From the sequence record PV577657: DNA of 64,000 nt. One strand, written 5' to 3'. Positions within the stretch are counted from its first letter, which is position 1. Every line of letters starts with the position of its first letter. The stretch is from Escherichia phage vB_EcoS_MM-1. The notes under the pieces are model-generated. The model was not told the origin of the DNA, made no database searches, and saw only the letters and a list, made by a program, of their open reading frames with translations. A program made the translations under genes and the position numbers. Shown here one piece after another: positions 1 to 64,000 of the stretch.

Positions 1-123
1 GTCCAGTGGGTCGGGGGAGAATACTTAGTCTGCTAACCGCCACCCCCCGTTACTATTATCATGGTAATTGTTTCACCCTGCAATTAAAATGGTTGCAGGG
101 TGAAACAATTTCAACTTTAATTA

Positions 124-858
124 TTACGCAACTTTTAATTTCTCGATATATTGTTGCGGGCTGCAACTATATTCTGCGCGTTCTTCCTCGGTCATACCTT
201 CCCAACATAATTTCAAACGATCAGCTAGGAATTGATAATCATTATCATCATCGAGGGATTCATCAATAAAGGTTTCACCTATCAATGCCACGCCGATTGA
301 TAGAATATCGTTAACGGCTTGCGCGTCCAGCGTTTTAAATCCGTATGATGCCGCCGCTGATAGTACACCCTTATGATCATCAATCATTGTAAAATCAGCG
401 TTCGGATATAACTGTTTAAATAATTCAAAATAATAAGATTTATAAACTGCGTCTTTGCTGTGGTATATCTCGCTAACTTTATCAGCCTCAAAATATTTAT
501 GCAGTGTATCGCGAGAAAACACGCGGATATTACTATCACCACGACCGCGCAAGCCTTGTTTGCGCAAATAATAATAGTCCGACTTGCTCATTAGTCGAGC
601 GGTACAAATAATGTTTAAAGTATTTGCGTCATTCATGCACTGGCGCATATATGTAACAAGGGGCAATAAAGTATCTTGCATTATTAAATCATGTTTGCAG
701 GCTTCATTTTTATACTTATTTAAATCTAAATTGCCCTCGCTATCAAAGCAAGGCGCTACACGATGGAAAGAATTAATGATAGTGCCGTCCAGATCCCAAA
801 TCATGACGCGGGAAATATGCGGGAAATTACGGGTAATATTCATTTTAACTTGATTCAT
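124..858 (-). CDS. dmp: HAD-superfamily 5'-deoxyribonucleotidase-like (dmp-like)
   Basis: HAD motif I 'MIWDLDGTI' near N-terminus; start moved to ATG after GGAGAA RBS (244 aa); position at left end matches T5 dmp. Confidence 0.6.
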   Translation of the reverse strand: MNQVKMNITRNFPHISRVMIWDLDGTIINSFHRVAPCFDSEGNLDLNKYKNEACKHDLIMQDTLLPLVTYMRQCMNDANTLNIICTARLMSKSDYYYLRKQGLRGRGDSNIRVFSRDTLHKYFEADKVSEIYHSKDAVYKSYYFELFKQLYPNADFTMIDDHKGVLSAAASYGFKTLDAQAVNDILSIGVALIGETFIDESLDDDNDYQFLADRLKLCWEGMTEEERAEYSCSPQQYIEKLKVA

Positions 859-938
859 TTTGTTACGTTCTCCATTAAAGGGATTTAGTTTATCCAGCAT
901 TACCCGCTATTTATAAGCGGGTAATAATAAATCAACTA

Positions 939-1331
939 TTAAAGACCATAAGCCAACGCATCAGCGATAAAACTAACATCCTCACCGGATACGCTAGAAC
1001 GAATCCCCGCGCAGGTGTATACCTTTGCGCTCGCTAGCTGATCATCAAGGCAAGCGGGGCAAGGCGCGACAACTGCAAAGGCTAGACCAGATTTTACCGC
1101 GTCAATAATGATTGTTTCTTGTTTCATCGTGTCAACATAAACGCCTTTTGCTTTAATATGGCTGGTTAGTTTGCCTTGCGTATAGGCAAAGGTAGTAACC
1201 TGTAAAGCGTCATTGAAATCTAATAATTCATCAATAACGTGCCCCGCCTCGACGTGGTAACGTTCACCATTAGAATAAACCAGAACAATGGAAGACTGAG
1301 CGCGATCGAATGGAATATTTTGCTTTTTCAT
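939..1331 (-). CDS. hypothetical pre-early protein with HxE and PCxxC motifs
   Basis: 130-aa ORF; 'HVEAGH' and 'PCPAC' are reminiscent of zinc deaminase ligands but spacing is atypical. Confidence 0.45.
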   Translation of the reverse strand: MKKQNIPFDRAQSSIVLVYSNGERYHVEAGHVIDELLDFNDALQVTTFAYTQGKLTSHIKAKGVYVDTMKQETIIIDAVKSGLAFAVVAPCPACLDDQLASAKVYTCAGIRSSVSGEDVSFIADALAYGL

Positions 1332-1370
1332 ACTTATAAAACTCCAATTAGTTTAATATAGGGATTTAAT

Positions 1371-1661
1371 TTATTTGATAATAATCTGCATCTGGTACGG
1401 CGTTAATTCACCGTTTACGGGTAAATTATTATCGCTTAGCCACTCATAAAAAGCGCCATCATCATCAAAAGGAACAACATCATTATCACGATAATCGATG
1501 GAAATAATGCCATCCGTATTAGTTTTGGCGGCTAGGATAGGCCCAAAGCTGTAAACTTTATCGGATTCCATTTCATCCGGTGAGATGAATGCTTTTTCGT
1601 CCAATGTTTTGGGTAATGTAACTTTCATTTTTTGACTCCTGTAATAGCGGCTATATTTCAA
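1371..1661 (-). CDS. hypothetical protein
   Basis: 96-aa ORF packed between neighbours on same strand. Confidence 0.45.
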   Translation of the reverse strand: MKYSRYYRSQKMKVTLPKTLDEKAFISPDEMESDKVYSFGPILAAKTNTDGIISIDYRDNDVVPFDDDGAFYEWLSDNNLPVNGELTPYQMQIIIK

Positions 1662-1681
1662 GCCGCTAGGGGATAATTTAA

Positions 1682-3346
1682 TTACGCGAAAAATTTACCG
1701 TTTTTAAAGTCAATCAAAGTGCGCTGACCGTTTGCATAGGTAATTAAATGCGTTTGCGTCCAGCTTGACGCGCCAACGTTGTAACCCATATCCAGACTAC
1801 CAGCTACGCCAGCGGTATAAACGCCACCGTAAATGCTAGCGGTATGGGTGTGTCCCGTGTTTAGCTTGCCCAATTTCTTAAACTGTTTAGGATTGCCACG
1901 ACTGCCGTTAATGCCGTTGTGACCGTGTACGCCGCACTCAATGCCTGCAATCTTGAAAGATTGATCAGTGGTTAGGAAAATGGCGTTAAACTCACAACCT
2001 GCAACCTTGCGCAGCGCATAATCTAGCACGTTAAAAGTATCATCATGATCACTGATCGCCGCGTAAATTGCAGCATTCAGGCGGTGATATAGTTCGGCGT
2101 TGGCTGGATCGTCTTTGATGTTAGCATTACGATCATCTAACCAGCGGGATAGCGCCAAATCGTGATTAGATTCAACAATGATTGTTTGAGAGAAATCACG
2201 TTCCATTGATTCCAGCACGCGCCCCGTATCGATAAGATCATCCAGAACTTTATCACGTCCAGCGGCATACTGTTTTGCTAGGAATACACCGGATGCACGG
2301 TTATGATGATTGCGCGATGTAAAATCATGCACGTCATGGATAAACTGATATTTTGGTTTAAGAATATCAAGCAAGCTATTTTCGCCAGCCCATGACGCAA
2401 CGGCACAATCATCATCTAATTTTTCCGCATGAATATCGCCATACTGCAAGCCTAAAACATGCCCCGATGTTTCATAGCATCCGGCAGGAGTAGCGCAAAC
2501 ATTCAGATCATAAAACACCCCGCTTTCGTCCATTGTTTCAAGCTGGCGAACAAAAAATTCCCCGTCCTCGTCGAACTCAACAATCAGCGCGCCGAAGTTA
2601 TGCAGAGCTTCCGCTTTTTGTCCTGCTTTCTGCTGAATATAGTTTTTAAGCGTTGCCGTTCCGGTTGAATACATACGGCGCACTACTTCACCTTTTAAAG
2701 CTGGCACGCTTTCAGCGGTGATTTTAGCGTGACCAATTGCCAGCCCCTCAATATTGAGCGCCGTTGCAGTTTCTGCAAATCCTGAAAGCGGGTAATCTGC
2801 GGTTGGCAAAACATTAATTTCAGCCATGAAAGCAAAACGGCGGTTATTTAAAAACACGTTTTTGCTGCAAATATATTTATCAAATGCGGGATCGTATTTG
2901 ATACCGTCTGCACCTTCTTCATTCTGGAAGCCATTTTTATTATAAATATACTTAGAAACAAGCAAATCAGCACCGATATATTCAGCGAATTTTTCCAGAC
3001 TTGCTAAAAAGTTTTTATGCGGGAAAGTATTATTTTGAATCGACGTAATAATAAAGCGTTTACCCTGTTTTACTTCCCATTGCTCAACCGTACTAGAAAC
3101 AATTCCCGCCGCTTCTGGGCGCTCATCGTTTTTAATGGCTTTTGCTACTTTTGCCGCTTTCGGTTTAGCTGGTTTATTTGCTTCCAGCCAGTCGCAGATA
3201 GCGGTTGAATGCTTCGTTGTATCGTAGACCGCTTTTGATATATCGTCGCAGACTTCCAGTTTAGTAGCGCGCAGACGTTTACCATAGAAATTAAAGTCAG
3301 CGGCCATTTTCAGGATAACGGTTTGTTTTTCTGCGGAAATAATCAT
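1682..3346 (-). CDS. A1: A1-like pre-early protein, calcineurin-like metallophosphoesterase/nuclease fold
   Basis: 554 aa; motifs GDIH, SNHD, GHTH in phosphoesterase order; size and position match T5 A1. Confidence 0.6.
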   Translation of the reverse strand: MIISAEKQTVILKMAADFNFYGKRLRATKLEVCDDISKAVYDTTKHSTAICDWLEANKPAKPKAAKVAKAIKNDERPEAAGIVSSTVEQWEVKQGKRFIITSIQNNTFPHKNFLASLEKFAEYIGADLLVSKYIYNKNGFQNEEGADGIKYDPAFDKYICSKNVFLNNRRFAFMAEINVLPTADYPLSGFAETATALNIEGLAIGHAKITAESVPALKGEVVRRMYSTGTATLKNYIQQKAGQKAEALHNFGALIVEFDEDGEFFVRQLETMDESGVFYDLNVCATPAGCYETSGHVLGLQYGDIHAEKLDDDCAVASWAGENSLLDILKPKYQFIHDVHDFTSRNHHNRASGVFLAKQYAAGRDKVLDDLIDTGRVLESMERDFSQTIIVESNHDLALSRWLDDRNANIKDDPANAELYHRLNAAIYAAISDHDDTFNVLDYALRKVAGCEFNAIFLTTDQSFKIAGIECGVHGHNGINGSRGNPKQFKKLGKLNTGHTHTASIYGGVYTAGVAGSLDMGYNVGASSWTQTHLITYANGQRTLIDFKNGKFFA

Positions 3347-3436
3347 AGTAATAAAACTCCATTAAAGGGATTAGATTAATAACGGCAATATTGCCAAATA
3401 TAACGCCTCAAATAATAGGCGTTATAATTTGCAACA

Positions 3437-3634
3437 TTAATTTAAAGGCACTAGGCTAGAACTAACACCACAAGCAACGGCAGCGATAAAACAAAGCAAG
3501 CCCAAACGTTTTGCTAATTTAGATTTACGTTTAAAATAATATGAATCTAAATCATTTTGAAAATAAGCGAACAATAACGAGGGCGCCATAATAAACAAGC
3601 CTAGAATTAATGATTCAGTAGGATAAAAGATCAT
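3437..3634 (-). CDS. small membrane protein
   Basis: 65 aa with two hydrophobic segments. Confidence 0.4.
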   Translation of the reverse strand: MIFYPTESLILGLFIMAPSLLFAYFQNDLDSYYFKRKSKLAKRLGLLCFIAAVACGVSSSLVPLN

Positions 3635-3728
3635 TTTAAAAACTCCTGATTTAAGGGAAGAAAATAACTATCGCTAAACAGTTATATTATTGCCCCCTCA
3701 CTAAAAAAAGGGGGGCAAGGTATAACTA

Positions 3729-4136
3729 TTATTCGCCTGCGGCTTGTTTTACTTCCTCGGCAACGCCTAACAATTGCGCTACTGCGTCCAGCGTTTCAAG
3801 TTTTGCACTTTCAAGGCTTGCCAGATCATCGGCATCTTTGATAATGCCGGAATCGATAGCGTGTTTTGCAATAACGCGTACATAATGAGCTTTGCGGATT
3901 GAACTACCGCCGCCAACTTTGCGGGGCTTACCGCTTTTTTGATATGCTTTTGCGCTGGTCAATTTTGACCGAACGGATACGGGAGAAGCCGCGCCTACTG
4001 CTTTTGCAATCTCTTTCAGGCCGTCGCTATTTGCGAAATCTAAACCGTTTTCATTAATTAACTGTTGATACATGGAAACAGCTTTCTGAGTGTTTTCTTC
4101 ATTCCATGCGAATTTTGCGGTTTTAGCGTTAGTCAT
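3729..4136 (-). CDS. A2: A2-like pre-early protein
   Basis: 135 aa, immediately downstream of A1-like gene; assignment by size and synteny only. Confidence 0.4.
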   Translation of the reverse strand: MTNAKTAKFAWNEENTQKAVSMYQQLINENGLDFANSDGLKEIAKAVGAASPVSVRSKLTSAKAYQKSGKPRKVGGGSSIRKAHYVRVIAKHAIDSGIIKDADDLASLESAKLETLDAVAQLLGVAEEVKQAAGE

Positions 4137-4232
4137 GATGTAACTCCTATTAGTTTAATTTAAGGGATTAGATTAACTTAATGTTAATCGTTATATCCCC
4201 CTGAAATAAGGGGATATAAAGTTAACACTAAT

Positions 4233-4484
4233 TTACAATACAGCTTCCCATTTTTCGTTGCGTTGAACAACCTTTACAACATCGCCGGATTTAACGCGAA
4301 CGCTAAAAACGGGCTTGCCGTTGTTACTACGTTCATTTTCAGCGTATACCGCGTCGATTGTATCGAACGGCATAAGCGCCGCACCTTTAATACGTTCGGC
4401 CTTTCCGGTTAATTCATCCGTTTTAGTAACGAAAGGAATGAAGACGAATTGACCAACTTTCGGCGCGGTAATAACGTTTTGCAT
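4233..4484 (-). CDS. hypothetical protein
   Basis: 83-aa ORF. Confidence 0.45.
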   Translation of the reverse strand: MQNVITAPKVGQFVFIPFVTKTDELTGKAERIKGAALMPFDTIDAVYAENERSNNGKPVFSVRVKSGDVVKVVQRNEKWEAVL

Positions 4485-4519
4485 AATATAAACTCCTAGT
4501 TATTTGGGGATTGTTCCGC

Positions 4520-4549
4520 ATTACCTGCTAGAAAGTAACAGCAGGTAAT
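4520..4549. other. 10-bp stem hairpin (attacctgct / agcaggtaat)
   Basis: perfect inverted repeat with 10-nt loop; no flanking U-run on either strand. Confidence 0.5.
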
Positions 4550-4714
4550 AAGTAACAATCCGCTCGCCAATATAATCAATTTTAAAGAACTCCACGTAGG
4601 CCGCTATATCCCGTTAGGGGGCGGGATGCATTATGGTAAGCACCGACCGTCAAATTTTATCAAGTTATCGCTCTTATCGAACTGGGTACATCTTAAAACC
4701 TATCGGCTAGGTTG

Positions 4715-4918
4715 TCAAACAATTTTTTGCAATTTTTTATGATTTTCTTTTAGGTCAATCATAATATTTCGCCAGATCATTTCCAGACCTTGCTGGCGAC
4801 CTTTCTTGTACTGCGTGAATCTATATCTTACTGATCTTTGAGCTACTGTCAACAAATTTTTTGTTTTGCTATCTAGTGCCTTAATAGGCTTGCCAGTGAT
4901 CAAAAGCGTTTGTTTCAT
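4715..4918 (-). CDS. small basic protein
   Basis: 67 aa, Lys/Arg-rich; AAGGAA RBS upstream of ATG. Confidence 0.4.
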   Translation of the reverse strand: MKQTLLITGKPIKALDSKTKNLLTVAQRSVRYRFTQYKKGRQQGLEMIWRNIMIDLKENHKKLQKIV

Positions 4919-5365
4919 ATCGTCGATTCCTTATAATGAATAAGTTTACCGCCGATAGGCTTTAAGATGTACCCAATTTTTAAAGAGCGTGGCGGTAAAC
5001 TTCCCGCCGTGTAGTTCGTCATTGCCGCCCTACGAGATAAATAATAGGGGATTCCCGAAAATGGCGCAACCTTATTTTTGTAAAGAAATGTAAAGGTAAA
5101 ACTCACCGGACACCGTGCGGCGACGGCCTAAAATTAAAAGAAACGGGCGCGCGAATACCACAAAATAAAGCAAATAGGCAAGTAATTTTTTCATTTATAT
5201 TTGCTTTGCCCTACTTGACAAAATCTAAAAAGCTCGTGGTAACGATAAACGGCTTATCCCCTTATGATGGGATGGCTAAAAACTTTATTGCGTTCTGGAG
5301 CGTTTTAGGCGCATTCTAGCCTTGTTGATAACTTATCCCCAAAAGCAAAAATGAAATTTTCCTAG

Positions 5366-5398
5366 TTATCCACTTGACTTTTATTTTCCAGTGGATAA
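5366..5398. promoter_or_regulatory. inverted pair of DnaA-box-like 9-mers
   Basis: TTATCCACT and its reverse complement AGTGGATAA separated by 15 bp (consensus TTATCCACA). Confidence 0.5.
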
Positions 5399-5662
5399 CT
5401 ACTTATTTTATGAAATAAATTAATTGACTTTTATTTGTTAGTATGCATCGGAAAGATAGCAGACTAATAATTGCTAGAATGATAATCATGCTGGTGGATT
5501 GTAACGACCTGAATTATTAGCAGACTATTAATCACGGAAAAATCTCATTAGCCAACTAACTATTTCATGATATATAATATACATATAAATTAATGAGAAA
5601 TAATAACTATAAGAAATCATCTAGCTAAGTGAGAACCACTATCATTTAAGTTATACACAAAG

Positions 5663-5671
5663 TTATCCACA
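5663..5671. promoter_or_regulatory. DnaA box, perfect consensus
   Basis: TTATCCACA. Confidence 0.5.
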
Positions 5672-6025
5672 GCACTTTTTGACTTGACACGATAGGCGGC
5701 GATATAAGGACTTTTACACAGACTTATCTACAGGTTATTCCACTGTATAAATATACAGGGTAAAAAGGTAGTGTTAACAACTGCAATCAATTTTAAGCGG
5801 CTTAAATCGCATTCTAACGAGCTAAACGCTGCGGGGTAATATTAAAGTAAAGCCTTAATGCGTCGCCCTGGTGGCTTCGCCGTGGTTTGCTCTTTATTGC
5901 ACCGCTGCGCGGTTAGCATAAAAATAGGCGCTAGGCAAGGAAAATAAAAAGGTAAAATAATATTTGCCTATGCTAGAAATTTACCTTTATCATTCACTCA
6001 CCGATTAACGAGGGAGGCCGAACAA

Positions 6026-6805
6026 ATGAGGCTTTATAAACCTGATAATGCCACCGTTTTAAAAGGTGCATTGCGCAACCTGCTGGATGGTAGCAAGTCA
6101 ACCAGCATTAAACATTTTATTAACAAGATTGAAACTATTCATCAAAACTTTTTTGATGATTATGACGCTTATGATATGGATAGTTTTCTACCCTTATATA
6201 GACAAGGGGCAACGCTAGTTTTATATAATCGGGATTGCCATATCTTTACAGGCAGGGGAGCGGGGCCGGATACCGATTTTATTGTTGCGCAGGGTAATAA
6301 TATTGTTGCGTATCATAGCAATTCAGGCCGTCAATCATTTAATATAAATAGTTTTGAGCTTATTGGACTTGATCTGATAAATGGACTTTCTAGCATTGAG
6401 GGATTTTTAGATGTTATCTGGAAGTATTTACCCGCTGGATGGCATAAGCCGGATAACGACGGATCTCAATATACCGGTATAATGGCTTTTGATGGCGACG
6501 GTAATTTTTTGTTACCACGGGAGCTATACCCATATATTTATGATGGGGATATAGAAAGCGCTGGTTTTTCTTTCTGGAAAGATGAAGATCAGATTATTGA
6601 CAGCGTAGAAAACCATGCTGTAAATTCTAACACTCAAAGCGTTAACACTCAAACTACTGAAAACAAAGGAAAAAACACTATGACCAAGATTGCTAACATC
6701 GTTGCCGCTAATAAATCCGCCGTTGTAAATGCTGCAAAACTGGAAGCGGGTAAAATTGCACTGACTCAAATCACGAAAGTAGCGGCTAAAAAGCACCGTT
6801 CATGA
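6026..6805 (+). CDS. hypothetical protein
   Basis: 259 aa; GAGGGAGG RBS 8 nt upstream. Confidence 0.6.
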   Translation: MRLYKPDNATVLKGALRNLLDGSKSTSIKHFINKIETIHQNFFDDYDAYDMDSFLPLYRQGATLVLYNRDCHIFTGRGAGPDTDFIVAQGNNIVAYHSNSGRQSFNINSFELIGLDLINGLSSIEGFLDVIWKYLPAGWHKPDNDGSQYTGIMAFDGDGNFLLPRELYPYIYDGDIESAGFSFWKDEDQIIDSVENHAVNSNTQSVNTQTTENKGKNTMTKIANIVAANKSAVVNAAKLEAGKIALTQITKVAAKKHRS

Positions 6806-7035
6806 TTAAAGGCTATATTGATACGCCGATTGGTCGAGTAGTGATTGCTAACCTGCTAAGTGTAGCGGTTGACCAGTACGCACCGACTAACCAGAAAGCG
6901 AAAGCGGTAGCAGGGGCGGCTATGGAAGCGGCAATGCTGGAAATGGTGCAAAGTTTTAACATCGCTGAAATGATTGATGAAATGGTGAAAGGTATTGATA
7001 TTTCTACTTTTACCACTAGCACCGAAATCGAGTAA
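6802..7035 (+). CDS. hypothetical protein
   Basis: 77 aa; ATGA start/stop overlap with upstream gene. Confidence 0.45.
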   Translation: MIKGYIDTPIGRVVIANLLSVAVDQYAPTNQKAKAVAGAAMEAAMLEMVQSFNIAEMIDEMVKGIDISTFTTSTEIE

Positions 7036-7100
7036 TAATATTTAGTGGGGATTATTTCCCCACTTTACTACTCCCTTGTTAATTAATAGGAGGCTAACTA

Positions 7101-7595
7101 ATGGCTGAGGAAAAATACGGCTTCTCGCTAGGAGAAGTGAGCACGGCTAAACATGATATGATCATTTTAGTCGATTGTCATACTGGCTATTGCGGAGAAG
7201 GGAACACCGAAGAATACTTTGTTCCTGCTGGTACGGATCTGGACGCTTTCGCTCATGAAATGGCTATTGATAATGCTTCTCGTTTTGGTAGCGATGGCTA
7301 TGAAGACGAAGAAACTGGCGAATGGTATGAAAATGAAAACGTATATGCAAGCCTTTATCATTATCAGCTAAGTAAATCCGGCACATATGTAAACGGCGGC
7401 GATCCTATTAATTCCGTCATGAAATTAATTATTAAATATGGTGGCGTCGAGATAATTGATAACAAAGCGGTAATATACGCAAACCGATTAAAACAGCTTG
7501 TTTATATTCCTGATAGTACCCGATGGGATGAATACGCTGTTTTGCATGACGAATTGAAACGATGTTTCAATATTGAATCCCTGCAAGTAGTCTAA
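7101..7595 (+). CDS. hypothetical acidic protein
   Basis: 164 aa; AGGAGG RBS. Confidence 0.6.
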   Translation: MAEEKYGFSLGEVSTAKHDMIILVDCHTGYCGEGNTEEYFVPAGTDLDAFAHEMAIDNASRFGSDGYEDEETGEWYENENVYASLYHYQLSKSGTYVNGGDPINSVMKLIIKYGGVEIIDNKAVIYANRLKQLVYIPDSTRWDEYAVLHDELKRCFNIESLQVV

Positions 7596-7608
7596 TGTAA
7601 AGTTTTGT

Positions 7609-7638
7609 AAAGGTCGCCTTTTATGGTGGCCTTTTTTG
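7609..7638 (+). terminator. rho-independent terminator
   Basis: 9-bp stem (two G-U pairs) followed by TTTTTTGTT. Confidence 0.55.
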
Positions 7639-7700
7639 TTATAATGCTTTTACACCAAAACGGTGGATTGAAAATTTTCCCAAAAATTTGGAGGCTTAAA

Positions 7701-7931
7701 ATGGTTGCTTATTCTTCTGCTAGTCATCTGTTTACCGCGCAAGGCTGGGTATCTAATCGTGCTGTCATCTATGAAATGGTGCAGGAGTTCGGCATTGCTA
7801 AAACTTATAATACCATTCAGGAACTATATAACGCCGATAAAATCGATCAGCAAACGGCTGGCTTTTTACTGGATACCCTGAAAGCTGAACATTGCACTAA
7901 AAAACAAGCCGCTAAAATTGTTTTAATGTAA
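7701..7931 (+). CDS. hypothetical protein
   Basis: start moved from track 7623 to ATG after GGAGG RBS, because the 7623 extension runs through the upstream terminator. Confidence 0.5.
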   Translation: MVAYSSASHLFTAQGWVSNRAVIYEMVQEFGIAKTYNTIQELYNADKIDQQTAGFLLDTLKAEHCTKKQAAKIVLM

Positions 7932-7980
7932 TTAATAACGGGGCGTTACTTTCGCCCCGATAACTAGGAGGCTATCACAA

Positions 7981-8130
7981 ATGGTTATTTTTCGATCTAT
8001 TTTAGCGGGTATCTTGGGCGCTATTTTATCGTTATTTGCGATAGCTTTCGGCGTTCACGCTGTTATTATTGGCGCTGGCATTGCTGCGTTTTCTTATCTG
8101 CTGGGCTGCATGACTAGTAAAGGAGAATAA
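7981..8130 (+). CDS. small hydrophobic membrane protein
   Basis: 49 aa, below ORF-track cutoff; AGGAGG RBS; Gly/Ala-rich TM segment. Confidence 0.4.
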   Translation: MVIFRSILAGILGAILSLFAIAFGVHAVIIGAGIAAFSYLLGCMTSKGE

Positions 8131-8132
8131 AA

Positions 8133-8345
8133 ATGATCCGCAACGTTTCCCTTGCACGTTCGAAAGGCTTTAAGCTGGTGGATGTTAACACGTTCGAGTG
8201 GGAAGATTGTAAAATCGAATATGTAGCACGTAACAAAAATGCCTTTCGTGTTACCGAGAAAAAATTTGATAAGCGCGGCAACGTGATAGCTGAAACAGTT
8301 AAACATTTTGCCACCTTTTACGCTGCTTTCCGTGGGGTATTATGA
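8133..8345 (+). CDS. hypothetical protein
   Basis: 70 aa; AAGGAGAA RBS. Confidence 0.5.
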   Translation: MIRNVSLARSKGFKLVDVNTFEWEDCKIEYVARNKNAFRVTEKKFDKRGNVIAETVKHFATFYAAFRGVL

Positions 8346-8460
8346 TTCAGCAAATTAAAACGGCTTTTCGTTTTTGGGGCGTCCTGCCTTCAATTGGTTT
8401 TATTCTGATAATTATTAGTCAGCTAATGATCATCGGCGGAACTATTTGGGAGCTATGCAA

Positions 8461-8805
8461 ATGATAATTTATGAAGGCAATCGCTTTGTTGCTAATTGCC
8501 GTCCGGCATTATTAGCAAACTATTTAAACCAGCTTTCCCCAGCTTATAAGGGCGTTATTAATATTTATGAGGGAAAGGCGCATTATAAAATTAATGCGGT
8601 CGTTGCCCGTGAACTAGCATTTCAATTTTTGACCTTTGCATCTTGTGACGTTCAGGTTATGGGTGAGGCATTAATCGCGGAAAATGAAGAGGATTTTATT
8701 AATATTTTCCGTAAGGTATGCACTGAGCGCTTGATAATGAAAGGCGCGTATATTCAATCAACTGCGGAAAGTATTGAAACAGCATTTCGAAAGGTGGCGC
8801 AATGA
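8461..8805 (+). CDS. hypothetical protein
   Basis: ORF track 8446..8805; ATG at 8461 gives ATGA coupling with upstream small ORF. Confidence 0.5.
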   Translation: MIIYEGNRFVANCRPALLANYLNQLSPAYKGVINIYEGKAHYKINAVVARELAFQFLTFASCDVQVMGEALIAENEEDFINIFRKVCTERLIMKGAYIQSTAESIETAFRKVAQ

Positions 8806-9028
8806 GATTATATATTTTCGTTGGTAATGTTAAGGCAGCTAATGATTCCGCTGGTGGCGACAACGTTCGCCACCATTGGCAAAAATATATTTACTAGGAG
8901 TTATTATGTCTGGTTTAATGTTTACCTTATTAGTAGTTTATAGCATAATTACGGCAGGAATAGTAACTTATGTTACTAGTAAAATTTGGCCGGGAATATA
9001 TGGTAATTTTTAATAACGGAGCGTTATT

Positions 9029-9232
9029 ATGAGCAATAAAATTATTGTAACCAAAATCAGTACAATGGTTGATGTTTTTTACGTGCCAGATACGCCGGAG
9101 AATCGGCAAGCGGTCGAGCGGGGCGAATATGATAAAGTGATTTATGATCACGATGGTTATTATCAGTATTTGGTGGATTCCTACGGGGAGGAGGAGAAGA
9201 TCACGCATCGACTACCGGAGGAGGGTTTATGA
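9029..9232 (+). CDS. hypothetical acidic protein
   Basis: 67 aa; GGAG RBS. Confidence 0.5.
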   Translation: MSNKIIVTKISTMVDVFYVPDTPENRQAVERGEYDKVIYDHDGYYQYLVDSYGEEEKITHRLPEEGL

Positions 9233-9381
9233 AACGATGGTTTAATCACTGGTACAAGCGGTTTTTAGTACGCCGTCGCAAGTCTAGGCATCAAGATGAG
9301 TGGCGGGAGTGGGCAAAGCGTAACGGTTGCCCGCTACTATAATAATCACGGGGCGCAACTATCGGGAAGTGCCCCCAATTC

Positions 9382-9406
9382 TCAAATGAGAATCATTCTC
9401 ATTTGA
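9382..9406. repeat. 25-bp perfect palindrome
   Basis: tcaaatgagaat-c-attctcatttga, 12-1-12. Confidence 0.9.
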
Positions 9407-9626
9407 CCGCGCCCGCGATGGTTAGCCTGCTAATGATTAGGGTGTTACGTGTCGCCTTGTGTGATCGTTAGCGAGCTAACTAATTTTCAAGCCTCCTCCA
9501 ATTTTGCCCTTGTTTTAGTATCTCCACCAAAATTAAACGCGTTAGAATGCGATCTAGGACGTTTTAACGCTATATTAGAATTATTCACTGCGTAGGAATA
9601 CTGTATATTTATACAGTAGGATAAGC

Positions 9627-9708
9627 TGTGGATAAGTCTGTTAATAACACCCCAAAATGGCTAGGATTCTGTCAAGTCAAATCGTGCTGTTAATAAGTCT
9701 GTGGATAA
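9627..9708. promoter_or_regulatory. two DnaA boxes in direct orientation
   Basis: TGTGGATAA at 9627-9635 and 9700-9708, each beside a ctgttaataa motif. Confidence 0.5.
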
Positions 9709-9719
9709 CTTAAATAATA

Positions 9720-9910
9720 GTGTTTCTCACTTCCGTTCTTAAATACGAATCACTATCATTTGCGTTCCACTTTCTAAATGAGAATCATTCTGCTTTTTAA
9801 AGGAGAATCGTTTCACTTCCTGAATAATTCTCACTTCCATTCTTAAATGCGAATTATTATCATTCTCATTCCGCTTTTTAAATGAGAATCATTCTCATTA
9901 TCATTCGCAT
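9720..9910. repeat. array of direct and inverted repeats
   Basis: repeated cttccgttcttaaatacgaat and aaatgagaatcattctcatt units; ORF-free. Confidence 0.8.
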
Positions 9911-9941
9911 TCAGGCGAGCAGGGCAATTGCCCTGCGCTTT

Positions 9942-10542
9942 TGTGCAAATCCGACATTGCTCCACGGGTGTTACGTGCGGGCGTGTATGTGCGAATCCGA
10001 CAATTTTTGGTAGTGTGCAAATCCGACCCGAAAAATTTTTATAGTGTGCAAATCCGACAATGAATTTTCCTAAAAACTCCAGCAATCACGAACTGCGTTC
10101 GAATCCTGTGGGGTATGTGCAAATCCGACACGGTTTTTCTAGGATTAAGATGTGCGAATCCGACAAGATTTTTGTGACTTCGATTGGAGGGTGTGTGATT
10201 GTGTGAGTTTGGGGAGAAGTTGAGAGAGCGAGAAAAATTTGAGGGAACTGCGGGAGGGGCGCATGTTTGGTGCGGAGCACCTGATTTGCGGGGATTTTGG
10301 GGAAGAGTTGAGAAGATTTGGGTTAATTTGAGATTAGTGCAGAAAAAGTAAAATTTTATTAGCTAAATGGAGCAAAATAGCTTGACAAGTGAAAATTCTT
10401 GTGGCTCTAAAAACTCAGGCAATCATGGGCCTTCGGCCCGAAATAATGCTGCCATTTTCAGGAGATTATGTGTCCATGAAAACTTAGGCAATTGTGCAAA
10501 TCCGACCAGTTTTTAAACTTATGTCAGTGTGCAAATCCGACA
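9942..10542 (+). repeat. eight direct copies of 15-mer TGTGC(A/G)AATCCGAC(A/C)
   Basis: copies at 9942, 9988, 10014, 10045, 10116, 10151, 10493, 10528; same orientation, irregular spacing, each followed by a T-run. Confidence 0.9.
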
Positions 10543-10564
10543 GTAATTTCTGGAAATGTGTTTT

Positions 10565-10640
10565 GGAAAAATGCCCTCTAGAAATAACCGCCCTCCCAAT
10601 AACCGCCCTGTATTAAACCGCCTAGTATATGTTCCTAGAA
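10565..10640. repeat. AACCGCCCT and CTAGAAA short direct repeats
   Basis: four AACCGCC(C)T copies within 75 bp. Confidence 0.7.
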
Positions 10641-10986
10641 ACTTAAGAGAACCGCCCTAGAAAGAGGGAGTATTTCGTGAGAACTCTGGAGTTTCTAGGA
10701 AAGTGTTGTGCCATCCTAGCAGAAGAGCGGCAACCGGTGTATCATCTTGAACACAAATATTGCCTTTAAATATTTTTAGTTATTTAAAAGTAAATATACC
10801 CCCATTTCATGTGAGATTCCTCGTGGGGCGCGTGAGTATTACGGAAGAACTCTAATATTGGCCCGCGCTAAGACTAGCCGCTATAGCACAGACGCAAATA
10901 GAGTTGTAATAATCATCGCCCCTAGAGTTCACAATAAGAGTTATTGTTAATCTATGAGATTATTATAACATACATTTTTAATAACG

Positions 10987-11742
10987 TCAAGAAGATTTTA
11001 CTAATGTTTTTGGATTCTTCTTGGCTTTGAGATATATCCCTTTAGATGCTAGATAGATATATGTTGCTAGAAATGAAGATTCTGATCCCGATTCCTCATA
11101 GGTTAACGTACCTCTAGGGTATTTATTTGTTTTAGGAGCATAGTTAAGCACAGCCGCAGTTAATGACCCTAATCCTAGAACATCTGCAAGACGTCTAAAG
11201 GTATTCTCTTCATCATGGATAGCATAAAGAATGTTATCTTCAATATCCGTTAATGGAATTTTACGGGTATGAGATACTGCAATCCGTGCTATCATAGCTC
11301 CAATTGTTTTATTAATATCCTCGAAAGAAACACTCTCCATATATTTTAGAGGGGGAAGATGGTCATATTTACATTTCTTAGGTGGAATAAGAAGTTGTTC
11401 AGGATAAGCCTCTAGTGCCTGACGAACGTTTGCTTCTGGATATGTTGGTAAAGGTTCATCTATAATAACATGTAAGAAATTAGCTCTGTGCCCCTTAGCA
11501 GTTGGATCTAAAGACTTCAATATTTTGTTCATATCCACGTATGAATACGCTAGATCTGCTTGAGGAGCATTAATATCAAACTTAATCTTCTTACCTTCCC
11601 ATTTAGCAGGGAACATCTCACAAACAAACATTACTGCATGTTTAACATCTGGCTCTAGCTCTGATAGACATTTGTGATCTGCTGTTACTGCTAAAGCGAG
11701 TATATTCTTAAATTTATTAGCTTCTTCAATCATATATCCCAT
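10987..11742 (-). CDS. hypothetical protein, AT-rich island
   Basis: 251-aa ORF. Confidence 0.55.
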   Translation of the reverse strand: MGYMIEEANKFKNILALAVTADHKCLSELEPDVKHAVMFVCEMFPAKWEGKKIKFDINAPQADLAYSYVDMNKILKSLDPTAKGHRANFLHVIIDEPLPTYPEANVRQALEAYPEQLLIPPKKCKYDHLPPLKYMESVSFEDINKTIGAMIARIAVSHTRKIPLTDIEDNILYAIHDEENTFRRLADVLGLGSLTAAVLNYAPKTNKYPRGTLTYEESGSESSFLATYIYLASKGIYLKAKKNPKTLVKSS

Positions 11743-12071
11743 GCCTGCTGACTATTATCACTAACTTGTGTCTTTTTCTTTCTTTGTGGTTTAAAAGCTC
11801 CTTTAGTATTGCTTCTATTAGGCTCTAATTTATACCACAGCATTCCTAGCTGGTTAACCATATGAGCAACATTTCTAGGAGTCAATGGTGGTAGAAATTC
11901 GCAGTTTGATATTTCCACTAATATATTAAGTAACTCTGTCTCTTTAGCTTTACTGTTTACTACCACCACGTATTCTAATGTTTCTACCTCGGAATCCTCG
12001 TCTTTATAGTAGAGGCTAAGAGTAATTAAATTGTCACCAGCAGGAGTTATTTTTGTTTTACCAAATATCAT
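11730..12071 (-). CDS. hypothetical protein
   Basis: 113 aa. Confidence 0.5.
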   Translation of the reverse strand: MIFGKTKITPAGDNLITLSLYYKDEDSEVETLEYVVVVNSKAKETELLNILVEISNCEFLPPLTPRNVAHMVNQLGMLWYKLEPNRSNTKGAFKPQRKKKTQVSDNSQQAWDI

Positions 12072-12670
12072 TAATTACCTCTCTTATCTTCATTAATAGC
12101 AGCTCCCAACGCCTCCATAATAGCATCCTCTAAACTTCCATGTTTACCAGGATTATTAAAATGAATAGTACAAACAGAACTCCTAGAAACTCCAGCATCC
12201 GCAGGTGCTACGCTTCGCATATCAGATTCAAAAGCTTCTTGAGTATGTTTCAACTGCACAGAAGGGCCGTAATCTTCACCAACTCGATAAGATTGATTAG
12301 ACGACAGCGTACCACCGCATGGAACATTGTGCAAATCCGATGATTTATTTAACAGTGCAATACCGCCTTTTGACCACGGGTCACTAACAGTGGTACTGGG
12401 ACGATTTACCTCAGTCTTCACAAGTTTGTACTCTGCATCGATTAATGCGTTAATTAGATTATCAGCTGGGATGCGAGCCTTACCAAAAATCTTACGAGCG
12501 TCTTCAAGCTTACCTTCAAAATCTTTACACGCTCTAAGGTCGGTGTGTGCAAATGTTAGTTTCATAGACTTGAACTGTACAGTAGCAGTTAAATCTTTAA
12601 AGCTATAATCCCACGTATTCAATTCATGGTCTGGTACTACTTGAATAGATTGTTGCGCATTAAAAGTCAT
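12071..12670 (-). CDS. hypothetical protein
   Basis: 199 aa; contains a 13-nt partial copy of the 15-mer repeat at 12329-12341. Confidence 0.55.
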   Translation of the reverse strand: MTFNAQQSIQVVPDHELNTWDYSFKDLTATVQFKSMKLTFAHTDLRACKDFEGKLEDARKIFGKARIPADNLINALIDAEYKLVKTEVNRPSTTVSDPWSKGGIALLNKSSDLHNVPCGGTLSSNQSYRVGEDYGPSVQLKHTQEAFESDMRSVAPADAGVSRSSVCTIHFNNPGKHGSLEDAIMEALGAAINEDKRGN

Positions 12671-12855
12671 TATTTATTCTCCAGTTTGTCTAACAGTTTA
12701 TGGGCTGCGATGTTATATTGTTTAATTTCACGGTTAAGGATTTGGTTCTCACACTTTAGCTCTAGATTCTTATTATTAAGAATATTGCAGATTAGTAGGA
12801 GTGCTAGTATTAGTAACAGAGAACCTACGAGCATTAAAAGAAAAAGAGTTTCCAT
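12670..12855 (-). CDS. small membrane protein
   Basis: 61 aa, one TM. Confidence 0.4.
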   Translation of the reverse strand: METLFLLMLVGSLLLILALLLICNILNNKNLELKCENQILNREIKQYNIAAHKLLDKLENK

Positions 12856-13088
12856 TATTTTATCTCCATGTAACGTTTGAGATATATGATGAAGTCCTCT
12901 GCTGTATGCTCTACGCTACCTTGAGCTACGAATAGCTTGAGAGCTTCACGTTGTAGTTTGAGAGCAGCCAACTCACCACGCAATTTTATTAGATCTTCTG
13001 CTAGTTCTCTAGCTCTATGCATAATAGCAAAAGATACAAGTACTACGATGAATAACATAACTACTAAGATACTTGCTATGATTTCCAT
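12855..13088 (-). CDS. small membrane protein
   Basis: 77 aa, N-terminal TM and coiled coil. Confidence 0.4.
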   Translation of the reverse strand: MEIIASILVVMLFIVVLVSFAIMHRARELAEDLIKLRGELAALKLQREALKLFVAQGSVEHTAEDFIIYLKRYMEIK

Positions 13089-13366
13089 ATTAACATCCAG
13101 CTTTTATCACACATTTGGGCATGATATATCAGTTCATTCATTGATGTGTTGTTATCATAAATGCACTCTAGTATATACTTTCTGTCAAATTCGTCAACCA
13201 AATATTCTACATTATTTATTACTACTTTATACAGATCTGGGACTAGAGAGCATGTATTTGGTACGGGGCGACTGCTTAAGTCTATTTCATTATAGCCCCA
13301 TGTTGTTTTAAATAGTTTGTTACTAAGTGCTGCTAATGGATTTGACCATATAATATAGCTACTCAC
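13076..13366 (-). CDS. hypothetical protein
   Basis: 96 aa. Confidence 0.45.
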   Translation of the reverse strand: MSSYIIWSNPLAALSNKLFKTTWGYNEIDLSSRPVPNTCSLVPDLYKVVINNVEYLVDEFDRKYILECIYDNNTSMNELIYHAQMCDKSWMLIWKS

Positions 13367-13907
13367 TATTTATCTCCATTCTTAACTTTGAAAACTTATT
13401 ATACCAAACTATATGATTATCGTCAATTACAAATTTATGATAACATGCTGGTACGGTATAAGTTCCATAATCCGTGACACGCTGCACAACCTTGTGTGCA
13501 CACAGTCGACAACCGTGCCCTTCTAAATGAGATCTAGCCGTTTGCCAGTAATAACCATCATGATCCGGACAATAGATCTCGACTTGCTGTTGCATTGTTT
13601 TATAATTTACACGCTCATACCCAAAGAAAGCTCCATGAGCTGCAACAGCTTTCTTGATAAATATAAGGTTTAGTGCTTCTTGCTGAAAGTCGGGATGTAG
13701 CTGCTTAATCTTATTTCTATTAATAGATCCATCAGATTTGATAAACCTATTTATTGGGAAGTTGTTAGCTTCCTCGATTAATAATTCATTTACTTTTTCT
13801 CTCATATTAGATATTCTCACAGCTAAGGTAGAAGCATTCGTAAGCATCACCAGTAAACTCTTTATCTTGTAGTATACACTTAGCCTGGTCTTGTGGTACT
13901 CCGGCAT
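13359..13907 (-). CDS. hypothetical Cys/His-rich protein
   Basis: 182 aa; 'CPDHDGYYW...HLEGHGCRLCAH' looks like a metal-binding cluster. Confidence 0.5.
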   Translation of the reverse strand: MPEYHKTRLSVYYKIKSLLVMLTNASTLAVRISNMREKVNELLIEEANNFPINRFIKSDGSINRNKIKQLHPDFQQEALNLIFIKKAVAAHGAFFGYERVNYKTMQQQVEIYCPDHDGYYWQTARSHLEGHGCRLCAHKVVQRVTDYGTYTVPACYHKFVIDDNHIVWYNKFSKLRMEINSE

Positions 13908-14031
13908 CTAATAATTGTTGTTTACTTGGCTTTTCAGCGAATACTTTTACAAAATATTCGCCATCCTGATTATACTCATTTATATCTCTAGTAAGGACAT
14001 ATACTTGCATTTGAAGTTCCTTGAAACACAA
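13807..14031 (-). CDS. hypothetical protein
   Basis: 74 aa; overlaps upstream ORF, start uncertain. Confidence 0.35.
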   Translation of the reverse strand: MCFKELQMQVYVLTRDINEYNQDGEYFVKVFAEKPSKQQLLDAGVPQDQAKCILQDKEFTGDAYECFYLSCENI

Positions 14032-14048
14032 AAGGCCAGAACAATTAA
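14015..14048 (-). terminator. rho-independent terminator
   Basis: aggccag / ctggcct stem followed by U-run on minus strand. Confidence 0.5.
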
Positions 14049-14064
14049 GTCCTGGCCTCTAGAA

Positions 14065-14502
14065 TTAATGAAGTTGTTTACCACTTCTTAAAATAGTGGC
14101 CGTTTCCATAAGATTTAACGTTGTATCACGCTTTTTGATTTGTTTGTCCAGTTCATCGGTACGTTTGCCAATGTAAGCGTTAATAGCCATATTCATAGCT
14201 GAGGCAAGATCTTCTTTGGTTATCTCTTCATTATCTAAAGCTAATTTAGCTAAAGAATCGAAAGTACTAGAAAGGCCTATAAGATCTGAGGTTTCACTGG
14301 CCAAAATAGGGTTAATATTATCTATTGTTACTTCTAACATAGAGTTAACAATATCTTCTCCGTCTACTAGACCAGATTCAATATTACTCTCCCATTCCTT
14401 CATCTGCTCCAGCAAGGGATTTTTCTTTTCTGTCATGGTAGAGATTTCCTGTGTCAGTTGGTAAGAAGGATGATTGCGTTTTAGGTGGATGTTGTTTAGC
14501 AA
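14065..14502 (-). CDS. hypothetical acidic protein
   Basis: 145 aa; start may be internal. Confidence 0.45.
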   Translation of the reverse strand: MLNNIHLKRNHPSYQLTQEISTMTEKKNPLLEQMKEWESNIESGLVDGEDIVNSMLEVTIDNINPILASETSDLIGLSSTFDSLAKLALDNEEITKEDLASAMNMAINAYIGKRTDELDKQIKKRDTTLNLMETATILRSGKQLH

Positions 14503-14845
14503 TCCAGTTAAGAATCAGCACACGACTAGGAACAATATCAGTGTTGTACCAGAAATCGTGAACCCATTGACGAGCATCCTCAAACTTACCAAATTTATAC
14601 GCTTTCTTAAACAATTCAAACCCAAAACAATCTGGTGTAAAGTCTACTTCACGATACTGAATTACTTTAGAACCAGTTAGGTCTTGGATCGCTGCATTAA
14701 TTTCTGTATGCGAGAATTTTGTTTCGTGAAACTTGTTAAAGAATCGGTAGTTGAAGCGTCCGTTCGTTTCGACAAACAACTGGATGAAGAGATCGTTAAA
14801 TTGGTTATCAAACCAGTAATTCTGTAGTTGTTGTAGTGCTGTCAT
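14384..14845 (-). CDS. hypothetical protein
   Basis: 153 aa, aromatic-rich. Confidence 0.45.
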   Translation of the reverse strand: MTALQQLQNYWFDNQFNDLFIQLFVETNGRFNYRFFNKFHETKFSHTEINAAIQDLTGSKVIQYREVDFTPDCFGFELFKKAYKFGKFEDARQWVHDFWYNTDIVPSRVLILNWIAKQHPPKTQSSFLPTDTGNLYHDRKEKSLAGADEGMGE

Positions 14846-15141
14846 TTACGAACTCCGTTAATCGCCACGATGATGCCTTCGTACATAAAAGGAAGTAGTT
14901 CAGAAGTGTAGAAGATATTTTCCGTTATTCCTAGATGTAGAAAAAGTATATTAAATAATGCTGTTAGAAATACAATCTGAGGCAGTAATACAAAATACTC
15001 AGTTACAATCTTTGGTGCCTGATAAACAAGACGTTTTATCATTGTTTTTAAGTCTCCTTATTACTTTGGCCTGCTCCACAATAATAAAAACTGCGAGCAC
15101 TAATAGTGCTATTAGCCCAGCAGTAATTGGTACTAAATCAA

Positions 15142-15468
15142 TCATGGGAGACGCCATACGTAATTAGCTGTCTGTAGAGTCTTAGGAGTATTACCTTTAT
15201 GCATTACTACAGACTCCGGTGAATAACTATTAGCTAGTTCTTTACGAATCAGCTCACATTCTTCACCAGTATCGATATTTTTAACTATCACTTTCATATT
15301 AAGAGGTGTTAATACAGAAAGTGGCTTCCAGGAGTCCTCAATCTCAATTCCTACCTTTTTATCAATTATCATGAGAACTTCTAATGTATCATCCGGAATA
15401 CTAATATTATTATTCACAAACTGTAATATCTCATGTAAGGTATTTAATTCATTAAAATTAAGCTTCAT
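15142..15468 (-). CDS. hypothetical protein
   Basis: 108 aa. Confidence 0.45.
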   Translation of the reverse strand: MKLNFNELNTLHEILQFVNNNISIPDDTLEVLMIIDKKVGIEIEDSWKPLSVLTPLNMKVIVKNIDTGEECELIRKELANSYSPESVVMHKGNTPKTLQTANYVWRLP

Positions 15469-15703
15469 CTTTAATAATATCCTCTACCATATCACAAGAC
15501 TGTTGCAATTCATCAGCAATACGTTTAACATCGGTTTTTGTTACTTTACCAATTAGCATTACCAGTAACATAGAGAAGATAATAAAAGGTACTGGAATAA
15601 CAAATAAAGCTACCTTAGCTACATTCTTTGGTGTCCATGTGTGGTATTTAGTAACTAGTACACCAACCACAACTAAATAAAATGCGAGAATAAACATCAT
15701 CAT
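15458..15703 (-). CDS. membrane protein
   Basis: 81 aa, two TM. Confidence 0.45.
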   Translation of the reverse strand: MMMFILAFYLVVVGVLVTKYHTWTPKNVAKVALFVIPVPFIIFSMLLVMLIGKVTKTDVKRIADELQQSCDMVEDIIKDEA

Positions 15704-15981
15704 TTTTTAATCTCCGTAATTATCTGCGCACGCATTACTTTAGCAGGTAATTTATTATTTCCAACTATTACTTCAATATTATTTAACTTTTCTTTAAGAA
15801 TATCTGAGCGTCTTTGGGCCAGTTCAATATCTTGTTCTTGCTCTAGTAAACGGTGGTGCAACCCGCTGTTAGTAATGCGCATACCTTCCATATTTTTTCG
15901 TATGCTTACAATACCAATAATTCCACCAATCGCTGCTAGTGTCATAAGCACTAGCAGTCCAATAAGAATTTCTATAATCAT
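15700..15981 (-). CDS. membrane protein
   Basis: 93 aa, N-terminal TM then coiled coil. Confidence 0.45.
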   Translation of the reverse strand: MIIEILIGLLVLMTLAAIGGIIGIVSIRKNMEGMRITNSGLHHRLLEQEQDIELAQRRSDILKEKLNNIEVIVGNNKLPAKVMRAQIITEIKK

Positions 15982-16403
15982 TTGTCCGTTACTCCATTAC
16001 TACACTTAATGTAGGGGCTTACAGTTTCGTAGAATTTAATCTTGACTAAAGATCCGTTAACTGCTCTACAAAATCTCTTACCCTCTTCAATTTGAAGTTT
16101 GGCCTCAATTGAATCTTCCATTTTGTAGGCATCTACTACTTCAACCCCAGAATCTTTAGATAAGGCTTCATCTAGTTTTATTTGCTTGAGCACAAGGTCT
16201 GCTTCTGCAAGCATTATTTTATGTTTTGATAGTAACTTATTGCTTTCTGCCCTAGCTTTAATTTCTGGACTGATATGTTCCTCTATTACAACTTCCTTCA
16301 CTTCGTCACGTTGATTAAGTATATAGTCGGTAACACCAATCGATATTGCTAAAGAAAGCAGCGAGTTAACTGATATAGTATAGAAAAATTGGCCATTAGT
16401 CAT
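15978..16403 (-). CDS. membrane protein
   Basis: 141 aa, N-terminal TM. Confidence 0.45.
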   Translation of the reverse strand: MTNGQFFYTISVNSLLSLAISIGVTDYILNQRDEVKEVVIEEHISPEIKARAESNKLLSKHKIMLAEADLVLKQIKLDEALSKDSGVEVVDAYKMEDSIEAKLQIEEGKRFCRAVNGSLVKIKFYETVSPYIKCSNGVTDK

Positions 16404-16654
16404 TATTTCTTACCTTTCAGTTGCTTAACTTCACGTTCAAAAGATGCTGCACGACGTTCGGCAGTTGCCTGATGCTCTTTAGCAAAACGTGCTTCTTGTT
16501 TTGCAAGGTTGAATGCCATAGCATTCTTGTTAAGAGAATCGTACATCTTTTTCATTGCCGGAATAGACATCTTCATGAGCTGGCCCTCAAAACCCTGCAT
16601 ATCGAGGAGAATTGCCAGAACGTTAGCCATTTCATTTTTAGTCATGTTTTCCAT
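16403..16654 (-). CDS. hypothetical protein
   Basis: track start 16672 lies inside the conserved leader; moved to the ATG after the GAGGA RBS. Confidence 0.45.
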   Translation of the reverse strand: MENMTKNEMANVLAILLDMQGFEGQLMKMSIPAMKKMYDSLNKNAMAFNLAKQEARFAKEHQATAERRAASFEREVKQLKGKK

Positions 16655-16656
16655 TA

Positions 16657-16726
16657 GAATTTCCTCTCTCATTAATTTATGAACTTATTATACAGAATTT
16701 TAAGGCTTAAAGCAACTGAATTTTTT
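16657..16726 (-). promoter_or_regulatory. conserved early promoter plus leader
   Basis: TTGCTT-like -35, TATAAT -10, leader aaattaatgagagagg. Confidence 0.6.
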
Positions 16727-16732
16727 AATTAC

Positions 16733-17164
16733 TTACCAATCGTTAACAACGCCGGAGAACTCAGAAGCAAAAACTTTTTCAAATTTTTCTGCAATTTCAG
16801 GATGATCTTTACAGATTAACTCAATACATGCTTCTGGAGCCATTCCTTCGTCTTCAGGATCACCATAATACTTGTCCCAAAGATCATCTGGGATGATGTG
16901 TTCTGCTAAATCTTGAAAAGAGATTAACTGATAACGTTCTGCTTCCTCGGGGATAAGGATTTCACAAAGATCTTTATCTATATCACTACGATAATCAGCA
17001 ATTAGCAGGGCATTACAAGCATGACACTCCCAGACCATCAAGCGTTCAGAAATAGGATTAGACTTATCCTGAATGTAGGACTGAAACAGGGTTCGGAAAG
17101 TAGCTTTAACTTGTTCAAACTTATCTGCTGCTGCGAAAACTAGAGCTTTATCAACTTTGTTCAT
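16733..17164 (-). CDS. hypothetical acidic protein
   Basis: 143 aa. Confidence 0.5.
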   Translation of the reverse strand: MNKVDKALVFAAADKFEQVKATFRTLFQSYIQDKSNPISERLMVWECHACNALLIADYRSDIDKDLCEILIPEEAERYQLISFQDLAEHIIPDDLWDKYYGDPEDEGMAPEACIELICKDHPEIAEKFEKVFASEFSGVVNDW

Positions 17165-17331
17165 TTTGTCTCCTTCTCATCAATTTATAAAGTAATTATA
17201 CAGAAACTTAGGCATTTTAGCAAATAAAACTTTTAATTAAAATGCCTAGTCCTGTACCAACAGCAATACAAATGATTATAAGTATTGCTACTGTTTGTAT
17301 GATTCGTTTAATAATAGCCTCAGCTATATAC

Positions 17332-17955
17332 TTAGACATTTATATCACCACGCAATACGGCAGCTACATCTTCCCCTATTTGTAATACTTCACCAGTAGT
17401 GCAGTTGACCACTCTATCATAGCTAGTAAACTTACCTGATACAATATCTTCTAGAGGAATAGGAGTTTTGCTCATCTCAAATGAGACATTGATGTAACGA
17501 GGGTCACGTAGAGAAGTAGTATGTACGTGTCCGTGAATATTTAACTTGCCCCGAAGTTCATTGGGGTGCAAAGGACAATGAGATAGCCAAAACTTTTTGC
17601 CACCACCAGTCTGTTTACCTAGAGCCTGAATATCATCGTAAACTTCTACTAAATCTTTAATACAGAGTCCTTGACGTTCCGCATCGTGGTTGCCCATAAT
17701 AAGTTGATTAGGAACATTGTGGATAACCGACTTTAGCTTGGCCAAGCCTTCACGACCTACTGCAATGTCTCCTAACAAGATGAGTTTAGTACGCTTGCCA
17801 ATGTGCTTGGAGAGAGTATCCAGAATGTACTCGTCATGTTCTTTCATATTCTTAAACCACGGACGGAAACGTAATGCCCCAGGATGATCTAAGTGCAAAT
17901 CCGACCAAAATTTAACTTTCATTATTCTTTCCTTTATTCCGAATAATATTATCAA
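17332..17955 (-). CDS. calcineurin-like metallophosphoesterase
   Basis: motifs SDLHLD, GDIAVGR, GNHD, GHVH; likely true start at internal MKVKF; contains a 14-nt partial copy of the 15-mer repeat. Confidence 0.6.
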   Translation of the reverse strand: MIILFGIKERIMKVKFWSDLHLDHPGALRFRPWFKNMKEHDEYILDTLSKHIGKRTKLILLGDIAVGREGLAKLKSVIHNVPNQLIMGNHDAERQGLCIKDLVEVYDDIQALGKQTGGGKKFWLSHCPLHPNELRGKLNIHGHVHTTSLRDPRYINVSFEMSKTPIPLEDIVSGKFTSYDRVVNCTTGEVLQIGEDVAAVLRGDINV

Positions 17956-18202
17956 CCCAAGTAGTTAATACTCTAGCTTTAAACTCTTCGGGAGTTTCTG
18001 TTTTCTTAAAGGCCTCCTCATTAAGGAGGAAAATACTAAGTCTTGTTTCTACCTCTATCTCAGTAGGGGAGTCAAAACAAAAATTGGCTGATACTCCAGA
18101 GTACCATACTCCAGTATCCCCCTTACTGAAGGCATTAACTAGTGCCCTCCAACGAAGGGCATCAAGATGTGTTGAACTTGATTGTTCTTGTTTACTATCC
18201 AT
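17912..18202 (-). CDS. hypothetical protein
   Basis: 96 aa. Confidence 0.4.
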   Translation of the reverse strand: MDSKQEQSSSTHLDALRWRALVNAFSKGDTGVWYSGVSANFCFDSPTEIEVETRLSIFLLNEEAFKKTETPEEFKARVLTTWVDNIIRNKGKNNES

Positions 18203-19077
18203 TAAAGAATCCTCTGTATGCCACAGCTATCTTCTCGAAGCGTGGTAAATGTTGCGATTTTCCCAGTTTCATCATTAACCTGCGCAATCGTCAACTGCCC
18301 ATTGAAAACACCGCCAGTATCAAGATAAACACGGTTTTTATAAAGAAGCGGGTAAGGTACTCCAGTATGTCCGTGAAACACGAAATCTACTCCTTTAACT
18401 TCTGGCACTTCTACCATGTATTTTTCTTTAAACCCAGAATAACGCTGGAAATAGGGGTGTTCCTCACCATTTTTAGACAAGTGGAAGCCTATCTCTTGGA
18501 TTACATCTCGATCCCATAAATATGGTTCAACATAGTATCCAGGATGGTCATGTGGGTCTTCCTTAGCTGCTTCTACTTGTGTAATAAGGTTATCCCATAC
18601 TGGGGTTTCCACTTCGTTACCGCATTCTTTGTACGTAAAAGGTACACCACCATGAACAACACCATATTTCTTGCCACGATGCAGCACAGTCAGAAATACT
18701 GGAAGTTTTTCAGCCATGTCTTCGGCAATATTTTTAATGGTATCTGCATCTAGTTCATTCATAGCCCACATACCACCGTTATACATCCAGTTAGCCCAAT
18801 CTCCTACAATCATAAACTGGTCATGATTTCCACGGACACTGATAAAGCGTGGGTTATACAGGAATTTAGCTAGAACTTGTAGATTCTGCGTGCCTCGGTC
18901 AATTAAATCCCCTACACATACAACGCAATCTTTCTTGCCGTTATATCCAGCTAATTTCAACGCATCTTCTAGCAAATCATTGCATCCATGAATATCACCA
19001 ACGAAAAACAAGTTGGCGTCATCCGGCACTACTAGAGTTTTATGTACATTAAATTCTTTTTTCATAATTATTCCCAA
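18202..19077 (-). CDS. serine/threonine protein phosphatase (PPP family)
   Basis: GDIHGC, GDLIDRG, GNHD motifs. Confidence 0.7.
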   Translation of the reverse strand: MGIIMKKEFNVHKTLVVPDDANLFFVGDIHGCNDLLEDALKLAGYNGKKDCVVCVGDLIDRGTQNLQVLAKFLYNPRFISVRGNHDQFMIVGDWANWMYNGGMWAMNELDADTIKNIAEDMAEKLPVFLTVLHRGKKYGVVHGGVPFTYKECGNEVETPVWDNLITQVEAAKEDPHDHPGYYVEPYLWDRDVIQEIGFHLSKNGEEHPYFQRYSGFKEKYMVEVPEVKGVDFVFHGHTGVPYPLLYKNRVYLDTGGVFNGQLTIAQVNDETGKIATFTTLREDSCGIQRIL

Positions 19078-19313
19078 ATAACAGTTAAAATAGTTGTGCC
19101 ATAATCATTAGATAGTTGGAGAGTATAACCCTCTTTATAGAGGGCTTTTATAGCTTCATAACTAATTTCATCACGATTAAACTGTACAAAAGAACCTCCA
19201 ATCTCCACAGAAGAAACTATTCTCTTTTTAACATACTTATATGGTTTCTTTCTGCTATTAAAAAGTGCAGCTCTGTTTATCCTGGCTAAACGTTTTGCTT
19301 GTTCCGCTAACAT
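19068..19313 (-). CDS. hypothetical protein
   Basis: 81 aa. Confidence 0.4.
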   Translation of the reverse strand: MLAEQAKRLARINRAALFNSRKKPYKYVKKRIVSSVEIGGSFVQFNRDEISYEAIKALYKEGYTLQLSNDYGTTILTVIWE

Positions 19314-19370
19314 TTAATCCTCCAATCAATTTATATAAGTATTATACCAAAATTTTTAGCAAAAAGCAAG

Positions 19371-19402
19371 TAAAATAAAAGCCTGATCAGCTAAGATCAG
19401 GC
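19371..19402 (-). terminator. rho-independent terminator
   Basis: gcctgatc / gatcaggc stem, U-run on minus strand. Confidence 0.55.
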
Positions 19403-19410
19403 TTTGTTTA

Positions 19411-19701
19411 TTAGTCCTCTGGATTATCATCCAGGAAATTTTTAATAGCTTCGTGCATAGTTTCTTTACGAAGCTGACGTCCAATCAAAATATGGTTAGC
19501 TTCTACTCGACCATTAGGTAAGCGATCCGCTAGAACTACTACAGGAACTTGGCGTACACCAAATTTCTGCATTAATTCTGTATTATCAGTCTCTTTATGG
19601 ACTTCCAAATTATAGTCATTGACTACTTTATCAAATACTGGCTCAAACATTTTGCAAGGATTGCAAGTAGAACCTTTCAATAGATATACTAATTTACTCA
19701 T
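19411..19701 (-). CDS. thioredoxin/glutaredoxin-like protein
   Basis: 96 aa with CNPC (CxxC) near N-terminus. Confidence 0.5.
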   Translation of the reverse strand: MSKLVYLLKGSTCNPCKMFEPVFDKVVNDYNLEVHKETDNTELMQKFGVRQVPVVVLADRLPNGRVEANHILIGRQLRKETMHEAIKNFLDDNPED

Positions 19702-20125
19702 AGTTATTAATGGCCTCTAAGAAGTTTTTCATAGTTTTTACGGTTGCGGTGCTCAGATCAAGATTTACACCCAAACACTCGGTTAATGCTTCCTGATAAG
19801 GAGCCTTTAATCTGCCTTCTGGGACTTCAACCTTCTTATATTCTTTATTTTTGACCTTTTTAATCATAGTCTCTAGTACAAGAAGTGGTAATTTAGCACC
19901 TTCAATATCAGTACCCAAAAGTTCAGTTAAAATTTTATTAAGATCAAGACGAGTTAACTTTTTGCCTTTAGACATAGGAGCACCTACCTTTGTATCAATA
20001 GATTTTTCCGCTTTCTTTTCGAGCTTTTTGTACTCAGGAGAGTCATGATCACGGAGTGCAATGTTTAGCTCGTAATGTGGTATACGAAAATGTTCCGCCA
20101 TTTGAGTGTAGAAACGATCAGACAT
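19694..20125 (-). CDS. hypothetical protein
   Basis: 143 aa. Confidence 0.5.
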   Translation of the reverse strand: MSDRFYTQMAEHFRIPHYELNIALRDHDSPEYKKLEKKAEKSIDTKVGAPMSKGKKLTRLDLNKILTELLGTDIEGAKLPLLVLETMIKKVKNKEYKKVEVPEGRLKAPYQEALTECLGVNLDLSTATVKTMKNFLEAINNYE

Positions 20126-20200
20126 AATATATACCTCTCTTAACTAATTTATGTATATATTATATAATAACTAGGGCTAAAAGTCAACTACTTTTTTATC

Positions 20201-20617
20201 TTAATCTACTGCATGTATAAATCTTTTCCTAACTAGATACATAGTTATTGGGTAAATTGAGTACATAAGTATCGGGGAGAAAAGGGTGAAATACGCTGTA
20301 ACTCCCCCAGCTAACATCAAAGGTATTAATGCTAGAGTAAGGGCCATAAGAATCATACCGAATGAAACAGCCAAAGCTATGGATATGGGATTCTCTAGTT
20401 CCATCCATAACCAACAATATTTCGTATTTCTATGGCAATTGCATTTACAAACGCCGAATGAACCCATAATTATATACTCTAGTCCGTGAATAACCTTTAT
20501 TAATAAGCTATTTCGGGTAGTTAATGCAATGATAGTAAAGACTATCATTAAAACGAATACTACTAGACTTATTTTCCAGATACCTAGCAGCATCATAGTG
20601 AATAGTTCTGCAAACAT
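20201..20617 (-). CDS. multi-pass membrane protein
   Basis: 138 aa, about four hydrophobic segments. Confidence 0.45.
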   Translation of the reverse strand: MFAELFTMMLLGIWKISLVVFVLMIVFTIIALTTRNSLLIKVIHGLEYIIMGSFGVCKCNCHRNTKYCWLWMELENPISIALAVSFGMILMALTLALIPLMLAGGVTAYFTLFSPILMYSIYPITMYLVRKRFIHAVD

Positions 20618-20694
20618 GGCTTTCTCCTATCTTCAAAAATTATTAAAGCCCCCTTTGCCTAAAAAGGCGGGAATATTCCCGCCTAAGTTATTAA

Positions 20695-21108
20695 TTAAAC
20701 TAGTTCTACATGACCGCCATCATAGGTACCACGTTTTATTTCATCGTGATAGTCTCCCGAAGCATTCCAATCAGCACCAAAACGAAGTTTAATGCCTAGT
20801 TCTTTACCAGCTTGTTCAAAAGCCTTTTTAACTGCCCAAAATGCTTCTAAGTCATTCCAATCAATTTTGCCATTAATATATGGAGCAAAATCAATAGCAT
20901 CCCCAGTAATATGTTTGCTTTTACTAGGATCTTTTAGAAATGAAGTACCATTAGCAATGTTCTGGGCACTTTGTGCTACTGTACGAATACCTTGCACGAT
21001 TGTGAAATCATACGGAGATAATTCTAAAGCCCTACGAGCTACTTTTTGTAGTTCGGGCTTAACGGTTGCTAATTGTTTTTCGCTATTTTTACCAAATTTA
21101 AAACTCAT
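20695..21108 (-). CDS. lys: endolysin, L-alanyl-D-glutamate peptidase (M15 family)
   Basis: 137 aa; zinc-ligand pattern H...D...H ('DGGHVEL'); same length as T5 endolysin. Confidence 0.7.
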   Translation of the reverse strand: MSFKFGKNSEKQLATVKPELQKVARRALELSPYDFTIVQGIRTVAQSAQNIANGTSFLKDPSKSKHITGDAIDFAPYINGKIDWNDLEAFWAVKKAFEQAGKELGIKLRFGADWNASGDYHDEIKRGTYDGGHVELV

Positions 21109-21815
21109 ATTGACCTACCTAAAGATCTCTGTTGTGGAGAACAGAGCTTTGCTAAATATTCCTTGAACTGTTCAGAATCAGCTGTATCTACCGGATTATC
21201 TTTCCAAGCAATACCAATGTACCCAGCATAGATATTTTTTAGATTGAAGTATGGACAAGTGTATATGTAATTAAAAGTAACGTTTTTAAACGCAGGTATA
21301 TTTAACCCCATATATTTATTTACTTTTACACTTAAATCCGATGCGTAGTTAAAGCCCTCTAAATGACGTCTGTATAATTCAGACGTTTTATTTACCGCTT
21401 TATCGGCCAAGTCAGCCCTATCTAATTGCGCATTACTTTCCCATGCAATAATATTGGAATAATCATTGATAGCATCTGGTTTATACTTGACTACAAAAAC
21501 AGCATCTGCACCCGTCTGAGAGAAGAGAACCATGCTCTTTTCCCTCGCCACATTAGGGAAGTTATCTATCCTCTGGGTTTGTAAATCCTGTAAAACTGCA
21601 GACGTGGAAAAAGTCTTTAAGAATGACATCACTTCACTAGTATTACTAACAAATAAGAAAATAATGACAGCAACTAAGATAGTTAGCAGACGTTTAAGAA
21701 GCGATGCTGGGTCTTTCGCTTCTTGGAGCAGTACTGTTAATAATTGTAAGAACTTTTCCAATTTGTAACCTCCTCTAACCAGTACCATTATACTAATTTT
21801 GGAGGAAAATTTCAA
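21105..21815 (-). CDS. membrane protein, putative holin
   Basis: TM segment; sits immediately upstream of endolysin; start uncertain. Confidence 0.4.
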   Translation of the reverse strand: MKFSSKISIMVLVRGGYKLEKFLQLLTVLLQEAKDPASLLKRLLTILVAVIIFLFVSNTSEVMSFLKTFSTSAVLQDLQTQRIDNFPNVAREKSMVLFSQTGADAVFVVKYKPDAINDYSNIIAWESNAQLDRADLADKAVNKTSELYRRHLEGFNYASDLSVKVNKYMGLNIPAFKNVTFNYIYTCPYFNLKNIYAGYIGIAWKDNPVDTADSEQFKEYLAKLCSPQQRSLGRSI

Positions 21816-21917
21816 TGGGTTTTTAAATGTTACACTTGGAGCACAAAATTATGTCGTTGTCAAGAAGAATTTTAGATAAAAGAAAAGCCAGGGTACTTAA
21901 CCCTGGCTTAAAATTAC

Positions 21918-22517
21918 TTACTCTTCGTTGTGCTCCTCGGATTGAGGTAACTGGGCTTTACTATATTGCTCAGATCGATATTTTGCCAAGATTTCAATAC
22001 GCTTATGGATTTCCTTGCTATCTAGATAGATATTTTTGTTGTCTTTTACCATCTCGTCGATTTCATCTATTGAGAAGAACGGATAGTAGACATCTAGCAT
22101 CATATCTTCTACGAACTTGTTGTAAGATTCATAGGCTTTCTTGATTTCTTGACCTTTCTCACAGAACCCACCAGAGAACGTGTGTCCCATTAGCGTAGCA
22201 TGTGGATGTACTACCCATCCATGACAAGATAGGAAAATCGTGCAATAAGCAGAAGCACTAGGACCAATCAGGTGTCCTATAACTGTTCCACGGCAATTAG
22301 CAATTAAGTTAGATAACTGTGCAGCGGTATCAACATAGCCACCAGGGCCATTAATCATCAGATTAATTTCGTCGTCCTCATTTGCCTGCATAAGTACCAT
22401 TGATAAATCACGGTATTCATCCGGCGGACCAAGTTCTTCATCAAAGAAAAAGGTATACTCGTTAGATTGGCGAATGGAGTGGAACAGGTTAGTCTTTTCT
22501 TCTTTTTTATTAGTCAT
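21918..22517 (-). CDS. ClpP-like serine protease
   Basis: 199 aa; 'NGPGGYVDTA' resembles the ClpP active-site region. Confidence 0.55.
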   Translation of the reverse strand: MTNKKEEKTNLFHSIRQSNEYTFFFDEELGPPDEYRDLSMVLMQANEDDEINLMINGPGGYVDTAAQLSNLIANCRGTVIGHLIGPSASAYCTIFLSCHGWVVHPHATLMGHTFSGGFCEKGQEIKKAYESYNKFVEDMMLDVYYPFFSIDEIDEMVKDNKNIYLDSKEIHKRIEILAKYRSEQYSKAQLPQSEEHNEE

Positions 22518-22529
22518 AGCGATCCTTGA

Positions 22530-23282
22530 TTATCCAACTAGTGGTTCTAGCTCTAAGTCACAGAAGTTATACACTTCTAGTTTAAGGTTATTGATACCCT
22601 CGAATTTATTAACTAATTCGTGAGTGATATATTTTGCAGGAATACCACTTTCAGATGGATGATCTGATTTAATAGTGAACTTCTGCTCAGCGGGTACTAC
22701 ATTTACTATCAAAGAATCCATATCTAAATGATTTGTTTCTCTGAGTAACTCTCCTTCATTGGGGAATCTAACATCTGTTATTACGGCGACATCTGGGTCG
22801 TCTTTAGCGATGGATTGCTCCAGAATTATGAGCCAAATGCGTTCATGCACCAGCTGCCTTCCTAGCTCTGTCCCTACGAGCTGTAACATTTTTCTCGGAG
22901 AAATAAATAAACTATAAAGTCCGTCTTCTTTATTCTCTGAGATAAGTTGTTGAGGATTAAGATATTTTTCCTCAAAAATAGGCCAAACGTACGAGAAGTC
23001 TTCAAACTTATCGATACCATACTTAAACCACACATCTCTGGCTCGCTCCAATTGAGATTGTGTGACCGTAAACCATTGGTCAACCTCTTTTCCCTTGCGC
23101 TCTCCTAGAAACTCTGGAGTTACACCGAGGATTACGGATGCAAGTTCATAAACGGGCTTAGCAAAACTGTAACGACGGGGTAAACACGTTGGATACGTGT
23201 CATTACACCAATCGATAATTAGTTTTGCAACAGTGTCTTTTCCAGAACCAGCCTCACCATGCAGACCTACTAATACTGACAT
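22530..23282 (-). CDS. dnk: deoxynucleoside monophosphate kinase
   Basis: 250 aa; P-loop GEAGSGKDT at N-terminus. Confidence 0.65.
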   Translation of the reverse strand: MSVLVGLHGEAGSGKDTVAKLIIDWCNDTYPTCLPRRYSFAKPVYELASVILGVTPEFLGERKGKEVDQWFTVTQSQLERARDVWFKYGIDKFEDFSYVWPIFEEKYLNPQQLISENKEDGLYSLFISPRKMLQLVGTELGRQLVHERIWLIILEQSIAKDDPDVAVITDVRFPNEGELLRETNHLDMDSLIVNVVPAEQKFTIKSDHPSESGIPAKYITHELVNKFEGINNLKLEVYNFCDLELEPLVG

Positions 23283-23635
23283 TAATCTTTCCTATTGTTA
23301 ATGGGTGGATAGTAAACTAAGCAACGTTTTTCTTGTAAATCTTGGCGATAGAAGCAAACCATACTAGTCAATCGTGAGATATATGAATATTCTGCCTCCC
23401 GGCATTTTGCCAACATATTCCAATCTTTATATGGTACAACAACTACTACGCCATCTTCGCCATTTGTAGCTAATTTCTTTTCGAATTTGAAATCAAAGCT
23501 ACAAGGCTGAAGTCCTTTAGGCCAATCCACATGGGCTGTTGGTAGCTCATGTGTAGGTTCTGGCTTTATTTCTTGTGCACAGCCTGTGATTGTGATTGTG
23601 GCTGCGAGCAGTATTCCAAGTTTCCAGTTAAACAT
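23282..23635 (-). CDS. lipoprotein, possible o-spanin
   Basis: signal peptide with lipobox ITGC; 5' end overlaps the upstream TM/coiled-coil ORF by 70 nt. Confidence 0.45.
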   Translation of the reverse strand: MFNWKLGILLAATITITGCAQEIKPEPTHELPTAHVDWPKGLQPCSFDFKFEKKLATNGEDGVVVVVPYKDWNMLAKCREAEYSYISRLTSMVCFYRQDLQEKRCLVYYPPINNRKD

Positions 23636-24009
23636 GCTAATCTTTCCTCGAACTCCTTACTCTGCTTTTTAGCAATTAATGTAACCAATCCAGGCTTTGC
23701 AGCTATAATATCTTGACGACTAAGTGCTTTATCAAGCTGGGAGATCTTCTTATCAAGATCTTGTTGAGAAATATTATTCATTGTGAAATACTGATTCATT
23801 CTAGTCTCACGAAGTTCACTTTCAGCTTTCACCTTATTAAGGGAAGTCTCTAGAGAAGAAATCTTTTTAGTAGCTACCGCAAGATCTCCCGCTAAAGTCT
23901 CCACTTTATCTACTAAGTGATAAGCACCGAATCCGATGCCTATCGCTAGACCTGCTCCCAGGATATACATCTTGTTATTCCAAACAAAGTCTACAAACCA
24001 TTTTCGCAT
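23566..24009 (-). CDS. TM plus coiled-coil protein, possible i-spanin
   Basis: N-terminal TM then long coiled coil; overlapped-pair architecture with the lipoprotein. Confidence 0.45.
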   Translation of the reverse strand: MRKWFVDFVWNNKMYILGAGLAIGIGFGAYHLVDKVETLAGDLAVATKKISSLETSLNKVKAESELRETRMNQYFTMNNISQQDLDKKISQLDKALSRQDIIAAKPGLVTLIAKKQSKEFEERLACLTGNLEYCSQPQSQSQAVHKK

Positions 24010-24506
24010 TAGCCTGTACTCGCAAACTCACCGTGGAGTTCTTTGAGTTTGGTATCCCGCCATTTTATAGCCTCTTCCAAACTCTTAAGTGTTTTCGAAA
24101 CTTGCTTACCATGTTTGGTAATTCTTACTTGGTAAGTCCCATTTGTTTTTCTATGGATATTTTTAACGCCTAAATGGTTATCACTTCTTACTTTTTGGTT
24201 ACAAGCATTATCAGATCTTGTAGCAGGCCTTAGATTCTCAAATCTATCATTAGTTGAGTCTTTGTCCTTGTGATCAACTATTTCAGGCCATTCTCCAGTA
24301 TGCCATGCATAGATTAATCTATGTGCCCCTATAGCTATGGAACCATTATATAGTTCAACTACTCTATGCCCTGTACTTTGTCTAGATCCTGCTACTGTTC
24401 CGGCGAATATCTTATTAAAATGTTCGTCCCCTTCCCTGGGTTTCCAGATAAGATTACCATCTTCTTGGTAATCGAACATTCTTCTTAGCTCTTCCTTACT
24501 GATCAT
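24009..24506 (-). CDS. HNH homing endonuclease
   Basis: 'HKDKDSTNDRFENL' His-Asn-His motif. Confidence 0.6.
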   Translation of the reverse strand: MISKEELRRMFDYQEDGNLIWKPREGDEHFNKIFAGTVAGSRQSTGHRVVELYNGSIAIGAHRLIYAWHTGEWPEIVDHKDKDSTNDRFENLRPATRSDNACNQKVRSDNHLGVKNIHRKTNGTYQVRITKHGKQVSKTLKSLEEAIKWRDTKLKELHGEFASTG

Positions 24507-25201
24507 CTTTTCATATTCCTAAAAGAAGTAACAGTATCAAATCCATGTGCAGCTAAGCGATCCTTATCGGAAATCGTAATAGTATTTGGTTCACCGGTTC
24601 CTAACACGCCCCAGATATATTGCTCGATCATCTGGTGTAAACGGTATAAGTTACTTTCAATTTCCTGCCACGGAATACCTGACTGATGGAAACGAATGTT
24701 AGTCTGAATCACGAAGTTACGAACATCATCGTTATCGTTCTTTTTAATACCTTTCACATATGCAATCGGTACACGCAGTTCGGATAAGATACGTTCTGCT
24801 TTAGGTTTTGCTTCAGCGAGCAAATCACGCATTGTTTCACGAACATCTCCGCGACTCTTATCCATTAAATAAGAGCGGGCATGCAATCCCATCTCTTCCA
24901 TTTTATCGAACATAGTGTCGAGGTTGAACGTTTTGAAGCTAAATGCCGGATGCCAGCAGTACAGCTCGTGCAACCAGTAAACTTCACCTGCAACAAATAG
25001 TGGATTTACAAAATATTCGAAATCACCACGAAAAGATAGCGAGCCATCACGAAATACCTGGCGAGTATGCACAATGTTCTTTTCTGCATCATCGGTTACT
25101 TTAACCAGCAACTCTTCAGTTTTACGCTCCCAAACACGATCTGGGTCGAACAGACTGTTTTGCAAATCATACACATCGGCGAACTTAGAAATAATCCTCA
25201 T
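24503..25201 (-). CDS. hypothetical protein
   Basis: 232 aa. Confidence 0.5.
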   Translation of the reverse strand: MRIISKFADVYDLQNSLFDPDRVWERKTEELLVKVTDDAEKNIVHTRQVFRDGSLSFRGDFEYFVNPLFVAGEVYWLHELYCWHPAFSFKTFNLDTMFDKMEEMGLHARSYLMDKSRGDVRETMRDLLAEAKPKAERILSELRVPIAYVKGIKKNDNDDVRNFVIQTNIRFHQSGIPWQEIESNLYRLHQMIEQYIWGVLGTGEPNTITISDKDRLAAHGFDTVTSFRNMKR

Positions 25202-25267
25202 ATTTAATCCTCTTGCCTCAATCTATAAACATATTATACAAAAGTTTGGGCATCTAAGCAACTAAAA

Positions 25268-25311
25268 TTTTATTATAAAAATAGCCCAGTCGCAAAAGTG
25301 CAGGCTGGGCT
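25268..25311 (-). terminator. rho-independent terminator
   Basis: agcccag / ctgggct stem, U-run on minus strand. Confidence 0.5.
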
Positions 25312-25355
25312 TTGTCATTATTTGCTTTTGCTAGTAAGTTGATTTAGTATCAATC

Positions 25356-25736
25356 TTATGTAATATTAGTTTCTCTAGCTTTGCGTAGTACCCCTGCATT
25401 TCTCCACAATTTGATGTCAGCAACTGTTTCTTTATATGGAGCAATGGTAGAACCAATTGGGCCAGCAACTAATAGTCCAAAGAACCCTACAATACGCATG
25501 TAGAACAAGCATTCTTTGGCTGTCATATTATTTACTGCTTTTTTCTGCTTTTCATCTTTAAACTTCTGTTCTTGATCATCAATACGTAGATACTTAACAA
25601 ACCATTCAGCAGAATGTTCATCCAAATGTCTAATAATAGCTATCGCATATACAGCACCGATTAAAAACCAAGTTGTAACAAGAATTAGTAATATAGTCAT
25701 ATTATCTCCAGTTAGGGCTGGCAGCCACCTCACCAC
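25356..25736 (-). CDS. membrane protein
   Basis: 126 aa, two TM. Confidence 0.45.
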   Translation of the reverse strand: MVRWLPALTGDNMTILLILVTTWFLIGAVYAIAIIRHLDEHSAEWFVKYLRIDDQEQKFKDEKQKKAVNNMTAKECLFYMRIVGFFGLLVAGPIGSTIAPYKETVADIKLWRNAGVLRKARETNIT

Positions 25737-25810
25737 TTACCGCACTAAGGGGCACGACTCCCTTATCCGTAACAGTTGCAGGTGACGCAACTCGGTCCTA
25801 CGCGAGTTCT

Positions 25811-26095
25811 TTAGGTATTCTGCATTTCAGCTTTAAATTTTTTCATATTACGAGTCTTTCTATAAAAGAAAAACACAGATGTTGGGCCTAGAAGAATATC
25901 CACAATAAATATCATAGATCTAGCACATCTGAGTAATGTTTTATCATCAAGAGGGGGCAGATCTAACGGTCGAGTTTTATGTATAACGTATAATATTACA
26001 TCTTTATTCTTAGAAATATACAGATCATCAACCAAGCTGTAAATAGCTACTATAGATCCAATGACGAACCAAAGAGCAAATGGAGAGATAATCAT
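25811..26095 (-). CDS. membrane protein
   Basis: 94 aa, two TM. Confidence 0.4.
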   Translation of the reverse strand: MIISPFALWFVIGSIVAIYSLVDDLYISKNKDVILYVIHKTRPLDLPPLDDKTLLRCARSMIFIVDILLGPTSVFFFYRKTRNMKKFKAEMQNT

Positions 26096-26388
26096 TTCAG
26101 ATCCTTTTCATTAATTAGAATATTAGTAAACAGTGGAGTAACTCCTAGACTCATAGTAGGTCCAAACGTATTCATGGCTACCCACAATTGCATAGTGATC
26201 ATCCCATCTTTAATCTCTGGATCTTTATATTCTTCGATACGTTTTTTGGCAAAGGCAACTACATCTGGAATACTACCGTTCTTTACAACATGATCATGCC
26301 AAAACTGAGCGTTTTCACTTCGTAGGAATGTTAAAACATCCTTAGTTGCTGGAATCTGCACTGTGCTATTGATGTTTAGTTTTTTCAC
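26092..26388 (-). CDS. hypothetical protein
   Basis: 98 aa. Confidence 0.45.
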   Translation of the reverse strand: MKKLNINSTVQIPATKDVLTFLRSENAQFWHDHVVKNGSIPDVVAFAKKRIEEYKDPEIKDGMITMQLWVAMNTFGPTMSLGVTPLFTNILINEKDLK

Positions 26389-26773
26389 GTTCTTCTCTCC
26401 GACGTTTAGATTCTTTCATCATATGAGCTGCTACAACTTCGTGGTAGTAGTCATTAATGTTATCTTCTGGCAAGAAATGCTTAATAGTCTCTAGCTGACA
26501 AATAACTCGATGAAGATGGTTATTTGGTAGACACAATTTTATACCTGCAACAAATCCAGAGAAGCCTGGAACACTGAACATGGGTTGGGCTTCTACTCTG
26601 CCTTCAGAGTTGATATTAAGCTCAATTGAGATACCCATTTTCATACTATAAAGCTGGCAATATTCTCCATTACCAGACCTTGACCAAACAGTGAAGTCCT
26701 CATCAATTTGATCTTGGATTTCTGTAATTGCAAATTTAATTCTAGGGTCTAAATTATTCATCTTCACCTTCAA
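26366..26773 (-). CDS. hypothetical protein
   Basis: 135 aa. Confidence 0.45.
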   Translation of the reverse strand: MKVKMNNLDPRIKFAITEIQDQIDEDFTVWSRSGNGEYCQLYSMKMGISIELNINSEGRVEAQPMFSVPGFSGFVAGIKLCLPNNHLHRVICQLETIKHFLPEDNINDYYHEVVAAHMMKESKRRREEREKTKHQ

Positions 26774-27086
26774 AGTCGCAATTATAACGACAAGTAAAAG
26801 AACCGGAGCTATTAGTACGTTGAGTGGTTATTTCACCGTGTTTGCTAATAGTAACGGCTGGAGTAGAGAAGTTTTTATTAGTATAGATTTCTACCTTACC
26901 ATTACGTTCTTTAACATCACGAACTTTACCATACTCGGTAATAATGCCGTTCTGTTGGACTTTAACATTACCATTTTTCATAGAAACTTTGGTAGACGCC
27001 AGAGAACCGAAACTAACTGCGGAGATCATCAGTGCAATAATAAACTTATTCATCTTCATCCTCCCCACTACACCACTGATTACCAT
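26754..27086 (-). CDS. secreted protein with signal peptide
   Basis: 110 aa, N-terminal hydrophobic signal. Confidence 0.45.
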   Translation of the reverse strand: MVISGVVGRMKMNKFIIALMISAVSFGSLASTKVSMKNGNVKVQQNGIITEYGKVRDVKERNGKVEIYTNKNFSTPAVTISKHGEITTQRTNSSGSFTCRYNCDFEGEDE

Positions 27087-27146
27087 CCCATGCGGTAATG
27101 ATCATAACACCATTACTCATGATCTTTTCTGTAAAAGTAATCCTCA

Positions 27147-27440
27147 TTATAGCAACTCGTCTAAGCAAGAGGTATATTTAAGTTTACCATCTTTATCTAC
27201 TTTGATTTCGACTTCCGCTCGTGGTACTTGACGAACTACACCATGAATCATCTTATAGCGAATGCCTTTAGCTGGTTCATGCTCTTTTGGAAATACTTGC
27301 TTAACCGTTACTACCTTAAAACCCTCACGCGGTGTTAACACTACTACTTGATCACCTTCTTTGATCTTCCAAGAGCCAGGAAATTCATAGGTATAGCGTT
27401 GACCACCAGTTTGGAACACAACAGAAAGATAACGTTTCAT
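27147..27440 (-). CDS. hypothetical protein
   Basis: 97 aa; conserved promoter/leader directly upstream. Confidence 0.5.
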   Translation of the reverse strand: MKRYLSVVFQTGGQRYTYEFPGSWKIKEGDQVVVLTPREGFKVVTVKQVFPKEHEPAKGIRYKMIHGVVRQVPRAEVEIKVDKDGKLKYTSCLDELL

Positions 27441-27689
27441 TTGGCTTCCCTCTCATTAATTTATATAAATATTATAACAATAAATAAGAGAGAAAGCAAA
27501 TGAATTTTTAATAAAGTTTAGTCACTTCATAAACTATACTACGAGATTCTTTATTACGTTCTATTAAATTAGAATATGCTTTTTCAGCTTCATTTTTAGT
27601 ATTAAAGTCTATAACGTGGGAGGTATTCGCTCTATTTGATTGACTATACCAGATAACTACTAATAATTTAAACATAATAGTCCTTAAGT

Positions 27690-27776
27690 TGGTGCTGGGC
27701 ACAGGATTCGAACCTGTAACGGGATTACTCCTCCTGATTACAAATCAGGTGCATTCAACCATTCTGCCAACCCAGC
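27690..27776 (-). tRNA. tRNA, type II (long variable arm), anticodon loop UUUGUAA (anticodon UGU)
   Basis: 7-bp acceptor GCTGGGT/GCCCAGC, Ser-like D-loop GGTTGAA, T-loop TTCGAAT, encoded CCA; anticodon and body type do not match a standard isotype. Confidence 0.5.
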
Positions 27777-27784
27777 AGAACCCG

Positions 27785-27949
27785 TTATTTCAACGGGATT
27801 TCTTTTTCAATAACAGGAGACTTATCAGTCATAACCGCCATTGCCATTTGTTGTAGAAATTCAAAGGTGAAGGCTACACGTTCTTCACCAATCTCTACTT
27901 CTACACGTTTCTTTTGTTTATCGATCTTGACTTTTAGGTTATCAGCCAT
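27785..27949 (-). CDS. small hypothetical protein
   Basis: 54-aa ORF below track cutoff. Confidence 0.3.
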   Translation of the reverse strand: MADNLKVKIDKQKKRVEVEIGEERVAFTFEFLQQMAMAVMTDKSPVIEKEIPLK

Positions 27950-28193
27950 TAGAGAGTACAGTACTGGTAGTTGGCAATACTACAGATGAAGCAACAGTGT
28001 TTAAATGCTTTCCCCAGTCTAGGTTAAATTGTTTTCGAAACTCTTCATAAGGTTCTTCTGGATAAAAGCTAAAACCTCCTTTCTCATCATTCAGGATAAC
28101 AGAGCCGTCAGTTTGTTCGTATGCTCGGTATGTTTCTCCAATAACAATAACTCGTTTTTCGGTACTTTTATTACGAAACTCAAAAACGTGCAT
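27942..28193 (-). CDS. hypothetical protein
   Basis: 83 aa. Confidence 0.4.
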   Translation of the reverse strand: MHVFEFRNKSTEKRVIVIGETYRAYEQTDGSVILNDEKGGFSFYPEEPYEEFRKQFNLDWGKHLNTVASSVVLPTTSTVLSNG

Positions 28194-28209
28194 AATGTTT
28201 CCTTAAAGT

Positions 28210-28285
28210 TGGAGCGGCTAGAGGGAATCGAACCCTACTCAGCGAGGCTTGGAAGGCCTGCGGCACAACCCGTGTGCTTAACCGC
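28210..28285 (-). tRNA. tRNA-Gly (UCC)
   Basis: acceptor GCGGTTA/TAGCCGC, anticodon loop CUUCCAA, T-loop TTCGATT, discriminator U, CCA encoded. Confidence 0.65.
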
Positions 28286-28293
28286 TTATTGTT

Positions 28294-28369
28294 TGGCTGG
28301 AGAAGGAGGAATCGAACCTACCATTAACGGAGTCAAAGGCCGTTGTGCTAACCGTTACACTACTCTCCA
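28294..28369 (-). tRNA. tRNA-Gln (UUG)
   Basis: U1-A72 acceptor, anticodon loop CUUUGAC, discriminator G. Confidence 0.65.
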
Positions 28370-28375
28370 ATTATT

Positions 28376-28451
28376 TGGCTGGGATGCCACGGATCGAACG
28401 TGGAACCTTCGGAGTCAGAGGCCGACGATCTGCCAATTGATCTACATCCCA
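28376..28451 (-). tRNA. tRNA-Gln (CUG)
   Basis: U1-A72, anticodon loop CUCUGAC, same architecture as the neighbouring Gln. Confidence 0.65.
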
Positions 28452-28463
28452 ATAATTTTTATT

Positions 28464-28658
28464 CTACGGAAAAATTGTTGTTGGCTCAGATTCTTCCAAA
28501 CGTTTGCCTTCATGATCAACACGAATAACGCCGCATCCTTCGCAAATCACAACTGCACCATAACCTTCTTTGACCTCAGCTTCTGTAATCAAACCAGAAA
28601 GATCACCAGTATCTTTACCCCACATATCAATGGAGCATTGTTTGCAGAAATCAGCCAT
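28464..28658 (-). CDS. small Cys-containing protein
   Basis: 64 aa with CxxC pairs. Confidence 0.35.
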   Translation of the reverse strand: MADFCKQCSIDMWGKDTGDLSGLITEAEVKEGYGAVVICEGCGVIRVDHEGKRLEESEPTTIFP

Positions 28659-28683
28659 ATTTTATTTCCTATTTAAGTTAATT

Positions 28684-28760
28684 TGGGGTGGCTAGTGAAA
28701 TTCGAATCCACATAGGCCTGATTCACAATCAGGATCATTAACCAATTATGATATAGCCAC
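28684..28760 (-). tRNA. tRNA-His (GUG)
   Basis: 5' GTGGCTA, anticodon loop UUGUGAA, 3' end AGCCACCCCA. Confidence 0.7.
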
Positions 28761-29126
28761 AATTGAAAACTCGCAGGGTTAGCGAAACCTTCCTCAATTA
28801 GCATGTTCTAGAATACTAATCAAGTTATCTCCTATTGCACGCAGCTCAAGACGAGTACGAATTTTCAATTGTGGCGGCTCTCAGAAACTCTTCTACTCTA
28901 GTCTTAGCAGCTTACTCCCGAACGCATGTCGGGGAAGTCTTACTAAGCGCATCAAATAGCACCGTTACACTTTGAGCCATTGGTGTATCAAGAAGCAGAA
29001 GGACTTGAACCTTCACGAGATAGACCATTTATCTCAGCCGCTTTATGAGGTATGTTGCAGGGAGTGGATGTTCCCTATAAACCTTTTAGGCAGCCCCGTC
29101 TACCGATTCCGGCATACTTCAGGATT

Positions 29127-29221
29127 TGGAGGTAGGTAAGGGGATCGAACCCTTACACCGTATCACTACGATCAACCGATTTCAAGTCGGAGTCCAGCGC
29201 CAGCCATTGGATTGACCTACC
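29127..29221 (-). tRNA. tRNA-Ser (UGA)
   Basis: 95 nt, long variable arm with 6-bp stem, anticodon loop CUUGAAA. Confidence 0.55.
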
Positions 29222-29233
29222 ATATAAATTGTT

Positions 29234-29324
29234 TGGCGGAAGAGGAGAGATTTGAACTCTCAAGCCGTTTTACCAGTCAGCCACTTTCCAAGCGGTTTTC
29301 GTCACCAATTCGATTTGCTCTTCC
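29234..29324 (-). tRNA. tRNA-Ser (GGA)
   Basis: 91 nt type II, anticodon loop UUGGAAA, discriminator G. Confidence 0.6.
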
Positions 29325-29436
29325 AATAACAAGATGATGCCTCTATCACACCAGGCAGTTACGCCTCGCTGGGATTCGAACCCATTAAAACAGCTCAACC
29401 GAGATAGTAGGTTTAATTTACTCTGACCATCAAATT

Positions 29437-29513
29437 TGGTGCGTGACAAGGGATTCGAACCCTCAAAACCCGACTTCTAAGGACGGTATGTATGCCAATT
29501 CCATCAATCACGC
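29437..29513 (-). tRNA. tRNA, anticodon loop CUUAGAA (UAG, Leu-type) with short variable arm
   Basis: good acceptor and T-arm; anticodon stem has one U-U mismatch; type I body is unusual for Leu. Confidence 0.45.
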
Positions 29514-29518
29514 GTATT

Positions 29519-29597
29519 TGGTGGAGAATAACGGAATCGAACCGTTCTGATGTCCTCGGTGCAAGCGAGGTGTCCACTCCATGCAGACCCATTCCCC
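29519..29597 (-). tRNA. tRNA-Ala (UGC)
   Basis: G3-U70 pair in acceptor, anticodon loop CUUGCAC, discriminator A. Confidence 0.65.
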
Positions 29598-29810
29598 AAA
29601 TTATTTAGTTTACTAAGGCTATTAGCTCGGCGTAACTACAGCACCTTCGCTTCGAGCGGAAGGAACCGCGTCATCTCGCAAACCCGATACACTATTCAGT
29701 TGCCACTGAATCTAGTGGACTAATCTAGAACTTCTCCCGAATCGTAGGGATCGTGCTTTTTGGCAGCCAGTCCTAGGTCGAACTAATACCTTAGTGAACT
29801 ATGATGAGGA

Positions 29811-29880
29811 TTTCTCCTCATCAATTTATATAAATATTATAACAAGAAATTAAGCATTAAGCAACTGCGTTTTTCTTGAA
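29811..29880 (-). promoter_or_regulatory. conserved early promoter reading into tRNA genes
   Basis: TTGCTT -35, TATAAT -10, conserved leader; no ORF follows. Confidence 0.55.
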
Positions 29881-29882
29881 AT

Positions 29883-29961
29883 TGGTAGATCGCCTGGGAC
29901 TCGAACCCAGAACCTTCCGATTAAAAGTCGGATGCTACTAAACCTATTGAGCTAGCGATCT
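29883..29961 (-). tRNA. tRNA-Lys (UUU)
   Basis: anticodon loop CUUUUAA, T-loop TTCGAGT. Confidence 0.65.
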
Positions 29962-29962
29962 A

Positions 29963-30130
29963 TTAGTAACCATTATACACTTCTTTAATAGAGTGGACTT
30001 TTAAGTAAGGGTGATTAGTACTAAACTCTACCATTACTTCATCCCAATTTTTACCATAATGAGCGAGTAAGGATTTTGATGTATTCTTACCTAACCGTTT
30101 GTCACTTACTACTAATCGAAATACTTTCAT
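29963..30130 (-). CDS. small hypothetical protein
   Basis: 55-aa ORF with GAGGA RBS, between tRNA genes. Confidence 0.3.
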   Translation of the reverse strand: MKVFRLVVSDKRLGKNTSKSLLAHYGKNWDEVMVEFSTNHPYLKVHSIKEVYNGY

Positions 30131-30150
30131 TTCGAAATCCTCTATTAAAA

Positions 30151-30228
30151 TGGAAGCGGGTGCAGGAATCGAACCTACCTCTTTCTAGCTTATGAGACTA
30201 GCGATCTCTACCAGAGATCTAACCCGCA
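30151..30228 (-). tRNA. tRNA-Met/Ile2-type (CAU)
   Basis: anticodon loop CUCAUAA; position 1-72 reads as U-U mismatch. Confidence 0.5.
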
Positions 30229-30234
30229 ATTGTT

Positions 30235-30310
30235 TGGTCAGTGCGGCAGGACTCGAACCTGCGACCCGAAGCATCCAAGGCTCCCACGCTACCAACTGCG
30301 CTACGCACTG
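30235..30310 (-). tRNA. tRNA-Pro (UGG)
   Basis: C1-G72, anticodon loop CUUGGAU, discriminator A. Confidence 0.65.
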
Positions 30311-30319
30311 TTAATTCTT

Positions 30320-30517
30320 TTATTGTGGAGGAATATTAATAATTCGTCCGTCTACACAATAAACGGTACTAGGAATTGTACTATATATGTAGAAATTCTT
30401 TATATTACTCTCTCCGCCACAGAAATTTTTAGCAAATTCATACTCTTTATTAATGGTTGAGTCAAGTTTAAAACAACCAGTAAGTAGGAATACAGACAGC
30501 AGTAAAACTTTTTTCAT
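30320..30517 (-). CDS. small lipoprotein
   Basis: 65 aa; signal peptide with lipobox LLTGC. Confidence 0.45.
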   Translation of the reverse strand: MKKVLLLSVFLLTGCFKLDSTINKEYEFAKNFCGGESNIKNFYIYSTIPSTVYCVDGRIINIPPQ

Positions 30518-30727
30518 TTTGCTTTCCTTCTCAACACTTTATAAGGTATATTATACAGAGAATTAAGCATAATAGCAAATGAATTTTTAATAAATTTACT
30601 TATTGTGTAGGCCACCTGGAGGCTACCAACCCCACGGCTGACAAAGAAGTTTGCGAGACCTCTCTTAAGTGCCAGAATAGACCCGCCGATCTATCGGAAC
30701 CTACATAATAAGTAAACTTTATAGTGT

Positions 30728-30848
30728 CATTCTAGACAGGACTCGAACCTGTTATCACTTGTGCGGACTTACGAGAACCATTCTTTCACTCGAATCGAAC
30801 GAGCTTCTGCCCTCGCCAAGCTGGTTTCCCCATCAACCACGCTAGAAT
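30728..30848 (-). ncRNA. 121-nt tRNA-like element
   Basis: perfect 7-bp terminal helix (attctag / ctagaat), canonical T-arm and a D-arm-like stem, about 45 nt of extra internal sequence. Confidence 0.3.
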
Positions 30849-30970
30849 GTTTGATTGTTTTCAGTGCAAGAGTCCGAGTCTTGGACACGACCGCTTCGCA
30901 AGTACATAGGCAGCTTATCATGAGTCAGCACTTCCGAATTGCTAGCTCCGTGTTCTGCACTGAAATTTTA

Positions 30971-31318
30971 TTAGTTTAACCGTAAAGTATTATCTACTTC
31001 ACCATTAATTGTTCGGCATTCTTCTGGGATTGCTGGTGTAGCCTTATATTCCCACCATTCAGAACCGTCGTATTCACCACGTTCTAACCAAGTTCCATCA
31101 GTAAACCACACGTTACCATAAAGCAATTGCCCACCGAAACCAGAATCATATTTAAAGTCTAGATTATTTAGAAAATCTTCAATATCTTTTTCTGTATAAC
31201 CTACGGGTAACACCCAAACTTCTTTGTCCCCATAATAACCGAATTCTATCTTAATACACTTAACTTCAGAATTAATATTCTTTAAGGCAAGTAACAATTC
31301 TTCTTTAGCATTAATCAT
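30971..31318 (-). CDS. hypothetical protein
   Basis: 115 aa. Confidence 0.5.
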   Translation of the reverse strand: MINAKEELLLALKNINSEVKCIKIEFGYYGDKEVWVLPVGYTEKDIEDFLNNLDFKYDSGFGGQLLYGNVWFTDGTWLERGEYDGSEWWEYKATPAIPEECRTINGEVDNTLRLN

Positions 31319-31344
31319 AGCATATTTCTCGTACTAGTTTAATT

Positions 31345-31421
31345 TGGCGCGACCGATGGGATTTGAACCCACATTCCCTCCCGTGACAGAGGAGTACCAT
31401 TACCAAGCCAGCCCCGGTCGC
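31345..31421 (-). tRNA. tRNA-Asp (GUC)
   Basis: anticodon loop CUGUCAC, discriminator G. Confidence 0.65.
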
Positions 31422-31430
31422 ATAATTCAT

Positions 31431-31616
31431 TTACTCAGCTTTGAGTTTTTCAATAGCTGCATTAAGTTCTTTAAGAAACTTTTTTCGTACATTAAGACGG
31501 TTGAGACTTACTAGTATATCATGTTTAAGTTCTTCGATGTATTTCTTCTCAACTTCAATATTGTTGATAGTGCTATCACGATGAACTTCTAGCTGTGCAA
31601 TTACATTCTTGGACAT
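31431..31616 (-). CDS. small coiled-coil protein
   Basis: 61 aa. Confidence 0.35.
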   Translation of the reverse strand: MSKNVIAQLEVHRDSTINNIEVEKKYIEELKHDILVSLNRLNVRKKFLKELNAAIEKLKAE

Positions 31617-31718
31617 GCTTGTTTCCTCAGTTATTAATGAAAATGGTATCTGTGACTGAATTCGATGTCAGCAATGATAGCTGGTTGGCTACCGGTTTAC
31701 TTAACTCTACACAGAATT

Positions 31719-31800
31719 TGGCGGGCCGTGTAGGATTCGAACCTACGTTGTCTTTCGACATGGATTAACAGTCCACCGCCAAACCGCTTGGCTAACGACC
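31719..31800 (-). tRNA. tRNA-Asn (GUU)
   Basis: anticodon loop CUGUUAA; variable region about 13 nt. Confidence 0.55.
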
Positions 31801-31953
31801 CTAAATTTATATTGCTGACTAGGATTTTCACCTAGACGGAGTTAGCACCGTAGCGTGTAGCGGCATACCTCTCCAAACCGTGCCTCATCTTTCAATTACG
31901 GAGACAGTGTTCCTACGCGTGCCTGAATTGATTTAACAACTCTTTCAGCAAAT

Positions 31954-32029
31954 TGGACGACCGCATGAGATTTGAACTCACATAAAAAGGATTTGCAATC
32001 CTTCGCCTAAGCCATTCAGCCAACGGTCG
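31954..32029 (-). tRNA. tRNA-Cys (GCA)
   Basis: anticodon loop UUGCAAA, discriminator U. Confidence 0.65.
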
Positions 32030-32098
32030 ATTTATCTTGTTCTGTCATGTTGCTTCTCCAGTTCAATTTATGTAATTATTATACAGAACTTTTGGAAA

Positions 32099-32386
32099 CT
32101 AAGCAACTACATTTTTTAAAAATTTGATGCCTTTCTTTTTCTTCTTATATTTCCACGTTAAGGGATTCTGTCGATTATGAACGCTTGAGATCTTTGTCTC
32201 GTCAAAGTTCTTCAATATCATGTAATCACAGGATAATTGTTCTAATGGAATGTGATCACCGTCAAAAGCGTATACATAAGGCTGTTGACTAGCACGATAA
32301 TGATAGACTTTGTTAATTCTACGTTTCAGCAACTTATCCGCGCAGTAAATAAAGAAGTTTTCAGGATGCATCAGCAGCTCCCTCAA
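32099..32386 (-). CDS. hypothetical protein
   Basis: 95 aa; conserved promoter/leader upstream. Confidence 0.45.
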   Translation of the reverse strand: MRELLMHPENFFIYCADKLLKRRINKVYHYRASQQPYVYAFDGDHIPLEQLSCDYMILKNFDETKISSVHNRQNPLTWKYKKKKKGIKFLKNVVA

Positions 32387-32469
32387 TTTGGTGCACCCTG
32401 TTCGTATCGAACGAACCTCTCAAGCTCTTCAGGCAAGCGCTAATCCATCTCAGCTAAAGGTGCAAATTT

Positions 32470-32546
32470 TGGCAAACCTACTAGGACTTGAACCTAGACC
32501 GTACGGTTTTGGAGACCGACATGCTGTCCAGTAACACTCTAGGAAT
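32470..32546 (-). ncRNA. tRNA-like, Trp-type anticodon arm (CCA); possible pseudo-tRNA
   Basis: T-arm and anticodon loop CUCCAAA present but acceptor stem has two adjacent U-U mismatches. Confidence 0.35.
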
Positions 32547-32553
32547 GCAGGAT

Positions 32554-32630
32554 TGGCGTCCTGTGCGGGGATCGAACCCACAAATCCTACCTTGAAAGGG
32601 TAGTGACTTTACCAGTTTGTCTAACAGGAC
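32554..32630 (-). tRNA. tRNA-Glu (UUC)
   Basis: 5' GTCCTGT, anticodon loop CUUUCAA, 3' ACAGGACGCCA. Confidence 0.65.
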
Positions 32631-32637
32631 TTAAATT

Positions 32638-32728
32638 TGGTGTTGGATGATGGAGTCGAACCACCCGAGACCCTTCCGAGTCGGCAGATTTACAGTCTGC
32701 TTCGCTACCTCTACGATACTAATCCAAC
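32638..32728 (-). tRNA. tRNA-Tyr (GUA)
   Basis: 91 nt type II, anticodon loop CUGUAAA, discriminator A. Confidence 0.65.
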
Positions 32729-32856
32729 ATATTTAAAAGTATTCAAATACTAGTTTAAACACTTTTAGATATGTTTCCAAATTAGATAACTATTATATCA
32801 AGTTTTATGGCACTGAGCAAGTCAAATTTTAAAGAACTTGCTCAGTGCTGTATTAG

Positions 32857-33132
32857 TTAGTCGAACTTAGGAGCGACAGTTAAGGAGAATGGAAGTTCGA
32901 AAACTTCTTCGCCCTCATCACTAACAGTAATTACACGACCTTTAAGTTCAGACATTGAAATATCAATATCAGCTTTTGCATCTGGAGCCATGCCAGCTTC
33001 AATACATTTAGCTTTAACTTCCGGCAGAAGTTCTACATCGTAGAAATAAAGCCATTCAATCTCACCTTCCCAGCCTTCCCAGGATTTACAGATTGCACTT
33101 TCAATACCAGTTGCTATAACACGATTTTGCAT
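32857..33132 (-). CDS. hypothetical acidic protein
   Basis: 91 aa. Confidence 0.5.
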   Translation of the reverse strand: MQNRVIATGIESAICKSWEGWEGEIEWLYFYDVELLPEVKAKCIEAGMAPDAKADIDISMSELKGRVITVSDEGEEVFELPFSLTVAPKFD

Positions 33133-33222
33133 TCGTTAACTCCTTCATCAATTTATATAACTATTATACCAGAAATTTAAAGCAAAAGGCAAGTACATTT
33201 TTAAAAATTCTGTTTGGAGGAG

Positions 33223-33429
33223 CTAAACTCCAGATTCTTCAGCTAAGTCTAGGCTAATAAGAGATATAGCCATAATTGCTGCTCCGTGTTCTCTTTCTCC
33301 TGTCTCTTTAGCTAGGGTTATAATATCAAGAAATTGCTTATGAAAGTCTGCAACCTCTTGAGTCATACCTGCCTCAGCAATCATGCCTTTAAGCATGAAA
33401 CGTTGTGCGGTAATTTCGGGATTAGCCAT
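33223..33429 (-). CDS. hypothetical protein
   Basis: 68 aa. Confidence 0.45.
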   Translation of the reverse strand: MANPEITAQRFMLKGMIAEAGMTQEVADFHKQFLDIITLAKETGEREHGAAIMAISLISLDLAEESGV

Positions 33430-33587
33430 GTTGTTTCTCCAGTTTCATGTTTAATAGTCTACAAATAAAATCAATGTCTTCATCTGTGCCTAGATCTCTA
33501 TCTTCAAGAGTTGCCTTGAAGTTTTTCGTCAATTCCATGAGGATAACTTCTCTAGAACGACGTGTTGGCGGAGGTGGATGTCTATAC
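33423..33587 (-). CDS. small hypothetical protein
   Basis: 54 aa, AAGGA RBS; stop overlaps next start. Confidence 0.3.
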
Positions 33588-33604
33588 ATCTTATTTCCTT
33601 AAGT

Positions 33605-33681
33605 TGGTAGGGGTGGTGGGATTCGAACCCACAAAACCTGAATTTTAAGTCCAGTACCTATGCCAATTCGATTACACCCCC
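33605..33681 (-). tRNA. tRNA, anticodon loop CUUAAAA (UAA, Leu-type) with short variable arm
   Basis: G1-U72 acceptor, T-loop TTCGAAT; type I body is unusual for Leu. Confidence 0.45.
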
Positions 33682-33782
33682 ATGTAATCAGTTTATTAGT
33701 TGATACATATTATAGCCTAGTGAAAATCCTACTACTAGTCCCACAAACCAACCAATATAATAATCTTTTAGTTTCACAGGTA

Positions 33783-33968
33783 TTATCCTCGTTCAATATC
33801 TAGGGAAACACCGCAGTTAGGATTAATACCTGTACCGTTGCAATTTGAACAAATCCAGATATTGCAAAAAGTATCTCCTGCTTCTGCATCAGAACTTTCA
33901 CCAATTCCCCTACACTCAGGGCAGGCACATTCTTCTAGCTCTTGCTTGAGTTCTTGAAACTTGGACAT
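33783..33968 (-). CDS. small Cys-rich zinc-ribbon-like protein
   Basis: 61 aa with CxCPEC and CSNCNGTG clusters. Confidence 0.45.
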   Translation of the reverse strand: MSKFQELKQELEECACPECRGIGESSDAEAGDTFCNIWICSNCNGTGINPNCGVSLDIERG

Positions 33969-33977
33969 ATAGTCTCC

Positions 33978-34166
33978 TTAGTCAATTACTTTTGAGGCTT
34001 CAAGGGAGTCGATATAGTATACGTTTTCTACCATAATCATATAATCTGCCACTTTATCCATAGCTTGGGCCTCAGAGGTAGCTCTGGCTAACCTATATCC
34101 TTTTTTATATTCATCCGGGTATTCTCTATCTTGAATAAATACAACATAAACTATGTATAATTCCAC
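33978..34166 (-). CDS. small hypothetical protein
   Basis: track ORF 33978..34313 overlaps two tRNAs; trimmed to GTG start after AGGGGA RBS. Confidence 0.3.
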   Translation of the reverse strand: MELYIVYVVFIQDREYPDEYKKGYRLARATSEAQAMDKVADYMIMVENVYYIDSLEASKVID

Positions 34167-34186
34167 TTGTAATCCCCTAATTAAGT

Positions 34187-34264
34187 TGGTGGCTCCCCGA
34201 GGATTCGAACCTACGTACCTTCCGGTTATGAGCCGGGTGCTCATACCATATGAGCTTGAGAACC
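34187..34264 (-). tRNA. tRNA-Met (CAU)
   Basis: anticodon loop CUCAUAA with G-C-rich anticodon stem, D-stem GCTC/GAGC, discriminator A. Confidence 0.55.
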
Positions 34265-34270
34265 AGAATT

Positions 34271-34359
34271 TGGCGGAAGAAGTGGGAATCGAACCCACAA
34301 GGCTATATTTCAAACCGACAGATTAGCAATCTGCTGCAATACCGTTATGCTATTCTTCC
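34271..34359 (-). tRNA. tRNA-Ser (GCU)
   Basis: 89 nt type II, anticodon loop UUGCUAA, discriminator G. Confidence 0.6.
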
Positions 34360-34380
34360 GAATTTATAAGATATATTATA

Positions 34381-34899
34381 TTAGAAATTTAGCTTCATAG
34401 CAAGAAAATTTTTCAAGTTTTCGGTAGACATCTCATCCACATCTACGGGAGAAACAAAGCCGTTTAATTTTCTAGCAAATTTTTCACCCGCAGGATCGTT
34501 GTCTCCGACAGCTACCAATTTAAAAGGTAATAATTTCAGTTGCTTTAATAACGCTTTTCCTGGAGAAGAACCTAACATTGCCAGGGCTGGATAACCAGCG
34601 TTATGTAGCGCAACTGCCTTAAATACAGATTCAGCGATCAATACTACTTTTTCATCTCCATTGAGAGTTTCTAGTCCCCATACACACTGGGTAGTAGAAT
34701 AAGTAAAATATTTAGCTTCAAAGGGACACTTACCATGACCTTTTGGAGCAGAAGGATTATACGTCTGATAGCCTCGCAACATCCCGGAGAAGTCATACAA
34801 CGGGACTGTTAGCCATCCTTCCGGACTTAACCAGCAATGATATTTATCTGTATCAAATCCTCTGGATAAGAGGTGCTGTGTTAGCTCATCAACATTCAT
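34381..34899 (-). CDS. Toprim-domain protein
   Basis: 'LIAES' and 'VAVGDNDPAGEKFA' (E and DxD Toprim motifs); start moved to the ATG after the conserved leader. Confidence 0.45.
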   Translation of the reverse strand: MNVDELTQHLLSRGFDTDKYHCWLSPEGWLTVPLYDFSGMLRGYQTYNPSAPKGHGKCPFEAKYFTYSTTQCVWGLETLNGDEKVVLIAESVFKAVALHNAGYPALAMLGSSPGKALLKQLKLLPFKLVAVGDNDPAGEKFARKLNGFVSPVDVDEMSTENLKNFLAMKLNF

Positions 34900-35074
34900 A
34901 TTTGGTTCCTCTCTCAAATTTATAGATATATTATACAGAGAATTTAGCATTCAAGCAATCAAATTTTTTAACTTTTTAGAGGAAAATCATAGGGCACTTA
35001 AGGGTAGCAGATAAGTGGGGAGGACCAAAATTTGTGACCCCACTAAAAATCCGGGGGCAATTTTTAAAGACCCC

Positions 35075-35103
35075 TTGACATTTTCGCTGGGGTAGTGTAA
35101 AGT
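35075..35103 (+). promoter_or_regulatory. sigma70-type promoter
   Basis: TTGACA, 17-bp spacer, TAAAGT; differs from the conserved early promoter motif. Confidence 0.5.
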
Positions 35104-35165
35104 ATATGTTATGGATGAGTGATCAAAGAGACACACATTTTCTATATACTAGGAGGTGTCAAAAT

Positions 35166-36155
35166 ATGACAGAAGAAGTAGCTAAGAGTCCTGAGACCGT
35201 CGCTAGCGTTGCAGCAGAACTGCACCGTCACGAGGAATCAGATAAGAAAAAGTGGGAGAAGGTCAGAGCCTACGAAGAAAAACATCGTGAACACGATGAT
35301 GAAGAAGAAGATGACGATGATGAACATTGTCATAAATATGGAAAACATAAAATGCAAGAACCAGTAAACGTATTCACTAGTGGCTTCCCTGGCCTACTGG
35401 GTGGTTACCCAGCAAACGCAGGTGCTTTCGGTGGTGAAGGTATGGGACTATTCGGAGCTATCCTAATCGGTGCTCTATTAACCGGCGGATTCGGTGGTTT
35501 CGGTGGATTCGGTGGACGTGGTGTAGTTGGTGAAGGTACCGCAGTTGATGCAGTACTTCAGAACCAAGATACCGCTAGTATTCTAGCAGCTATCAACACT
35601 ACTCGTACAGAGGCTAACCAGGGTACTGGAGCTGTTTTAAGCGCAGTTAACAATGGTTTTAGCCAGACAACCCAAAACCAGAGCCGTGATACTCAGTCTG
35701 TACTAACTACGATCTACGGTACAGATGCTAATCTGTCTAATCAGATCTGCCAGGAAACTCGCAACGTTATTCAGGGTCAGTTCGATCTTTCTCGCCAGAT
35801 TGATCAATCTTTCGCAGCTAACCAGATAGCTCGTGCACAAGATAAGTTTGATTCTGCACAGATCGCTTTCCAGCAGACTTTACAAACTAATAACCAGTTT
35901 GCCGCTGTTCAGGCTCAGATGTGTGCTAACCAGAACTCTCTGGAACGTCAGATCGCTGAATGTTGCTGTGAACTTCAGACTGCGATCGCTGGTGTAACTA
36001 CTGCGCGTATCCAGGATGAGTTAGACGCATGTCGCCTACGTGAAGCAATCGCTGCGGGTAGCGGTGCTAACGGTCAGGTAATTAATCAAATCGCTTTAAG
36101 TCTTGGTGCTATCACTCAGACTCTGGCTGGTCTGCAGGCTAAACTGCCGGCTTAA
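35166..36155 (+). CDS. glycine-zipper membrane protein with acidic/His-rich N-terminus and Gln/Asn-rich C-terminus
   Basis: AGGAGG RBS; 'GLFGAILIGALLTGGFGGFGGFGGRG'; low-complexity Q/N/T C-terminal half with Cys. Confidence 0.55.
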   Translation: MTEEVAKSPETVASVAAELHRHEESDKKKWEKVRAYEEKHREHDDEEEDDDDEHCHKYGKHKMQEPVNVFTSGFPGLLGGYPANAGAFGGEGMGLFGAILIGALLTGGFGGFGGFGGRGVVGEGTAVDAVLQNQDTASILAAINTTRTEANQGTGAVLSAVNNGFSQTTQNQSRDTQSVLTTIYGTDANLSNQICQETRNVIQGQFDLSRQIDQSFAANQIARAQDKFDSAQIAFQQTLQTNNQFAAVQAQMCANQNSLERQIAECCCELQTAIAGVTTARIQDELDACRLREAIAAGSGANGQVINQIALSLGAITQTLAGLQAKLPA

Positions 36156-36176
36156 TATTAAGGGGAGGAGCCCATT

Positions 36177-36593
36177 ATGAGTAAATATGGTTTTGTAAAT
36201 AACGGACTTAATCAAAGTATGGGCTCCCAGCAGCCCATTCCGGGTCTGGATAACCCCTACTTACAACAGTTGCAACAGCGTTTAGCAGAAGCGCAACAGA
36301 TGCAGCAACAACTCCAGCAAAACCCTGGAAGTGTGAGTCCTATGCAAATGATGCAGCAAATGAGCGGGCAGTCGCAAATGCCTCAACAAATGCAGCAACA
36401 GGTGCCTCAGCAGCAAGTTCAGCAACAAACCCAACAACCGCAGGTTTCTGCGGAAGGACAGGCAGTACTAGCCCTTTTCGAAGACTTCGCAAAGACAGAG
36501 GATGGGAAACAGCTTGTATCACTTATGGGTAAGTTTAATAGCTTCTGCCAAAGCCAAGTTGCAAAAGCTCAAAATGGGGGTAGTAACTCCTAA
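36177..36593 (+). CDS. glutamine-rich protein
   Basis: 138 aa, long Q runs; GGGAGGAG RBS. Confidence 0.5.
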   Translation: MSKYGFVNNGLNQSMGSQQPIPGLDNPYLQQLQQRLAEAQQMQQQLQQNPGSVSPMQMMQQMSGQSQMPQQMQQQVPQQQVQQQTQQPQVSAEGQAVLALFEDFAKTEDGKQLVSLMGKFNSFCQSQVAKAQNGGSNS

Positions 36594-36602
36594 GGAGGAA
36601 AT

Positions 36603-36797
36603 ATGTGTTGCAGAAAATCTGTTTCGTGCTGCCCAGTGCCTGTAGCACGTTGTTGCTCTCCAGCAATGTTTACGCAAATACCGGCGTTCAATCCCTTTGC
36701 CTTTAAGCCTACTCTTATCCTGCCCCCTAGAGTAGATTTTCAGTCAAGATTGGCCTCCCGTATGGGTGGTTGCTGTACACCGAGAGTATGGTTCTAA
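36603..36797 (+). CDS. small protein with four Cys-Cys doublets
   Basis: 64 aa; AAGGAGGA RBS. Confidence 0.45.
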   Translation: MCCRKSVSCCPVPVARCCSPAMFTQIPAFNPFAFKPTLILPPRVDFQSRLASRMGGCCTPRVWF

Positions 36798-36806
36798 ACC
36801 AAAAAC

Positions 36807-36840
36807 AAAAGCCCCTGCCGAAAGGTAAGGGGCTTTTTCT
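36807..36840 (+). terminator. rho-independent terminator of plus-strand cassette
   Basis: gcccct / aggggc stem then TTTTTCTTTT. Confidence 0.7.
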
Positions 36841-36846
36841 TTTGCC

Positions 36847-36887
36847 TTAAATACAGAAAAGCCCGCGCTCTCGTAGGAAACGCGGGC
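36847..36887 (-). terminator. rho-independent terminator of SPFH gene
   Basis: gcccgcg / cgcgggc stem, U-run on minus strand. Confidence 0.6.
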
Positions 36888-36912
36888 TTGGTTCGAAGAT
36901 TACGTGTAACTA

Positions 36913-37860
36913 TTACTTGTTACGCATATCCATGATCATTTGACCATCGTAGCCAGTACCTACCACAGTCTGAGGTACACCACCTTGATACTTCTGAGCA
37001 CGGATCATTTCAACTTCCAGTTGTTTCCAACGAATCATTTCAGGAGTAATGGTACGTTGCAATGCGGCGTTAGCTTCAGCTTCTTTCTTAGCTGCGTACA
37101 GTTTAGCATCTGCGTCACGTTCATTAGCAATAGCTTGGTTGTTACGAGCTTCACGATCTGCTTCTGCTTGTTTAACTTTTTGCTGTGCTTCCTGTTCAAC
37201 GCGAGCAAGTTCAGCTTTCGCAGCATTAACTTGCTCTTCACGAACTTTGGTATTCTGTACCTGTTCCATGATTACTGGCGGCAAGGTAATATCCTGAAGG
37301 AATACCTGCTTAACTGTGTAACCATATGGGCGCGCATACTCTTCAACTTCCTGTTGAATTGCAGTTTGCAATTGAGCCTGAATTTTAGCATCAAATAAAT
37401 CTTGTGCTTTAGGTACAGACTTACCAAACTCACGAATAGTAGACAGTAATTTTTCAGTTACATACTTGTCTAGTGCCTGATCCTGAGTACCTGCGTTAAT
37501 ACGGTTAATCGGTGCTTTAGAACCATCAAACTGCAACATAACAGTCAGGTCAACAGTGGATTTAAACTTATCCTGGCTAGGAACCTGAAGTTTATCTAAT
37601 TTTACAGCAATATCTTTTGTACTAAAAGTATCGAAAGATGCAAACGGGTTTACAAGATGGAAGCCCGGCAATACTGGATTAGGGTCTACTTTACCCAGGA
37701 ATGTTTGGGTTTTAACCGTACCATCAGAAACAATAGTATATGAATTAAAAGCTAGGATTAAACCTGCTAAACCAACTACAGCACCAATACCCCAACGTTT
37801 AATAGTACGAATTACTTTCTGCTCAGAAGTCAGTTCTTTCATATTTTTAGTAGCAAACAT
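36913..37860 (-). CDS. SPFH/Band-7 (stomatin/prohibitin-like) membrane protein
   Basis: N-terminal TM, SPFH-like core, C-terminal Ala/Glu/Gln-rich coiled coil. Confidence 0.6.
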   Translation of the reverse strand: MFATKNMKELTSEQKVIRTIKRWGIGAVVGLAGLILAFNSYTIVSDGTVKTQTFLGKVDPNPVLPGFHLVNPFASFDTFSTKDIAVKLDKLQVPSQDKFKSTVDLTVMLQFDGSKAPINRINAGTQDQALDKYVTEKLLSTIREFGKSVPKAQDLFDAKIQAQLQTAIQQEVEEYARPYGYTVKQVFLQDITLPPVIMEQVQNTKVREEQVNAAKAELARVEQEAQQKVKQAEADREARNNQAIANERDADAKLYAAKKEAEANAALQRTITPEMIRWKQLEVEMIRAQKYQGGVPQTVVGTGYDGQMIMDMRNK

Positions 37861-37894
37861 ATATTTCCTTTGTTTTAGTTACAGTTAATAAAAT

Positions 37895-37969
37895 TGGCCG
37901 AGGTGACAGGATTCGAACCTGCATAAAGGAATTTAGAAGACTCCTGCCTCTCCCTTAGACTACACCCCG
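37895..37969 (-). tRNA. tRNA-Arg (UCU)
   Basis: anticodon loop CUUCUAA, T-loop TTCGAAT. Confidence 0.6.
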
Positions 37970-38803
37970 TTTAAGTATTTTTAAGAACTCTCGTAAAAAC
38001 TCTTAAAAATACAGACGATACCGGGAGAGTCATAAGTCTCACTCATTAAGTATTTCAAGACAAAATACAGTAACGTCTATTATTTTCCAGTTTAAGTCAG
38101 GGTGACTTAGTGGTTATGTCCTGCGGTATATTGAGGACTCGGTTAGGCTTGGGGTCATGACTTCCCACCTTTTGCTGCTACTCAACAGGAGTTATCGCGA
38201 ATTACCTGTGCTATTGTGCACCATTAGTGACATCTCTCATGTCAGCATTTCCCACTTTGTGGATAGCTTGAAAAACTACTCCGATATGGAGAAAGAACTT
38301 CACTATCCTAGAATACCTTCTAAAGTTCTTCTTTAGCCTGGACATAGTTAAATCGTAATAAAACTATTCAGCAGACTGGTTGGTTAGTCTGGAACCAACT
38401 ACCGCGTGGTTTAGGCAGTGCGCAACTAACCTCGGAAGCTTTTATGTTAAAAGCATCAGTTATCCAGTTCTTACCGACCGTAGGATTCGAACCTACATCT
38501 TCCACCAGTTACGGCTTGATAATACCAATTATACTAGGACGGCAGTGTTACTACATAAGTGATTTCCACACCCCACTATTTATAAATCAGAGAAGAGTTT
38601 AGGGGAGAGGTTTCAGACGCCTCATTTTACACGTTCTAGCCACTAACCGGGATTGCCGCCCCCTGTGTACTAGTTTTACAACTAACCCACCGACTCTATT
38701 CAATGCGCTCCGGTTGGGATTCTGCACTCAGCGTAATCGGCTCGCTGTTCCCTAATTTATGAATATATTATACAGAATTTATAAGCATTTAGCAAATGAA
38801 TTT

Positions 38804-39238
38804 TTAGAAAAATTCACTAGCAATCAAAGCAGTTGTTTTACCGTCATAACGTCCGGGAAATTCTGCCTTAATAGTTTTCATTAATAGAGCTTTGGTAATA
38901 CCTGGGTTTAATTTAACCAGTTCTGCAAAATACTCACGAATCTGAACCTCAGTCAGTTGACTTGGCTGATACTCTTGCAGCATGGAATAAAGCAGTTGCT
39001 CATAGTCTACATCAGTAGGAACTTCCATACCAACTTTAATAGCGCGTTGTTTTGCATTTTCTAGAGCCTTAATCTGAGCTTTCAGATAGGCTACGAACTC
39101 GGTTCGAGTAACAATGTCTTTATCAATACGTTGCAGATCACCAATCATGGTCTGAAGATTAAGTGCCCGTTCCTTATCACCGTGAGTACGTGCTAGACTA
39201 AGTAGTGCACGAAGGGTCATTAGAATATTTTCACCCAT
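38804..39238 (-). CDS. hypothetical protein
   Basis: 144 aa. Confidence 0.45.
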   Translation of the reverse strand: MGENILMTLRALLSLARTHGDKERALNLQTMIGDLQRIDKDIVTRTEFVAYLKAQIKALENAKQRAIKVGMEVPTDVDYEQLLYSMLQEYQPSQLTEVQIREYFAELVKLNPGITKALLMKTIKAEFPGRYDGKTTALIASEFF

Positions 39239-39408
39239 TATTTCATCCCCAATGCTTGGTTAAAAGATTGTTCTGTCATAACTGCTGAGACTTTGGCGAA
39301 ATCAAACTTTTTAGGGTTCGTAGTTATTTCAGCAACGTTAGAAGTTTTAACAGTTTTCGTAGTACGAATACCGCGAGTGTTAACACCAATAATTACAACT
39401 GATTTCAT
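39238..39408 (-). CDS. small basic protein
   Basis: 56-aa ORF after conserved leader; TAATG overlap with downstream gene. Confidence 0.4.
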   Translation of the reverse strand: MKSVVIIGVNTRGIRTTKTVKTSNVAEITTNPKKFDFAKVSAVMTEQSFNQALGMK

Positions 39409-39476
39409 ATTTCGCTTCCTCTCATTAATTTATGAAAGTATTATACAGAAATTTAAGTAGCTAAGCAAGTAAATTT

Positions 39477-39944
39477 TTAAGTTTTAGTGACAACAGGTTT
39501 ATAGAATGTATGTCCCTTAATCTTAGTTGTTTTCTTAAACTTCTTTGTCCAGTAAGGTTTATCTTTACCACTATGGAAGTATAGTGCTCCATATGTAGGA
39601 TCTTGTGGTAAATCAACGTAGTATATCACTCTAGCTAAATTCTTAGCGGTTTGCCAAGCCTCATCAGTTTTATCAACTTTTGGTCTCTTAGATACCCAAG
39701 AGAACTGGTTAGACTGATATACTACTTTACAGTAGGAATCTGGGAATTTACCGGAGTTTACACGGTTTTTAGTAACATGTGCAATCGCCGTCATTCCCTT
39801 TATGCCCTCACCACGACTTTCGAAATAGATATTTTTAGCAATGCAATCTATTTCTTTTGCATCGTGCGATGCCTGACTACTAAAGCTGAAGGTAAGGGCA
39901 GCTACTAAAAGCAAAGCTGCCTTCATTCTTTTTACTCCTGCCAA
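39477..39944 (-). CDS. secreted SleB-like cell-wall hydrolase
   Basis: signal peptide; 'AIAHVTKNRVNSGKFP', 'QFSWVS', 'GALYFH', 'PYW' match SleB/Hydrolase_2 pattern. Confidence 0.55.
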   Translation of the reverse strand: MAGVKRMKAALLLVAALTFSFSSQASHDAKEIDCIAKNIYFESRGEGIKGMTAIAHVTKNRVNSGKFPDSYCKVVYQSNQFSWVSKRPKVDKTDEAWQTAKNLARVIYYVDLPQDPTYGALYFHSGKDKPYWTKKFKKTTKIKGHTFYKPVVTKT

Positions 39945-40249
39945 TCATATTCAACACGATTGGGATTTTCTTTATACCCTAAGTCAAGCAAATCATTACG
40001 CATATTTTGCTTAGCTACTGGGTTCGAGGTTACTAGTACCACTTTCTTTGGTCTCTGCCCAAATTCTAAGAGTAAACGAAGAATTTGATAACCTTCCATA
40101 CCATCTACAGCCAAGTCATTATCCATATAAACGAAATGGCCGGTGGTATCAGTTTTATTCAGAAACTCTACAGCGGCTTCTGGGGTTCGAATGATAATGT
40201 CCATTCCGTGAAGATTACGCACATCATCAATCAAAATATGAAAAGTCAT
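39932..40249 (-). CDS. hypothetical protein, receiver-like fold possible
   Basis: 105 aa. Confidence 0.4.
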   Translation of the reverse strand: MTFHILIDDVRNLHGMDIIIRTPEAAVEFLNKTDTTGHFVYMDNDLAVDGMEGYQILRLLLEFGQRPKKVVLVTSNPVAKQNMRNDLLDLGYKENPNRVEYDWQE

Positions 40250-40691
40250 AATAGCCTCGTTTCATCAATTTAAAAATATATTATACAGATAACTTAGTAA
40301 ATTAGCAAATACATTTTTAAATTGTGAAACTAGTAAACCGATAAACAGCCTAGAGGCGCCACAGGCCATATCTTATGAGCCATGTACCTTTGATCTAGGG
40401 TTTGAATCATCAACGAATACTTTGCATCTTTTAGCTTTAGAAGTTTAGAAGTTTGAGTTCTTTAAACTTTTCAGCTTTCATACTTAAATGTTGATCTTTG
40501 AAGTTGTGTCGGTAATATCAACGACGCTTTGTTCTTACGTGTCAGCTTAAAAGGCTGGTGTAATAAACATAATCTCCAATAGATTATACTTTATAGTATG
40601 GTCAGCGGTCTTATTTAACCTCGTATTTCAACCGCTGCTGCGAGGTAAGATGCTTGGGCTTTCGTCTACCGATTTACTAGCTTTTAAATTA

Positions 40692-41330
40692 TTACTCTAC
40701 TTCAATGAAGGTAGAGGCGTTAGACTCGGACAGAACAAAATCAACATTTGTTGCAAAGTCCTGGTATTCCTCGTCATGCTGCTTAATCAGCTTCTCCAGT
40801 TCCAGCGGATCAATCAAGAATGGAGTATTCTTGAGTTCCAGCAGGTTGAGCTGCATTTTAACTTCATCTTCGGAAGTTTTCTTATCGCGGGTAGCCATGC
40901 TATCCTGCAAACGCTCATATTTAGCATCAAACTGTGCTTTCTGCGTATTAAACTTAACCGTGGCGGCATGGAACTGCTTACGCATGTTAGCCAGCAGTTG
41001 GGCTTTAAGTTCCATAGAACGCTTAGCTTCAATTGCTTCCGCAACAGTCATTTTACGAGAGCCTATCTCAACGATCGTTTCTGCATTGCTCTTAATCAGA
41101 GCAGCTTTGATACGATCACGCTGGGACATCATATCCAGCAGGGACTGGAAATCTGTCTTAATACGCTCAGATAAATCATCTACTTCGATTGCAGCGCCAA
41201 CTACAACCTTATTTTTATCCTTACCTTCACCAACAGCGATCAGAAGCTGTTGTTCAGTAGCTTTACGGATTTTAGCTTCCAGAGATTTGATAGTTGCCAG
41301 AGCGCGAGTTTTAGAGATACGAGTAGTCAT
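40692..41330 (-). CDS. coiled-coil protein
   Basis: 212 aa, heptad-rich. Confidence 0.5.
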   Translation of the reverse strand: MTTRISKTRALATIKSLEAKIRKATEQQLLIAVGEGKDKNKVVVGAAIEVDDLSERIKTDFQSLLDMMSQRDRIKAALIKSNAETIVEIGSRKMTVAEAIEAKRSMELKAQLLANMRKQFHAATVKFNTQKAQFDAKYERLQDSMATRDKKTSEDEVKMQLNLLELKNTPFLIDPLELEKLIKQHDEEYQDFATNVDFVLSESNASTFIEVE

Positions 41331-41383
41331 TATTTGCTTCCTTATATGAAGTTTGAGATTTGAATTTGTTTAAAGTTGGTCTA

Positions 41384-41566
41384 TTACAGACCAATTGCCA
41401 GCAGAGTGCGCAGAACAGTATCGTTACTGTTATCAATTTTAGGATTAGCACGATTTAGCAGATCAAAGATTTTCTGGATACCTGATTGACGTTCAGCCAT
41501 ACGACGGATACCCAGATTACGAGTAGCTTTCTTACCATTTTTACGAACATTTTTAGATACTGGCAT
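41384..41566 (-). CDS. small basic protein
   Basis: 60 aa. Confidence 0.35.
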   Translation of the reverse strand: MPVSKNVRKNGKKATRNLGIRRMAERQSGIQKIFDLLNRANPKIDNSNDTVLRTLLAIGL

Positions 41567-41636
41567 ATTTGTTTTCCTTTTATTGTTTTCTCAAATTTAT
41601 GAATATATTATACAGAATTTTGGAGCCGGAAGCAAA

Positions 41637-42338
41637 TCAAATTTTCATTTTTTCGATCATAGCTGCAACACAATAGCTCTCAACTAAGGCATCAAATGCT
41701 GGGTCGTGCTTAACCGGATAGATCCCATAACGAATGGTGTCCATCTTCTCCATTTTAGCTATTGCCCAGCTAATACCTTCGGTCTCTAGAGCTTTATAAC
41801 TGTATCCAGCTTGCATCCAGAGGTTACGAAGAGATCGAACATTACCCAAATTCCAGAATTTCCACGGAACTACCTCTTCATTGGTTCCAGCATGGAACGT
41901 GTTTGCAGAGTAGATAGTCATATCAAACTCTGGACCGTTTCCATAATACAAAGCATTTTCGCCTAAAGCCAACTCCATAATATTTTTAGCCATAGAGTAG
42001 GCAGCATAGTTAGAGCCGAGTTTATTAGTGCAATGATGTTTACCATTTTGGAAGGCAATCAGTTTTGGATTACGTTCCTTCATAGCTTCCATAATGTGGA
42101 TAGCAGACGGGCTATTTTTAGCTTGATCCATCCAGAATGCTAGAGTAGATGCTGTAACTTTGGCACCAGAATTAAGTTGATCTTGTACATCCAAAGTAAC
42201 AAATATTAGATCAGGGTCTTTATCAATTCCATGCATAGCCACAAAAGCGAAAGAAGGCATTGCGATATGAGTAGTACCACAATCTCCTGGAGTTCCCAGA
42301 GATTCAATATCTAGCATACCAAATGGTTTTACTTTCAT
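41637..42338 (-). CDS. DEDDh-type 3'-5' exonuclease-like protein
   Basis: 'MLDIESLG' (Exo I D-x-E), 'HDPAFD' (H-x4-D). Confidence 0.5.
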   Translation of the reverse strand: MKVKPFGMLDIESLGTPGDCGTTHIAMPSFAFVAMHGIDKDPDLIFVTLDVQDQLNSGAKVTASTLAFWMDQAKNSPSAIHIMEAMKERNPKLIAFQNGKHHCTNKLGSNYAAYSMAKNIMELALGENALYYGNGPEFDMTIYSANTFHAGTNEEVVPWKFWNLGNVRSLRNLWMQAGYSYKALETEGISWAIAKMEKMDTIRYGIYPVKHDPAFDALVESYCVAAMIEKMKI

Positions 42339-42366
42339 AACTTATCCTTTATTGTGTAGAAAACTA

Positions 42367-42603
42367 TTAAAGAGACAGCTCTTTAATAGACTCCCACTTC
42401 TTGGGGTCTTTAAAACCAGGAAGCATATCCTCACTGACATCCCAGTTCTCTTCCATAGAGAAGTCGGGCCACTCATTCCAGCTACCTTCCAGCTCTTCAT
42501 AACAGGTATCCATTACCTCATGACTAGAAAGTCGTGTATAATCTCTAGCGGACTTATGAGTGCTAGCACGGTTAAAATCATTCTTTGCTACAAAATTACG
42601 CAT
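42367..42603 (-). CDS. hypothetical acidic protein
   Basis: 78 aa. Confidence 0.4.
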   Translation of the reverse strand: MRNFVAKNDFNRASTHKSARDYTRLSSHEVMDTCYEELEGSWNEWPDFSMEENWDVSEDMLPGFKDPKKWESIKELSL

Positions 42604-42644
42604 AGTTTCTCCAAATAAGAGGGGCTTTCGCCCCCTGATTTAAA

Positions 42645-42860
42645 TCATTTGCCCAGCAGTTTAAGGATATTTTCCATAATAGTTTGGGCAGATTTTTCAC
42701 TCTTGTTGGTTTCAGTCAACTTTAAAGCGAGTTCTTCCTGCTGTTTCTGAATATCAGCAGCGATTTTTTGATCAGCCTCAATACGAGCTTGAAGCTCATC
42801 AGTGATAGTGGTAAAGGAAGCAACGATTTCAGTAACGGAACGTGGTTTCTTAGAGAACAT
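42645..42860 (-). CDS. hypothetical protein
   Basis: 71 aa; hairpin downstream. Confidence 0.4.
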   Translation of the reverse strand: MFSKKPRSVTEIVASFTTITDELQARIEADQKIAADIQKQQEELALKLTETNKSEKSAQTIMENILKLLGK

Positions 42861-42923
42861 AAAAGTATCCTTGATTAGTTAGAGAATCAGTAGATTGTAG
42901 GGGCTTCTGCCCCTATTTATCTA

Positions 42924-43439
42924 TTACTTCGCTTTACGTTTGCGAGCTGGTTTAGCAGATTTACGAGCGGAATCACCCGTGAACTTAATGCCTACGCCGT
43001 AACACAGAGCACGAACATTATCTTTACTATACTCTACGCCAAAGATATTTGGCTTAACAGAACCAAACTGTCCACGAGTATCACGCAATACATCTGCTGT
43101 TGGTTTACGCTTCTGGTTAACTGCCTTCTCATAGTCTTTCATAGACATACCATTACGAGAGAACAATTCAGCCCCAGCGTTGAAGCTCAGGGAAACTGGG
43201 ACAGATTTGTGGCCGTAATTTTCTACATACATAACCATTTTGTAGGATTTACGGGTGGCATTTTTAGCTTTAGGCTTCTGACGAATCGGAGCCGGATTAT
43301 TCAGTGCTTGCGCAGCCTGAGCATCAGTAGGATGCTTACGCAGGTGACGTTCCAGACGAGCTTTGCGATTAGCCTCAGTCTTCGGGAAAGTTTTAACTGC
43401 CGGAGCTGCTTGAGTTTTTGCGTTTTTCTGCTTAGCCAT
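42924..43439 (-). CDS. basic protein, possibly nucleic-acid binding
   Basis: 171 aa, Lys/Arg-rich termini. Confidence 0.5.
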   Translation of the reverse strand: MAKQKNAKTQAAPAVKTFPKTEANRKARLERHLRKHPTDAQAAQALNNPAPIRQKPKAKNATRKSYKMVMYVENYGHKSVPVSLSFNAGAELFSRNGMSMKDYEKAVNQKRKPTADVLRDTRGQFGSVKPNIFGVEYSKDNVRALCYGVGIKFTGDSARKSAKPARKRKAK

Positions 43440-43514
43440 TATTTGTTTTCCTTTTTGTTTATCAATTTATGAAGTATATTATACGAGAATTTGAAGCGTT
43501 TAGCAAATGAATTT

Positions 43515-43964
43515 TTAATTTATTAACTGTAAGCTTCTTTTAATTTCAGACCTTACTTGCATCAAAAGGACTCCTAAAGTATTATCCCCGATGCCTCGGC
43601 AAACACCCCAATATGTATCTCCCCAGGTATTTCCTTCGATCAAAGTTGCATTTTCTGTTGCTAACAGTTTATCTCTTAAATCAGGAATTGCAAACTTTAA
43701 TCGTAAAAGCTCTAGCATTACATCATCTTTTACTTTATCCCAGTCAGAGCGTAGGGTTAATTTACGTCCTATACGTTTAGCAACTCCTGCATTTAGGGAG
43801 CGAAGTACATGAGCTACATCATCTTTTTGGTCGGATTTCATAGCCTGAAAAGCATGTTCTACAGTATCAGCATGCCATATCTCATTTAGATATTCGAAAG
43901 TAATTGGTGATAAATAAAAGTTAGATAAGAAACTATAAGTACCTTTAAATTCAGTAATCTTCAT
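43515..43964 (-). CDS. NADAR (YbiA-like) domain protein
   Basis: 'SFLSNFY', 'EHAFQAMK', 'LELLRLKF', 'DTYWG', 'GDNTLGVLLMQVR' align with the YbiA/NADAR pattern. Confidence 0.6.
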   Translation of the reverse strand: MKITEFKGTYSFLSNFYLSPITFEYLNEIWHADTVEHAFQAMKSDQKDDVAHVLRSLNAGVAKRIGRKLTLRSDWDKVKDDVMLELLRLKFAIPDLRDKLLATENATLIEGNTWGDTYWGVCRGIGDNTLGVLLMQVRSEIKRSLQLIN

Positions 43965-44245
43965 TTTTTACGCCCCGCATCTTTAGCCTCCTCGGCTGTA
44001 TAGATATACTGATAAGCCCCTTTGGAGTAGGCTGGAGCAGTACACATTTTCTTACGCTCAATCTCTTCTTGAGCTTTTCTTTCGCGTTCCGCTAATTCTT
44101 CGTCCAAATAAACTAAACGTTGTTCTGGAGGAGGTGGAAGACGTGTTTCTGGCTCGCCAATATTAGCCTTTCTTATTTGACGAGGTGATTGTGCACGTTT
44201 TCTCAATGGTTTAAATCCTAATGAATTTGAGTTATAGATCCGCAT
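43961..44245 (-). CDS. hypothetical protein
   Basis: 94 aa. Confidence 0.45.
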   Translation of the reverse strand: MRIYNSNSLGFKPLRKRAQSPRQIRKANIGEPETRLPPPPEQRLVYLDEELAERERKAQEEIERKKMCTAPAYSKGAYQYIYTAEEAKDAGRKK

Positions 44246-44322
44246 AAAGCCCTCCTCACTTTCAATACGAATATTATACTAAATTATAGGGCTTTAAGCA
44301 AGAGAATTTTTTAATTTATTTA

Positions 44323-44799
44323 TCACATCTCAGCCATTTCAGCTTCAGTAATAACTGTATTACATAAGGCGTCTACAGCTTCATTACCACTAATACCAGA
44401 GTGCCCTTTAACCTTAATAAAGGTAGGATTAGTATTATGAAAGTTGATATACTGTTGTGTTAATTTAAATGCTTCCTGCCAAAGTTCTAGATTAAGAGGA
44501 ACTTCACCATCTGCTTTCTTCCAGCCTTTCCTTTGCCAAGAAAACATCCAACTTTCCATGCCATTTTTGCAATAAGCAGAGTCAGTATAGATAGCAATTG
44601 GTCTATTATCTTTTTTAACAGACCAACGTAGAGCTTCTACAATAGCTGTGAGTTCCATCTCATTATTTGTAGTTTTAGGATTATAACCAGATTTAGAACC
44701 TAAACGATCGTCGTTATCATCATAGACAATAAAACCCCAAGCACCCGGACCTGGGTTAGACTTACAAGCACCATCTGTATAAATGTGGAAAACCGACAT
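44323..44799 (-). CDS. rnh: ribonuclease H
   Basis: 'IYTDGAC...GPGAWG' N-terminus; start moved to the ATG after GGGAGG RBS. Confidence 0.7.
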   Translation of the reverse strand: MSVFHIYTDGACKSNPGPGAWGFIVYDDNDDRLGSKSGYNPKTTNNEMELTAIVEALRWSVKKDNRPIAIYTDSAYCKNGMESWMFSWQRKGWKKADGEVPLNLELWQEAFKLTQQYINFHNTNPTFIKVKGHSGISGNEAVDALCNTVITEAEMAEM

Positions 44800-45080
44800 T
44801 ATACCTCCCAACTAATTTTAAGACCCATGTCTACAAAGGCGGCTTCTCGGTAGTATTGTGAGAGATGATACCCCTTATCCGATAAGGTTTTTAGTACTGA
44901 TTTAGCTGCTCCTGGCATTTCTCTAGGATTATATAGCCACCTAGCGTAAGGATTATCTCGAATAATTACTTCTGTATTTCCAGACTTAGCAGCTTCTACA
45001 ATCTTTTCTTCTATAAACTTTAGAAATGCGGGTACTTCTGTTAATCCTGCAAGTTCTTGGGCTTCTTTGGCTGAAATCAT
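44799..45080 (-). CDS. hypothetical protein
   Basis: 93 aa. Confidence 0.45.
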   Translation of the reverse strand: MISAKEAQELAGLTEVPAFLKFIEEKIVEAAKSGNTEVIIRDNPYARWLYNPREMPGAAKSVLKTLSDKGYHLSQYYREAAFVDMGLKISWEV

Positions 45081-45280
45081 GGCTTTTCACCTTCTGCTAC
45101 ACTTCTGGTTTTTGGTGGGATGGGAGGGTTAGGTTTTATAGCCGCTAATTCCCTATCTAAGAATTCCTCTATTGCTCTATCTACAAAGTAGTCATAGGGT
45201 AAATGATAATGTTCTGATAGAGTAAGAAGTTTGTGCTCTTGGCTTTCTGTTAAATAAACTTTCTTTCTAAAGAGTCCCAT
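45077..45280 (-). CDS. hypothetical protein
   Basis: 67 aa. Confidence 0.4.
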   Translation of the reverse strand: MGLFRKKVYLTESQEHKLLTLSEHYHLPYDYFVDRAIEEFLDRELAAIKPNPPIPPKTRSVAEGEKP

Positions 45281-45374
45281 ATGTGTATCTCCAATTTATA
45301 AAATATATTATATTTAAATTTCACTAAATAAGCAAATGAAATTTAAATATAATAGCCCCGAAGGGCTATTTAAA

Positions 45375-46229
45375 TTACACAGTGAATGGATATGCAATAG
45401 CAGGATGGTGTTCGTAACCACGAACAGTAAAATCATCCTTATTTACCCAGGTCAATACATCCTCCAGAGTTCGGATATTTGGATTGATTTCTAGAGTAGG
45501 AGGTGCAAAGGGTTCACGATCAAATTGCTTATGCTCCATCAAAACATTATACTGATCCTCATAGATATGAAGATTGATAATCTTCTGGCGTGCAATCCCT
45601 GGTTTAAGGCCTGTAATCTGTGCCATTAATGCTAGAAGCGTATAGCACTGAACCATGTTAAATACTTGGCCTAACAGGAAGTCATTAGATCTCTGGAAAG
45701 AGTTCAGATATAATGTATCTCCCAAAATAGAGAACTGATGAGTATGCATACATGGACGTAAGCAACCCTTTGAGAACTCCCCCGGATTCCAGAAGGTTAG
45801 AATTTCCCCACGATCATCAATGCCCTTTTTCAGATTATGATAAATCTTGGCTAGTTGGTCAAACATAAGACCATCGGAATTAGTCCACTGACGTCCTTGA
45901 ACACCATAGACTCGTCCCATATCATCCTCACCTTTACGGTATGGATTGTCTAGCCAAGCTAAGTTTTCATTTGCATTAGCATTCCATGTGTTAACACCAA
46001 TAGCGCGGAATTGTGCTGCTGAATCATACCCACGTAGATACCCAATCATTTCCATTATTGCTTGTTTTGCAAACGCCTTACGAGTAGTAATAAGTGGGAA
46101 TTCACCTGCACCTACGTTAAAAGTAAAATCTGCATCAATAATGGTGAGGCAACGAACCCCTGTTCTGGGATTCGTTACCCACTGACCTTCTGATAGAATA
46201 CGTTTTCCAACTTCTATATACTGATCCAT
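45375..46229 (-). CDS. thyA: thymidylate synthase
   Basis: 284 aa; N-terminus and C-terminal 'NLHIYEDQ' region align with ThyA. Confidence 0.8.
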
Positions 46230-46762
46230 TAATAAGTAACCAATTCCTGTACAAATCGCAGGCTGTTATCACTGTTTGCGCCAGTTGCGTAAACTAAACG
46301 AGTAGATTCATAGTTGTAATCTAGAATCGTATTATCCAGATATACATCTGCCTCTAGTTTTTGATTACTAAAGATTGTGGATACAAAAGCACTTTCAATA
46401 TGACCATATTGATACATTTCTAGAAGAAGGTTAGCACCACCTAGAACTACTGTCTGCTGATCTTTCAGAAATGTAGGTAAAGCATCCCCAATCTTAGAAA
46501 TTGGGGTGTAAATATCATGTGTAATATCATCTGGCAGTGGACGATCAGCACGAATAAATAGGTCAGAAGCTCCAATCATACGTTCTCTAACGGCGTATGG
46601 AAGAGCTAAATAAGTACCCGCACCAATGATGATGTTATCTGGATTCAACACGTCCAGTTGAGAATAGAAAGCATCTAGTTCTTCTTTGAAGGAACCCCAT
46701 GGAAGTTTACCGCGGAGGCCGAACTCCCCATTCGGCCCAACTGCATACATTGCTGTAATCAT
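46229..46762 (-). CDS. frd: dihydrofolate reductase
   Basis: 177 aa; 'GLRGKLPW' motif; overlaps thyA start. Confidence 0.7.
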
Positions 46763-47904
46763 AAGAAATCTCCAAATTCATTACCCAGATCTTTCAGAGT
46801 ATCAGTAGAGGTCTCAGTTACCTGACCTACACGGTAGGCTGCACCAATCTGGATTTCTTGTGGAGCAGGCTGTAGAGAAGTAGTATCCAACCAGTTCATA
46901 ATCCACGGAATAGGGTTTTTGGTGATTACTGGTAAATGACTAGGCCATTCTACACCGATGTGCATAAATGCATTACGTCCCACAAAATACAGATATTCTT
47001 CTAGAAGTTCTGCATTCAAGCCAATCAGACTACGACCTTTGAAAATGAAATGACCCCATTCAATTTCAGTTTTCAGAGTTTTCAGGAGCTGTGCTGGTGC
47101 TTTAGCCACTGCTTCATCTACCAGATCTTTGTCAAATTGCTGAAACATAATCTGGATGATTGCTTTGGACATCTGAGTGTGCAGAGCTTCATCTTTAGCG
47201 ATTAATTGCAGATTTTTAGCAATACCTTGCAGAATATCGTTCTCTGCTAATGCAAAGGTACATGCAAAGGATGCGTAAAACTGCATTGCTTCCAGACCAT
47301 AGATCGCAAAGTAAGCGTCTAATAGTTTAGCCTGAGTTTCACGTTTAACTTCAGGGAACTCAGTTTCTGGATATGTATTGTCGCCACGATGATCGCGTAC
47401 TGCGATGAAATACTGACCTAACTGGTACAGTTCATCGAATAGTTCAACAGAATCAGCGATGCGCGCGAATGCTTCTTGGTTTTTGGTTACAGAATCAATA
47501 AATTCTGCTGGATCAGTCAGCACATTACGAATAATATTGCTATAAGCACGACTATGCAGGTCTTCAAAATAGCTCCACTGTTTGAGCATACCTTCCAATT
47601 CTGGACGACTTACAAGCGGCATAATAGCTGCTTCAGGGGCACGACTGATAAAGGAATCAGTTTGAGTTTGCCATGCTAAGTTCAGGAGTGTAATTTCCTG
47701 AATTTCTCGTGGGAGATTAGGCCATTGTTTCTTATCTGCTTCCAGACTGATTTCAGTTTCAGTCCAAAATTGAGAGCGCTGCAGAAGTGCCAGACGTTCT
47801 AGTTCTGGATGTGCTACACGTACATAATCTGCGATACCGAGAGAATCTCCCAGGAAAAGGTCGGCGTTAGTATGATCCCAATTCAGGTTTAGTAAAGTAG
47901 TCAT
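46759..47904 (-). CDS. nrdB: ribonucleotide reductase class I small subunit
   Basis: 381 aa; TTGCTA-N17-TATAAT promoter at 47905-47975. Confidence 0.8.
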   Translation of the reverse strand: MTTLLNLNWDHTNADLFLGDSLGIADYVRVAHPELERLALLQRSQFWTETEISLEADKKQWPNLPREIQEITLLNLAWQTQTDSFISRAPEAAIMPLVSRPELEGMLKQWSYFEDLHSRAYSNIIRNVLTDPAEFIDSVTKNQEAFARIADSVELFDELYQLGQYFIAVRDHRGDNTYPETEFPEVKRETQAKLLDAYFAIYGLEAMQFYASFACTFALAENDILQGIAKNLQLIAKDEALHTQMSKAIIQIMFQQFDKDLVDEAVAKAPAQLLKTLKTEIEWGHFIFKGRSLIGLNAELLEEYLYFVGRNAFMHIGVEWPSHLPVITKNPIPWIMNWLDTTSLQPAPQEIQIGAAYRVGQVTETSTDTLKDLGNEFGDFL

Positions 47905-47975
47905 TGATTTTCCTCTTTCTCACTATTTCAGGAATATTATAGCAAATCTGGTAGCGATTAGCAAGTAAAATTTCA
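47905..47975 (-). promoter_or_regulatory. early promoter of nrdB operon
   Basis: TTGCTA, 17-bp spacer, TATAAT, leader with GAGGAAAA RBS. Confidence 0.6.
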
Positions 47976-48010
47976 AAGAAAAAGGAGACCCGAAGATCTC
48001 CTTGTTTTTA

Positions 48011-50341
48011 TTAAATAGTACAACCGCCTGATGCACAACCAGCTGCTTCTTCTCCAGCACCACCACCATTTGCGGTGTTGAAGTTAGCATAATACCAAGT
48101 TTTCCACCCGTATTTAACAGCAGTCATGAAATCACGAACTACTACTGGGCCAGGAATAATTTCATTCTCAAACTTGGTGTAGTCGTAGTACATATTAGTA
48201 CTAACAGACTGGCTGAAGAATTTCTGCATAGTTGCTACCCATTTGATCCACTCGATACGATCTACATCATAAGCCAATTTATAGCTCATTAACGTTTCCC
48301 AATCGGTTGCACCTGGAGCAATTGCAATTACTTTATTTACTGCACTACCCTTGATAGATACAATCTTACGAGGTGGTTCGATAGAGTTAGTAACACCTAA
48401 CAGAACAGAAGAACTTTCTCCCGGCATCTGAGCAGTCAGAACAGAGTTACGCATACCATATTTCAGAATATCTGCACGCAGAGACTCCCAGTCCATTTCT
48501 AGACCTACGGATACCAGCTCATCAACAGTTTTCTTGTACGTGTCGATTACCAGAATTCCTTTAGATGGTTTAGTACGATCAAACCACTCACATGCACCCT
48601 GTTCCTTAGCCAGGCGTACAGAGGCTTTATGCAGGAAGTAAGACAGTTTTTCAGCCTCACGGTGGATCCAGTTACGAGCTTCAATACCTTCGTAAGCCAG
48701 ACCTTCTGCTGCCATTGCACCTGCTGCGTTCATTAGGCCAATACCGACATTACGACGTTTCTTGGCCGTATATTCCATAGTTGGGAACGGATAATCCTGA
48801 ATTTCAATAATTGTATCAACAAACTTCAGAAGGATGTAGCAAGTTTTTTCCCACTCAGCCAGAGATTCCATGCGTCCAAGTACAACACCACCTAAGTTAC
48901 ACAGAGATACTTCACCAATATCCTCCGGCTTCATTTGATCAAGCTGCTCTTTTGTCTTATACAGCTCTGTGATATGATGGAACGGGCGAGTAGGCTGAGT
49001 AATTTCAACACAAAGGTTTGTCATACGGATCGGATCAAGGAAATTACCGTGACGATTAGATTCCCCGATGTGATGAGCATACATACGTCCTGTTTCCATT
49101 CGGATACGTAGCCAAGTATCTAGAATTTCTTTTGCAGAGACTTTAGGAGCTGCTGGAACTGTTTTTCCTTCATGGTCGATCTTTGTAAGAGATGCCACAC
49201 GTTTCTCCGCTGCCACGTAGATTTCTTCAAATTTAGCCTCGTCATCACTATAAAACGCTTCATGAACTTCTGGAGCATAGAAGTATGACATTAGCGTAAT
49301 ATCTTCATTTTTCAGATAACGTTTTAACAAAAGATTGTTGAAGCTCAGAGAATAATCCATCTTATCGATTTTATTCTCATCTGTAGCACGTTGTTGCTTA
49401 ACCTGCATCAATTGAATGATTTCAGGATCGAAATACGGATAAGACACTGTAGCAGAACCACCACGAGTTTGCTGAGTATTGGCCTTTACTGAGCGGTCAA
49501 TGTGTCGATAATATGGCAGTTTTCCGGAATGCGGGAATGCCCCATTTCGCACCGGATCAGCAATTGATCGGCTTTCAAGATGATACCCGATTCCCGCTCT
49601 GGCTGCGACCATTTTGAAGACGATGTGCTCGGCGGTGTCGATTGAATCCAACGTGTCAGTGGAATCCACGAGGCAGCAACTAGCAAATCCACGGTCACTA
49701 GAGCGCAGGCCAACCAGTGGCGGCGTAGGAACGTTGATTTTGTGGAGCGACATTGCGTTGTAGAGGTCGATTGCATCTAAAATTGTCCAATTAGGTTGAG
49801 ATAACATCGCCATTGCCATACCCATGTAGGCAAACTGCGGGGTTTCATAAATTTCACCAGTGGCTATATTACGACGGGAATACTTATCAAAGAACTGCTT
49901 CAGCCCACCACTAGTAAAAAGACGGTCACGATCATGGTCGATAACCTGATTCAGAGCTTCAAATTGCTCATCGGTAATCCATGCACTCATATCTTCCCAT
50001 GCACCTACACTAACCATGTGGTCATGGAAGAAGCGTAGAGAAGGTGGTTCGAAAGAATCATAAAGACGTTTACGCATTTGCGCAAGACGTAATTCCTTTG
50101 CTGGCACATCGTATGCTGGGTTATCTTTGATAAGACTTTCAGCAGCTTTAATTAATGCGTCCATCAGAGTGTCGGAATCTACAACCCCTTTAGGTAGAGT
50201 TTTTTGAGCAGCCATAGTAATGGCTGACCAGCTTACATCAACTGTTTTGCAACCATACTCTGCCCAACCATTGAGTTTTTCAGGAGCAAAGTCTTCTACA
50301 GTACCGTCACGTTTAATTACTTTTTCAATGCGATGGCTCAT
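48011..50341 (-). CDS. nrdA: ribonucleotide reductase class I large subunit
   Basis: starts 'MSHRIEKVIKRDGT' like NrdA; track's 35-aa N-terminal extension rejected because it spans a terminator hairpin. Confidence 0.8.
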   Translation of the reverse strand: MSHRIEKVIKRDGTVEDFAPEKLNGWAEYGCKTVDVSWSAITMAAQKTLPKGVVDSDTLMDALIKAAESLIKDNPAYDVPAKELRLAQMRKRLYDSFEPPSLRFFHDHMVSVGAWEDMSAWITDEQFEALNQVIDHDRDRLFTSGGLKQFFDKYSRRNIATGEIYETPQFAYMGMAMAMLSQPNWTILDAIDLYNAMSLHKINVPTPPLVGLRSSDRGFASCCLVDSTDTLDSIDTAEHIVFKMVAARAGIGYHLESRSIADPVRNGAFPHSGKLPYYRHIDRSVKANTQQTRGGSATVSYPYFDPEIIQLMQVKQQRATDENKIDKMDYSLSFNNLLLKRYLKNEDITLMSYFYAPEVHEAFYSDDEAKFEEIYVAAEKRVASLTKIDHEGKTVPAAPKVSAKEILDTWLRIRMETGRMYAHHIGESNRHGNFLDPIRMTNLCVEITQPTRPFHHITELYKTKEQLDQMKPEDIGEVSLCNLGGVVLGRMESLAEWEKTCYILLKFVDTIIEIQDYPFPTMEYTAKKRRNVGIGLMNAAGAMAAEGLAYEGIEARNWIHREAEKLSYFLHKASVRLAKEQGACEWFDRTKPSKGILVIDTYKKTVDELVSVGLEMDWESLRADILKYGMRNSVLTAQMPGESSSVLLGVTNSIEPPRKIVSIKGSAVNKVIAIAPGATDWETLMSYKLAYDVDRIEWIKWVATMQKFFSQSVSTNMYYDYTKFENEIIPGPVVVRDFMTAVKYGWKTWYYANFNTANGGGAGEEAAGCASGGCTI

Positions 50342-50410
50342 TTGGCTTTCCTTTTTATAGTTATCAGGATTTAAGGAATATTCTACTTTATTATCGGTCA
50401 TTAGGCAAAT

Positions 50411-50456
50411 AAAATTTTCTGATAGAAAAGGCCCGAGTATTTTCATACCCAGGCCT
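50411..50456 (-). terminator. rho-independent terminator
   Basis: aggcc / ggcct stem, U-run on minus strand. Confidence 0.45.
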
Positions 50457-50482
50457 GTATATTACCAGTCTAGCTTTTTAGC

Positions 50483-50704
50483 TTATTCAATTACTTTAGC
50501 TCTAGCTACTTCTTTTAATAGAATATCTATGGAGGTGCTCAGCTCGTTATAATTGAATGGTTTATTTGGATTTGAGGTTACAATTTTCCACGCTAGGGTT
50601 GTCTTAGGACTTTCTTCCCCTTCCTTACGTGTAATCATATTAGCAGCACTCAGTGAAGTACGATGTATTTTAGTTTTACGGCTCAGATGAACGACGTTTC
50701 CCAT
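50483..50704 (-). CDS. hypothetical protein
   Basis: start trimmed to ATG 1 nt after phoH stop, GGAAGG RBS. Confidence 0.35.
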   Translation of the reverse strand: MGNVVHLSRKTKIHRTSLSAANMITRKEGEESPKTTLAWKIVTSNPNKPFNYNELSTSIDILLKEVARAKVIE

Positions 50705-50705
50705 A

Positions 50706-51467
50706 TTACACCTTCCCCATGTCTTTAAAAATATCATAGAATGCTTTAGACTCAACAGAACGAACGTTATCAATCAATTCGATCATTGAGAATGGGGCAT
50801 TTTCGTATCTCTCATAGACTTCCATAAGGAGTGCTAGACCTGAGTCACCTTTAATGTCTTTCTGAGCTATATCTCCGCAGATAATTAAACGGCAGTCTTG
50901 TCCTACACGAGTTAGGAGACAAATCATTGCCTCAACGGAAATATTCTGAGCTTCATCGACAATTACATAGGAGTTGTTGAAAGTTCTGCCACGAGCATGT
51001 TCGATAGCCAAAAATTTAATTTTCTGACGTTCGACATATCCCTTATAGGCATGTTCGCCGATGGCCCATTTCATACCATCAGCTATTGGCTCCAACCAAG
51101 GCTCTAGCTTTTCTGCTAGATCACCAGGAAGCATACCAAGAGACTTACCTAGAGGTTCATTAGGACGTACGAGAATCACTTGCTCAATATCTGAGTGAAT
51201 GTCTACGAGTTCCTGAGCTGCAAGAACGGACGGAATAAAGGTTTTACCAGTACCTGGCTCACCGATACCCACAGTCACTGTGTTGTTCTTGATCATATTG
51301 ATATATGATTTTTGCTCGCGGTTTTTACCTACTAGGGATTTAGCAACTGGGTTAGCGTAATCATTAGAAAAATCAGCCTGAATTACGTTATTCTCATATT
51401 TGTTGCCACGCTTTCTTGAACCATTGCGGTTCTCTCTTTTTTGACGTGCTTTTCCCATAAATAACAC
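50706..51467 (-). CDS. phoH: PhoH-like ATPase
   Basis: Walker A 'GEPGTGKT', 'VIVDEAQN' Walker B. Confidence 0.7.
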   Translation of the reverse strand: MLFMGKARQKRENRNGSRKRGNKYENNVIQADFSNDYANPVAKSLVGKNREQKSYINMIKNNTVTVGIGEPGTGKTFIPSVLAAQELVDIHSDIEQVILVRPNEPLGKSLGMLPGDLAEKLEPWLEPIADGMKWAIGEHAYKGYVERQKIKFLAIEHARGRTFNNSYVIVDEAQNISVEAMICLLTRVGQDCRLIICGDIAQKDIKGDSGLALLMEVYERYENAPFSMIELIDNVRSVESKAFYDIFKDMGKV

Positions 51468-51752
51468 TCCTATAGTGTACTTCGCTAACAGAGGATCAAC
51501 AAAAAGATCTTGTTTATCAACTTACAAATATATTATACCAATATATACAGTAAAAAGCAACTACAATTTTAAATAAGCCTATGATATTGCATTTAAATAA
51601 AAAATTTGCTTGCTTTTAACGTGAGATGTGTGATACTAGATAATCATTTTATATCGCGTGTACGAGTGCGTGATTATACAATTTTTAATAGAGATTGGCA
51701 AATAAAATTTTTTGACTCAGATCATGTTACAGAACTTTATAGTAAAATATTG

Positions 51753-51781
51753 TTGACATCCGCCCTCGAATGAGTTATAAT
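51753..51781 (+). promoter_or_regulatory. promoter of nrdD
   Basis: TTGACA, 17-bp spacer, TATAAT. Confidence 0.6.
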
Positions 51782-51810
51782 AGTAGTCTTAGTTAGAGAA
51801 GGAGAGTATA

Positions 51811-53685
51811 ATGAATCGCAATGAAGAACTAAAGTATAAAGAAATGCAGGCGTTAATTAGAAACTGCAAAGAGATTATCGAAGGGTCAGCAGATGAAGAG
51901 CTGCTGTTTAATAATGCCAATAAACCCTCAGAACGTTTCCCTACTCAGAGGGATATGCTTGCAGGTGAATTGAGTAAGTATCTGATTCTAGAAGAAATGC
52001 CAATTCAGATTCGAAATGCTCATATGATTGGGGATATTCATTTCCATGATGCTGATTATGCTGCATTAGGCATGACTAATTGTTGTCTGGTAGCTCTGGA
52101 AGATATGTTGAAGAATGGTATGAAGGTTGGTAATGCTGAAATTAGCCCTCCAAACTCTATCACTACTGCAGCGGCTATTACTGCTCAGATTATCACTCAA
52201 GTTAGCTCCCATCAGTATGGTGGCACTTCCGTGGATCGCCTTGATGAAGTATTAGCTCCTTATGTTCGTAAATCCTATGACAAAAATCATGCGTTTGCAA
52301 AACGTTGGACTAAGGATGAGGCCAAAGCATCAGTAATGGCTACGGAGATGACTGAAAAAGAAGTCTATGATGCTTGTCAGGGTCTAGAGTATGAAATCAA
52401 TACGATGTTCAACTCTAATGGTCAGAGTCCATTTATTACCTTTGGTTTTGGTCTAGGAACTTCTTGGGAAGCACGTCTAGTACAGAAAGCAATACTGAAA
52501 GTACGCATGGATGGTTTAGGTATCAATAAACGTACAGCTATCTTCCCGAAACTGGTATTTGTACTTCGTGATGGCGTAAATATGAAACCAGGAGATGTTA
52601 ATTATGACATCAAGAAGTTAGCTATGAAATGTACTGCTGAACGTATGTATCCAGATTATATCAGCTATGACAAGGTTGTAGAAGTTACTGGAGACTATAA
52701 AGTTTCTATGGGCTGTCGTTCATTCCTAGCTGCTACAGAAGATGGTGAAACTGCCGGTCGTAATAACTTAGGTGTTGTTTCTGTAAACTTGCCTAGAATT
52801 GCTATCGAAGCTGAAGGAAATATTGATCTATTCTTTGATTTGCTTGAGCTACGTGTGGATACAGCGTTAAAAGCATTGGAGTGGAGAGTTGATCGCTTAA
52901 AATACATCCAAGCTAAAGCTGCACCTATCCTCTATATGTCAGGAGCCTTTGGTTTACGCTTGGAGCCTGATGAATATGTATTCGATCATTTCTATAACCG
53001 TGCTTCTGTATCTCTAGGGTATATTGGTTGTCATGAAATGCTACAGTTCATGTTTGGCAAAGATGTAGACACAATGTCCGAGACCTGCATCAAGTTTGTT
53101 CAGCGTGTATTGCAGTATATGCGAGATAGAGTCGATCAAAAGAAGGAAGAGACTAAGTTAGGTTATAGCCTATATGCTACACCATCAGAATCCCTATGTG
53201 ACCGGTTTTGTCGTCTAGACCGTGAATATTTTCCAGAGCATGAAGATATTCTGTCCAAAGGATACTATACTAACTCTCACCACCTTGATGTGGAACGTAA
53301 AGTTGCTCCTAACGTGAAATTTGATTATGAATCTAACTTTACTCCGATTGCTTCTGGTGGGTGTATTTCCTATGTAGAACTACCGGATATGAAACGATTC
53401 CCAGATGCACTGGAATGGGTTATTAATTATGCTGCTAGTAAGGTTCACTACTTCGGTATTAATACTCCAGTAGATTCTTGTGGTAAATGTGGATTCTTAG
53501 GTGAAACAATAGCATCCGAAGATGGATTTAAGTGCCCTATCTGTGGCAACCATGACCCCGAAACTCTTGAAGTGACTCGTCGAGTTTGTGGGTATCTTGG
53601 AAATCCAGGTGCTCGTCCATTTAACCCAGGCAAACAGCATGAGGTTATGAGCAGGGTGAAACATCAGGATATTCGAGCTAAATAA
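51811..53685 (+). CDS. nrdD: anaerobic ribonucleoside-triphosphate reductase
   Basis: 624 aa; C-terminal glycyl-radical motif 'RVCGYLG'. Confidence 0.8.
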   Translation: MNRNEELKYKEMQALIRNCKEIIEGSADEELLFNNANKPSERFPTQRDMLAGELSKYLILEEMPIQIRNAHMIGDIHFHDADYAALGMTNCCLVALEDMLKNGMKVGNAEISPPNSITTAAAITAQIITQVSSHQYGGTSVDRLDEVLAPYVRKSYDKNHAFAKRWTKDEAKASVMATEMTEKEVYDACQGLEYEINTMFNSNGQSPFITFGFGLGTSWEARLVQKAILKVRMDGLGINKRTAIFPKLVFVLRDGVNMKPGDVNYDIKKLAMKCTAERMYPDYISYDKVVEVTGDYKVSMGCRSFLAATEDGETAGRNNLGVVSVNLPRIAIEAEGNIDLFFDLLELRVDTALKALEWRVDRLKYIQAKAAPILYMSGAFGLRLEPDEYVFDHFYNRASVSLGYIGCHEMLQFMFGKDVDTMSETCIKFVQRVLQYMRDRVDQKKEETKLGYSLYATPSESLCDRFCRLDREYFPEHEDILSKGYYTNSHHLDVERKVAPNVKFDYESNFTPIASGGCISYVELPDMKRFPDALEWVINYAASKVHYFGINTPVDSCGKCGFLGETIASEDGFKCPICGNHDPETLEVTRRVCGYLGNPGARPFNPGKQHEVMSRVKHQDIRAK

Positions 53686-53727
53686 GCTAATCAGCCGGGT
53701 TGCTAGTCGACCTGGCTTTTATTTTAT

Positions 53728-53756
53728 TTGCTTTCAGCCAAAAATTTATATATAAT
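53728..53756 (+). promoter_or_regulatory. early promoter
   Basis: TTGCTT, 17-bp spacer, TATAAT, conserved leader tttgagaggag. Confidence 0.55.
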
Positions 53757-53784
53757 AGATTTATAAATTTGAGAGGAGAAAGAT

Positions 53785-54165
53785 ATGGAATTAAAGCCCT
53801 ATATAGTTGAATCTACATGTGGTAGTTTCCATCTGGGTGTAGATGATATTGCTGAGGCTGTCTTTGCTGCCACAGGTGATTACTCGCATATAGAGGGTGT
53901 TGCATATCCTACTATTATTGGCGATTGGGTGGGAACAAATCTAGATGTATCACCTTATAATCCATATTGCTTGTTTGATGAAGACAGAGATGAAGTAAAA
54001 TGTAATCTTGAATTTGTGTATAATAGAGTGCTAAAAGTATACCAACGTAGCCCCCATGGGTACGAAGATATTACTTGGAGTATTAAACAATATCTTAAAG
54101 ATGTATACTCTAGTTTTTCTGATGAAGACCTAGAAACAGTTGCAGTGGAGTTTAATAATGACTAA
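53785..54165 (+). CDS. hypothetical acidic protein
   Basis: 126 aa. Confidence 0.5.
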   Translation: MELKPYIVESTCGSFHLGVDDIAEAVFAATGDYSHIEGVAYPTIIGDWVGTNLDVSPYNPYCLFDEDRDEVKCNLEFVYNRVLKVYQRSPHGYEDITWSIKQYLKDVYSSFSDEDLETVAVEFNND

Positions 54166-54364
54166 GAATGTGAAACACCTTAAATATCGCTTAATTTACA
54201 ACGGACGTATGGAAACGGAAGACCTGGCCAAATTAGCTATTAACTCTAATGAGGTTACAGTGCGTGCGCTGGCAATTGAAAAGTTGCGTGCCTCTTATGA
54301 AAATCGTGTTATGGAACTAGAGGAGAAACTTTATGGCATTCTCGAAGCCGATGCTACCAGATAA
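54158..54364 (+). CDS. hypothetical protein
   Basis: ATG after GGAG RBS; overlaps upstream stop. Confidence 0.4.
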   Translation: MTKNVKHLKYRLIYNGRMETEDLAKLAINSNEVTVRALAIEKLRASYENRVMELEEKLYGILEADATR

Positions 54365-54554
54365 GGGTTTAAACGCCGCTTTGGAAAACGCATTAATGCA
54401 GCACTGGGAAACTGGCTATAAGGATGGTGTTGAATCCTGCGCTACTATGCTAGAAGTTATTGCTAATACCTTAATGGAGAAAGGCAATAAAGAATTAGCT
54501 GAGCTATTAGACAGTATTGGGCAAAACTTCAGAGAACAGGTGAAAAATGCGTAG
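54333..54554 (+). CDS. hypothetical protein
   Basis: 73 aa. Confidence 0.4.
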   Translation: MAFSKPMLPDKGLNAALENALMQHWETGYKDGVESCATMLEVIANTLMEKGNKELAELLDSIGQNFREQVKNA

Positions 54555-55383
54555 ATTAATTATTATTAGCGGTGCAGGTTTGAGTGTTGAAAGTGGTGTA
54601 CGAGCTTTTCGTACTGATACTGCTAGTGGTAAAGCATTGTGGGATGACTATGATCTAGAAGAAGTATGTAATATTCATGCCTTTCGTGGTAATTTTTATC
54701 ATAAAACCCACATGTTTTACAACAAGCGTCGTGAAGAGCTAAAAACTGTTGAACCCAATCTTGCGCATTTGCGTATTGGTGAATGGTATAAACAATATCC
54801 AGGTCAAGTAGTAAACTTGACTACCAACGTTGATGACCTTATTGAGCGTGCTGGCGTCCCACATAGTGACATTCTGCACATTCACGGATATTTAAAAGAG
54901 GTTGTTGTAGCTGATAGCTACAATAGTAGCAATAAACGGATTATTGATGTAGGATACAATTCTATTGATCCAGATGATTATAAATGGGTTAAACCTAATG
55001 TAATCTTCTTTGGAGAGCATGCTCCTGCATACGCAGAAATGTATAATGTTTTTGATGGTATTACCAGTCAAGATATGATCATTGTGGTTGGTTGCTCTAA
55101 CCAAGTAATTAACTTCTACTGGGAATTATTTCCTGTTCTTAATTTGACTGCTGCGAAACTTATGGTTGTTAACTACTATGATAGTGCCCTCGCAGCGGAA
55201 CCGGTCTATCAAGGTATGACTCGTAGTGAGATGTACCAGCTGGAGGAACGCGGTATCCCTTACTGGAGTAAAGGTGCGGTAGATGCTTTCAGTGACCCTG
55301 ATTTTATTGCTCGTGTAGAAGCTCATTTAGAGGGTAGACCTTATGTGTCGAGAAGCAAGAGAAACAGGTATGTCCATAGTTAA
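54547..55383 (+). CDS. Sir2-family (sirtuin-like) protein without Zn-ribbon
   Basis: 'GAGLSVESGVRAFR', 'TTNVDDLIERAG', 'HIHG'; no CxxC...CxxC pair. Confidence 0.65.
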   Translation: MRRLIIISGAGLSVESGVRAFRTDTASGKALWDDYDLEEVCNIHAFRGNFYHKTHMFYNKRREELKTVEPNLAHLRIGEWYKQYPGQVVNLTTNVDDLIERAGVPHSDILHIHGYLKEVVVADSYNSSNKRIIDVGYNSIDPDDYKWVKPNVIFFGEHAPAYAEMYNVFDGITSQDMIIVVGCSNQVINFYWELFPVLNLTAAKLMVVNYYDSALAAEPVYQGMTRSEMYQLEERGIPYWSKGAVDAFSDPDFIARVEAHLEGRPYVSRSKRNRYVHS

Positions 55384-55552
55384 ATCTGTATATACACATC
55401 CCGACGATATATTTGTATGGGCAGATGGTAGTTGGTGCTATCGCTGTGAGCTGTGGGAGATGGACTATAAATCCGATGACTATGGTGTTATATATGTTGA
55501 TACGGTTGAGTATGATACGTTCTTAGAAAGGAACAAAAATGGAAATAAGTAA
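55343..55552 (+). CDS. hypothetical protein
   Basis: 69 aa; start uncertain. Confidence 0.35.
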   Translation: MCREARETGMSIVKSVYTHPDDIFVWADGSWCYRCELWEMDYKSDDYGVIYVDTVEYDTFLERNKNGNK

Positions 55553-56045
55553 TACTCCAATTATTTTTCTAGATATTGATGGGGTGCTCAATTCGAGCAT
55601 CTCCCACCATCATGCACCTGATGACGAAAAGATTTTCTTTGGAAGTGACTGGGTTTTCAAGCCGCTTCTCAAGGCTTTTCAGGACTTTATTCGTCCTTCT
55701 CCAATAATGATTGTTGGAGTATCATCTTGGTTCTCTGTCAGAAATGAGATGGAGAACGTTCAGATTATGACCGGATTAGGTCTTATCGATCGTTTTCTTG
55801 GTACAACGGATTTTACTGGGGGTGGGTTATCTAGGGGTAATTCTGTCCTTCGCTTCGTTGAAAAGCATAAGCTCAAACATTGGTGTGTTCTGGATGACGC
55901 TGGTGCTATGATGTATCAGTATCCAACGGTTATAGTCAACGGTAGAACTGGAATAAATCTTCAAGATTTAATGGCTGTTAGCTATATGTTAGAGTTTAGT
56001 CCAGATCTTGAAATGTGTAAATCCTTACAACAATTTAAGGTGTAA
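55539..56045 (+). CDS. HAD-superfamily hydrolase-like protein
   Basis: motif I 'FLDIDGVLN', later 'VLDDAG'. Confidence 0.5.
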   Translation: MEISNTPIIFLDIDGVLNSSISHHHAPDDEKIFFGSDWVFKPLLKAFQDFIRPSPIMIVGVSSWFSVRNEMENVQIMTGLGLIDRFLGTTDFTGGGLSRGNSVLRFVEKHKLKHWCVLDDAGAMMYQYPTVIVNGRTGINLQDLMAVSYMLEFSPDLEMCKSLQQFKV

Positions 56046-56047
56046 AT

Positions 56048-56476
56048 ATGTTCAATAATGTATTCTCTAAAGAAGCTAACCCAATTTTGGTTAACTTTTG
56101 GCGTACTCTCCCAGCTAGCCTGTATAATGAGGCTATTAACTCCTTGAAAATATGGTGTGAGAATAACGAAATCTCCTTTGCTTTTAAAGATGATATTGAT
56201 GAGGCCCCCTGTATTGGTTTAATTGTGCAGGTAGAGGATGGTCTTGAAGAGATTGTCGGCTGGAAAGAGTTAGATGAAATGGGCTTAATTTTTGCGTTAA
56301 ACTATAAGCTGTTTATGCCTGCTAAGCATCGCCTAGTTGTTAACTATAAAACTAGTGAATCTCCTGGTTTTCAGGTTAATGAACGTTATGGTTGGTCTTA
56401 CTCACCGGAAGAAGTAAATGAGGGGATTCAGAAACTTCGACGTTTCGGGTATATGATCCCAGGTTTAACTGCTTAA
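56048..56476 (+). CDS. hypothetical protein, paralog A
   Basis: 142 aa; shares 'PCIG...GWKELDEMGLIFALN...PGL' pattern with the next gene. Confidence 0.5.
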   Translation: MFNNVFSKEANPILVNFWRTLPASLYNEAINSLKIWCENNEISFAFKDDIDEAPCIGLIVQVEDGLEEIVGWKELDEMGLIFALNYKLFMPAKHRLVVNYKTSESPGFQVNERYGWSYSPEEVNEGIQKLRRFGYMIPGLTA

Positions 56477-56485
56477 GGAGGCAGA

Positions 56486-56877
56486 ATGGAACAAGTATAT
56501 TGGCGTCAGATTGACCCTAGTTTGGTGAAACGTGCGGAGAAGCTGCTACAACGTTGGTTGTGGGTAAGACAAGCCTCCTTCACTTTTCCGAGCAGCAAAC
56601 AGATGATCCCTGTATTGGTGTTTTCCTATCCGGCTACGCCGGGGAATGGGAATTGGATTGGAATGAATTGTCTGCTATGGGTTTAATTGTTGCCCTAAAT
56701 TTCTCTTTGTTCCATCCACGTGGGTTGGCCATACGTCGTGTGCCGGGTGATGGTTGTTCGCCCCATTTTTTACAGGTGGAAGATGATATTTGGGAGTACA
56801 CTCCAGATATTCTCGCAGAAGCTAAAGAACAATTAAATCGTGTTGGGATTTATGTTCCAGGCCTAAATGATGAATGA
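56486..56877 (+). pseudogene. paralog B with an internal frameshift
   Basis: N-terminal homology in the frame starting 56486, remainder in the frame starting 56554; switch near 56555-56575. Confidence 0.4.
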
Positions 56878-57016
56878 TTTTTATTAGCTGAAATTTGTAA
56901 TCCGGGCTATTAGTGCTCGGATTATTACATAATCTTTTCAGTCGATTGACAGTCAAAATAAATTGTCGTTGACAATTTGGATGGATTATGTAATAATATA
57001 TGTATTGGAGGTGAGG

Positions 57017-57469
57017 ATGTCATTCACACAGCAAGAACTTTTAGATAACTTCCGATATGAAGATGGTAAGTTATTTAGAACTACAGGAAGAAATGCAGGG
57101 AAAGAATGTTGTGTTTCTACAGGTAACGGATATTATCGTATATCTCTAGGGAATAGGACTATGCTTCGGCATAGAGCAATATTTTTAATGCATCATGGAT
57201 ACTTACCTGATTTAGTAGATCATGTGAATACTATAAAAGGTGATGATCGTATTGAAAATCTTAGAGAGCAGACAGTATCCGGTAATCTAAGAAATATCAA
57301 ATATAAGAAAGGAATGCATGTTTACCCTTCTGGTAGTAAGAACTGGCAAGTGGTATTTACTATTAACCGTAAACGTATAGTTAAAGGAACATATGACAAC
57401 TATGAGGTTGCATGTTCTATGGCCAAGATGTTTAGAGGTCAATTATACGGTAGGGAATCAATCCAGTAA
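57017..57469 (+). CDS. HNH homing endonuclease
   Basis: 'HHGYLPDLVDHVNTIKGDDRIENL'; GGAGGTGAGG RBS. Confidence 0.55.
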   Translation: MSFTQQELLDNFRYEDGKLFRTTGRNAGKECCVSTGNGYYRISLGNRTMLRHRAIFLMHHGYLPDLVDHVNTIKGDDRIENLREQTVSGNLRNIKYKKGMHVYPSGSKNWQVVFTINRKRIVKGTYDNYEVACSMAKMFRGQLYGRESIQ

Positions 57470-57479
57470 AATTTCATTT

Positions 57480-57509
57480 GCAAGGGAGTATTATTTTATA
57501 GTATAATAT
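57480..57509 (+). promoter_or_regulatory. early-type promoter
   Basis: TTGCAA, 18-bp spacer, TATAAT, then conserved leader without an ORF. Confidence 0.45.
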
Positions 57510-58004
57510 TCCCATAAATGAGAGACATTAGTAAAAATTGATTTTGCTAATTTTTCTTGTTTACAATCCGCGATACGGAACAGTTAGGCTGCCCCATTAA
57601 GGGTTGTTTTAACTGTTACGTGTTAGTTTTTAAACAAATAGTTAATAGAATACTTAGCGATCTACATCCCGTAGGAACCCTGGTAAGGCCTCGAAGCAAC
57701 CTAGTGTGAGGTGGTTGTGAAGTGAGACGGGAAGAGTGAAAAACTCTGAGAAGTGATGACGTAAGGTATACTGCATCTAGTATGAGCTAGTACATGAAGC
57801 ATTAGGTGAGCAAATCTGGCTTAGCGGCCATCCTCAAGGATTTGTGCGGTATAGTGAAGCGGCAGTGTAGCGTGAAAGGGGAAGTTGCCACCCCCCTTCA
57901 GTATTTGCGATTAATTTGTTGAGAAATTGACAGTAACAGTTGTTCTATTCTTTCTGAATAGTCCTAAAGAAAACTTATTTCATTTCCAACACAGGAGTAT
58001 TGTT

Positions 58005-60791
58005 GTGTTCTCAATCCTACAAGGTCATGCAGGATTTCATCGCGATTTAGCCACAGGCATTTGGCGAGAAGTTAAAGCAGAAGACTATCTTTTTGCTAAA
58101 AGATTTTCCTCAAAGCATCCTGAAGGTAAACCAGCTTCAATGCCCTTCAAGTTTGATGTAATTGATGAAGTTGATCCTCAAACCCTAGTAGAAATGCTCC
58201 CTCTTATGAGACGTTTAACGTCTGACCCTCATATCGTTGCGGTACGAGGTCGATGTCTTGCACCCAAAAATAATGTGCGGCGTAAGAAGGGCAACTTTAA
58301 TGTATCTAACCCAAGTCATATAATTGCAATGGACGTGGATGGTATTGTAGATACAGGTGGTTGTAACAAGTTTGATCTTGTTGGCATGGCTCGACATATT
58401 ATTAGAATGTTAAATAGTATTAGTGAGGATATGTTTCCTCTTGATGCAGGGTTTATTGCTCATGCATCGTCTTCGGCTGGGCTAAAACCAGGTATCCGAA
58501 TGCACTTAATACTAGAATCTAATGTTAAAGTAACTCAGGGTCAAATCAAATTCTTATTTACATCTATCAATGAAAGTAGTAGACAAAAGTATGGCTTTGA
58601 TATTGCCGACTTAGCTTATTACTCTTCCGTACAGCTCCATTATTTTGCAGATCCGTTATTTACCGATGGTATAGTAGATCCGTTTAAGGCGGAGGGTGCT
58701 TCACGTCTGGTATTTGTTAAGGGTTCTAAAGTAAACTTACCTAATAATCTGGTTGACTATGAAACAACTAGAGGTGAGTTTAAGGAGGAGTTTTACTCTT
58801 TACTCGATCAAATTAAAGGTAAAAAAGCTGCCTCCGATAAAGTAGAGGAAACTATCAGCGAACTAGAAGAAGCTGAGGATGGAGTGTATCTACGTATCAT
58901 ACCTAAACTCTATCACAGAGCTTTAGAGGATGGTGTTGATTTTGCATGGCTAGAAAAAGAAATCCGTCCAGCCTTATCAGAATATATTGCAACCAAAGAT
59001 AATAGTCGTAATATTCAAGATTACTTTAATAACGGTCGTAAACAGGCTCTGAAAGCATTTGTTAATAATTCTAAACGCGATATACCTGATGTTTTAAAAG
59101 GTATTCCACTTAAAAAGCTAGAAACTAACTCTCTAGAAACTGATAACTTCTTGAAATTAAATACTGTACCACCAGAAGGTTATATGACTTTTGTAAAAGC
59201 AAGTCTAGGTACAGGTAAAACTACGGCGGTTGTGCGTTGGTTAGATTCAGGAGTTATTAAAGGTAATTTCTTAGCAATTACCAATACTCGAGCACTGGTA
59301 TCTTCAAATGCTAAGAAATTTAGTGCAGGACAATATGATAAGTCTGTAGATATGCTTAATTTTAAGCGTGGTGCTATTGACCGTATGTCCACAACTATTC
59401 ACTCTTTGCATAAGTTCAAGAGTTTTATTGGTCAAATCGATGCAATCTTTATAGATGAATGTGATGCTGTAATGAATGACCTATTATTCGCCCCGGTTGT
59501 TAAACAACGTCGTGAATGTATTCAGGTTCTTCGGGATATTCTTGCAACTGCAAAAATCATTATATTATCTGATGGGGATATTAGTGCAGAAACAATTGAA
59601 GCATATGGTTCTTTAATTGAGTTTGATAAACCGGTTGCATTTTATAATCATCACCGAAAAATGCTATCAAAAGCTCATGCCTACGAGTTCCCTGATGAAT
59701 CCAGTATTTGGGTTGCACTTCAGACTTCTCTAGAGATGGGTGAGAAATCTATCCTAGTATCTGACTGTGGGCCGGATGAACTGAATGAGAAGGGCATGGC
59801 GTTGCGTCGTAATACGGGTGCGTTAGTTAAGGAAATCCACTCAAACTCTACGTCTGATGTAGATATTCGACGTATTCTGGATTACACAACTAATGAGTTA
59901 ATTGACCAACAAATTGATTGCTTATTATGTAGTCCATCCGTAACGAGTGGTGTTGACTTCAACTATTTTGATAACGTATTCGTTATTACTAGAACCAGTA
60001 ACCAAGCGCCAAACATGCGTTTTCAAGCAATCAGGCGCGACCGTGGTGCTCAGAACATTTATTATTTTATTGATAAATCTACGAGTGGATTCTCCGCAGG
60101 CTCTGAACAATATAATATTGATGAAGGTTGGCTGGAGTTAGCACAGCAATTATACGCACGTCGTAGGGAGCTGGAGTCTAGGAACTATACTAGTACTTTA
60201 CGTTATTACTTGCTTGATCAGGGTGCAACTATTGATATTTTCAGTGAAAGCTGGGGAACTATCGAAGGTGCAGGTAAAGAGTATACAGAAGAGCGAATCA
60301 AAGCCATTTTGTATTCAACTCCTGATTATTGTGCTCCACGCCATGCAGATGCATATGAAGCTAAACTACTTCTTGTTCGCTATTATCATCTTGAGTCTAT
60401 TAAAGATGTAACAGTTGAGCATGTTGAGCAATACATTAAGGATAAACCGAATGATCGAGCGGCATTCTTCCATAAAATGCACGAGATGTTCTGGGAAGAT
60501 ATTAAGAAGTGTTCAAATGTCACTATCAAACCATTCATAGAAGCTCTGAAAGGCAAGAAGAAAGATTTCTTCCTTAAAACAGGTCAGAGTGCTAACCCAA
60601 AATATGCCAGAATGTATCTTGGTATGATGGGTATTGGCAAGGATATGAACACGGAGAATATTGTAGACTGGTACAGAACTTATTGTAAAATCGAGTGTAT
60701 GCCAATTCCTTTCAAATTCATGACAGAGGAAGAGAAGGCTATGGCAGAAGAAGTACTGTCCGAACTTGGAGCAACTAATGAAGACGCATAA
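58005..60791 (+). CDS. P-loop NTPase, helicase-like replication protein
   Basis: Walker A 'GTGKTT' (59208-59225), Walker B 'IDECD' (59454-59465); GTG start after AGGAG RBS preferred over track start 57927. Confidence 0.55.
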   Translation: MFSILQGHAGFHRDLATGIWREVKAEDYLFAKRFSSKHPEGKPASMPFKFDVIDEVDPQTLVEMLPLMRRLTSDPHIVAVRGRCLAPKNNVRRKKGNFNVSNPSHIIAMDVDGIVDTGGCNKFDLVGMARHIIRMLNSISEDMFPLDAGFIAHASSSAGLKPGIRMHLILESNVKVTQGQIKFLFTSINESSRQKYGFDIADLAYYSSVQLHYFADPLFTDGIVDPFKAEGASRLVFVKGSKVNLPNNLVDYETTRGEFKEEFYSLLDQIKGKKAASDKVEETISELEEAEDGVYLRIIPKLYHRALEDGVDFAWLEKEIRPALSEYIATKDNSRNIQDYFNNGRKQALKAFVNNSKRDIPDVLKGIPLKKLETNSLETDNFLKLNTVPPEGYMTFVKASLGTGKTTAVVRWLDSGVIKGNFLAITNTRALVSSNAKKFSAGQYDKSVDMLNFKRGAIDRMSTTIHSLHKFKSFIGQIDAIFIDECDAVMNDLLFAPVVKQRRECIQVLRDILATAKIIILSDGDISAETIEAYGSLIEFDKPVAFYNHHRKMLSKAHAYEFPDESSIWVALQTSLEMGEKSILVSDCGPDELNEKGMALRRNTGALVKEIHSNSTSDVDIRRILDYTTNELIDQQIDCLLCSPSVTSGVDFNYFDNVFVITRTSNQAPNMRFQAIRRDRGAQNIYYFIDKSTSGFSAGSEQYNIDEGWLELAQQLYARRRELESRNYTSTLRYYLLDQGATIDIFSESWGTIEGAGKEYTEERIKAILYSTPDYCAPRHADAYEAKLLLVRYYHLESIKDVTVEHVEQYIKDKPNDRAAFFHKMHEMFWEDIKKCSNVTIKPFIEALKGKKKDFFLKTGQSANPKYARMYLGMMGIGKDMNTENIVDWYRTYCKIECMPIPFKFMTEEEKAMAEEVLSELGATNEDA

Positions 60792-61296
60792 ACCAATGCC
60801 TCCTATGGCATTTATCCTAGAAAAGCTTAGGTATGACGAAAGTACTGGGGACTTAATTTGGTTATCTGGCCCAAGGAAGGGAAAGGTAGCGGGCTCCAAA
60901 ATGAAAACTGGGAGACAGCTAGAGTTTATGATAAATGGGGGGCGGACAGCTTACTTAGCCCATAGAATAATCTGGTTTATAAAGACAGGTGAAGATCCTG
61001 GAGATAAAACTATTGACCATAAAGACGGTGATAGTTTAAACAACTTGTGGGATAATTTACGTAAGGCTACCTATTCCGAAAATGGAAAGAATAAGAAGTG
61101 TTCTACTAATTCTACCGGATTCACTGGAGTTGTAAAACGAGGTAATAGGTATATGGCCTACGCTTACTGCGATGGAAAGCAACATATTTTTGGTAGACGA
61201 GATACCCCGGAAGAAGCCCATCAGCTATACCTTAGGGGAGTTAAAGAGCTGTTTGGTGAATTTAATCCCTCGGAGAGATATGACAGTGAAGAATAA
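60778..61296 (+). CDS. HNH homing endonuclease
   Basis: 'IDHKDGDSLNNLWDNL'; ATG after GGAG RBS. Confidence 0.55.
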   Translation: MKTHKPMPPMAFILEKLRYDESTGDLIWLSGPRKGKVAGSKMKTGRQLEFMINGGRTAYLAHRIIWFIKTGEDPGDKTIDHKDGDSLNNLWDNLRKATYSENGKNKKCSTNSTGFTGVVKRGNRYMAYAYCDGKQHIFGRRDTPEEAHQLYLRGVKELFGEFNPSERYDSEE

Positions 61297-61513
61297 AAAA
61301 TGGGAAACAAGGAAGTTTCCAGTAAAAGAACGTAAAGTTCCTGTTTATGATACTTCGGAGAAGCTATGTAGGGTGGTACCGCACAGATTAGCTGGCATCC
61401 CTAACATATCCGAGTGGTTACTTAAACAACGGAGGACTAGCGTATCCCTTCGCATAGGGTTTGAGTTAGATAAAGTATATGCTGAACTTTCTTCTTTGCT
61501 CAAGGAATCGTAA
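61280..61513 (+). CDS. hypothetical protein
   Basis: 77-aa internal-start version of track ORF 61172..61513. Confidence 0.35.
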   Translation: MTVKNKKWETRKFPVKERKVPVYDTSEKLCRVVPHRLAGIPNISEWLLKQRRTSVSLRIGFELDKVYAELSSLLKES

Positions 61514-61581
61514 AAATTTATTTGCATAGTGCAAAAAATTTCTGTATAATAGATTCATAAATTTGAGAGAGGAGTTTAAAT

Positions 61582-62286
61582 ATGGCTGGTTCTCGTAGAA
61601 AGAAACATATCCATGAAATCCCGGATGAAGTCTTTAAAAAGGTTATAGAGCATCTGGAGAACGGTGGTACTAAGAAAGCAGCATGTGAAATGCTCGGCGT
61701 ATCATCCAATCCAACTATGGAAAGGATGATTGAAGAATGGCAAGACCGCCAGATTCAAGTTGCCGAAATGAAGAAAAAGAAACGTGGCACACTCATTGAA
61801 GGCATTGAGTTAGCTAACGTTATTGAGCAGTATTTATCTGGTGATTCTTTTGAAGAAATTGCCGATCGTAATTACCGCTCTGTAGCAATGGTTAAATCTG
61901 TTCTGGAACGATATGGTGCTCTACTTCGTTTGAACGATATTGTAGATCCATTGAATCCTCCAATTATTCCTGATGATGCTGTAGCAGAAGAATTTGCAGT
62001 TGGTGAGCTTGTTTGGGTTCCTGGATACCAGTGTATCGGTGAAATCAAAAAAGCAATGGATAATCCTGTTGGTTGCTACCGTGTATGGCTTCTATCCGAA
62101 GGCAAACAACAGAACGTTCATTATATGAATTACGAGCTGGCTTCTGTTAAACATCTGGAAAAGTTAGGGGTAGACGTAAAATCTCTAGGGTATAAGTGGA
62201 CTCGTGAAGAAATTATTACGTTGATTAACGAAGCTGTTAAGGCTGCTCTGAAACTTGATAAAGAAAAAGGAAAACGCCGTGAGTAA
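61582..62286 (+). CDS. hypothetical protein
   Basis: 234 aa; conserved promoter/leader upstream. Confidence 0.55.
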   Translation: MAGSRRKKHIHEIPDEVFKKVIEHLENGGTKKAACEMLGVSSNPTMERMIEEWQDRQIQVAEMKKKKRGTLIEGIELANVIEQYLSGDSFEEIADRNYRSVAMVKSVLERYGALLRLNDIVDPLNPPIIPDDAVAEEFAVGELVWVPGYQCIGEIKKAMDNPVGCYRVWLLSEGKQQNVHYMNYELASVKHLEKLGVDVKSLGYKWTREEIITLINEAVKAALKLDKEKGKRRE

Positions 62287-62530
62287 GCTAACAGATTTGC
62301 TTAAGGATGGTGAAACAAAAACCGTGTATCGTAGAAGCTGGGATAATGACAATAATGGCTTAGTGTTACTAACTTTAGACGCTGACTCAGATGTAGCTAC
62401 CCAACATACCTGGGTAGCTGGTAATTATCCCTATAGTGAGGTTGTTACGTTAACAGTATGCGAAGCTATTGCCGACGATTGGGAGATTGCCAGCATTGAT
62501 GATATGCTTGCTGTTGGCCTGGTGGAGTAA
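62278..62530 (+). CDS. hypothetical protein
   Basis: GTG start after AAGGAAAA RBS; track start 62255 also possible. Confidence 0.4.
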
Positions 62531-62633
62531 CTACTGAAAAATTTCAGTTGCTTAATCCTATAATTCTTGATATAATATTCTCATAGTTTGAAAGAACTAT
62601 TCTGTTTAATTCTTAATTAAGGAAATATAAAAT

Positions 62634-63044
62634 ATGACTACTCCAACTCAGTGGACTGATGAACTGTTCGAAAAAATGTCTTCCGAATACGTTGCTCGTA
62701 TGGAGCAATTCCCAGAGGATGAACGTCCGGGTGTTAGCATGGAAATTGTTAGCGAAATTGCCCAGGAAAATGGTGTAACTCCGAACGGTTTTCGTATGAA
62801 GCTGACTAAAGCAGGTTTGTATATCAAGAAAGCTGCTGGCTCTGCTTCTAAATCTAGCGCATCTACTGGAGAAAAGGCTTCTGGTGGTTCTCGTACCTCC
62901 AAAGCTCAAGCTCATGCCGATCTTCGTTCAGCATTCTCTGATGCTGGCTTAGCACCGGATTTTCTGGATGATGCAATTATCGATAAACTGACCGGTAAAG
63001 CGGCTGCTCATCTGGCAGAAGCAATCCGAGCTATCACTAAGTAA
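62634..63044 (+). CDS. hypothetical protein
   Basis: 136 aa. Confidence 0.55.
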   Translation: MTTPTQWTDELFEKMSSEYVARMEQFPEDERPGVSMEIVSEIAQENGVTPNGFRMKLTKAGLYIKKAAGSASKSSASTGEKASGGSRTSKAQAHADLRSAFSDAGLAPDFLDDAIIDKLTGKAAAHLAEAIRAITK

Positions 63045-63080
63045 TTTTTAGATAAATCCACCAACAAAAGGAACACAGTT

Positions 63081-63377
63081 ATGACCAAAGCTGAAATTAT
63101 CGCACAATGTGAAAAATTTGGTGAGTTTTATCTTCATTACGAGAAACTTCGTCAGAAAGGAACCACGTATCTTCAGGGTACGATGGAATTTGATCCAGCC
63201 CAAGATAAATATCTAGCTGAGCGTATTAAACGTGAACGTATTCGTAAAGCGAAAGATGATGAGATCCTTGTCTTCTCTCGTACTAATGATAGCTTCCGTT
63301 TTATTCCTGTCGAAAAAGTCCGTCGTGTGACTAGCCTCCAATCAGAGTTAGATCGTGCTTCTCCAGTAGGCCGATAA
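63081..63377 (+). CDS. hypothetical protein
   Basis: 98 aa; AAAGGAA RBS. Confidence 0.55.
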   Translation: MTKAEIIAQCEKFGEFYLHYEKLRQKGTTYLQGTMEFDPAQDKYLAERIKRERIRKAKDDEILVFSRTNDSFRFIPVEKVRRVTSLQSELDRASPVGR

Positions 63378-63427
63378 GAAACCAATTAGCCCCTATATGG
63401 GGCTTTTTGTGTATTTGGGATATGTAA

Positions 63428-63736
63428 ATGAGCGAACAGGTAAATCAAAACTATGAAGGACACGTTGATGACCAGTCCATCATACTTTGGGAGAAGGAGG
63501 GAGAACAAGTAAGATTAACAGTATCTGAATTTCGTGGGAATCTATACATGGGTATTCGTTACTGGCTTCTTGATATTAATGATGAGTGGTTTCCAACGAA
63601 ATCTGGCTTCTCTTTTCCTTACACCCTAGAAACAACATCACAGCTTTTCTATGCGTTTACACAGATTCTTAGCGAATCTGAGGTTTTACATGAAGTACAG
63701 AAACGAGCTGAAGAACTCAAAGCCAAGAATGCCTAG
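63428..63736 (+). CDS. hypothetical protein
   Basis: 102 aa. Confidence 0.55.
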   Translation: MSEQVNQNYEGHVDDQSIILWEKEGEQVRLTVSEFRGNLYMGIRYWLLDINDEWFPTKSGFSFPYTLETTSQLFYAFTQILSESEVLHEVQKRAEELKAKNA

Positions 63737-63822
63737 TTCTTGGCTTTTTCTTTATAAATGTACTTGCTTTCAACTCAGTTTTGTTATATAATATTTATAT
63801 AAATTAATGAGAGGGTTGCAAA

Positions 63823-64000
63823 GTGAAAAAGATAAGTATAAGTACACTTAAACCTTTCCCGTACATCGGACAGCCTCTTATACTTATGTGGGAGGAGAAG
63901 ATTAATGGGGAAAAGTATACTAAAACTAGAAGTGGGTATAAGCTGACTTCACTTCATTACGAAAAAGAAGTATTAGTAGCTGAAATATACTCTCCGTTGT
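63823..64000 (+). CDS. hypothetical protein, 5' partial at window edge
   Basis: GTG after GAGAGGG RBS; frame stays open to the end of the window. Confidence 0.3.
   Translation, partial: MKKISISTLKPFPYIGQPLILMWEEKINGEKYTKTRSGYKLTSLHYEKEVLVAEIYSPL

Follow-up and report, generated by a model that had tools for sequence, protein, structure and literature searches.

The 64,000-nucleotide stretch of Escherichia phage vB_EcoS_MM-1 analyzed here (PV577657; hereafter the window) raises the question of what a promoter-plus-leader cassette is doing in so many copies, in front of protein genes and tRNA genes alike. The window belongs to a T5-like phage (Tequintavirus). It aligns collinearly with T5 (80-96% identity), and Escherichia phage vB_EcoS_MM-2 is 100% identical across the 8-kb segment searched (27000-35000). 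An earlier note had claimed at least 20 repeats of a near-identical TTGCT(T/A)-N17-TATAAT between 16657 and 51560, and the count was borne out, as the window contains 22 exact copies of TTGCTW-N17-TATAAT where shuffles predict 0.16 (shuffle maximum 2). The minus strand carries nineteen of these matches (16687 to 51560) and the plus strand the other three (53728, 62548 and 63764). A PWM built from the exact sites and run over the window scored members at 29-65 bits (shuffle maximum 4.4) and added the variant copies 61522(+), 32792(-), 33163(-) and 20159(-) as well as the weak copies 50380(-) and 13398(-), bringing the total to about 28 (22 exact and about six PWM variants). The repeat is therefore real within the range first proposed but reaches past it on both sides. 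Cassette direction follows that of the downstream genes in all copies, with a strand switch at about 51.6-53.7 kb, and the PWM scan found no cassette in the pre-early region (1-13,000). A generic sigma-70 promoter scan showed no overall enrichment (48 found, 57 expected) because TTGCTT shares only three of six positions with TTGACA, so that the signal is specific to the TTGCTW variant.

The cassettes are almost certainly the early-class promoters of this T5-like phage, dependent on sigma-70, each fused to the very short 5' UTR ahead of the leading gene in a transcription unit. The promoter reading of the earlier note is upheld by orthology, as 27 of 28 copies pair one-to-one with 75-nt "promoter" features annotated in T5 (AY543070), with 50-75 of the 75 nt identical; the T5 orthologues include P-N25, P-N26, P-H207, P-D/E33, P-F30, P11, P13a/b, P14a/b, P15a/b/c and P16-17. 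Several of these T5 promoters have been mapped or cloned experimentally. The family is real but already described, namely as the very strong host-RNA-polymerase promoters of T5 and its relatives, and from orthology and sequence we infer that each individual copy would be active in phage vB_EcoS_MM-1. T5 promoters have been verified by primer extension and are used by E. coli RNA polymerase, and early promoters have a common ATATT discriminator, N25 reading TATAATAGATTCAT from -12 to +2 (PMC7472727). The T5 early promoters studied by the Bujard and Ksenzenko laboratories (P-N25, P-N26, P-H207, P-D/E33, P-K28a) share the architecture of the window cassettes, with the A-tract, TTGCTW, 17 bp, TATAAT, A/T-rich discriminator, ATAAATT at +1 and purine-rich transcribed region. 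Differences from T5 are at the strain level only: the N25 orthologue has TTGCAT in the window and TTGCTT in T5, a 115-nt deletion follows P14b in the window, and several promoter-adjacent HNH endonuclease genes are absent from it. The consensus of the 32 promoters of T5-like phage AKFV33 (TTGCTw and TATAATA 17-18 bp apart, AAAAATT at about -43 and TAAATT at +1; Niu et al., 2012, PMC3326045) equals that of the window cassettes, although that paper took the +1 region as "AT-richness" only, did not tell ATAAATT apart from the Shine-Dalgarno sequence and did not discuss copies ahead of tRNA genes. Vibrio phage Ceto, a distant member of the family, carries the same cassette, including CATAAA(T/G)T (13/19 sites), and an 81-nt cassette copy used as query gave 3,787 matches across 850 phage records.

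Read from 5' to 3', the cassette has an A-tract (about -45 to -40) followed by TTGCTW as -35 hexamer, TATAAT as -10 hexamer 17 bp further on, and an A/T-rich discriminator with A at position -6 in 21 of 22 copies. The predicted first transcribed base is the A of ATAAATT, 6-7 nt 3' of TATAAT. The cassette closes with a purine-rich Shine-Dalgarno sequence and a start codon, usually at +21 to +28; both elements, the codon at +21 to +35 and the spacing 5-9 nt, are present in 20/28 copies, and these start codons mostly coincide with annotated CDS starts. The leader is non-random, but the 16-mer quoted in the earlier note as conserved, aaattaatgagaggag, is one variant only, with seven matches in the window at up to three mismatches, six of them within cassette leaders. 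What is truly conserved is ATAAATT followed by a purine run (+8 to +20: 80% purine, 7% C). Exact ATAAATT lies 5-9 nt past the -10 hexamer in 15/22 copies (0.04 expected), but it is missing at 44273, 47936, 51532, 62548 and 32792 and is therefore not obligatory. TAAATT was found upstream of 12 of 20 promoter-proximal genes and of none of 69 internal genes, 51 of which have Shine-Dalgarno cores, while ATAAATT is kept ahead of tRNA-Ser, RNA2H and RNAX. Because it is kept before tRNA and stable RNA and is absent from the 69 internal ribosome-binding sites, ATAAATT (+1 to +7), the most conserved part of the leader, is a promoter element and not a translational one, whereas the GGAG/GAGG-type part is an ordinary ribosome-binding site. 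The idea of a shared translational signal thus holds only for an ordinary Shine-Dalgarno sequence 5-9 nt before the start, and not for ATAAATT.

Most minus-strand copies precede protein genes. The first is a weak relative, TTGACG-N17-TATAAT, at 13372-13438 (T5 p13212), without the ATAAATT leader. It is followed by the orthologues of p16245 (16661-16727, 75/75 identical) and P-F30 (17169-17235, start codon at +25), by p18550 (19315-19381), with a terminator hairpin immediately upstream (19378-19405), and by p19368 (20133-20199), a variant with TTGACT as -35 that is 75/75 identical and keeps ATAAATT. The p24443 copy (25207-25273) has ATAGATT as its transcribed start, while the P11 orthologue (27445-27511) has an out-of-frame ATG at +9 and its true ATG at +25. 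The P13a orthologue (30523-30590) has its start codon at +27, the P15c orthologue (33137-33204), a TTGCCT variant with an 18-bp spacer, at +25, and the P15a orthologue (34904-34970) its true ATG also at +25 (34899). Further along are the P-D/E33 orthologue (39414-39480; unstructured leader, ATG at +26), p43067 (40254-40320), p44393 (41581-41647, ATG at +35), the P-H207 orthologue (43451-43518, ATG at +33), p46337 (44247-44313), which lacks ATAAATT and has AGGAGG as Shine-Dalgarno sequence, a copy ahead of thymidylate synthase (45280-45347) with a hairpin just upstream, and p50061 (47910-47976), with a terminator upstream (47982-48003). In T5, the HNH endonuclease gene hegH lies between p50061 and nrdB. 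A weak variant, TTGCCT-N17-TAGAAT (50354-50420, PWM 17.5), is without a T5 promoter annotation; a hairpin lies upstream (50429-50456), and downstream are a Shine-Dalgarno sequence and an ATG at 50341, which from the sequence is probably the true nrdA start. The final minus-strand cassette, p53638 (51506-51572), is 75/75 identical, and no Shine-Dalgarno sequence was found within 45 nt of it.

On the plus strand, the first cassette is p55708 (53716-53782), with a terminator upstream (53693-53717). The P-N25 orthologue (61510-61576), with TTGCAT as -35, gives a transcript starting ATAAATTTGAGAGAGGAG, the P-N26 orthologue (62536-62602) has a long leader with its ATG at +52, and p65284 (63752-63818) has a GTG start at +25. 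This last copy lies upstream of a gene annotated from 63823, at the T5 ligA position.

Other minus-strand copies precede tRNA and stable RNA. The cassettes reported at 29811 and 32040 are real, but the stretches behind them are not tRNA-only. The first, the P13b orthologue (29810-29876), has no ORF downstream and drives a stable RNA of about 190 nt (a homologue of "RNA2H"), followed by tRNA-Ala and tRNA-Leu; a 9-bp hairpin from +7 to +28 of its transcript (29802-29823, minus strand; -13.8 kcal/mol, z = -4.5) pairs the Shine-Dalgarno-like GAGGAG with CCUCAUCA. The second, the P14b orthologue (32052-32118), is followed by a 10-codon remnant of T5 ORF T5.070 (32016-32048, minus strand), which was left by the 115-nt deletion relative to T5 and continues into tRNA-Cys (31954-32029). 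The remaining three lack a Shine-Dalgarno sequence. The P14a orthologue (32766-32832) is a variant with TTGCTC as -35 and is followed by tRNA-Tyr from +58. In the P15b orthologue (34348-34415), whose promoter core shares sequence with the 3' end of the gene upstream, the transcript reads AUAAAUUC and then directly tRNA-Ser (34271-34359), with ATAAATT 8 nt ahead of the tRNA. The P16-17 orthologue (38741-38807) leads to the "RNAX" stable-RNA region, which contains a tRNA-like element (38472-38543) and tRNA-Arg (37895-37969). Rfam, run over the window, returned tRNAs only.

As for how such a promoter may work, the alpha subunit of RNA polymerase would recognize the A-tract at about -45 to -40 much as it does a proximal UP element. 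The proximal-subsite consensus of UP elements is AAAAAARNR (-46 to -38), and by this consensus the A-tract is a putative one. TTGCTW and the perfect TATAAT, 17 bp apart, would be bound by sigma-70, the A/T-rich discriminator would favor a stable open complex, and transcription would begin at the A of ATAAATT. The initial transcribed sequence, A/T-rich and then purine-rich and C-poor, may allow the polymerase to leave a promoter that it otherwise binds very tightly. In mRNA units the purine run would double as Shine-Dalgarno sequence for a start codon at about +21 to +28 in an unstructured leader, whereas tRNA and stable-RNA units would keep the promoter and ATAAATT, with the Shine-Dalgarno sequence absent, hidden in a hairpin, or present as a relic of a deleted ORF. 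In N25, how fast and how productively the polymerase escapes is set by the initial transcribed sequence, with the native version the fastest (PMC12464699), and in the account given there, which cites Kammerer (1986), replacement of +3 to +20 lowered full-length RNA about 10-fold. The N25 "DSR" used with its antiDSR variant (Kammerer et al., 1986; Hsu laboratory, PMC12464699) reads, from +1 to +20, ATAAATTTGAGAGAGGAG, a purine-rich sequence without C to which the conserved leader of the window corresponds. Those experiments concern one promoter, N25, and its engineered variants; by analogy, we infer that the escape role may extend to the other copies.

The conservation of the module well past the -35 and -10 hexamers, out to Ceto, would also fit another reading, in which the discriminator and ATAAATT form a class-specific tag atop basal promoter function, read either by RNA polymerase after phage modification or by a DNA-binding protein of the phage to end early transcription when the phage switches from early to late. 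The pre-early region is free of cassettes. Klimuk et al. (PMC7472727) reported that the discriminator is the main difference between early and late T5 promoters, that gpT5.026 reduces the binding of RNAP to the -5/+2 segment, and that in a mutant without gene 026 early transcripts go up and late transcripts down; the mechanism of the T5 temporal switch is described as unknown in the same paper (PMC7472727). However, the documented escape role of the transcribed sequence explains the conservation well enough, the window contains no late promoters for comparison, and the module has no evident operator-like symmetry. We regard such a tag as a tentative possibility and on balance unlikely.

The cassettes might instead be mobile or recombinogenic regulatory repeats, like the PeSLs documented in T4-type phages (PMC2839356, PMC4122927), with the shuffling and deletion of genes between T5-like genomes as their chief role in evolution. 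Like PeSLs, they are conserved early-promoter motifs that occur in many copies among small variable genes, and several of them are likewise fused on their upstream side to a terminator hairpin (19378-19405, 47982-48003, 53693-53717). The cassettes amount to about 28 direct repeats of 60-75 bp with roughly 70-80% identity, and 8 of 50 indel or replacement edges relative to T5 fall inside them (a uniform null predicts 1.9; P = 0.0007), with the hegH insertion just after a promoter and a tRNA-Val loss just upstream of one as examples. This enrichment is gone when the null is limited to intergenic DNA (5 observed, 5.4 expected, P = 0.66). Furthermore, none of the inspected junctions showed an indel with cassettes on both sides or a leftover hybrid cassette, and the stem-loop that defines PeSLs is missing from most cassettes, making this explanation very improbable.

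That the leader is an RNA-processing signal common to early transcripts, as the earlier note had suggested, or a stability signal (for instance an RNase cleavage site or a 5' stabilizer, respectively), found no support. The motif does stand ahead of tRNA and stable-RNA precursors that need processing, and the P13b copy has a strong 5' hairpin. However, the motif coincides with the predicted 5' end, which leaves nothing upstream to cleave, mRNA leaders are unstructured (0 to -1.7 kcal/mol), the hairpin occurs in the P13b copy only, the tRNA-Ser precursor leader would be just 8 nucleotides, compatible with generic RNase P removal, and no Rfam family other than tRNA was returned; such a signal is extremely improbable.

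The out-of-context ATG described for the conserved leader is present, but at +9 in only 8/28 copies; it is out of frame in six of the seven copies followed by a gene, and the eighth copy (P13b) precedes stable RNA. That it is a functional start, for instance of a regulatory mini-ORF or of proteins extended at the N-terminus, is extremely improbable despite its recurrence in eight cassettes and the one in-frame case, at 16672 in the p16245 orthologue, as it is absent from P-N25 and every Ceto copy, is only 8 nt away from the 5' end and has no Shine-Dalgarno sequence upstream, the properly spaced one serving the next start, and the annotators of T5 and MM-2 picked the downstream, Shine-Dalgarno-preceded ATG at 16654. 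The leader ATG is incidental, though the leader and nearby ATGs mislead gene callers. Of the two examples given for this, 16672 is indeed a leader ATG, whereas 34950 is an ATG in the promoter spacer of the P15a orthologue (TTGCTTGAATGCT). The GenBank record of the identical phage nevertheless backs the claim in spirit: in PV577658 one CDS starts at the spacer ATG 34950, nrdA appears to be over-extended across the terminator-promoter module, and four ORFs of 33-37 aa fully cover cassette cores, one of them, of 33 aa, lying wholly atop the P13a cassette.

The 64-kb window contains 22 instances of the TTGCTW-N17-TATAAT arrangement, where dinucleotide-preserving shuffles predict 0.16 and never gave more than 2, which rules out chance or AT-rich low complexity as the cause of the repeat. 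Nineteen of these strict copies lie on the minus strand, from 16687 to 51560; the other three are plus-strand copies, at 53728, 62548 and 63764. Derived from the 22 copies, a weight matrix scored them at 40-65 bits (maximum in shuffled sequence 4.4) and added further variants that differ by a single hexamer change or have an 18-bp spacer, at 61522(+), 32792(-), 33163(-) and 20159(-), as well as weak copies at 50380(-) and 13398(-); the same scan detected none in the first 13 kb. The promoter cassette repeated at least 20 times, as reported in an earlier note made by eye, is confirmed by these counts. A generic sigma-70 scan of the window returned 48 sites against 57 expected, i.e. no enrichment, and it misses the TTGCTT copies because this hexamer matches TTGACA at only three of six positions.

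Alignment of the copies showed that conservation extends past both hexamers, to an A-tract, the base following TATAAT, the discriminator, the motif ATAAATT and a purine run. The A of ATAAATT is numbered +1, based on the published assignment of positions -12 to +2 of the T5 promoter N25 as TATAATAGATTCAT (Klimuk et al., PMC7472727). The spacer between the hexamers is 17 bp, rarely 18, and the A-tract lies a short way upstream of the -35 hexamer (A in 18-21 of the 22 copies at -45 to -42), while the base directly after TATAAT is A in 21 of 22. The discriminator is A/T-rich and six or seven bases long. Among the strict copies it has A at -6 (21/22), T at -5 (16/22) and T at -3 (17/22), with G and C scarce across six positions, and it is of the ATATT type that is common to all early promoters (PMC7472727). 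In 15 of the 22 copies (0.04 expected) exact ATAAATT, which was absent from the search pattern, follows 5-9 nt past the -10, and the leader from +8 to +20 is 80% purine with 7% C, versus 20% C window-wide. A non-random leader does exist, then, as had been noticed by eye, but the literal 16-mer put forward as its conserved form is one variant only, with 7 matches at ≤3 mismatches, 6 of these in cassette leaders.

Comparative analysis connected the cassettes with the early promoters of phage T5. The segment 27000-35000 (8 kb) is 100% identical to Escherichia phage vB_EcoS_MM-2 (Tequintavirus, Demerecviridae) and has 96-99.9% identity to many T5-like phages. The window aligns collinearly with the first ~65 kb of T5 at 80-96% identity, interrupted by numerous small insertions, deletions and replacements. 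It therefore reaches from the terminal repeat and pre-early region, through the leftward early region that contains the tRNA cluster, into the beginning of the rightward early (replication) region. The 'promoter' features of the T5 record (AY543070), 75 nt each, show the cassette architecture, and for 27 of the 28 window copies a single one of them is the best match, in collinear order and with 50-75 of 75 nt identical (the matched T5 promoters include P-F30, P11, P13a/b, P14a/b, P15a/b/c, P16-17, P-D/E33, P-H207, P-N25, P-N26). The P-N25 orthologue is located at 61522-61576 and its transcript starts ATAAATTTGAGAGAGGAG. T5 promoters have been confirmed in infected cells by primer extension (PMC7472727). 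For the T5-like phage AKFV33, a consensus of TTGCTw and TATAATA with a 17-18 bp spacer was published from 32 copies, including AAAAATT at about -43 and TAAATT at +1 (Niu et al., PMC3326045), and the window copies conform to both of these outer blocks. From the T5 annotation and these two reports, the cassette is a known and named family, already described in T5 and its relatives, with the -43 and +1 blocks of its consensus in print. Judging from orthology, the cassettes are T5-type (Tequintavirus) early sigma-70 promoters, and the promoter reading of the earlier note is correct. Initiation with early kinetics by the E. coli sigma-70 holoenzyme would be expected by analogy, the literature support for it coming from the T5 orthologues. 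The early promoters of T5 belong to the oldest and most thoroughly studied strong promoters of bacteria, and P-N25 serves as the 'T5 promoter' in commercial expression vectors.

A different type of promoter is found in the divergent control region (51673-51781) between the leftward and rightward early genes. A perfect consensus TTGACA-N17-TATAAT at 51753-51781(+) lies upstream of nrdD and a TTGCCA-N17-TATAAT at 51673-51701(-) faces the other way; both are without the ATAAATT leader and so fall outside the cassette family.

The leader itself consists of two parts. A GGAG, GAGG or AGGA core with a start codon 5-9 nt further on was identified in 20 of the 28 copies. These start codons fall between +21 and +35, most of them between +21 and +28, and nearly all are annotated CDS starts; since they are so near +1, the leader is essentially the entire 5' untranslated region. 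Internal genes of the operons carry a Shine-Dalgarno in 51 of 69 cases, and TAAATT stands upstream of 12 of 20 promoter-proximal genes versus none of the 69 internal ones. The purine-rich half is an ordinary Shine-Dalgarno, complementary to the 16S rRNA 3' end, and ATAAATT is tied to the promoter and not to the gene, as is also borne out by the copies driving non-coding RNA, in which the Shine-Dalgarno is absent or non-functional. A promoter-intrinsic initial transcribed sequence followed by an ordinary Shine-Dalgarno replaces the shared translational or processing signal suggested earlier, of which the translational component holds for the purine half and fails for ATAAATT.

Downstream of the orthologue of the T5 promoter P15b (34375-34403) come AUAAAUUC and, immediately after it, tRNA-Ser at 34359, and the P14a orthologue has tRNA-Tyr at +58, both without a Shine-Dalgarno. 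The cassettes at 29811 and 32040, considered in the earlier note to precede tRNA-only stretches, are present, although what follows them is not tRNA only. The one at 29811 (P13b orthologue) leads into a well-conserved homologue of the T5 stable RNA 'RNA2H' and then tRNA-Ala and tRNA-Leu. Its transcript opens with a 9-bp hairpin at 29802-29823(-) (-13.8 kcal/mol, z = -4.5) that locks up a Shine-Dalgarno-like GAGGAG, the P13b leader being the only one with a significant hairpin on folding. The ~190-nt region after the hairpin has 97-98% identity to RNA2H and matches no Rfam family. At 32040 (P14b orthologue) a Shine-Dalgarno, an ATG and 10 codons remain of the small ORF T5.070, and the cassette lies 42 nt from tRNA-Cys only because of a 115-nt deletion in that ORF. 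The P16-17 orthologue leads into the region annotated in T5 as stable 'RNAX' (~720 nt in T5). Its equivalent here occupies 38543-38760 and 37970-38471(-), includes a tRNA-like element at 38472-38543 (Rfam, 35.5 bits) and ends at tRNA-Arg; from ~12 nt into the transcript it has ~150 nt where T5 has 3 nt, and a 42-aa GenBank CDS without a Shine-Dalgarno is called within it. In the tRNA cluster (27690-38543) ARAGORN and Rfam detected 19 genes each, in differing sets: tRNA-His (28684) and tRNA-Ala (29519) were found by ARAGORN only, 34190-34264 and 38472-38543 by Rfam only. Non-overlapping calls bring the cluster to at least 21 tRNA or tRNA-like genes; tRNA-Val and several other T5 tRNAs are missing from this phage.

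Concerning the way the cassette works, host sigma-70 RNA polymerase would be recruited by the A-tract, which we take to resemble a proximal UP element (AAAAAARNR consensus), together with the near-consensus hexamers and the optimal 17-bp spacer, and the A/T-rich discriminator would then favor a long-lived open complex. Such tight binding would make promoter escape the rate-limiting step. According to a study on N25, its native purine-rich and C-free +3 to +20 sequence gave the fastest escape, and replacement of this stretch by antiDSR lowered full-length RNA ~10-fold (PMC12464699, citing Kammerer et al. 1986). By analogy, we infer that the other copies, including those with no protein product, retain ATAAATT and the purine run under the same escape constraint. 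In the mRNAs the purine run would double as a ribosome-binding site on an unstructured leader.

Comparison of the window with T5 showed no extra conservation of the cassettes (~92% identical, like the neighbouring DNA) at this short distance. The informative comparison is with Vibrio phage Ceto (NC_042094), a distant member of the Demerecviridae which belongs to a different subfamily from T5 and whose coding DNA cannot be aligned with it. Ceto has the same cassette, with CATAAA(T/G)T six bases after TATAAT, in 13 of the 19 TTGNNN-N17-TATAAT sites within 40 kb, all 19 being on the gene strand. Its cassettes extend from 6724 to 33329 in two sub-types, agttaCATAAAGTTGAGAAACGGAGAT and atataCATAAATTGAAACGGAGAT. 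Additionally, an 81-nt cassette copy used as query matched 3,787 places in 850 phage records, and both results point to an old, family-wide constraint. The discriminator and ATAAATT might, beyond a role in strength and escape, form a tag marking early against late promoters, read by the gpT5.026-modified RNA polymerase or another phage factor that times early shut-off. The module is shared between E. coli T5 and Vibrio Cetovirus and persists in copies whose transcript encodes no protein, and Klimuk et al. (PMC7472727) hint at such a role for the discriminator and gpT5.026; we nevertheless regard this tag as unlikely. The small additions made here to the published picture, namely that ATAAATT moves with the promoter and the Shine-Dalgarno with the gene, and that the cassette is conserved in Vibrio phages, both bear on the timing of the T5 early-to-late switch.

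Cassettes could also act as recombination junctions, like the promoter-terminator cassettes (PeSL) of T4-type phages. With a uniform null, the 8 junction edges out of 50 that fall in cassettes amount to an apparent enrichment (P = 0.0007), which disappears under an intergenic-only null (5 of 21 intergenic edges versus 5.4 expected, P = 0.66, in one genome pair). Each PeSL combines an early promoter with a conserved stem-loop/terminator, whereas here an adjacent hairpin accompanies a minority of copies, and the window cassettes resemble PeSLs neither in stem-loops nor in junction placement. Finally, an RNA-processing role of the leader, also raised in the earlier note, is unsupported, as the motif lies at the predicted transcript 5' end, typical mRNA leaders are unstructured (0 to -1.7 kcal/mol) and Rfam at gathering threshold yields tRNAs only in the window, leaders and stable-RNA regions included.

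The practical use of the cassette lies in annotation. In the MM-2 record (PV577658) cassettes coincide with wrong gene starts and tiny spurious ORFs; recognition of the cassette offers a simple rule for correcting first-gene starts and operon boundaries in the hundreds of T5-like genomes now entering the databases. The conserved leader ATG is real in 8 of 28 copies, at +9 (ATAAATT[A/G]ATGAG), and is not a general cassette feature, being found neither in P-N25 nor in any Ceto copy. It lies 8 nt from the transcript 5' end with no Shine-Dalgarno upstream, and in 6 of the 7 copies with a downstream gene it is out of frame. At 16672 the ORF start is indeed this leader ATG, in frame with the Shine-Dalgarno-preceded ATG at 16654, so that the longest ORF begins there; both GenBank records (MM-2 and T5) place the gene start at 16654. 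The 34950 start also misled a gene caller, although the ATG responsible belongs to the promoter spacer (TTGCTTGAATGCT) and shares its frame with the true start, which comes 17 codons later; the 'DNA primase' CDS starts at 34950 in the MM-2 record and after the promoter in that of T5.

Four ORFs of 33-37 aa in the MM-2 record lie wholly over cassette cores, at 30514-30615, 40265-40369 and 47923-48036(-) and 51475-51576(+), one of them also spanning a terminator. These 'hypothetical proteins' are probably gene-caller artefacts. At three of these sites no ORF is present in the T5 reference, and beside the promoter of the fourth, 47923-48036, T5 has a different one, hegH. The T5 HNH homing-endonuclease genes hegD, hegC, hegA and hegH are missing here (28303-28459, 29127-29476, 33611-34177 and 47929-47934), hegH being located in T5 exactly between a cassette promoter and nrdB. 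The nrdA gene is annotated at 48011-50446 in PV577658, with a T5 CDS of the same length. Its 5' extension runs, on the minus strand, across a hairpin of 12 bp carrying a T-run (50429-50456), a weak promoter (TTGCCT-N17-TAGAAT) and a Shine-Dalgarno. What we take to be an ATP-cone-like sequence (KVIKRDG...; MSHRIEKVIKRDG) starts at or just after ATG 50341, 35 codons inside the annotated gene, and nrdA appears to be over-extended by these 35 codons in PV577658. Automated product names in the same record also look implausible for two small early-region ORFs: the one of 81 aa at 19068-19313 is named 'major head protein', and that of 73 aa at 50483-50704 'tail length tape measure protein'.

What the first reader, a model, noticed from the sequence alone, without database searches (positions are those of the whole stretch)
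27690..34359. Several tRNAs have anticodon and body combinations that do not match standard identity rules
By manual folding: the tRNA at 27690-27776 has a type II, Ser/Leu-like body with anticodon UGU (Thr); those at 29437-29513 and 33605-33681 carry Leu-type anticodons (UAG, UAA) on short-variable-arm bodies; the CAU tRNA at 30151-30228 has a U1-U72 mismatch; the Trp-like element at 32470-32546 has a disrupted acceptor stem. Some may be manual misfolds, others may be genuine atypical or decoding-altering tRNAs or pseudo-tRNAs.
Basis: seen in the sequence. Interest (0 to 1): 0.5.

Follow-up and report, generated by a model that had tools for sequence, protein, structure and literature searches.

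The report
Odd-shaped but genuine phage tRNAs
A T5-like coliphage carries tRNA genes whose shapes break textbook rules (leucine tRNAs without the long arm, threonine and asparagine tRNAs with an extra arm, a tryptophan tRNA with two U·U mismatches). These shapes are conserved families found in many phages that keep the signals for their normal amino acid, not misfolds, dead genes or code-changing tRNAs.

Summary
The window is Escherichia phage vB_EcoS_MM-2 (Tequintavirus). All five structural oddities are real: ARAGORN reproduces each at the stated coordinates and Rfam's tRNA model scores every one above threshold.

None looks like a misfold, a pseudogene or a decoding-altering tRNA.
- **Leu(UAG) and Leu(UAA):** they belong to a widespread phage family of short-arm tRNA-Leu. 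It uses only Leu anticodons, has A73 in 71/71 sampled genes and keeps a Leu-type D-loop.
- **Leu(UAG) function:** the gene is identical to BF23 tRNAL1, which GenBank records as an effective amber suppressor after an anticodon swap.
- **Thr(UGU):** it belongs to a phage family with a small hairpin in the variable region, usually capped by a GNRA loop. The ThrRS determinants G1-C72 and C2-G71 are invariant, and G73 or G2-C71 (seryl signals) never occur.
- **CAU tRNA:** it is identical to the gene annotated as initiator tRNA-fMet in T5 and BF23, so U1·U72 is the initiator hallmark.
- **Trp:** the tandem U2·U71/U3·U70 is conserved while neighbouring pairs covary.

These are most likely cognately charged tRNAs. 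The remodelled arms may help them evade host tRNA nucleases such as PARIS AriB, but that is inferred.

The parts
27690..27776 (-). tRNA-Thr(UGU), 87 nt. It has a Thr-type acceptor stem (G1-C72, C2-G71, G4-C69, G5-C68, A73), an anticodon arm like E. coli thrU, a Ser-like 3-bp D-stem with an 11-nt D-loop, and an inserted variable arm.
   Evidence: ARAGORN fold. Rfam 60.3 bits. Domain comparison with E. coli tRNAs. About 100 T5-like phages carry it, and Aeromonas T4-like phages carry an 85-nt homologue. Family covariation.
27718..27732 (-). Variable arm of the Thr tRNA: A, GGA, GUAA, UCC, CGUU (1-nt spacer, 3-bp stem, GNRA tetraloop, 4-nt 3' spacer ending in U48).
   Evidence: 21/26 family members have stems of at least 3 bp, against 29% of shuffles. 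21/26 have GNRA loops, against 0.6% of shuffles that combine a stem of at least 3 bp with a GNRA loop. Position 48 covaries perfectly with position 15.
29437..29513 (-). Class I (short-arm) tRNA-Leu(UAG), 77 nt: A73, D-loop GAAUUGGCAUA, variable loop GUUUU, and a U·U in the anticodon stem.
   Evidence: Identical to BF23 tRNAL1, which its GenBank note records as an effective amber suppressor after an anticodon swap. Family covariation. IMG/VR family.
33605..33681 (-). Class I tRNA-Leu(UAA), 77 nt, a paralogue of the UAG gene (same D-loop and variable loop), with G1·U72 and A73.
   Evidence: At least 95% identical copies in more than 320 T5-like phages. G1·U72 occurs in 7/10 family members.
30151..30228 (-). 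Initiator-like tRNA-Met(CAU), 78 nt: U1·U72, G2-C71, C3-G70, G4-C69, A11-U24 and U73. It has no run of three G-C pairs in the anticodon stem.
   Evidence: 78/78 identical to T5 T5t14 and BF23 tRNAfM, both annotated 'initiator tRNA fMet'. Phage-wide statistics.
32470..32546 (-). tRNA-Trp(CCA), 77 nt: A1-U72, G73, A9, an anticodon arm like E. coli trpT, and tandem U2·U71/U3·U70.
   Evidence: Rfam 36.3 bits. The Klebsiella phage SEL21 homologue keeps both U·U pairs while 6-67, 7-66 and the T-stem covary. The same tandem recurs in other divergent phage Trp tRNAs.
31719..31801 (-). tRNA-Asn(GUU), 83 nt, with an inserted variable hairpin (31747-31759: GUC-GAAA-GAC-AAC), G73 and an anticodon arm like E. 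coli asnT. It is not in the original finding but shows the same phenomenon.

Best explanation
These are functional phage tRNAs that read their normal codons with their normal amino acids. Their architecture differs from the host's only in parts that the relevant E. coli synthetases do not need.

**Leu.** The two Leu tRNAs are tRNA-Leu that have lost the long variable arm. They keep the LeuRS set: A73, A14, A15-U48, G18G19 in an 11-nt D-loop, and A20a.

**Thr and Asn.** These tRNAs have gained a small hairpin in the variable region, usually capped by a GNRA loop. They keep the ThrRS set (G1-C72, C2-G71, G4-C69, G5-C68, G35, U36) and the AsnRS set (G73, GUU).

**CAU.** This is the phage's initiator-type tRNA. 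Its unpaired 1-72 together with G2-C71, C3-G70 and G4-C69 is the formylase signal.

**Trp.** It keeps G73, A1-U72 and CCA, and carries a selected tandem U·U.

**What they do.** They supply codons that the AT-rich phage uses far more than its host does (CUA 4.5-fold, UUA and ACA 2-fold).

**Why the odd shapes persist (inferred, not shown).** The remodelled arms and stems probably make the phage copies poor substrates for host tRNA-targeting defence nucleases. The best case is PARIS AriB. It cuts E. coli Thr(UGU), Asn(GUU) and Lys(UUU) between positions 40 and 41, next to where the extra arm emerges, and it also contacts the D-loop.

The folds, the conservation, the retained identity nucleotides and the codon usage are shown here. 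Aminoacylation and nuclease evasion are inferred.
For: **Folds.**

**Class I Leu**
- Ten genes from eight phage groups (T5-like, Providencia, FelixO1-like, Vequintavirinae, two Vibrio, Xanthomonas, Myxococcus phages) are 97.5% paired, with compensatory changes in 18/20 pairs (0/500 shuffles reach this). Their anticodons are only UAG, UAA, CAG and CAA.
Of these, 71 have at least 6/7 acceptor pairs, and all 71 have A73.
- The window gene is identical to BF23 tRNAL1, noted as an effective amber suppressor after anticodon replacement.
- The Giegé and Eriani review (PMC9976931) states that E. coli LeuRS needs A73, A15-U48, G18G19 and A20a. It does not need the anticodon or the long arm.

**V-arm Thr**
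- 22 aligned family members are 98.2% paired, with 16/20 pairs compensatory.
- Pairs 1-72 (G-C) and 2-71 (C-G) are invariant in 22/22, while pairs 3-7 vary.
- The discriminator is A or U, never G.
- The tertiary 15-48 pair covaries perfectly (G-C in 15, A-U in 7).
- 21/26 hairpins have GNRA loops.
- The bacterial Thr identity set, and C2-G71 as an antideterminant against SerRS, come from PMC9976931.
- Bas33 (HildyBeyeler) carries this 87-nt Thr gene (one base different from the window's) and has no Lys(UUU). PMC12409363 reports that supplying T5 Lys(UUU) alone rescues Bas33 from PARIS, whereas tRNA-less T7 needs Lys plus Thr.

**V-arm Asn**
- 87 unique IMG/VR genes, with 44 distinct stems among the variable-region hairpins.
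- 46/84 hairpins found have GNRA loops.
- G73 in 79/87.

**Initiator**
- Identical to the T5 and BF23 'initiator tRNA fMet'.
- Among 240 unique phage CAU tRNAs, 77 have a 1-72 mismatch, and U·U is the commonest type (24).
- Of those 77, 75 have G2-C71, 73 have C3-G70 and 65 have G4-C69.

**Trp.** The U·U tandem is conserved while other pairs covary.

**Codon usage and alignment to orthologues**
- CUA 16.3 against 3.6 per 1000, UUA 24.0 against 12.3, ACA 11.7 against 5.6.
- Window CTA, TTA, ACA, AAY and TGG codons align to L, L, T, N and W in T5 orthologues. T5 has conventional class II Leu and class I Thr and Asn tRNAs, and a different, also atypical, Trp allele.
Against: - No charging data exist for any of these exact molecules except the BF23 suppressor note, and that note does not say which amino acid is inserted.
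- E. coli LeuRS failed to charge the one characterised bacterial type I tRNA-Leu, Streptomyces coelicolor tRNA-Leu(CAA) (PMC6614811).
- ThrRS and AsnRS are class II enzymes that approach tRNA from the variable-loop side (general knowledge). An extra arm could therefore hinder them.
- The window's Asn allele has several SerRS determinants: G73, C72, G2-C71, C11-G24 and G30-C40.
- The initiator-like tRNA lacks the three consecutive G-C pairs in the anticodon stem and has U73 instead of A73.
- The Trp tRNA lacks G2-C71, G3-C70, G4-C69 and G5-C68.
- For the nuclease-evasion step, the Thr and Asn anticodon stems still carry the AriB site sequences (UAAUCA and UAAUCC).
- Phage V-arm and class I Thr(UGU) tRNAs do not differ in that site.
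- No nuclease is known that would select for a short-arm Leu or a U·U-bearing Trp.
Confidence: 0.78

Rival explanations
1. Decoding-altering (mischarged) tRNAs. In this reading the long-arm UGU or GUU tRNA is charged by SerRS, LeuRS or TyrRS, or the short-arm UAG and UAA tRNAs are charged by a non-Leu synthetase. The phage would then deliberately mistranslate Thr, Asn or Leu codons, as nematode nev-tRNAs do.
For: - The Thr tRNA has a Ser-like D-arm (0.80 identity to serT), C11-G24, a long variable region and A73.
- The window Asn allele has G73, G1-C72, G2-C71, C11-G24 and G30-C40, which overlap the SerRS set.
- SerRS and LeuRS ignore anticodons (PMC9976931).
- There is a precedent: nev-tRNAs (PMC3333845).
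Against: - **Thr family:** G2-C71 and G73 never occur in 26 unique genes (0/26). C2-G71, an antideterminant against SerRS, is invariant. The discriminator is U in many members, which excludes a conserved LeuRS A73 signal.
- **Arm geometry:** a 3-bp stem with a 3-4-nt 3' spacer. E. coli Ser has 5-7 bp and a 1-nt spacer.
- **Asn family:** most members have U1-A72 (53/87), as E. coli tRNA-Asn does, and 33/87 have C2-G71. [quoted passage not shown]
- **Class I Leu family:** it uses four different Leu anticodons and no others, with A73 in 71/71.
- **Codons:** they align to the canonical residues in T5 orthologues, and the phage uses CUA, UUA and ACA heavily.
- **Bas33:** its PARIS rescue needs only Lys(UUU). 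This implies that its V-arm Thr tRNA supports normal translation.
Confidence: 0.06
2. Pseudo-tRNAs, that is, decaying gene copies with no function. This would apply especially to the Trp element with the 'disrupted' acceptor stem and to the CAU tRNA.
For: - The Trp tRNA has the lowest Rfam score of the five (36.3 bits) and lacks four acceptor determinants.
- The T5 notes say its (different) Trp allele cannot be converted to an amber suppressor.
- BF23's Trp-slot gene has a mutated anticodon.
- The same GenBank record flags other tRNAs in the cluster as pseudogenes.
Against: - All six encode CCA and fold as full cloverleaves.
- Each is conserved at 95-100% identity in hundreds of phages.
- More distant homologues show compensatory changes in every helix.
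- The Trp U·U tandem is retained in an 80%-identical Klebsiella phage gene whose other stem pairs have covaried. It recurs in other divergent phage Trp genes.
- Failure of suppressor conversion is expected for Trp, because the anticodon is a TrpRS determinant.
Confidence: 0.03
3. They act mainly outside translation. In this reading the odd tRNAs serve mainly as decoys or competitive inhibitors of host tRNA-targeting nucleases or other tRNA-binding defence proteins, and decoding is secondary.
For: - PMC12409363 raises the possibility that overexpressed viral tRNAs inhibit AriB by competition.
- The Thr and Asn tRNAs keep the AriB site sequence although the rest of the body is remodelled.
- The cluster also encodes several tRNA-like 'stable RNAs' of unknown function.
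Against: - The synthetase identity nucleotides are strictly conserved (G1-C72 and C2-G71 in Thr, A73 in Leu, G73 in Asn). So are CCA ends and the tertiary 15-48 pair. These point to selection for charging and ribosome use.
- The BF23 Leu body works as a suppressor, so it is translated with.
- Codon usage matches the tRNA set.
Confidence: 0.1

Closest known systems
The tRNA gene clusters of phages T5 and BF23 (records NC_005859 and NC_042564, annotated with amber-suppressor conversion tests)
   Same: The gene order and flanking ORFs are the same. The CAU initiator tRNA is identical in all three phages. The class I Leu(UAG) is identical to BF23 tRNAL1. The Ser(GCU), Cys, Arg(UCU) and other tRNAs are the same as in T5.
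   Different: T5 itself carries conventional alleles at the same slots: a class II Leu(UAG) of 85 nt, a class I Thr(UGU) of 75 nt and a class I Asn of 78 nt. It has a different odd Trp (71 nt, U1·U72) and no Leu(UAA). The annotations do not mention the arm differences.
Type I tRNA-Leu(CAA) of Streptomyces coelicolor, and animal mitochondrial tRNA-Leu
   Same: [quoted passage not shown]
   Different: The phage family has an E. coli-type Leu D-loop (GAAUUGGYAUA), occurs with four Leu anticodons, and is carried by viruses of many bacterial phyla. E. coli LeuRS did not charge the Streptomyces tRNA, whereas the BF23 and window tRNA works as a suppressor in E. coli.
Nematode nev-tRNAs (class II tRNAs with Gly or Ile anticodons, PMC3333845)
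   Same: They have a long variable arm on a tRNA whose anticodon is not Leu, Ser or Tyr.
   Different: According to the paper's title (and, from my own knowledge, its experiments), nev-tRNAs keep a Leu identity and decode an alternative code for leucine. The phage Thr and Asn families instead conserve the cognate Thr and Asn determinants and lack Ser and Leu determinants. Their arm is a 3-4-bp mini-hairpin, usually GNRA-capped.
[quoted passage not shown]
   Same: These are the same three isoacceptors in the same phage family. Phage copies differ from host copies and restore translation when host tRNAs are cut.
   Different: The T5 variants are class I tRNAs with substitutions at or near the 40|41 cleavage site. 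The window's Thr and Asn keep the host-like site (UAAUCA, UAAUCC) but have a different D-arm and an added arm. Their resistance has not been tested directly.
E. coli initiator tRNA-fMet (metY)
   Same: An unpaired 1-72, G2-C71, C3-G70, G4-C69, purine11-pyrimidine24 and a CAU anticodon.
   Different: It has U·U instead of C·A, U73 instead of A73, and only one G-C pair among positions 29-41, 30-40 and 31-39 where E. coli has three.

Membership tests
tRNA-Leu (substrate of E. coli-type LeuRS): window 29437-29513 and 33605-33681 | Discriminator A73 | tested here: met
   A73 in both, in 10/10 aligned relatives and in 71/71 IMG/VR family members found with a pattern that did not constrain it.
tRNA-Leu (substrate of E. 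coli-type LeuRS) | Hinge elements A14, A15-U48, G18G19 and A20a in a 3-bp-stem, 11-nt D-arm | tested here: met
   The D-loop is GAAUUGGCAUA, against E. coli GAAUUGGUAGA. U48 is the last base of GUUUU. A14, G18, G19 and U48 are invariant, and A15 is present in 9/10.
tRNA-Leu (substrate of E. coli-type LeuRS) | Long (class II) variable arm | tested here: not met
   The variable loop is 5 nt. According to PMC9976931 the arm is characteristic of tRNA-Leu but is not required by E. coli LeuRS.
tRNA-Leu (substrate of E. coli-type LeuRS) | Anticodon-independent charging and use in translation in E. coli | tested here: inconclusive
   The identical BF23 tRNAL1 is noted as an effective amber suppressor after a swap to a CUA anticodon.
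tRNA-Thr (substrate of bacterial ThrRS): window 27690-27776 | G1-C72, C2-G71, G4-C69, G5-C68 and G35, U36 | tested here: met
   All are present. Pairs 1-72 and 2-71 are invariant in 22/22 family members while pairs 3-7 vary. The identity set comes from PMC9976931.
tRNA-Thr (substrate of bacterial ThrRS) | Class I architecture (4-5-nt variable loop, 4-bp D-stem) | tested here: not met
   The variable region is 15 nt with a hairpin, and the D-stem has 3 bp with an 11-nt loop.
tRNA-Ser (substrate of E. coli SerRS), considered for the UGU and GUU tRNAs | G73, G2-C71, C11-G24, and a long variable arm with a 5-7-bp stem and 1-nt 3' spacer | tested here: not met
   The Thr tRNA has A73, C2-G71 (an antideterminant), a 3-bp stem and a 4-nt spacer; only C11-G24 fits. 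G73 and G2-C71 occur in 0/26 unique family genes. The Asn allele meets G73, G2-C71 and C11-G24, but not the arm geometry or R4-Y69.
Bacterial initiator tRNA-fMet: window 30151-30228 | Unpaired 1-72 with G2-C71, C3-G70 and G4-C69 (formylase determinants), plus purine11-pyrimidine24 | tested here: met
   U1·U72, G2-C71, C3-G70, G4-C69 and A11-U24. The gene is identical to the T5 and BF23 genes annotated as initiator. 77/240 phage CAU tRNAs share the pattern.
Bacterial initiator tRNA-fMet | Three consecutive G-C pairs (29-41, 30-40, 31-39) in the anticodon stem, and A73 | tested here: not met
   The stem is CUAGU/GCUAG and the discriminator is U73. Only 11/77 phage initiator-like tRNAs have GGG/CCC, and 23/77 have U73.
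tRNA-Trp (substrate of bacterial TrpRS): window 32470-32546 | G73, A1-U72, A9 and anticodon CCA | tested here: met
   All are present. The anticodon arm is 0.88 identical to E. coli trpT.
tRNA-Trp (substrate of bacterial TrpRS) | G2-C71, G3-C70, G4-C69 and G5-C68 (weaker determinants) | tested here: not met
   U2·U71, U3·U70, C4-G69 and C5-G68. The U·U tandem is conserved in SEL21 and in other divergent phage Trp genes.
tRNA-Asn (substrate of bacterial AsnRS): window 31719-31801 | G73 and G34, U35, U36, A37 | tested here: met
   All are present. G73 occurs in 79/87 unique V-arm Asn genes.
nev-tRNA-like recoding tRNAs | Class II body that carries the identity set of Leu (or Ser), combined with a non-cognate anticodon | tested here: not met
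   The arm is present, but Leu and Ser determinants are not conserved, while Thr and Asn determinants are. The amino acid actually attached is not testable with these tools.
tRNA pseudogene | Loss of pairing and conserved nucleotides, with no purifying selection | tested here: not met
   Families are 97.5-98.2% paired with abundant compensatory change. CCA is encoded.

The most novel reading that the evidence does not exclude
Remodelling of the variable arm is a general phage counter-defence. Phages insert a small, usually GNRA-capped hairpin next to the anticodon stem of ANN-decoding tRNAs (Thr UGU, Asn GUU, perhaps the UAU tRNAs). They delete the long arm of tRNA-Leu and loosen the Trp acceptor stem. 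As a result, host immune tRNases that read tRNA shape (PARIS AriB and relatives) cannot dock, while synthetases that do not read those parts still charge the tRNA correctly. This would be an escape route distinct from the anticodon-loop and anticodon-stem point mutations described so far.
Probability: 0.35. Interest if true: 0.75.

Novelty: new variant of a known kind. Interest (0 to 1): 0.6.

Why it matters
Textbooks and the current identity review state that long variable arms belong to Leu, Ser and (bacterial) Tyr, and that tRNA-Leu is class II everywhere except animal mitochondria. This analysis found three things that cut across those statements.

- Short-arm tRNA-Leu made up 55 of 132 unique tRNA-Leu genes in viral contigs fetched for other tRNAs. 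The same pattern occurs at only 68 loci in 185,579 bacterial and archaeal species genomes.
- Thr(UGU) and Asn(GUU) are two of the three isoacceptors that the PARIS nuclease cuts, and a BASEL phage carrying the arm-bearing Thr gene is already in published PARIS experiments.

A concrete hypothesis, that arm insertion shields the 40|41 cleavage site, is therefore testable with existing reagents.

There are practical consequences too. Annotation pipelines flag or miss several tRNAs in this cluster. Codon-supply or recoding inferences that rely on arm length as a proxy for isotype would be wrong.

Tried and rejected
1. **Extended Trp acceptor helix.** In the window, G(-2)C(-1) could pair with G73 and C74. 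I checked whether this rescues the U·U mismatches. The flanks are not conserved (SEL21 has TT), so I rejected it.
2. **Relaxed AriB site.** If the extra arm shields the AriB site, V-arm Thr(UGU) genes might keep the host-like UAAUCA site more often than class I phage Thr(UGU). The counts were 10/35 against 21/92, no useful difference. The hosts of these contigs are unknown, so the test is uninformative.
3. **Whole-molecule and per-domain identity to 30 E. coli tRNAs.** This only gave clear answers for the Thr D-arm (Ser-like), the Thr, Asn and Trp anticodon arms (cognate-like) and the Leu(UAG) D-arm (Leu-like). It was ambiguous for Leu(UAA) and for acceptor stems.
4. **Codon-to-residue comparison with T5, rutana and PSTCR5 orthologues.** It shows canonical meanings. 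It cannot detect partial mistranslation, because host tRNAs decode the same codons.
5. **Literature.** Five full-text searches and several papers gave no description of short-arm Leu or arm-bearing Thr or Asn tRNAs in phages. The supplementary files of the PARIS paper were not available.
6. **MAFFT alignment of the Thr family.** It misplaced the 3' strand of the variable stem, so I analysed the hairpin with a direct parser and shuffles instead of the count of structure pairs.
7. **Not attempted.** Isotype-specific covariance scoring (tRNAscan-SE) is not available here.

Full report
**What the window is**

The 6.9-kb stretch is 100% identical to Escherichia phage vB_EcoS_MM-2 (PV577658.1, Tequintavirus). 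Window coordinates equal record coordinates plus 108. The finding lies in the T5-type tRNA cluster on the minus strand.

**Checking the observation**

ARAGORN reports 19 tRNAs, and the five named ones sit at exactly the stated coordinates. Its cloverleaves reproduce each feature:
- Thr(UGU) is 87 nt with a 15-nt variable region: 1 nt, a 3-bp stem, a GUAA loop, then 4 nt.
- Leu(UAG) and Leu(UAA) are both 77 nt with the 5-nt variable loop GUUUU.
- The CAU tRNA has U1·U72 and U73.
- Trp(CCA) has A1-U72 followed by U2·U71 and U3·U70.

Rfam's tRNA model scores them at 60.3, 47.5, 57.4, 43.6 and 36.3 bits, against a threshold of 29. The GenBank record annotates all five as tRNAs and does not flag them as pseudogenes.

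A sixth case was missed. Asn(GUU) at 31719-31801 is 83 nt with a 13-nt variable hairpin, GUC-GAAA-GAC-AAC.

**Comparison with T5 and BF23**

The curated T5 record lists the same cluster with notes on amber-suppressor conversion tests. T5 has conventional alleles at the same syntenic slots:
- Thr(UGU), 75 nt, class I.
- Leu(UAG), 85 nt, class II.
- Asn, 78 nt, class I.
- A different odd Trp (71 nt, U1·U72).
- A homing endonuclease where MM-2 has Leu(UAA).

Rutana also has conventional Leu and Thr alleles. Bas33 has the same alleles as MM-2. The slots are therefore polymorphic among close relatives.

The CAU tRNA is 78/78 identical to T5 T5t14 and BF23 tRNAfM, both annotated 'initiator tRNA fMet'. 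The window's Leu(UAG) is 77/77 identical to BF23 tRNAL1. Its note reads 'replacement of the anticodon with CUA sequence converts this tRNA into effective amber suppressor'.

**The short-arm Leu tRNAs**

Both genes have A73, a 3-bp D-stem and the D-loop GAAUUGGCAUA; E. coli tRNA-Leu has GAAUUGGUAGA. U48 can pair with A15. According to the identity review, these are the elements E. coli LeuRS uses. The anticodon and the long arm are dispensable (PMC9976931).

BLAST found the Leu(UAA) gene in more than 320 T5-like phages. It found Leu(UAG) in about 160, plus 74-77-nt relatives in FelixO1-like, Vequintavirinae, Vibrio, Xanthomonas and Myxococcus phages.

Ten such genes were aligned:
- They are 97.5% paired over 20 pairs.
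- 18 pairs have changes on both sides; 0/500 shuffles reach this.
- Versions with the 3' partners slid by 1-3 columns fall to 39-47% paired.
- The anticodons are UAG, UAA, CAG and CAA, all Leu.

I then scanned IMG/VR with a pattern that fixes only the D-loop, a YAR anticodon, a 5-nt variable loop and the T-loop. Of 73 unique genes, 71 have at least 6/7 acceptor pairs, and all 71 have A73, which the pattern did not constrain.

The same pattern occurs at only 68 loci in one genome each of 185,579 bacterial and archaeal species, none of them enterobacterial. In viral loci fetched for other tRNAs, 55 of 132 unique tRNA-Leu genes are short-armed.

This is therefore a large phage family of class I tRNA-Leu. 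The known analogues are animal mitochondrial tRNA-Leu and the type I tRNA-Leu(CAA) of Streptomyces coelicolor. E. coli LeuRS could not charge the Streptomyces tRNA (PMC6614811), which is a caveat. The BF23 suppressor note partly answers that caveat.

**The long-arm Thr tRNA**

The acceptor stem is GCUGGGU/GCCCAGC with A73. It carries all four bacterial Thr acceptor determinants: G1-C72, C2-G71, G4-C69 and G5-C68.

The anticodon arm, CCUGA-UUUGUAA-UCAGG, is closest to E. coli thrU. The D-arm is closest to serT, with identity 0.80. The tRNA is thus a mosaic: Thr at the two ends that ThrRS reads, and Ser-like in the core.

About 100 T5-like phages carry it, and Aeromonas T4-like phages have an 85-nt homologue. 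An IMG/VR scan gave 33 contigs and 26 unique genes.

In a 22-sequence alignment:
- The cloverleaf is 98.2% paired, with compensatory change in 16/20 pairs.
- Pairs 1-72 (G-C) and 2-71 (C-G) never vary, while pairs 3-7 vary freely.
- The discriminator is A or U, never G.
- The tertiary 15-48 pair covaries perfectly: G-C in 15 sequences and A-U in 7. The last base of the long variable region therefore behaves as a normal position 48.

The arm itself is a 1-nt spacer, a 3-bp stem (13 different stems) and a 3-4-nt 3' spacer. GNRA loops occur in 21/26, against 0.6% of shuffles that combine a stem of at least 3 bp with a GNRA loop. This geometry resembles E. coli tRNA-Tyr (3 bp with a 3-nt spacer). 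It does not resemble tRNA-Ser (5-7 bp with a 1-nt spacer).

G73 and G2-C71, which SerRS needs, are absent throughout the family. C2-G71 is a listed antideterminant against SerRS. The conserved signal is threonine identity.

**The long-arm Asn tRNA**

This tRNA has G73, GUU and an anticodon arm 0.88 identical to E. coli asnT. Homologues in Proteus, Providencia and Klebsiella T4-like phages have different but pairing stems: GUC/GAC, GUUC/GGAC, GUUC/GAAC, GUCA/UGAC and AUCC/GGAU.

The scan gave 87 unique genes with variable regions of 11-19 nt:
- 44 distinct stems.
- GNRA loops in 46/84 hairpins found.
- G73 in 79/87.
- U1-A72, as in E. coli tRNA-Asn, in 53.

The MM-2 allele itself has several SerRS-type nucleotides (G1-C72, G2-C71, C11-G24, G30-C40). 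Some cross-charging by SerRS cannot be excluded for this allele.

**The CAU tRNA**

It has U1·U72, G2-C71, C3-G70, G4-C69 and A11-U24. These match the formyltransferase determinants and the initiator-specific purine11-pyrimidine24 pair.

Among 240 unique phage CAU tRNAs in the fetched loci, 77 have an unpaired 1-72:
- U·U is the commonest type (24), followed by C·A (22).
- 75/77 have G2-C71 and 73/77 have C3-G70.
- Only 11/77 have the full GGG/CCC run in the anticodon stem.
- 23/77 have U73.

The mismatch is therefore the known initiator hallmark. The departures from E. coli tRNA-fMet, namely the missing three G-C pairs and U73, are typical of phage initiator-like tRNAs.

**The Trp tRNA**

It keeps G73, A1-U72, A9, CCA and a trpT-like anticodon arm.

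The Klebsiella phage SEL21 gene is 80% identical. Its pairs 6-67 and 7-66 and its whole T-stem have changed in a compensatory way, yet it retains U2·U71 and U3·U70.

Of 98 unique phage Trp tRNAs, 85 have fully paired acceptor stems. The commonest defect is this same tandem, found in five sequences; four of these are divergent from the window's type and come from different contigs. The 'disrupted' stem is a selected motif. Its purpose is unknown.

**Decoding context**

In 59 window ORFs and 58 E. coli ORFs called the same way, codon frequencies per 1000 are:

| Codon | Phage window | E. coli sample |
|---|---|---|
| CUA | 16.3 | 3.6 |
| UUA | 24.0 | 12.3 |
| ACA | 11.7 | 5.6 |

Window codons align to the canonical residue in T5 orthologues:
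- CTA to Leu, 47/52.
- TTA to Leu, 72/77.
- ACA to Thr, 42/50.
- AAY to Asn, 142/159.
- TGG to Trp, 32/36.

This fits ordinary decoding, although it cannot exclude low-level mistranslation.

**Why the shapes might be kept**

PMC12409363 shows that the PARIS nuclease AriB cuts E. coli Lys(UUU), Thr(UGU) and Asn(GUU) between positions 40 and 41 (site U36AAUC|A41). Its modelled second subunit contacts D-loop U16-U17. Restoring the E. coli site in T5 tRNA-Lys does not restore cleavage, so the rest of the tRNA body matters.

The window's Thr and Asn keep the site sequence. They have a different D-arm and an extra hairpin that emerges three to four nucleotides 3' of the cut.

Bas33 (HildyBeyeler) carries the 87-nt Thr gene and no Lys(UUU). 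The paper reports that T5 Lys(UUU) alone rescues Bas33, whereas T7, which has no tRNAs, needs Lys plus Thr.

This is indirect evidence that the arm-bearing Thr tRNA is functional and survives AriB. It is my inference; the paper does not discuss variable arms.

In unselected 'bystander' tRNAs from the fetched loci, long variable regions are rare in class I isotypes: His 0/99, Lys(UUU) 2/107, Val(UAC) 1/101. They are enriched in three groups:
- Asn(GUU), 6/67 in loci chosen for other tRNAs.
- Thr(UGU), 8/98 in loci chosen for other tRNAs.
- tRNAs with a UAU anticodon, 27/39.

A test comparing the 36-41 site between arm-bearing and class I phage Thr(UGU) was uninformative. No nuclease is known that would explain the Leu or Trp variants.

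**Verdict**

It is wrong that they violate identity rules or alter decoding.

The initiator case is already known and annotated. The BF23 Leu gene had been tested functionally. I found no published description of short-arm tRNA-Leu or arm-bearing tRNA-Thr and tRNA-Asn as conserved phage families.

I classify them as new variants of a known kind, with a testable link to anti-phage tRNases.

Noticed in passing
IMG/VR loci L027-L365 (not in the window): tRNAs with anticodon UAU (nominally Ile, AUA codon): 27 of 39 unique genes have a 15-22-nt variable arm whose loop carries a conserved AGAU(U/A)(A/G) motif. They were bystanders in loci fetched for other tRNAs. The nematode nev-tRNA-Ile(UAU) is a possible parallel.
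   Followed up: partly
window 28684-28761 (-): The tRNA-His(GUG) gene has T rather than G at position -1 (28761). It therefore lacks the encoded G-1 that bacterial HisRS normally requires, and the discriminator is C73. T5 and BF23 annotate a 78-nt gene that includes this extra 5' base.
   Followed up: no
window 38472-38543 (-): A tRNA-like element (Rfam tRNA 35.5 bits; 'tRNA-OTHER' in GenBank) with no CCA end lies inside the homologue of the T5 stable RNA 'RNAX'. ARAGORN calls the T5 and Bas33 copies Ser(ACU) with an 8-bp acceptor stem.
   Followed up: partly
window 28210-28285, 29127-29221, about 29238-29324, 34187-34264 (-): ARAGORN misses four further tRNAs. They are Gly(UCC), 98.7% identical to T5 tRNAG1; Ser(UGA) with U73; a Ser(GGA)-like gene; and an Ile2-type CAU tRNA, 97.4% identical to T5 tRNAI2. 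GenBank flags the Gly and Ser(UGA) genes, and also the His, Ala and Tyr genes, as pseudogenes.
   Followed up: partly
window 28762-29116, 29617-29788, 30604-30849, 31644-31716, 37970-38599 (-): Homologues (85-99% identity) of the T5 'stable RNAs with unknown functions' (RNAIII, RNAI, RNA1, RNA2H, RNAIV, RNA2, RNA3, RNAX) lie between the tRNA genes. T5 and BF23 annotate RNA1, RNA2 and RNA3 as tRNA-like.
   Followed up: partly
window 29437-29597 (-); L018: tRNA slots in T5-like phages are polymorphic: class I or class II Leu, and class I or arm-bearing Thr and Asn, occur at the same syntenic positions in close relatives. The adjacent pair Ala(UGC, 79 nt) and Leu(UAG, 77 nt) is also adjacent in the unrelated Vequintavirinae phage EspYZU15. 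This suggests that tRNA cassettes are exchanged between phage families.
   Followed up: partly
genome loci L147-L214: The short-arm Leu pattern occurs at 68 loci in bacterial and archaeal genomes. Examples are three loci in the Tumebacillus avium chromosome and several in Effusibacillus, Psychroserpens, Tenacibaculum and Tepidibacter. I did not check whether these are prophage-borne or host genes.
   Followed up: no
L016 14033-14115 (Providencia phage PSTCR5): An initiator-like CAU tRNA with A1·A72, G2-C71 and C3-G70 also carries a variable-arm hairpin (83 nt). Arm insertion is therefore not limited to Thr and Asn.
   Followed up: no
window 27690-37969 (-): All 19 tRNA genes that ARAGORN called in the cluster encode their 3' CCA. 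G1·U72 wobble at the top of the acceptor stem is common in the short-arm Leu family: 7/10 aligned genes and 12/71 IMG/VR genes.
   Followed up: partly

What the first reader, a model, noticed from the sequence alone, without database searches (positions are those of the whole stretch)
30320..30517. Small lipoprotein gene between tRNA genes
The 65-aa ORF has a classical lipobox (LLTGC) and its own promoter/leader. Small phage lipoproteins often block receptors or mediate exclusion.
Basis: inference. Interest (0 to 1): 0.35.

Follow-up and report, generated by a model that had tools for sequence, protein, structure and literature searches.

The report
Small early phage lipoprotein, not spanin
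A T5-like phage carries an optional, strongly conserved 65-residue lipoprotein gene behind an early promoter and just ahead of tRNA genes; databases call it a lysis "spanin", which the evidence contradicts, and its real job, probably changing the cell envelope to shut out other phages, is still untested.

Summary
A 65-codon ORF lies on the minus strand at 30320-30517, with a canonical lipobox (LTG|C15), a good ribosome-binding site and a near-consensus sigma-70 promoter. That promoter is the homologue of phage T5's annotated early promoter P13a.

The gene is under strong purifying selection (dN/dS about 0.06-0.10). It belongs to a rare family of 38 clusters (phrog_6073). Members share a short membrane tether and a confidently predicted helix-plus-three-strand mini-domain with two invariant cysteines. 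I found no Pfam domain, solved homologue or fold match.

The database label "Rz-like spanin" is wrong. The phage has its own holin, endolysin and overlapped spanin pair at 20.7-24.0 kb. Curated spanin lists for SPC35 and PVP-SE1 name other genes. No partner gene is conserved. A third of the lipoprotein members carry Asp+2, and four members lack a lipobox.

It is also not the Llp/Cor-type blocker of the phage's own receptor. That gene sits beside the receptor-binding protein gene, and carriage of this gene is uncoupled from receptor-binding protein type. It is optional cargo in a three-state slot: lipoprotein, T5.066 or empty.

Most likely it is an early, membrane-tethered periplasmic binder used for heterologous exclusion or envelope modification. 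That function is inferred, not shown. Interest is modest.

The parts
30320..30517 (-). Coding sequence of the 65-aa prolipoprotein (ATG at 30517-30515, TAA at 30322-30320)
   Evidence: ORF list and sequence. phrog_6073 match at E 1.2e-28. dN/dS 0.06-0.10 among T5-like copies.
30476..30517 (-). Signal peptide, residues 1-14 (MKKVLLLSVFLLTG). Predicted signal peptidase II cleavage lies between G14 and C15.
   Evidence: Read directly from the sequence. A lipobox is present in 34 of 38 family representatives. Processing itself is inferred.
30473..30484 (-). Lipobox L12-T13-G14-C15. Cys15 is the predicted lipid-modified first residue of the mature protein, followed by Phe+2 and Lys+3.
   Evidence: Fits [LVI][ASTVI][GAS]C. 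The consensus is quoted in PMC6139136.
30323..30475 (-). Mature 51-residue protein: a tether of about 8 residues, then a compact domain with a helix to residue 33 and three short strands
   Evidence: AlphaFold2 models: residues 21-60 have block-mean pLDDT of 87-98 with the 14-sequence alignment and 93-98 with the 38-sequence alignment. Conserved motif [FY]xWAxxFCGG...VxCxDGRxxDIP.
30419..30421 (-). Codon for Cys33, one of the only two invariant columns in the family
   Evidence: Alignment A3 of 38 cluster representatives. The spacing to the second cysteine is 19-23 residues throughout. A disulfide with Cys54 is inferred.
30356..30358 (-). Codon for Cys54, the second invariant column
30525..30529 (-). 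Shine-Dalgarno sequence AAGGA, ending 7 nt before the ATG
   Evidence: Sequence. Identical in T5 upstream of T5.066.
30523..30597 (-). Homologue of T5 early promoter P13a, with -35 TTGCTA at 30578-30573, a 17-nt spacer, -10 TATAAT at 30555-30550, and an A/T-rich stretch upstream
   Evidence: Promoter scan, 10 of 12 consensus positions. Constant-offset mapping onto the 'promoter P13a' feature of NC_005859. Activity and timing in this phage are inferred.
30235..30310 (-). tRNA-Pro (UGG), starting 9 nt after the stop codon and probably on the same transcript
   Evidence: ARAGORN and Rfam. No terminator-like site was found downstream of the ORF stop. The gene lies directly 5' of tRNA-Pro in all 8 Markadamsvirinae examined.
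30151..30228 (-). tRNA-Met (CAU; annotated as initiator tRNA-fMet in T5), next gene in the same probable transcription unit

Best explanation
This is a real but optional early gene of a T5-like phage. It encodes a small membrane-tethered periplasmic protein and represents the uncharacterised family phrog_6073.

Expression (inferred from sequence). Host sigma-70 RNA polymerase starts at the P13a-type promoter soon after the DNA enters. The transcript carries the ORF and continues into tRNA-Pro and tRNA-Met. RNase P cleavage at tRNA-Pro would then set the mRNA 3' end.

Maturation (inferred from the lipobox). The 65-aa precursor is exported. Cys15 is lipid-modified, and signal peptidase II removes residues 1-14. 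The mature 51-residue protein hangs on a tether of about 8 residues. [quoted passage not shown] Function (hypothesis). The tethered domain binds a conserved, periplasm-exposed component of the enterobacterial envelope. This changes the infected cell so that other phages can no longer adsorb productively or deliver DNA. That would be heterologous superinfection exclusion, complementing the Llp/Cor-type lipoprotein that masks the phage's own receptor.

It is not a spanin.
For: - Real gene: dN/dS 0.06-0.10. Only 38 clusters match among 1.84 billion representatives, and they share one motif and two invariant cysteines.
- Secreted and tethered: 34 of 38 members have a lipobox, and the other four have an N-terminal hydrophobic anchor. 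Tethers are short throughout.
- Folded domain: block-mean pLDDT of 87-98 over residues 21-60 in two independent models.
- Early expression: the promoter scores 10 of 12. The 378 nt upstream of it are 99% identical to T5, and the promoter stretch itself is about 95% identical and maps onto the annotated P13a feature.
- Accessory cargo: similarity to T5 stops at the start codon, where T5 has T5.066 instead. Of 369 phage records carrying the RNAIV+P13a module, about 69 have the lipoprotein, 113 have T5.066-like genes and others have an empty slot.
- Always in an early or accessory context, with no conserved neighbour: T5-like tRNA region, PVP-SE1, the stretch between primase-helicase and PolA, and the nin region of lambdoid prophages.
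- Not the blocker of the phage's own receptor: a phrog_1119 lipoprotein sits beside the receptor-binding protein gene of the identical phage MM-2.
- Uncoupled from receptor type: lipoprotein-positive phages carry at least three receptor-binding protein types, and the same type occurs without the gene.
- Precedent: T5 Llp is a small, early-expressed, disulfide-containing lipoprotein that inactivates FhuA from the periplasmic side (PMC9586334).
Against: - No experiment or homology links the family to exclusion. The functional step is analogy plus context.
- The anchor is not conserved: Asp+2 in 11 of 34 lipoproteins, and no lipobox in 4 of 38 members. Action from the outer membrane is therefore not a family property, and the target may lie at the inner membrane or be soluble.
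- In lambdoid prophages the gene overlaps the upstream nin-region ORF by 4 bp, so it looks like a lytic-cycle gene rather than a lysogen-expressed exclusion gene.
- Many T5-like phages do without it, and one copy is frameshifted. Any benefit is therefore conditional.
- From memory only, not checked here: Seydel et al. 1999 reported that aromatic residues at +2 can retain a reporter lipoprotein in the inner membrane. If so, even this protein's predicted outer-membrane location is uncertain.
Confidence: 0.4

Rival explanations
1. Outer-membrane spanin subunit (the 'Rz-like spanin' label of PHROGs, Pharokka and RefSeq). On this reading the lipoprotein pairs with an inner-membrane i-spanin and fuses the membranes at lysis.
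For: phrog_6073 is labelled 'Rz-like spanin' and matches at E 1.2e-28. Several GenBank and RefSeq records carry the label. It is a small lipoprotein with periplasmic cysteines, as o-spanins are.
Against: - The window already holds a complete lysis set: endolysin 20695-21108, holin 21105-21815, i-spanin 23566-24009 (147 aa) and o-spanin 23282-23635 (117 aa), overlapped by 70 nt.
- The curated spanin census lists exactly that 147/117-aa pair for T5 and SPC35. It lists 60881-61283 and 60594-60885 for PVP-SE1. It does not list the small lipoprotein at SPC35 31494-31688 or at PVP-SE1 130942-131154.
- No member examined has an adjacent type-II membrane protein partner: PVP-SE1 gp212 has no transmembrane segment, and the lambdoid neighbours are unrelated to each other.
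- The lambdoid prophages that carry it have their own holin, endolysin, Rz and Rz1/LysC cassette about 5 kb away.
- 11 of 34 lipoprotein members have Asp+2 and 4 of 38 members lack a lipobox, which is incompatible with an obligate outer-membrane subunit.
- It is driven by an early promoter rather than sitting in the lysis cluster.
- It shows no similarity to the phage's own o-spanin beyond the signal peptide.
Confidence: 0.04
2. Llp-type cognate receptor blocker. On this reading it masks the phage's own terminal receptor (FhuA, BtuB or FepA) from the periplasmic face of the outer membrane, preventing self-superinfection and loss of progeny on debris.
For: Similar size, lipobox, two cysteines and an early promoter, in a phage group where this strategy is documented (PMC9586334; PMC8594841).
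Against: - That role is already filled by a phrog_1119 (Cor/Llp-family) lipoprotein divergently adjacent to the receptor-binding protein gene in the identical phage MM-2.
- Similarity to it is confined to the signal peptide.
- Lipoprotein-positive phages carry the MM-2 type, the SPC35 type (72% identical) and the T5/FFH_1 type (30% identical) of receptor-binding protein.
- mar004NP2 and poul124 have the MM-2-type receptor-binding protein without the gene.
- Homologues occur in myophages and lambdoid prophages that have other receptors.
Confidence: 0.08
3. A periplasmic effector with a role other than exclusion during lytic growth. Examples would be a tethered inhibitor of a host envelope enzyme or an envelope-linked defence or stress pathway, or a modulator of lysis timing.
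For: - Expression appears tied to the lytic cycle in every context, including the nin region of prophages.
- The anchor type varies (outer-membrane lipoprotein, Asp+2 lipoprotein, transmembrane segment), which suits a target reachable from either membrane or one that is soluble.
- The fold has no known relative, so no function is excluded.
Against: No positive evidence for any particular target. There is no conserved partner gene, no PADLOC hit below E 0.037, and no link to lysis genes.
Confidence: 0.3
4. Spurious or decaying ORF with no function.
For: It is short and AT-rich, absent from most T5-like genomes, unannotated in some records, and frameshifted in KKP_3831.
Against: dN/dS is 0.06-0.10 with synonymous sites near saturation in the more distant pairs. 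Invariant cysteines and a shared motif persist down to about 30% identity in unrelated phage types. The fold is predicted with high confidence. The ribosome-binding site and promoter are intact.
Confidence: 0.02

Closest known systems
T5 Llp / Cor family of superinfection-exclusion lipoproteins (phrog_1119)
   Same: A small phage lipoprotein of about 50-60 mature residues, with a short tether and a pair of cysteines that plausibly form an intramolecular disulfide. It is driven by an early promoter in a T5-like phage and faces the periplasm.
   Different: - No sequence similarity beyond the signal peptide, and no fold match to any solved structure.
- It is not next to the receptor-binding protein gene; it lies in the tRNA region behind P13a.
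- Carriage is independent of receptor-binding protein type.
- The phage has a genuine Cor/Llp-family gene as well.
- The family also includes Asp+2 and transmembrane-anchored members.
Two-component spanin outer-membrane subunits (lambda Rz1; the T5 117-aa o-spanin, phrog_812)
   Same: An N-terminal lipobox, small size and periplasmic cysteines. Public annotation gives it this name.
   Different: It has no partner i-spanin, lies outside the lysis cluster and has an early promoter. It has a compact predicted fold and only 3 prolines in 51 residues, unlike Rz1 with its proline-rich region. The family is not uniformly sorted to the outer membrane. The phage's curated spanin pair lies elsewhere.
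T4 Imm and Sp (spackle), P22 SieA, HK97 gp15: membrane-associated blockers of phage DNA entry (named from general knowledge, not tested here)
   Same: Small envelope-located phage proteins that are thought to act after adsorption. An anchor-independent periplasmic site of action would fit the mixed anchors seen in this family.
   Different: No homology was detected by any search here. Those proteins are integral inner-membrane or soluble periplasmic proteins rather than lipoproteins. The resemblance is purely conceptual.
T5.066 (phrog_18174), the alternative occupant of the same slot in T5
   Same: Same position, same promoter and same ribosome-binding site, and also directly 5' of tRNA-Pro. 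It too is a very small membrane-targeted protein (52 aa; the T5 record notes two transmembrane domains) of unknown function.
   Different: The sequences are unrelated. T5.066 is an integral membrane protein rather than a lipoprotein.

Membership tests
phrog_6073 (uncharacterised small-lipoprotein family, labelled 'Rz-like spanin') | Significant full-length match to the family HMM | tested here: met
   E 1.2e-28 over residues 1-63. 36 of the 38 cluster representatives match the same PHROG.
phrog_6073 (as redefined here) | N-terminal membrane anchor, short tether, and the [FY]xWAxxFCGG ... VxCxDGRxxDIP core with two cysteines 19-23 residues apart | tested here: met
   Alignment A3: C33 and C54 are the only invariant columns. 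Tabulated.
Two-component o-spanin (Rz1-like) | Lipoprotein signal with a lipobox | tested here: met
   LTG|C15.
Two-component o-spanin (Rz1-like) | Gene embedded in, overlapping or adjacent to an i-spanin gene (type II inner-membrane protein with a coiled-coil periplasmic domain) | tested here: not met
   The upstream sequence is a promoter plus stable-RNA genes, and the downstream gene is tRNA-Pro. PVP-SE1 gp212 and the lambdoid upstream ORFs have no transmembrane segment and are unrelated to one another.
Two-component o-spanin (Rz1-like) | Provides the phage's outer-membrane disruption function, meaning no other spanin is present | tested here: not met
   The window encodes an overlapped i-/o-spanin pair (phrog_739 and phrog_812) near the holin and endolysin. 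The curated lists name those genes for T5 and SPC35, and other genes for PVP-SE1.
Two-component o-spanin (Rz1-like) | Obligate outer-membrane sorting across the family | tested here: not met
   Asp+2 in 11 of 34 lipoprotein members, and no lipobox in 4 of 38 members.
Two-component o-spanin (Rz1-like) | Complements an Rz1 or o-spanin lysis defect | not testable with these tools
   Needs a lambda Rz/Rz1-defect complementation assay.
Unimolecular spanin (T1 gp11 type) | N-terminal lipobox plus a C-terminal transmembrane domain | tested here: not met
   The C-terminus ...STVYCVDGRIINIPPQ has no hydrophobic segment.
Llp/Cor superinfection-exclusion lipoproteins | Sequence or structural homology to Llp/Cor | tested here: not met
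   phrog_1119 matches only residues 1-20, at E 0.087. hhalign against the phage's own Cor-family protein aligns the signal peptide only. Foldseek against the PDB library gave no hit at E <= 0.001.
Llp/Cor superinfection-exclusion lipoproteins | Gene adjacent to the cognate receptor-binding protein gene and co-varying with it | tested here: not met
   It lies in the tRNA region, about 76 kb from the receptor-binding protein gene in MM-2 record coordinates. The adjacent position is occupied by another lipoprotein. Carriage is uncoupled from receptor-binding protein type.
Llp/Cor superinfection-exclusion lipoproteins | Small lipoprotein with an intramolecular disulfide | tested here: inconclusive
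   A lipobox and two invariant cysteines are present. The disulfide is inferred and was not measured.
Llp/Cor superinfection-exclusion lipoproteins | Expression inactivates a phage receptor | not testable with these tools
   Needs expression followed by adsorption and plating assays.

The most novel reading that the evidence does not exclude
phrog_6073 is a previously unrecognised class of phage exclusion or envelope effector. On this reading it is a disulfide-locked domain of about 40 residues that works whether it is tethered to the outer membrane, tethered to the inner membrane or held by a transmembrane helix. That would be possible because it captures a conserved periplasm-spanning or soluble host component, such as an energy-transducing or DNA-entry factor, rather than a specific receptor. 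It would give T5-like, rV5-like and lambdoid phages broad heterotypic exclusion during the lytic cycle.
Probability: 0.2. Interest if true: 0.55.

Novelty: new variant of a known kind. Interest (0 to 1): 0.3.

Why it matters
Three points, all modest.

1. It corrects an annotation error that is spreading. 'Rz-like spanin' is attached to this family by PHROG-based pipelines and now appears in RefSeq records. That gives T5-like and Seunavirus genomes a spurious third spanin.

2. It defines a compact, easily testable protein family. The mature protein is about 50 residues, with two invariant cysteines, a confident fold prediction and no known relative. The family is confined, as far as the named records show, to phages of Enterobacterales. 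It always lies in early or accessory regions. This makes it a good candidate in screens for new exclusion or host-takeover functions.

3. It shows that the T5 early promoter P13a drives an exchangeable cargo slot whose mRNA is probably fused to tRNA precursors. That is a neat case for studying how phages express accessory genes from tRNA operons.

If the protein blocks heterologous phages, this would matter when designing phage cocktails that contain T5-like phages.

Tried and rejected
- Pfam, NCBIfam and PADLOC scans of the protein and of a distant homologue gave nothing beyond lipoprotein signal-peptide matches.
- hmmsearch of the family profile against PDB sequences found no meaningful hit.
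- Foldseek with two AlphaFold2 models against the PDB library found no hit at E <= 0.001. Against BFVD it found only family members.
Contexts were obtained through the look-up of encoding contigs instead.
- An exact-match scan of IMG/VR for the promoter returned only T5 itself. The slot survey therefore used BLAST against the phage collection.
- I looked for a conserved partner gene, either a possible i-spanin or an operon mate. The upstream ORFs differ in every lineage.
- I tested linkage to a particular tRNA-Pro allele. The alleles assort independently of the ORF.
- I tested linkage to receptor-binding protein type. There is none.
- Literature searches for any study of this gene or of a T5 tRNA-region lipoprotein found nothing specific.
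- I could not verify from the paper library my recollection that aromatic +2 residues can cause inner-membrane retention (Seydel et al. 1999). It is flagged as unverified.

Full report
**What is there**

The window is a T5-like phage (Tequintavirus). It is 100% identical to Escherichia phage vB_EcoS_MM-2 (PV577658) over the 1.6 kb around the finding and over a further 25 kb.

The flagged ORF lies on the minus strand at 30320-30517. It encodes MKKVLLLSVFLLTGCFKLDSTINKEYEFAKNFCGGESNIKNFYIYSTIPSTVYCVDGRIINIPPQ. The N-terminus is a canonical lipoprotein signal: MKK, a nine-residue hydrophobic core and the lipobox L-T-G-C15.

An AAGGA Shine-Dalgarno sequence ends 7 nt before the ATG. A TTGCTA-17-TATAAT promoter lies at 30578-30550.

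The stop codon is 9 nt from tRNA-Pro (30235-30310), which is followed by tRNA-Met. No terminator-like site was found downstream of the ORF stop. The ORF is therefore probably the first cistron of a transcript that continues into tRNAs.

**Is it a real gene?**

Yes. Among six T5-like copies the pairwise dN/dS is 0.06-0.10, with synonymous sites near saturation in the more distant pairs.

I built a profile from 14 homologues and searched it against 1.84 billion representative proteins. It recovered only 38 clusters at E <= 0.001. In the 38-sequence alignment the only invariant columns are Cys33 and Cys54. The core motif [FY]xWAxxFCGG...VxCxDGRxxDIP is recognisable down to about 30% identity.

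AlphaFold2 gives a confident compact domain, a helix ending at residue 33 followed by three short strands. Block-mean pLDDT over residues 21-60 is 87-98 with the 14-sequence alignment and 93-98 with the 38-sequence alignment.

Nothing similar is known:
- No Pfam, NCBIfam or PADLOC family matches.
- No PDB sequence matches.
- Foldseek finds nothing in the PDB library, and in BFVD it finds only family members.
- The one library match is phrog_6073 (E 1.2e-28), which also captures 36 of the 38 representatives.

**The genomic slot**

The T5 RefSeq record annotates, in this order, RNA2, RNAIV, promoter P13a, T5.066 and tRNA-Pro.

The 378 nt upstream of the window's promoter are 99% identical to T5 without gaps. 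This places RNAIV at 30604-30706, RNA2 at 30725-30849 and P13a at 30523-30597. The promoter, spacer and ribosome-binding site are conserved right up to the start codon.

From the start codon onward there is no similarity. T5 encodes T5.066 there, a 52-aa protein that the record notes as having two transmembrane domains. This phage encodes the lipoprotein instead.

Across the phage collection, 369 records carry the RNAIV+P13a module. The lipoprotein is found in 83 phage records, about 69 of them T5-like. T5.066-like genes occur in 113. In others, such as S116 and L6jm, the promoter runs straight into tRNA-Pro.

The gene lies directly 5' of tRNA-Pro in all eight Markadamsvirinae I examined. It is not linked to a particular tRNA-Pro allele. 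It is therefore freely assorting optional cargo. One copy, in KKP_3831, is frameshifted.

**Why it is not a spanin**

Public records and PHROGs call the family 'Rz-like spanin'. Five lines of evidence contradict this.

1. The window contains a full lysis set:
   - endolysin at 20695-21108
   - holin at 21105-21815
   - a 147-aa i-spanin at 23566-24009, with an N-terminal transmembrane segment
   - a 117-aa o-spanin at 23282-23635, with lipobox ITGC, overlapping the i-spanin by 70 nt

   Each matches its own lysis PHROG.

2. The curated spanin census of Kongari et al. 2018 lists that same 147/117-aa pair for T5 and for SPC35, a phage that carries an identical copy of the small lipoprotein. For PVP-SE1 it lists a separate pair at 60.6-61.3 kb. 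It does not list the small lipoprotein at SPC35 31494-31688 or at PVP-SE1 gp211.

3. No member has an i-spanin-like neighbour. PVP-SE1 gp212 has no transmembrane segment. In lambdoid prophages the upstream ORFs are unrelated to one another.

4. Those prophages carry the gene in the nin region, between the replication genes and NinG. Their own holin, endolysin, Rz and Rz1/LysC cassette lies about 5 kb downstream.

5. Outer-membrane sorting is not a family property. Of the 34 lipoprotein members, 11 have Asp at +2, and 4 of the 38 members have an N-terminal hydrophobic anchor with no lipobox cysteine. According to Terada et al. 2001, as quoted in PMC5727369, the strength of Asp+2 retention depends on the +3 residue. 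Three of these members (DE, DE, DN) carry strong signals.

There is also no C-terminal transmembrane domain, which excludes a unimolecular spanin.

**Why it is not the Llp-type blocker of the phage's own receptor**

T5 Llp is a small, early lipoprotein encoded next to the receptor-binding protein gene. It binds the periplasmic face of FhuA and has an intramolecular disulfide (PMC9586334).

The source phage has such a gene in the canonical place. It is an 88-aa lipoprotein divergent from the 585-aa receptor-binding protein gene, and it matches the Cor family phrog_1119 at E 1.8e-26. The protein studied here aligns with it only over the signal peptide.

Carriage does not follow receptor-binding protein type:
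- Lipoprotein-positive phages include EC148 and Lindwurm (96-100% identical receptor-binding protein to MM-2), SPC35, phA11 and Th1 (72%), and FFH_1 (30%, close to T5 pb5).
- mar004NP2 and poul124 have the MM-2-type receptor-binding protein without the gene.
- The literature assigns different receptors across these phages: BtuB for most, FhuA or FepA for a few, and probably FepA for S124, which also carries the gene (PMC8594841).

**What it most likely does**

Every context found is an early or accessory region of a phage genome, or of a phage-like metagenomic contig, from Enterobacterales hosts where the host is named:
- the T5-like tRNA region, behind an early promoter
- a cluster of small genes in Seunavirus PVP-SE1
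- the stretch between primase-helicase and DNA polymerase A in a large contig
- clusters of small unknown genes in contigs of 88-154 kb
- the lambdoid nin region

This points to a protein made during lytic growth that acts in the periplasm close to a membrane surface. Tethers are only about 9-16 residues in all members.

By analogy with Llp/Cor, and given that T5-like phages invest in envelope conversion, my best-supported hypothesis is as follows. The protein is a tethered binder that inactivates a conserved periplasm-exposed envelope component. This would exclude other phages at the adsorption or DNA-entry stage, complementing the cognate Llp-type protein.

I put this at about 0.4. The main alternative, at about 0.3, is some other periplasmic task, such as inhibiting a host envelope enzyme or defence, or adjusting lysis timing.

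What is shown and what is inferred:
- Shown: the gene, its selection, the family, the predicted fold, the promoter homology and the genomic logic.
- Inferred: the processing steps and the membrane location.
- Hypothesis: the function.

The protein's own location is uncertain. The canonical rule sends Phe+2/Lys+3 to the outer membrane. From memory, and unverified here, aromatic +2 residues retained a reporter lipoprotein in the inner membrane in one study (searches did not provide the passage). Together with the Asp+2 and transmembrane-anchored relatives, this leaves open that the family acts at the inner membrane.

**Verdict**

The finding is a real, conserved, uncharacterised accessory lipoprotein. 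The main new points are:
- the current 'spanin' annotation is refuted
- the family is defined by its two-cysteine mini-domain
- P13a drives a three-state cargo slot

It is a new variant of a known kind, small phage envelope lipoproteins, and is of modest interest (0.3).

Noticed in passing
window 30604-30706 and 30725-30849 (minus strand): These are homologues (99% identical) of the T5 stable RNAs RNAIV and tRNA-like RNA2, which the T5 RefSeq record annotates as 'unknown function'. Neither ARAGORN nor Rfam reports them. The closest GenBank record (MM-2) instead annotates hypothetical CDSs over this stretch (window 30514-30615 and 30769-30921). These are probably spurious, and the first overlaps the promoter.
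   Followed up: partly
window 30860-30965 (minus strand): A further non-coding stretch is 100% identical to T5 and is bracketed by an inverted repeat (CAGTGCAG...CTTGCACTG). It is unannotated even in the detailed T5 record and may be another stable RNA.
   Followed up: no
window 30235-30310; loci L005, L015, L017, L021-L025: tRNA-Pro(UGG) exists as several very different alleles in T5-like phages. The window's allele and T5's are only 64% identical. The alleles assort independently of the upstream ORF, so recombination in the tRNA region operates at the scale of single genes.
   Followed up: partly
window 28213-28286, 29131-29221, 29238-29324, 34190-34264, 38472-38543 (minus strand): Rfam finds tRNA or tRNA-like matches here that ARAGORN missed. 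By position, the first and fourth correspond to the tRNA-Gly (flagged pseudo) and second tRNA-Met annotated in MM-2. The two tRNA-Sec-model hits appear to correspond to the T5 tRNA-Ser genes.
   Followed up: no
window 23282-24506 (minus strand): The genuine spanin pair is a 147-aa i-spanin and a 117-aa o-spanin overlapped by 70 nt. It is separated from the holin and endolysin (20695-21815) by two other ORFs. An HNH endonuclease gene (24009-24506) abuts the i-spanin start codon.
   Followed up: partly
L007-L010 (lambdoid prophages, e.g. Citrobacter freundii), gene at 8001-8210: A 69-aa family member sits in the nin region of lambdoid prophages. It overlaps the upstream ORF by 4 bp, yet that upstream ORF differs between prophages (134 aa versus 101 aa, unrelated sequences). 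The lipoprotein gene therefore moves as a single-gene cassette there too.
   Followed up: partly
L025 (Salmonella phage KKP_3831) 401-600; Klebsiella phage KPP2018 (H60): In KKP_3831 the gene is frameshifted after residue 31. In KPP2018 the tblastn match is split into two pieces. This could be occasional loss of the gene or sequencing error.
   Followed up: partly
window about 36913-37860 (minus strand): MM-2 annotates a 315-aa 'lipoprotein' here. It is a second, much larger predicted lipoprotein in the early region and was not examined.
   Followed up: no
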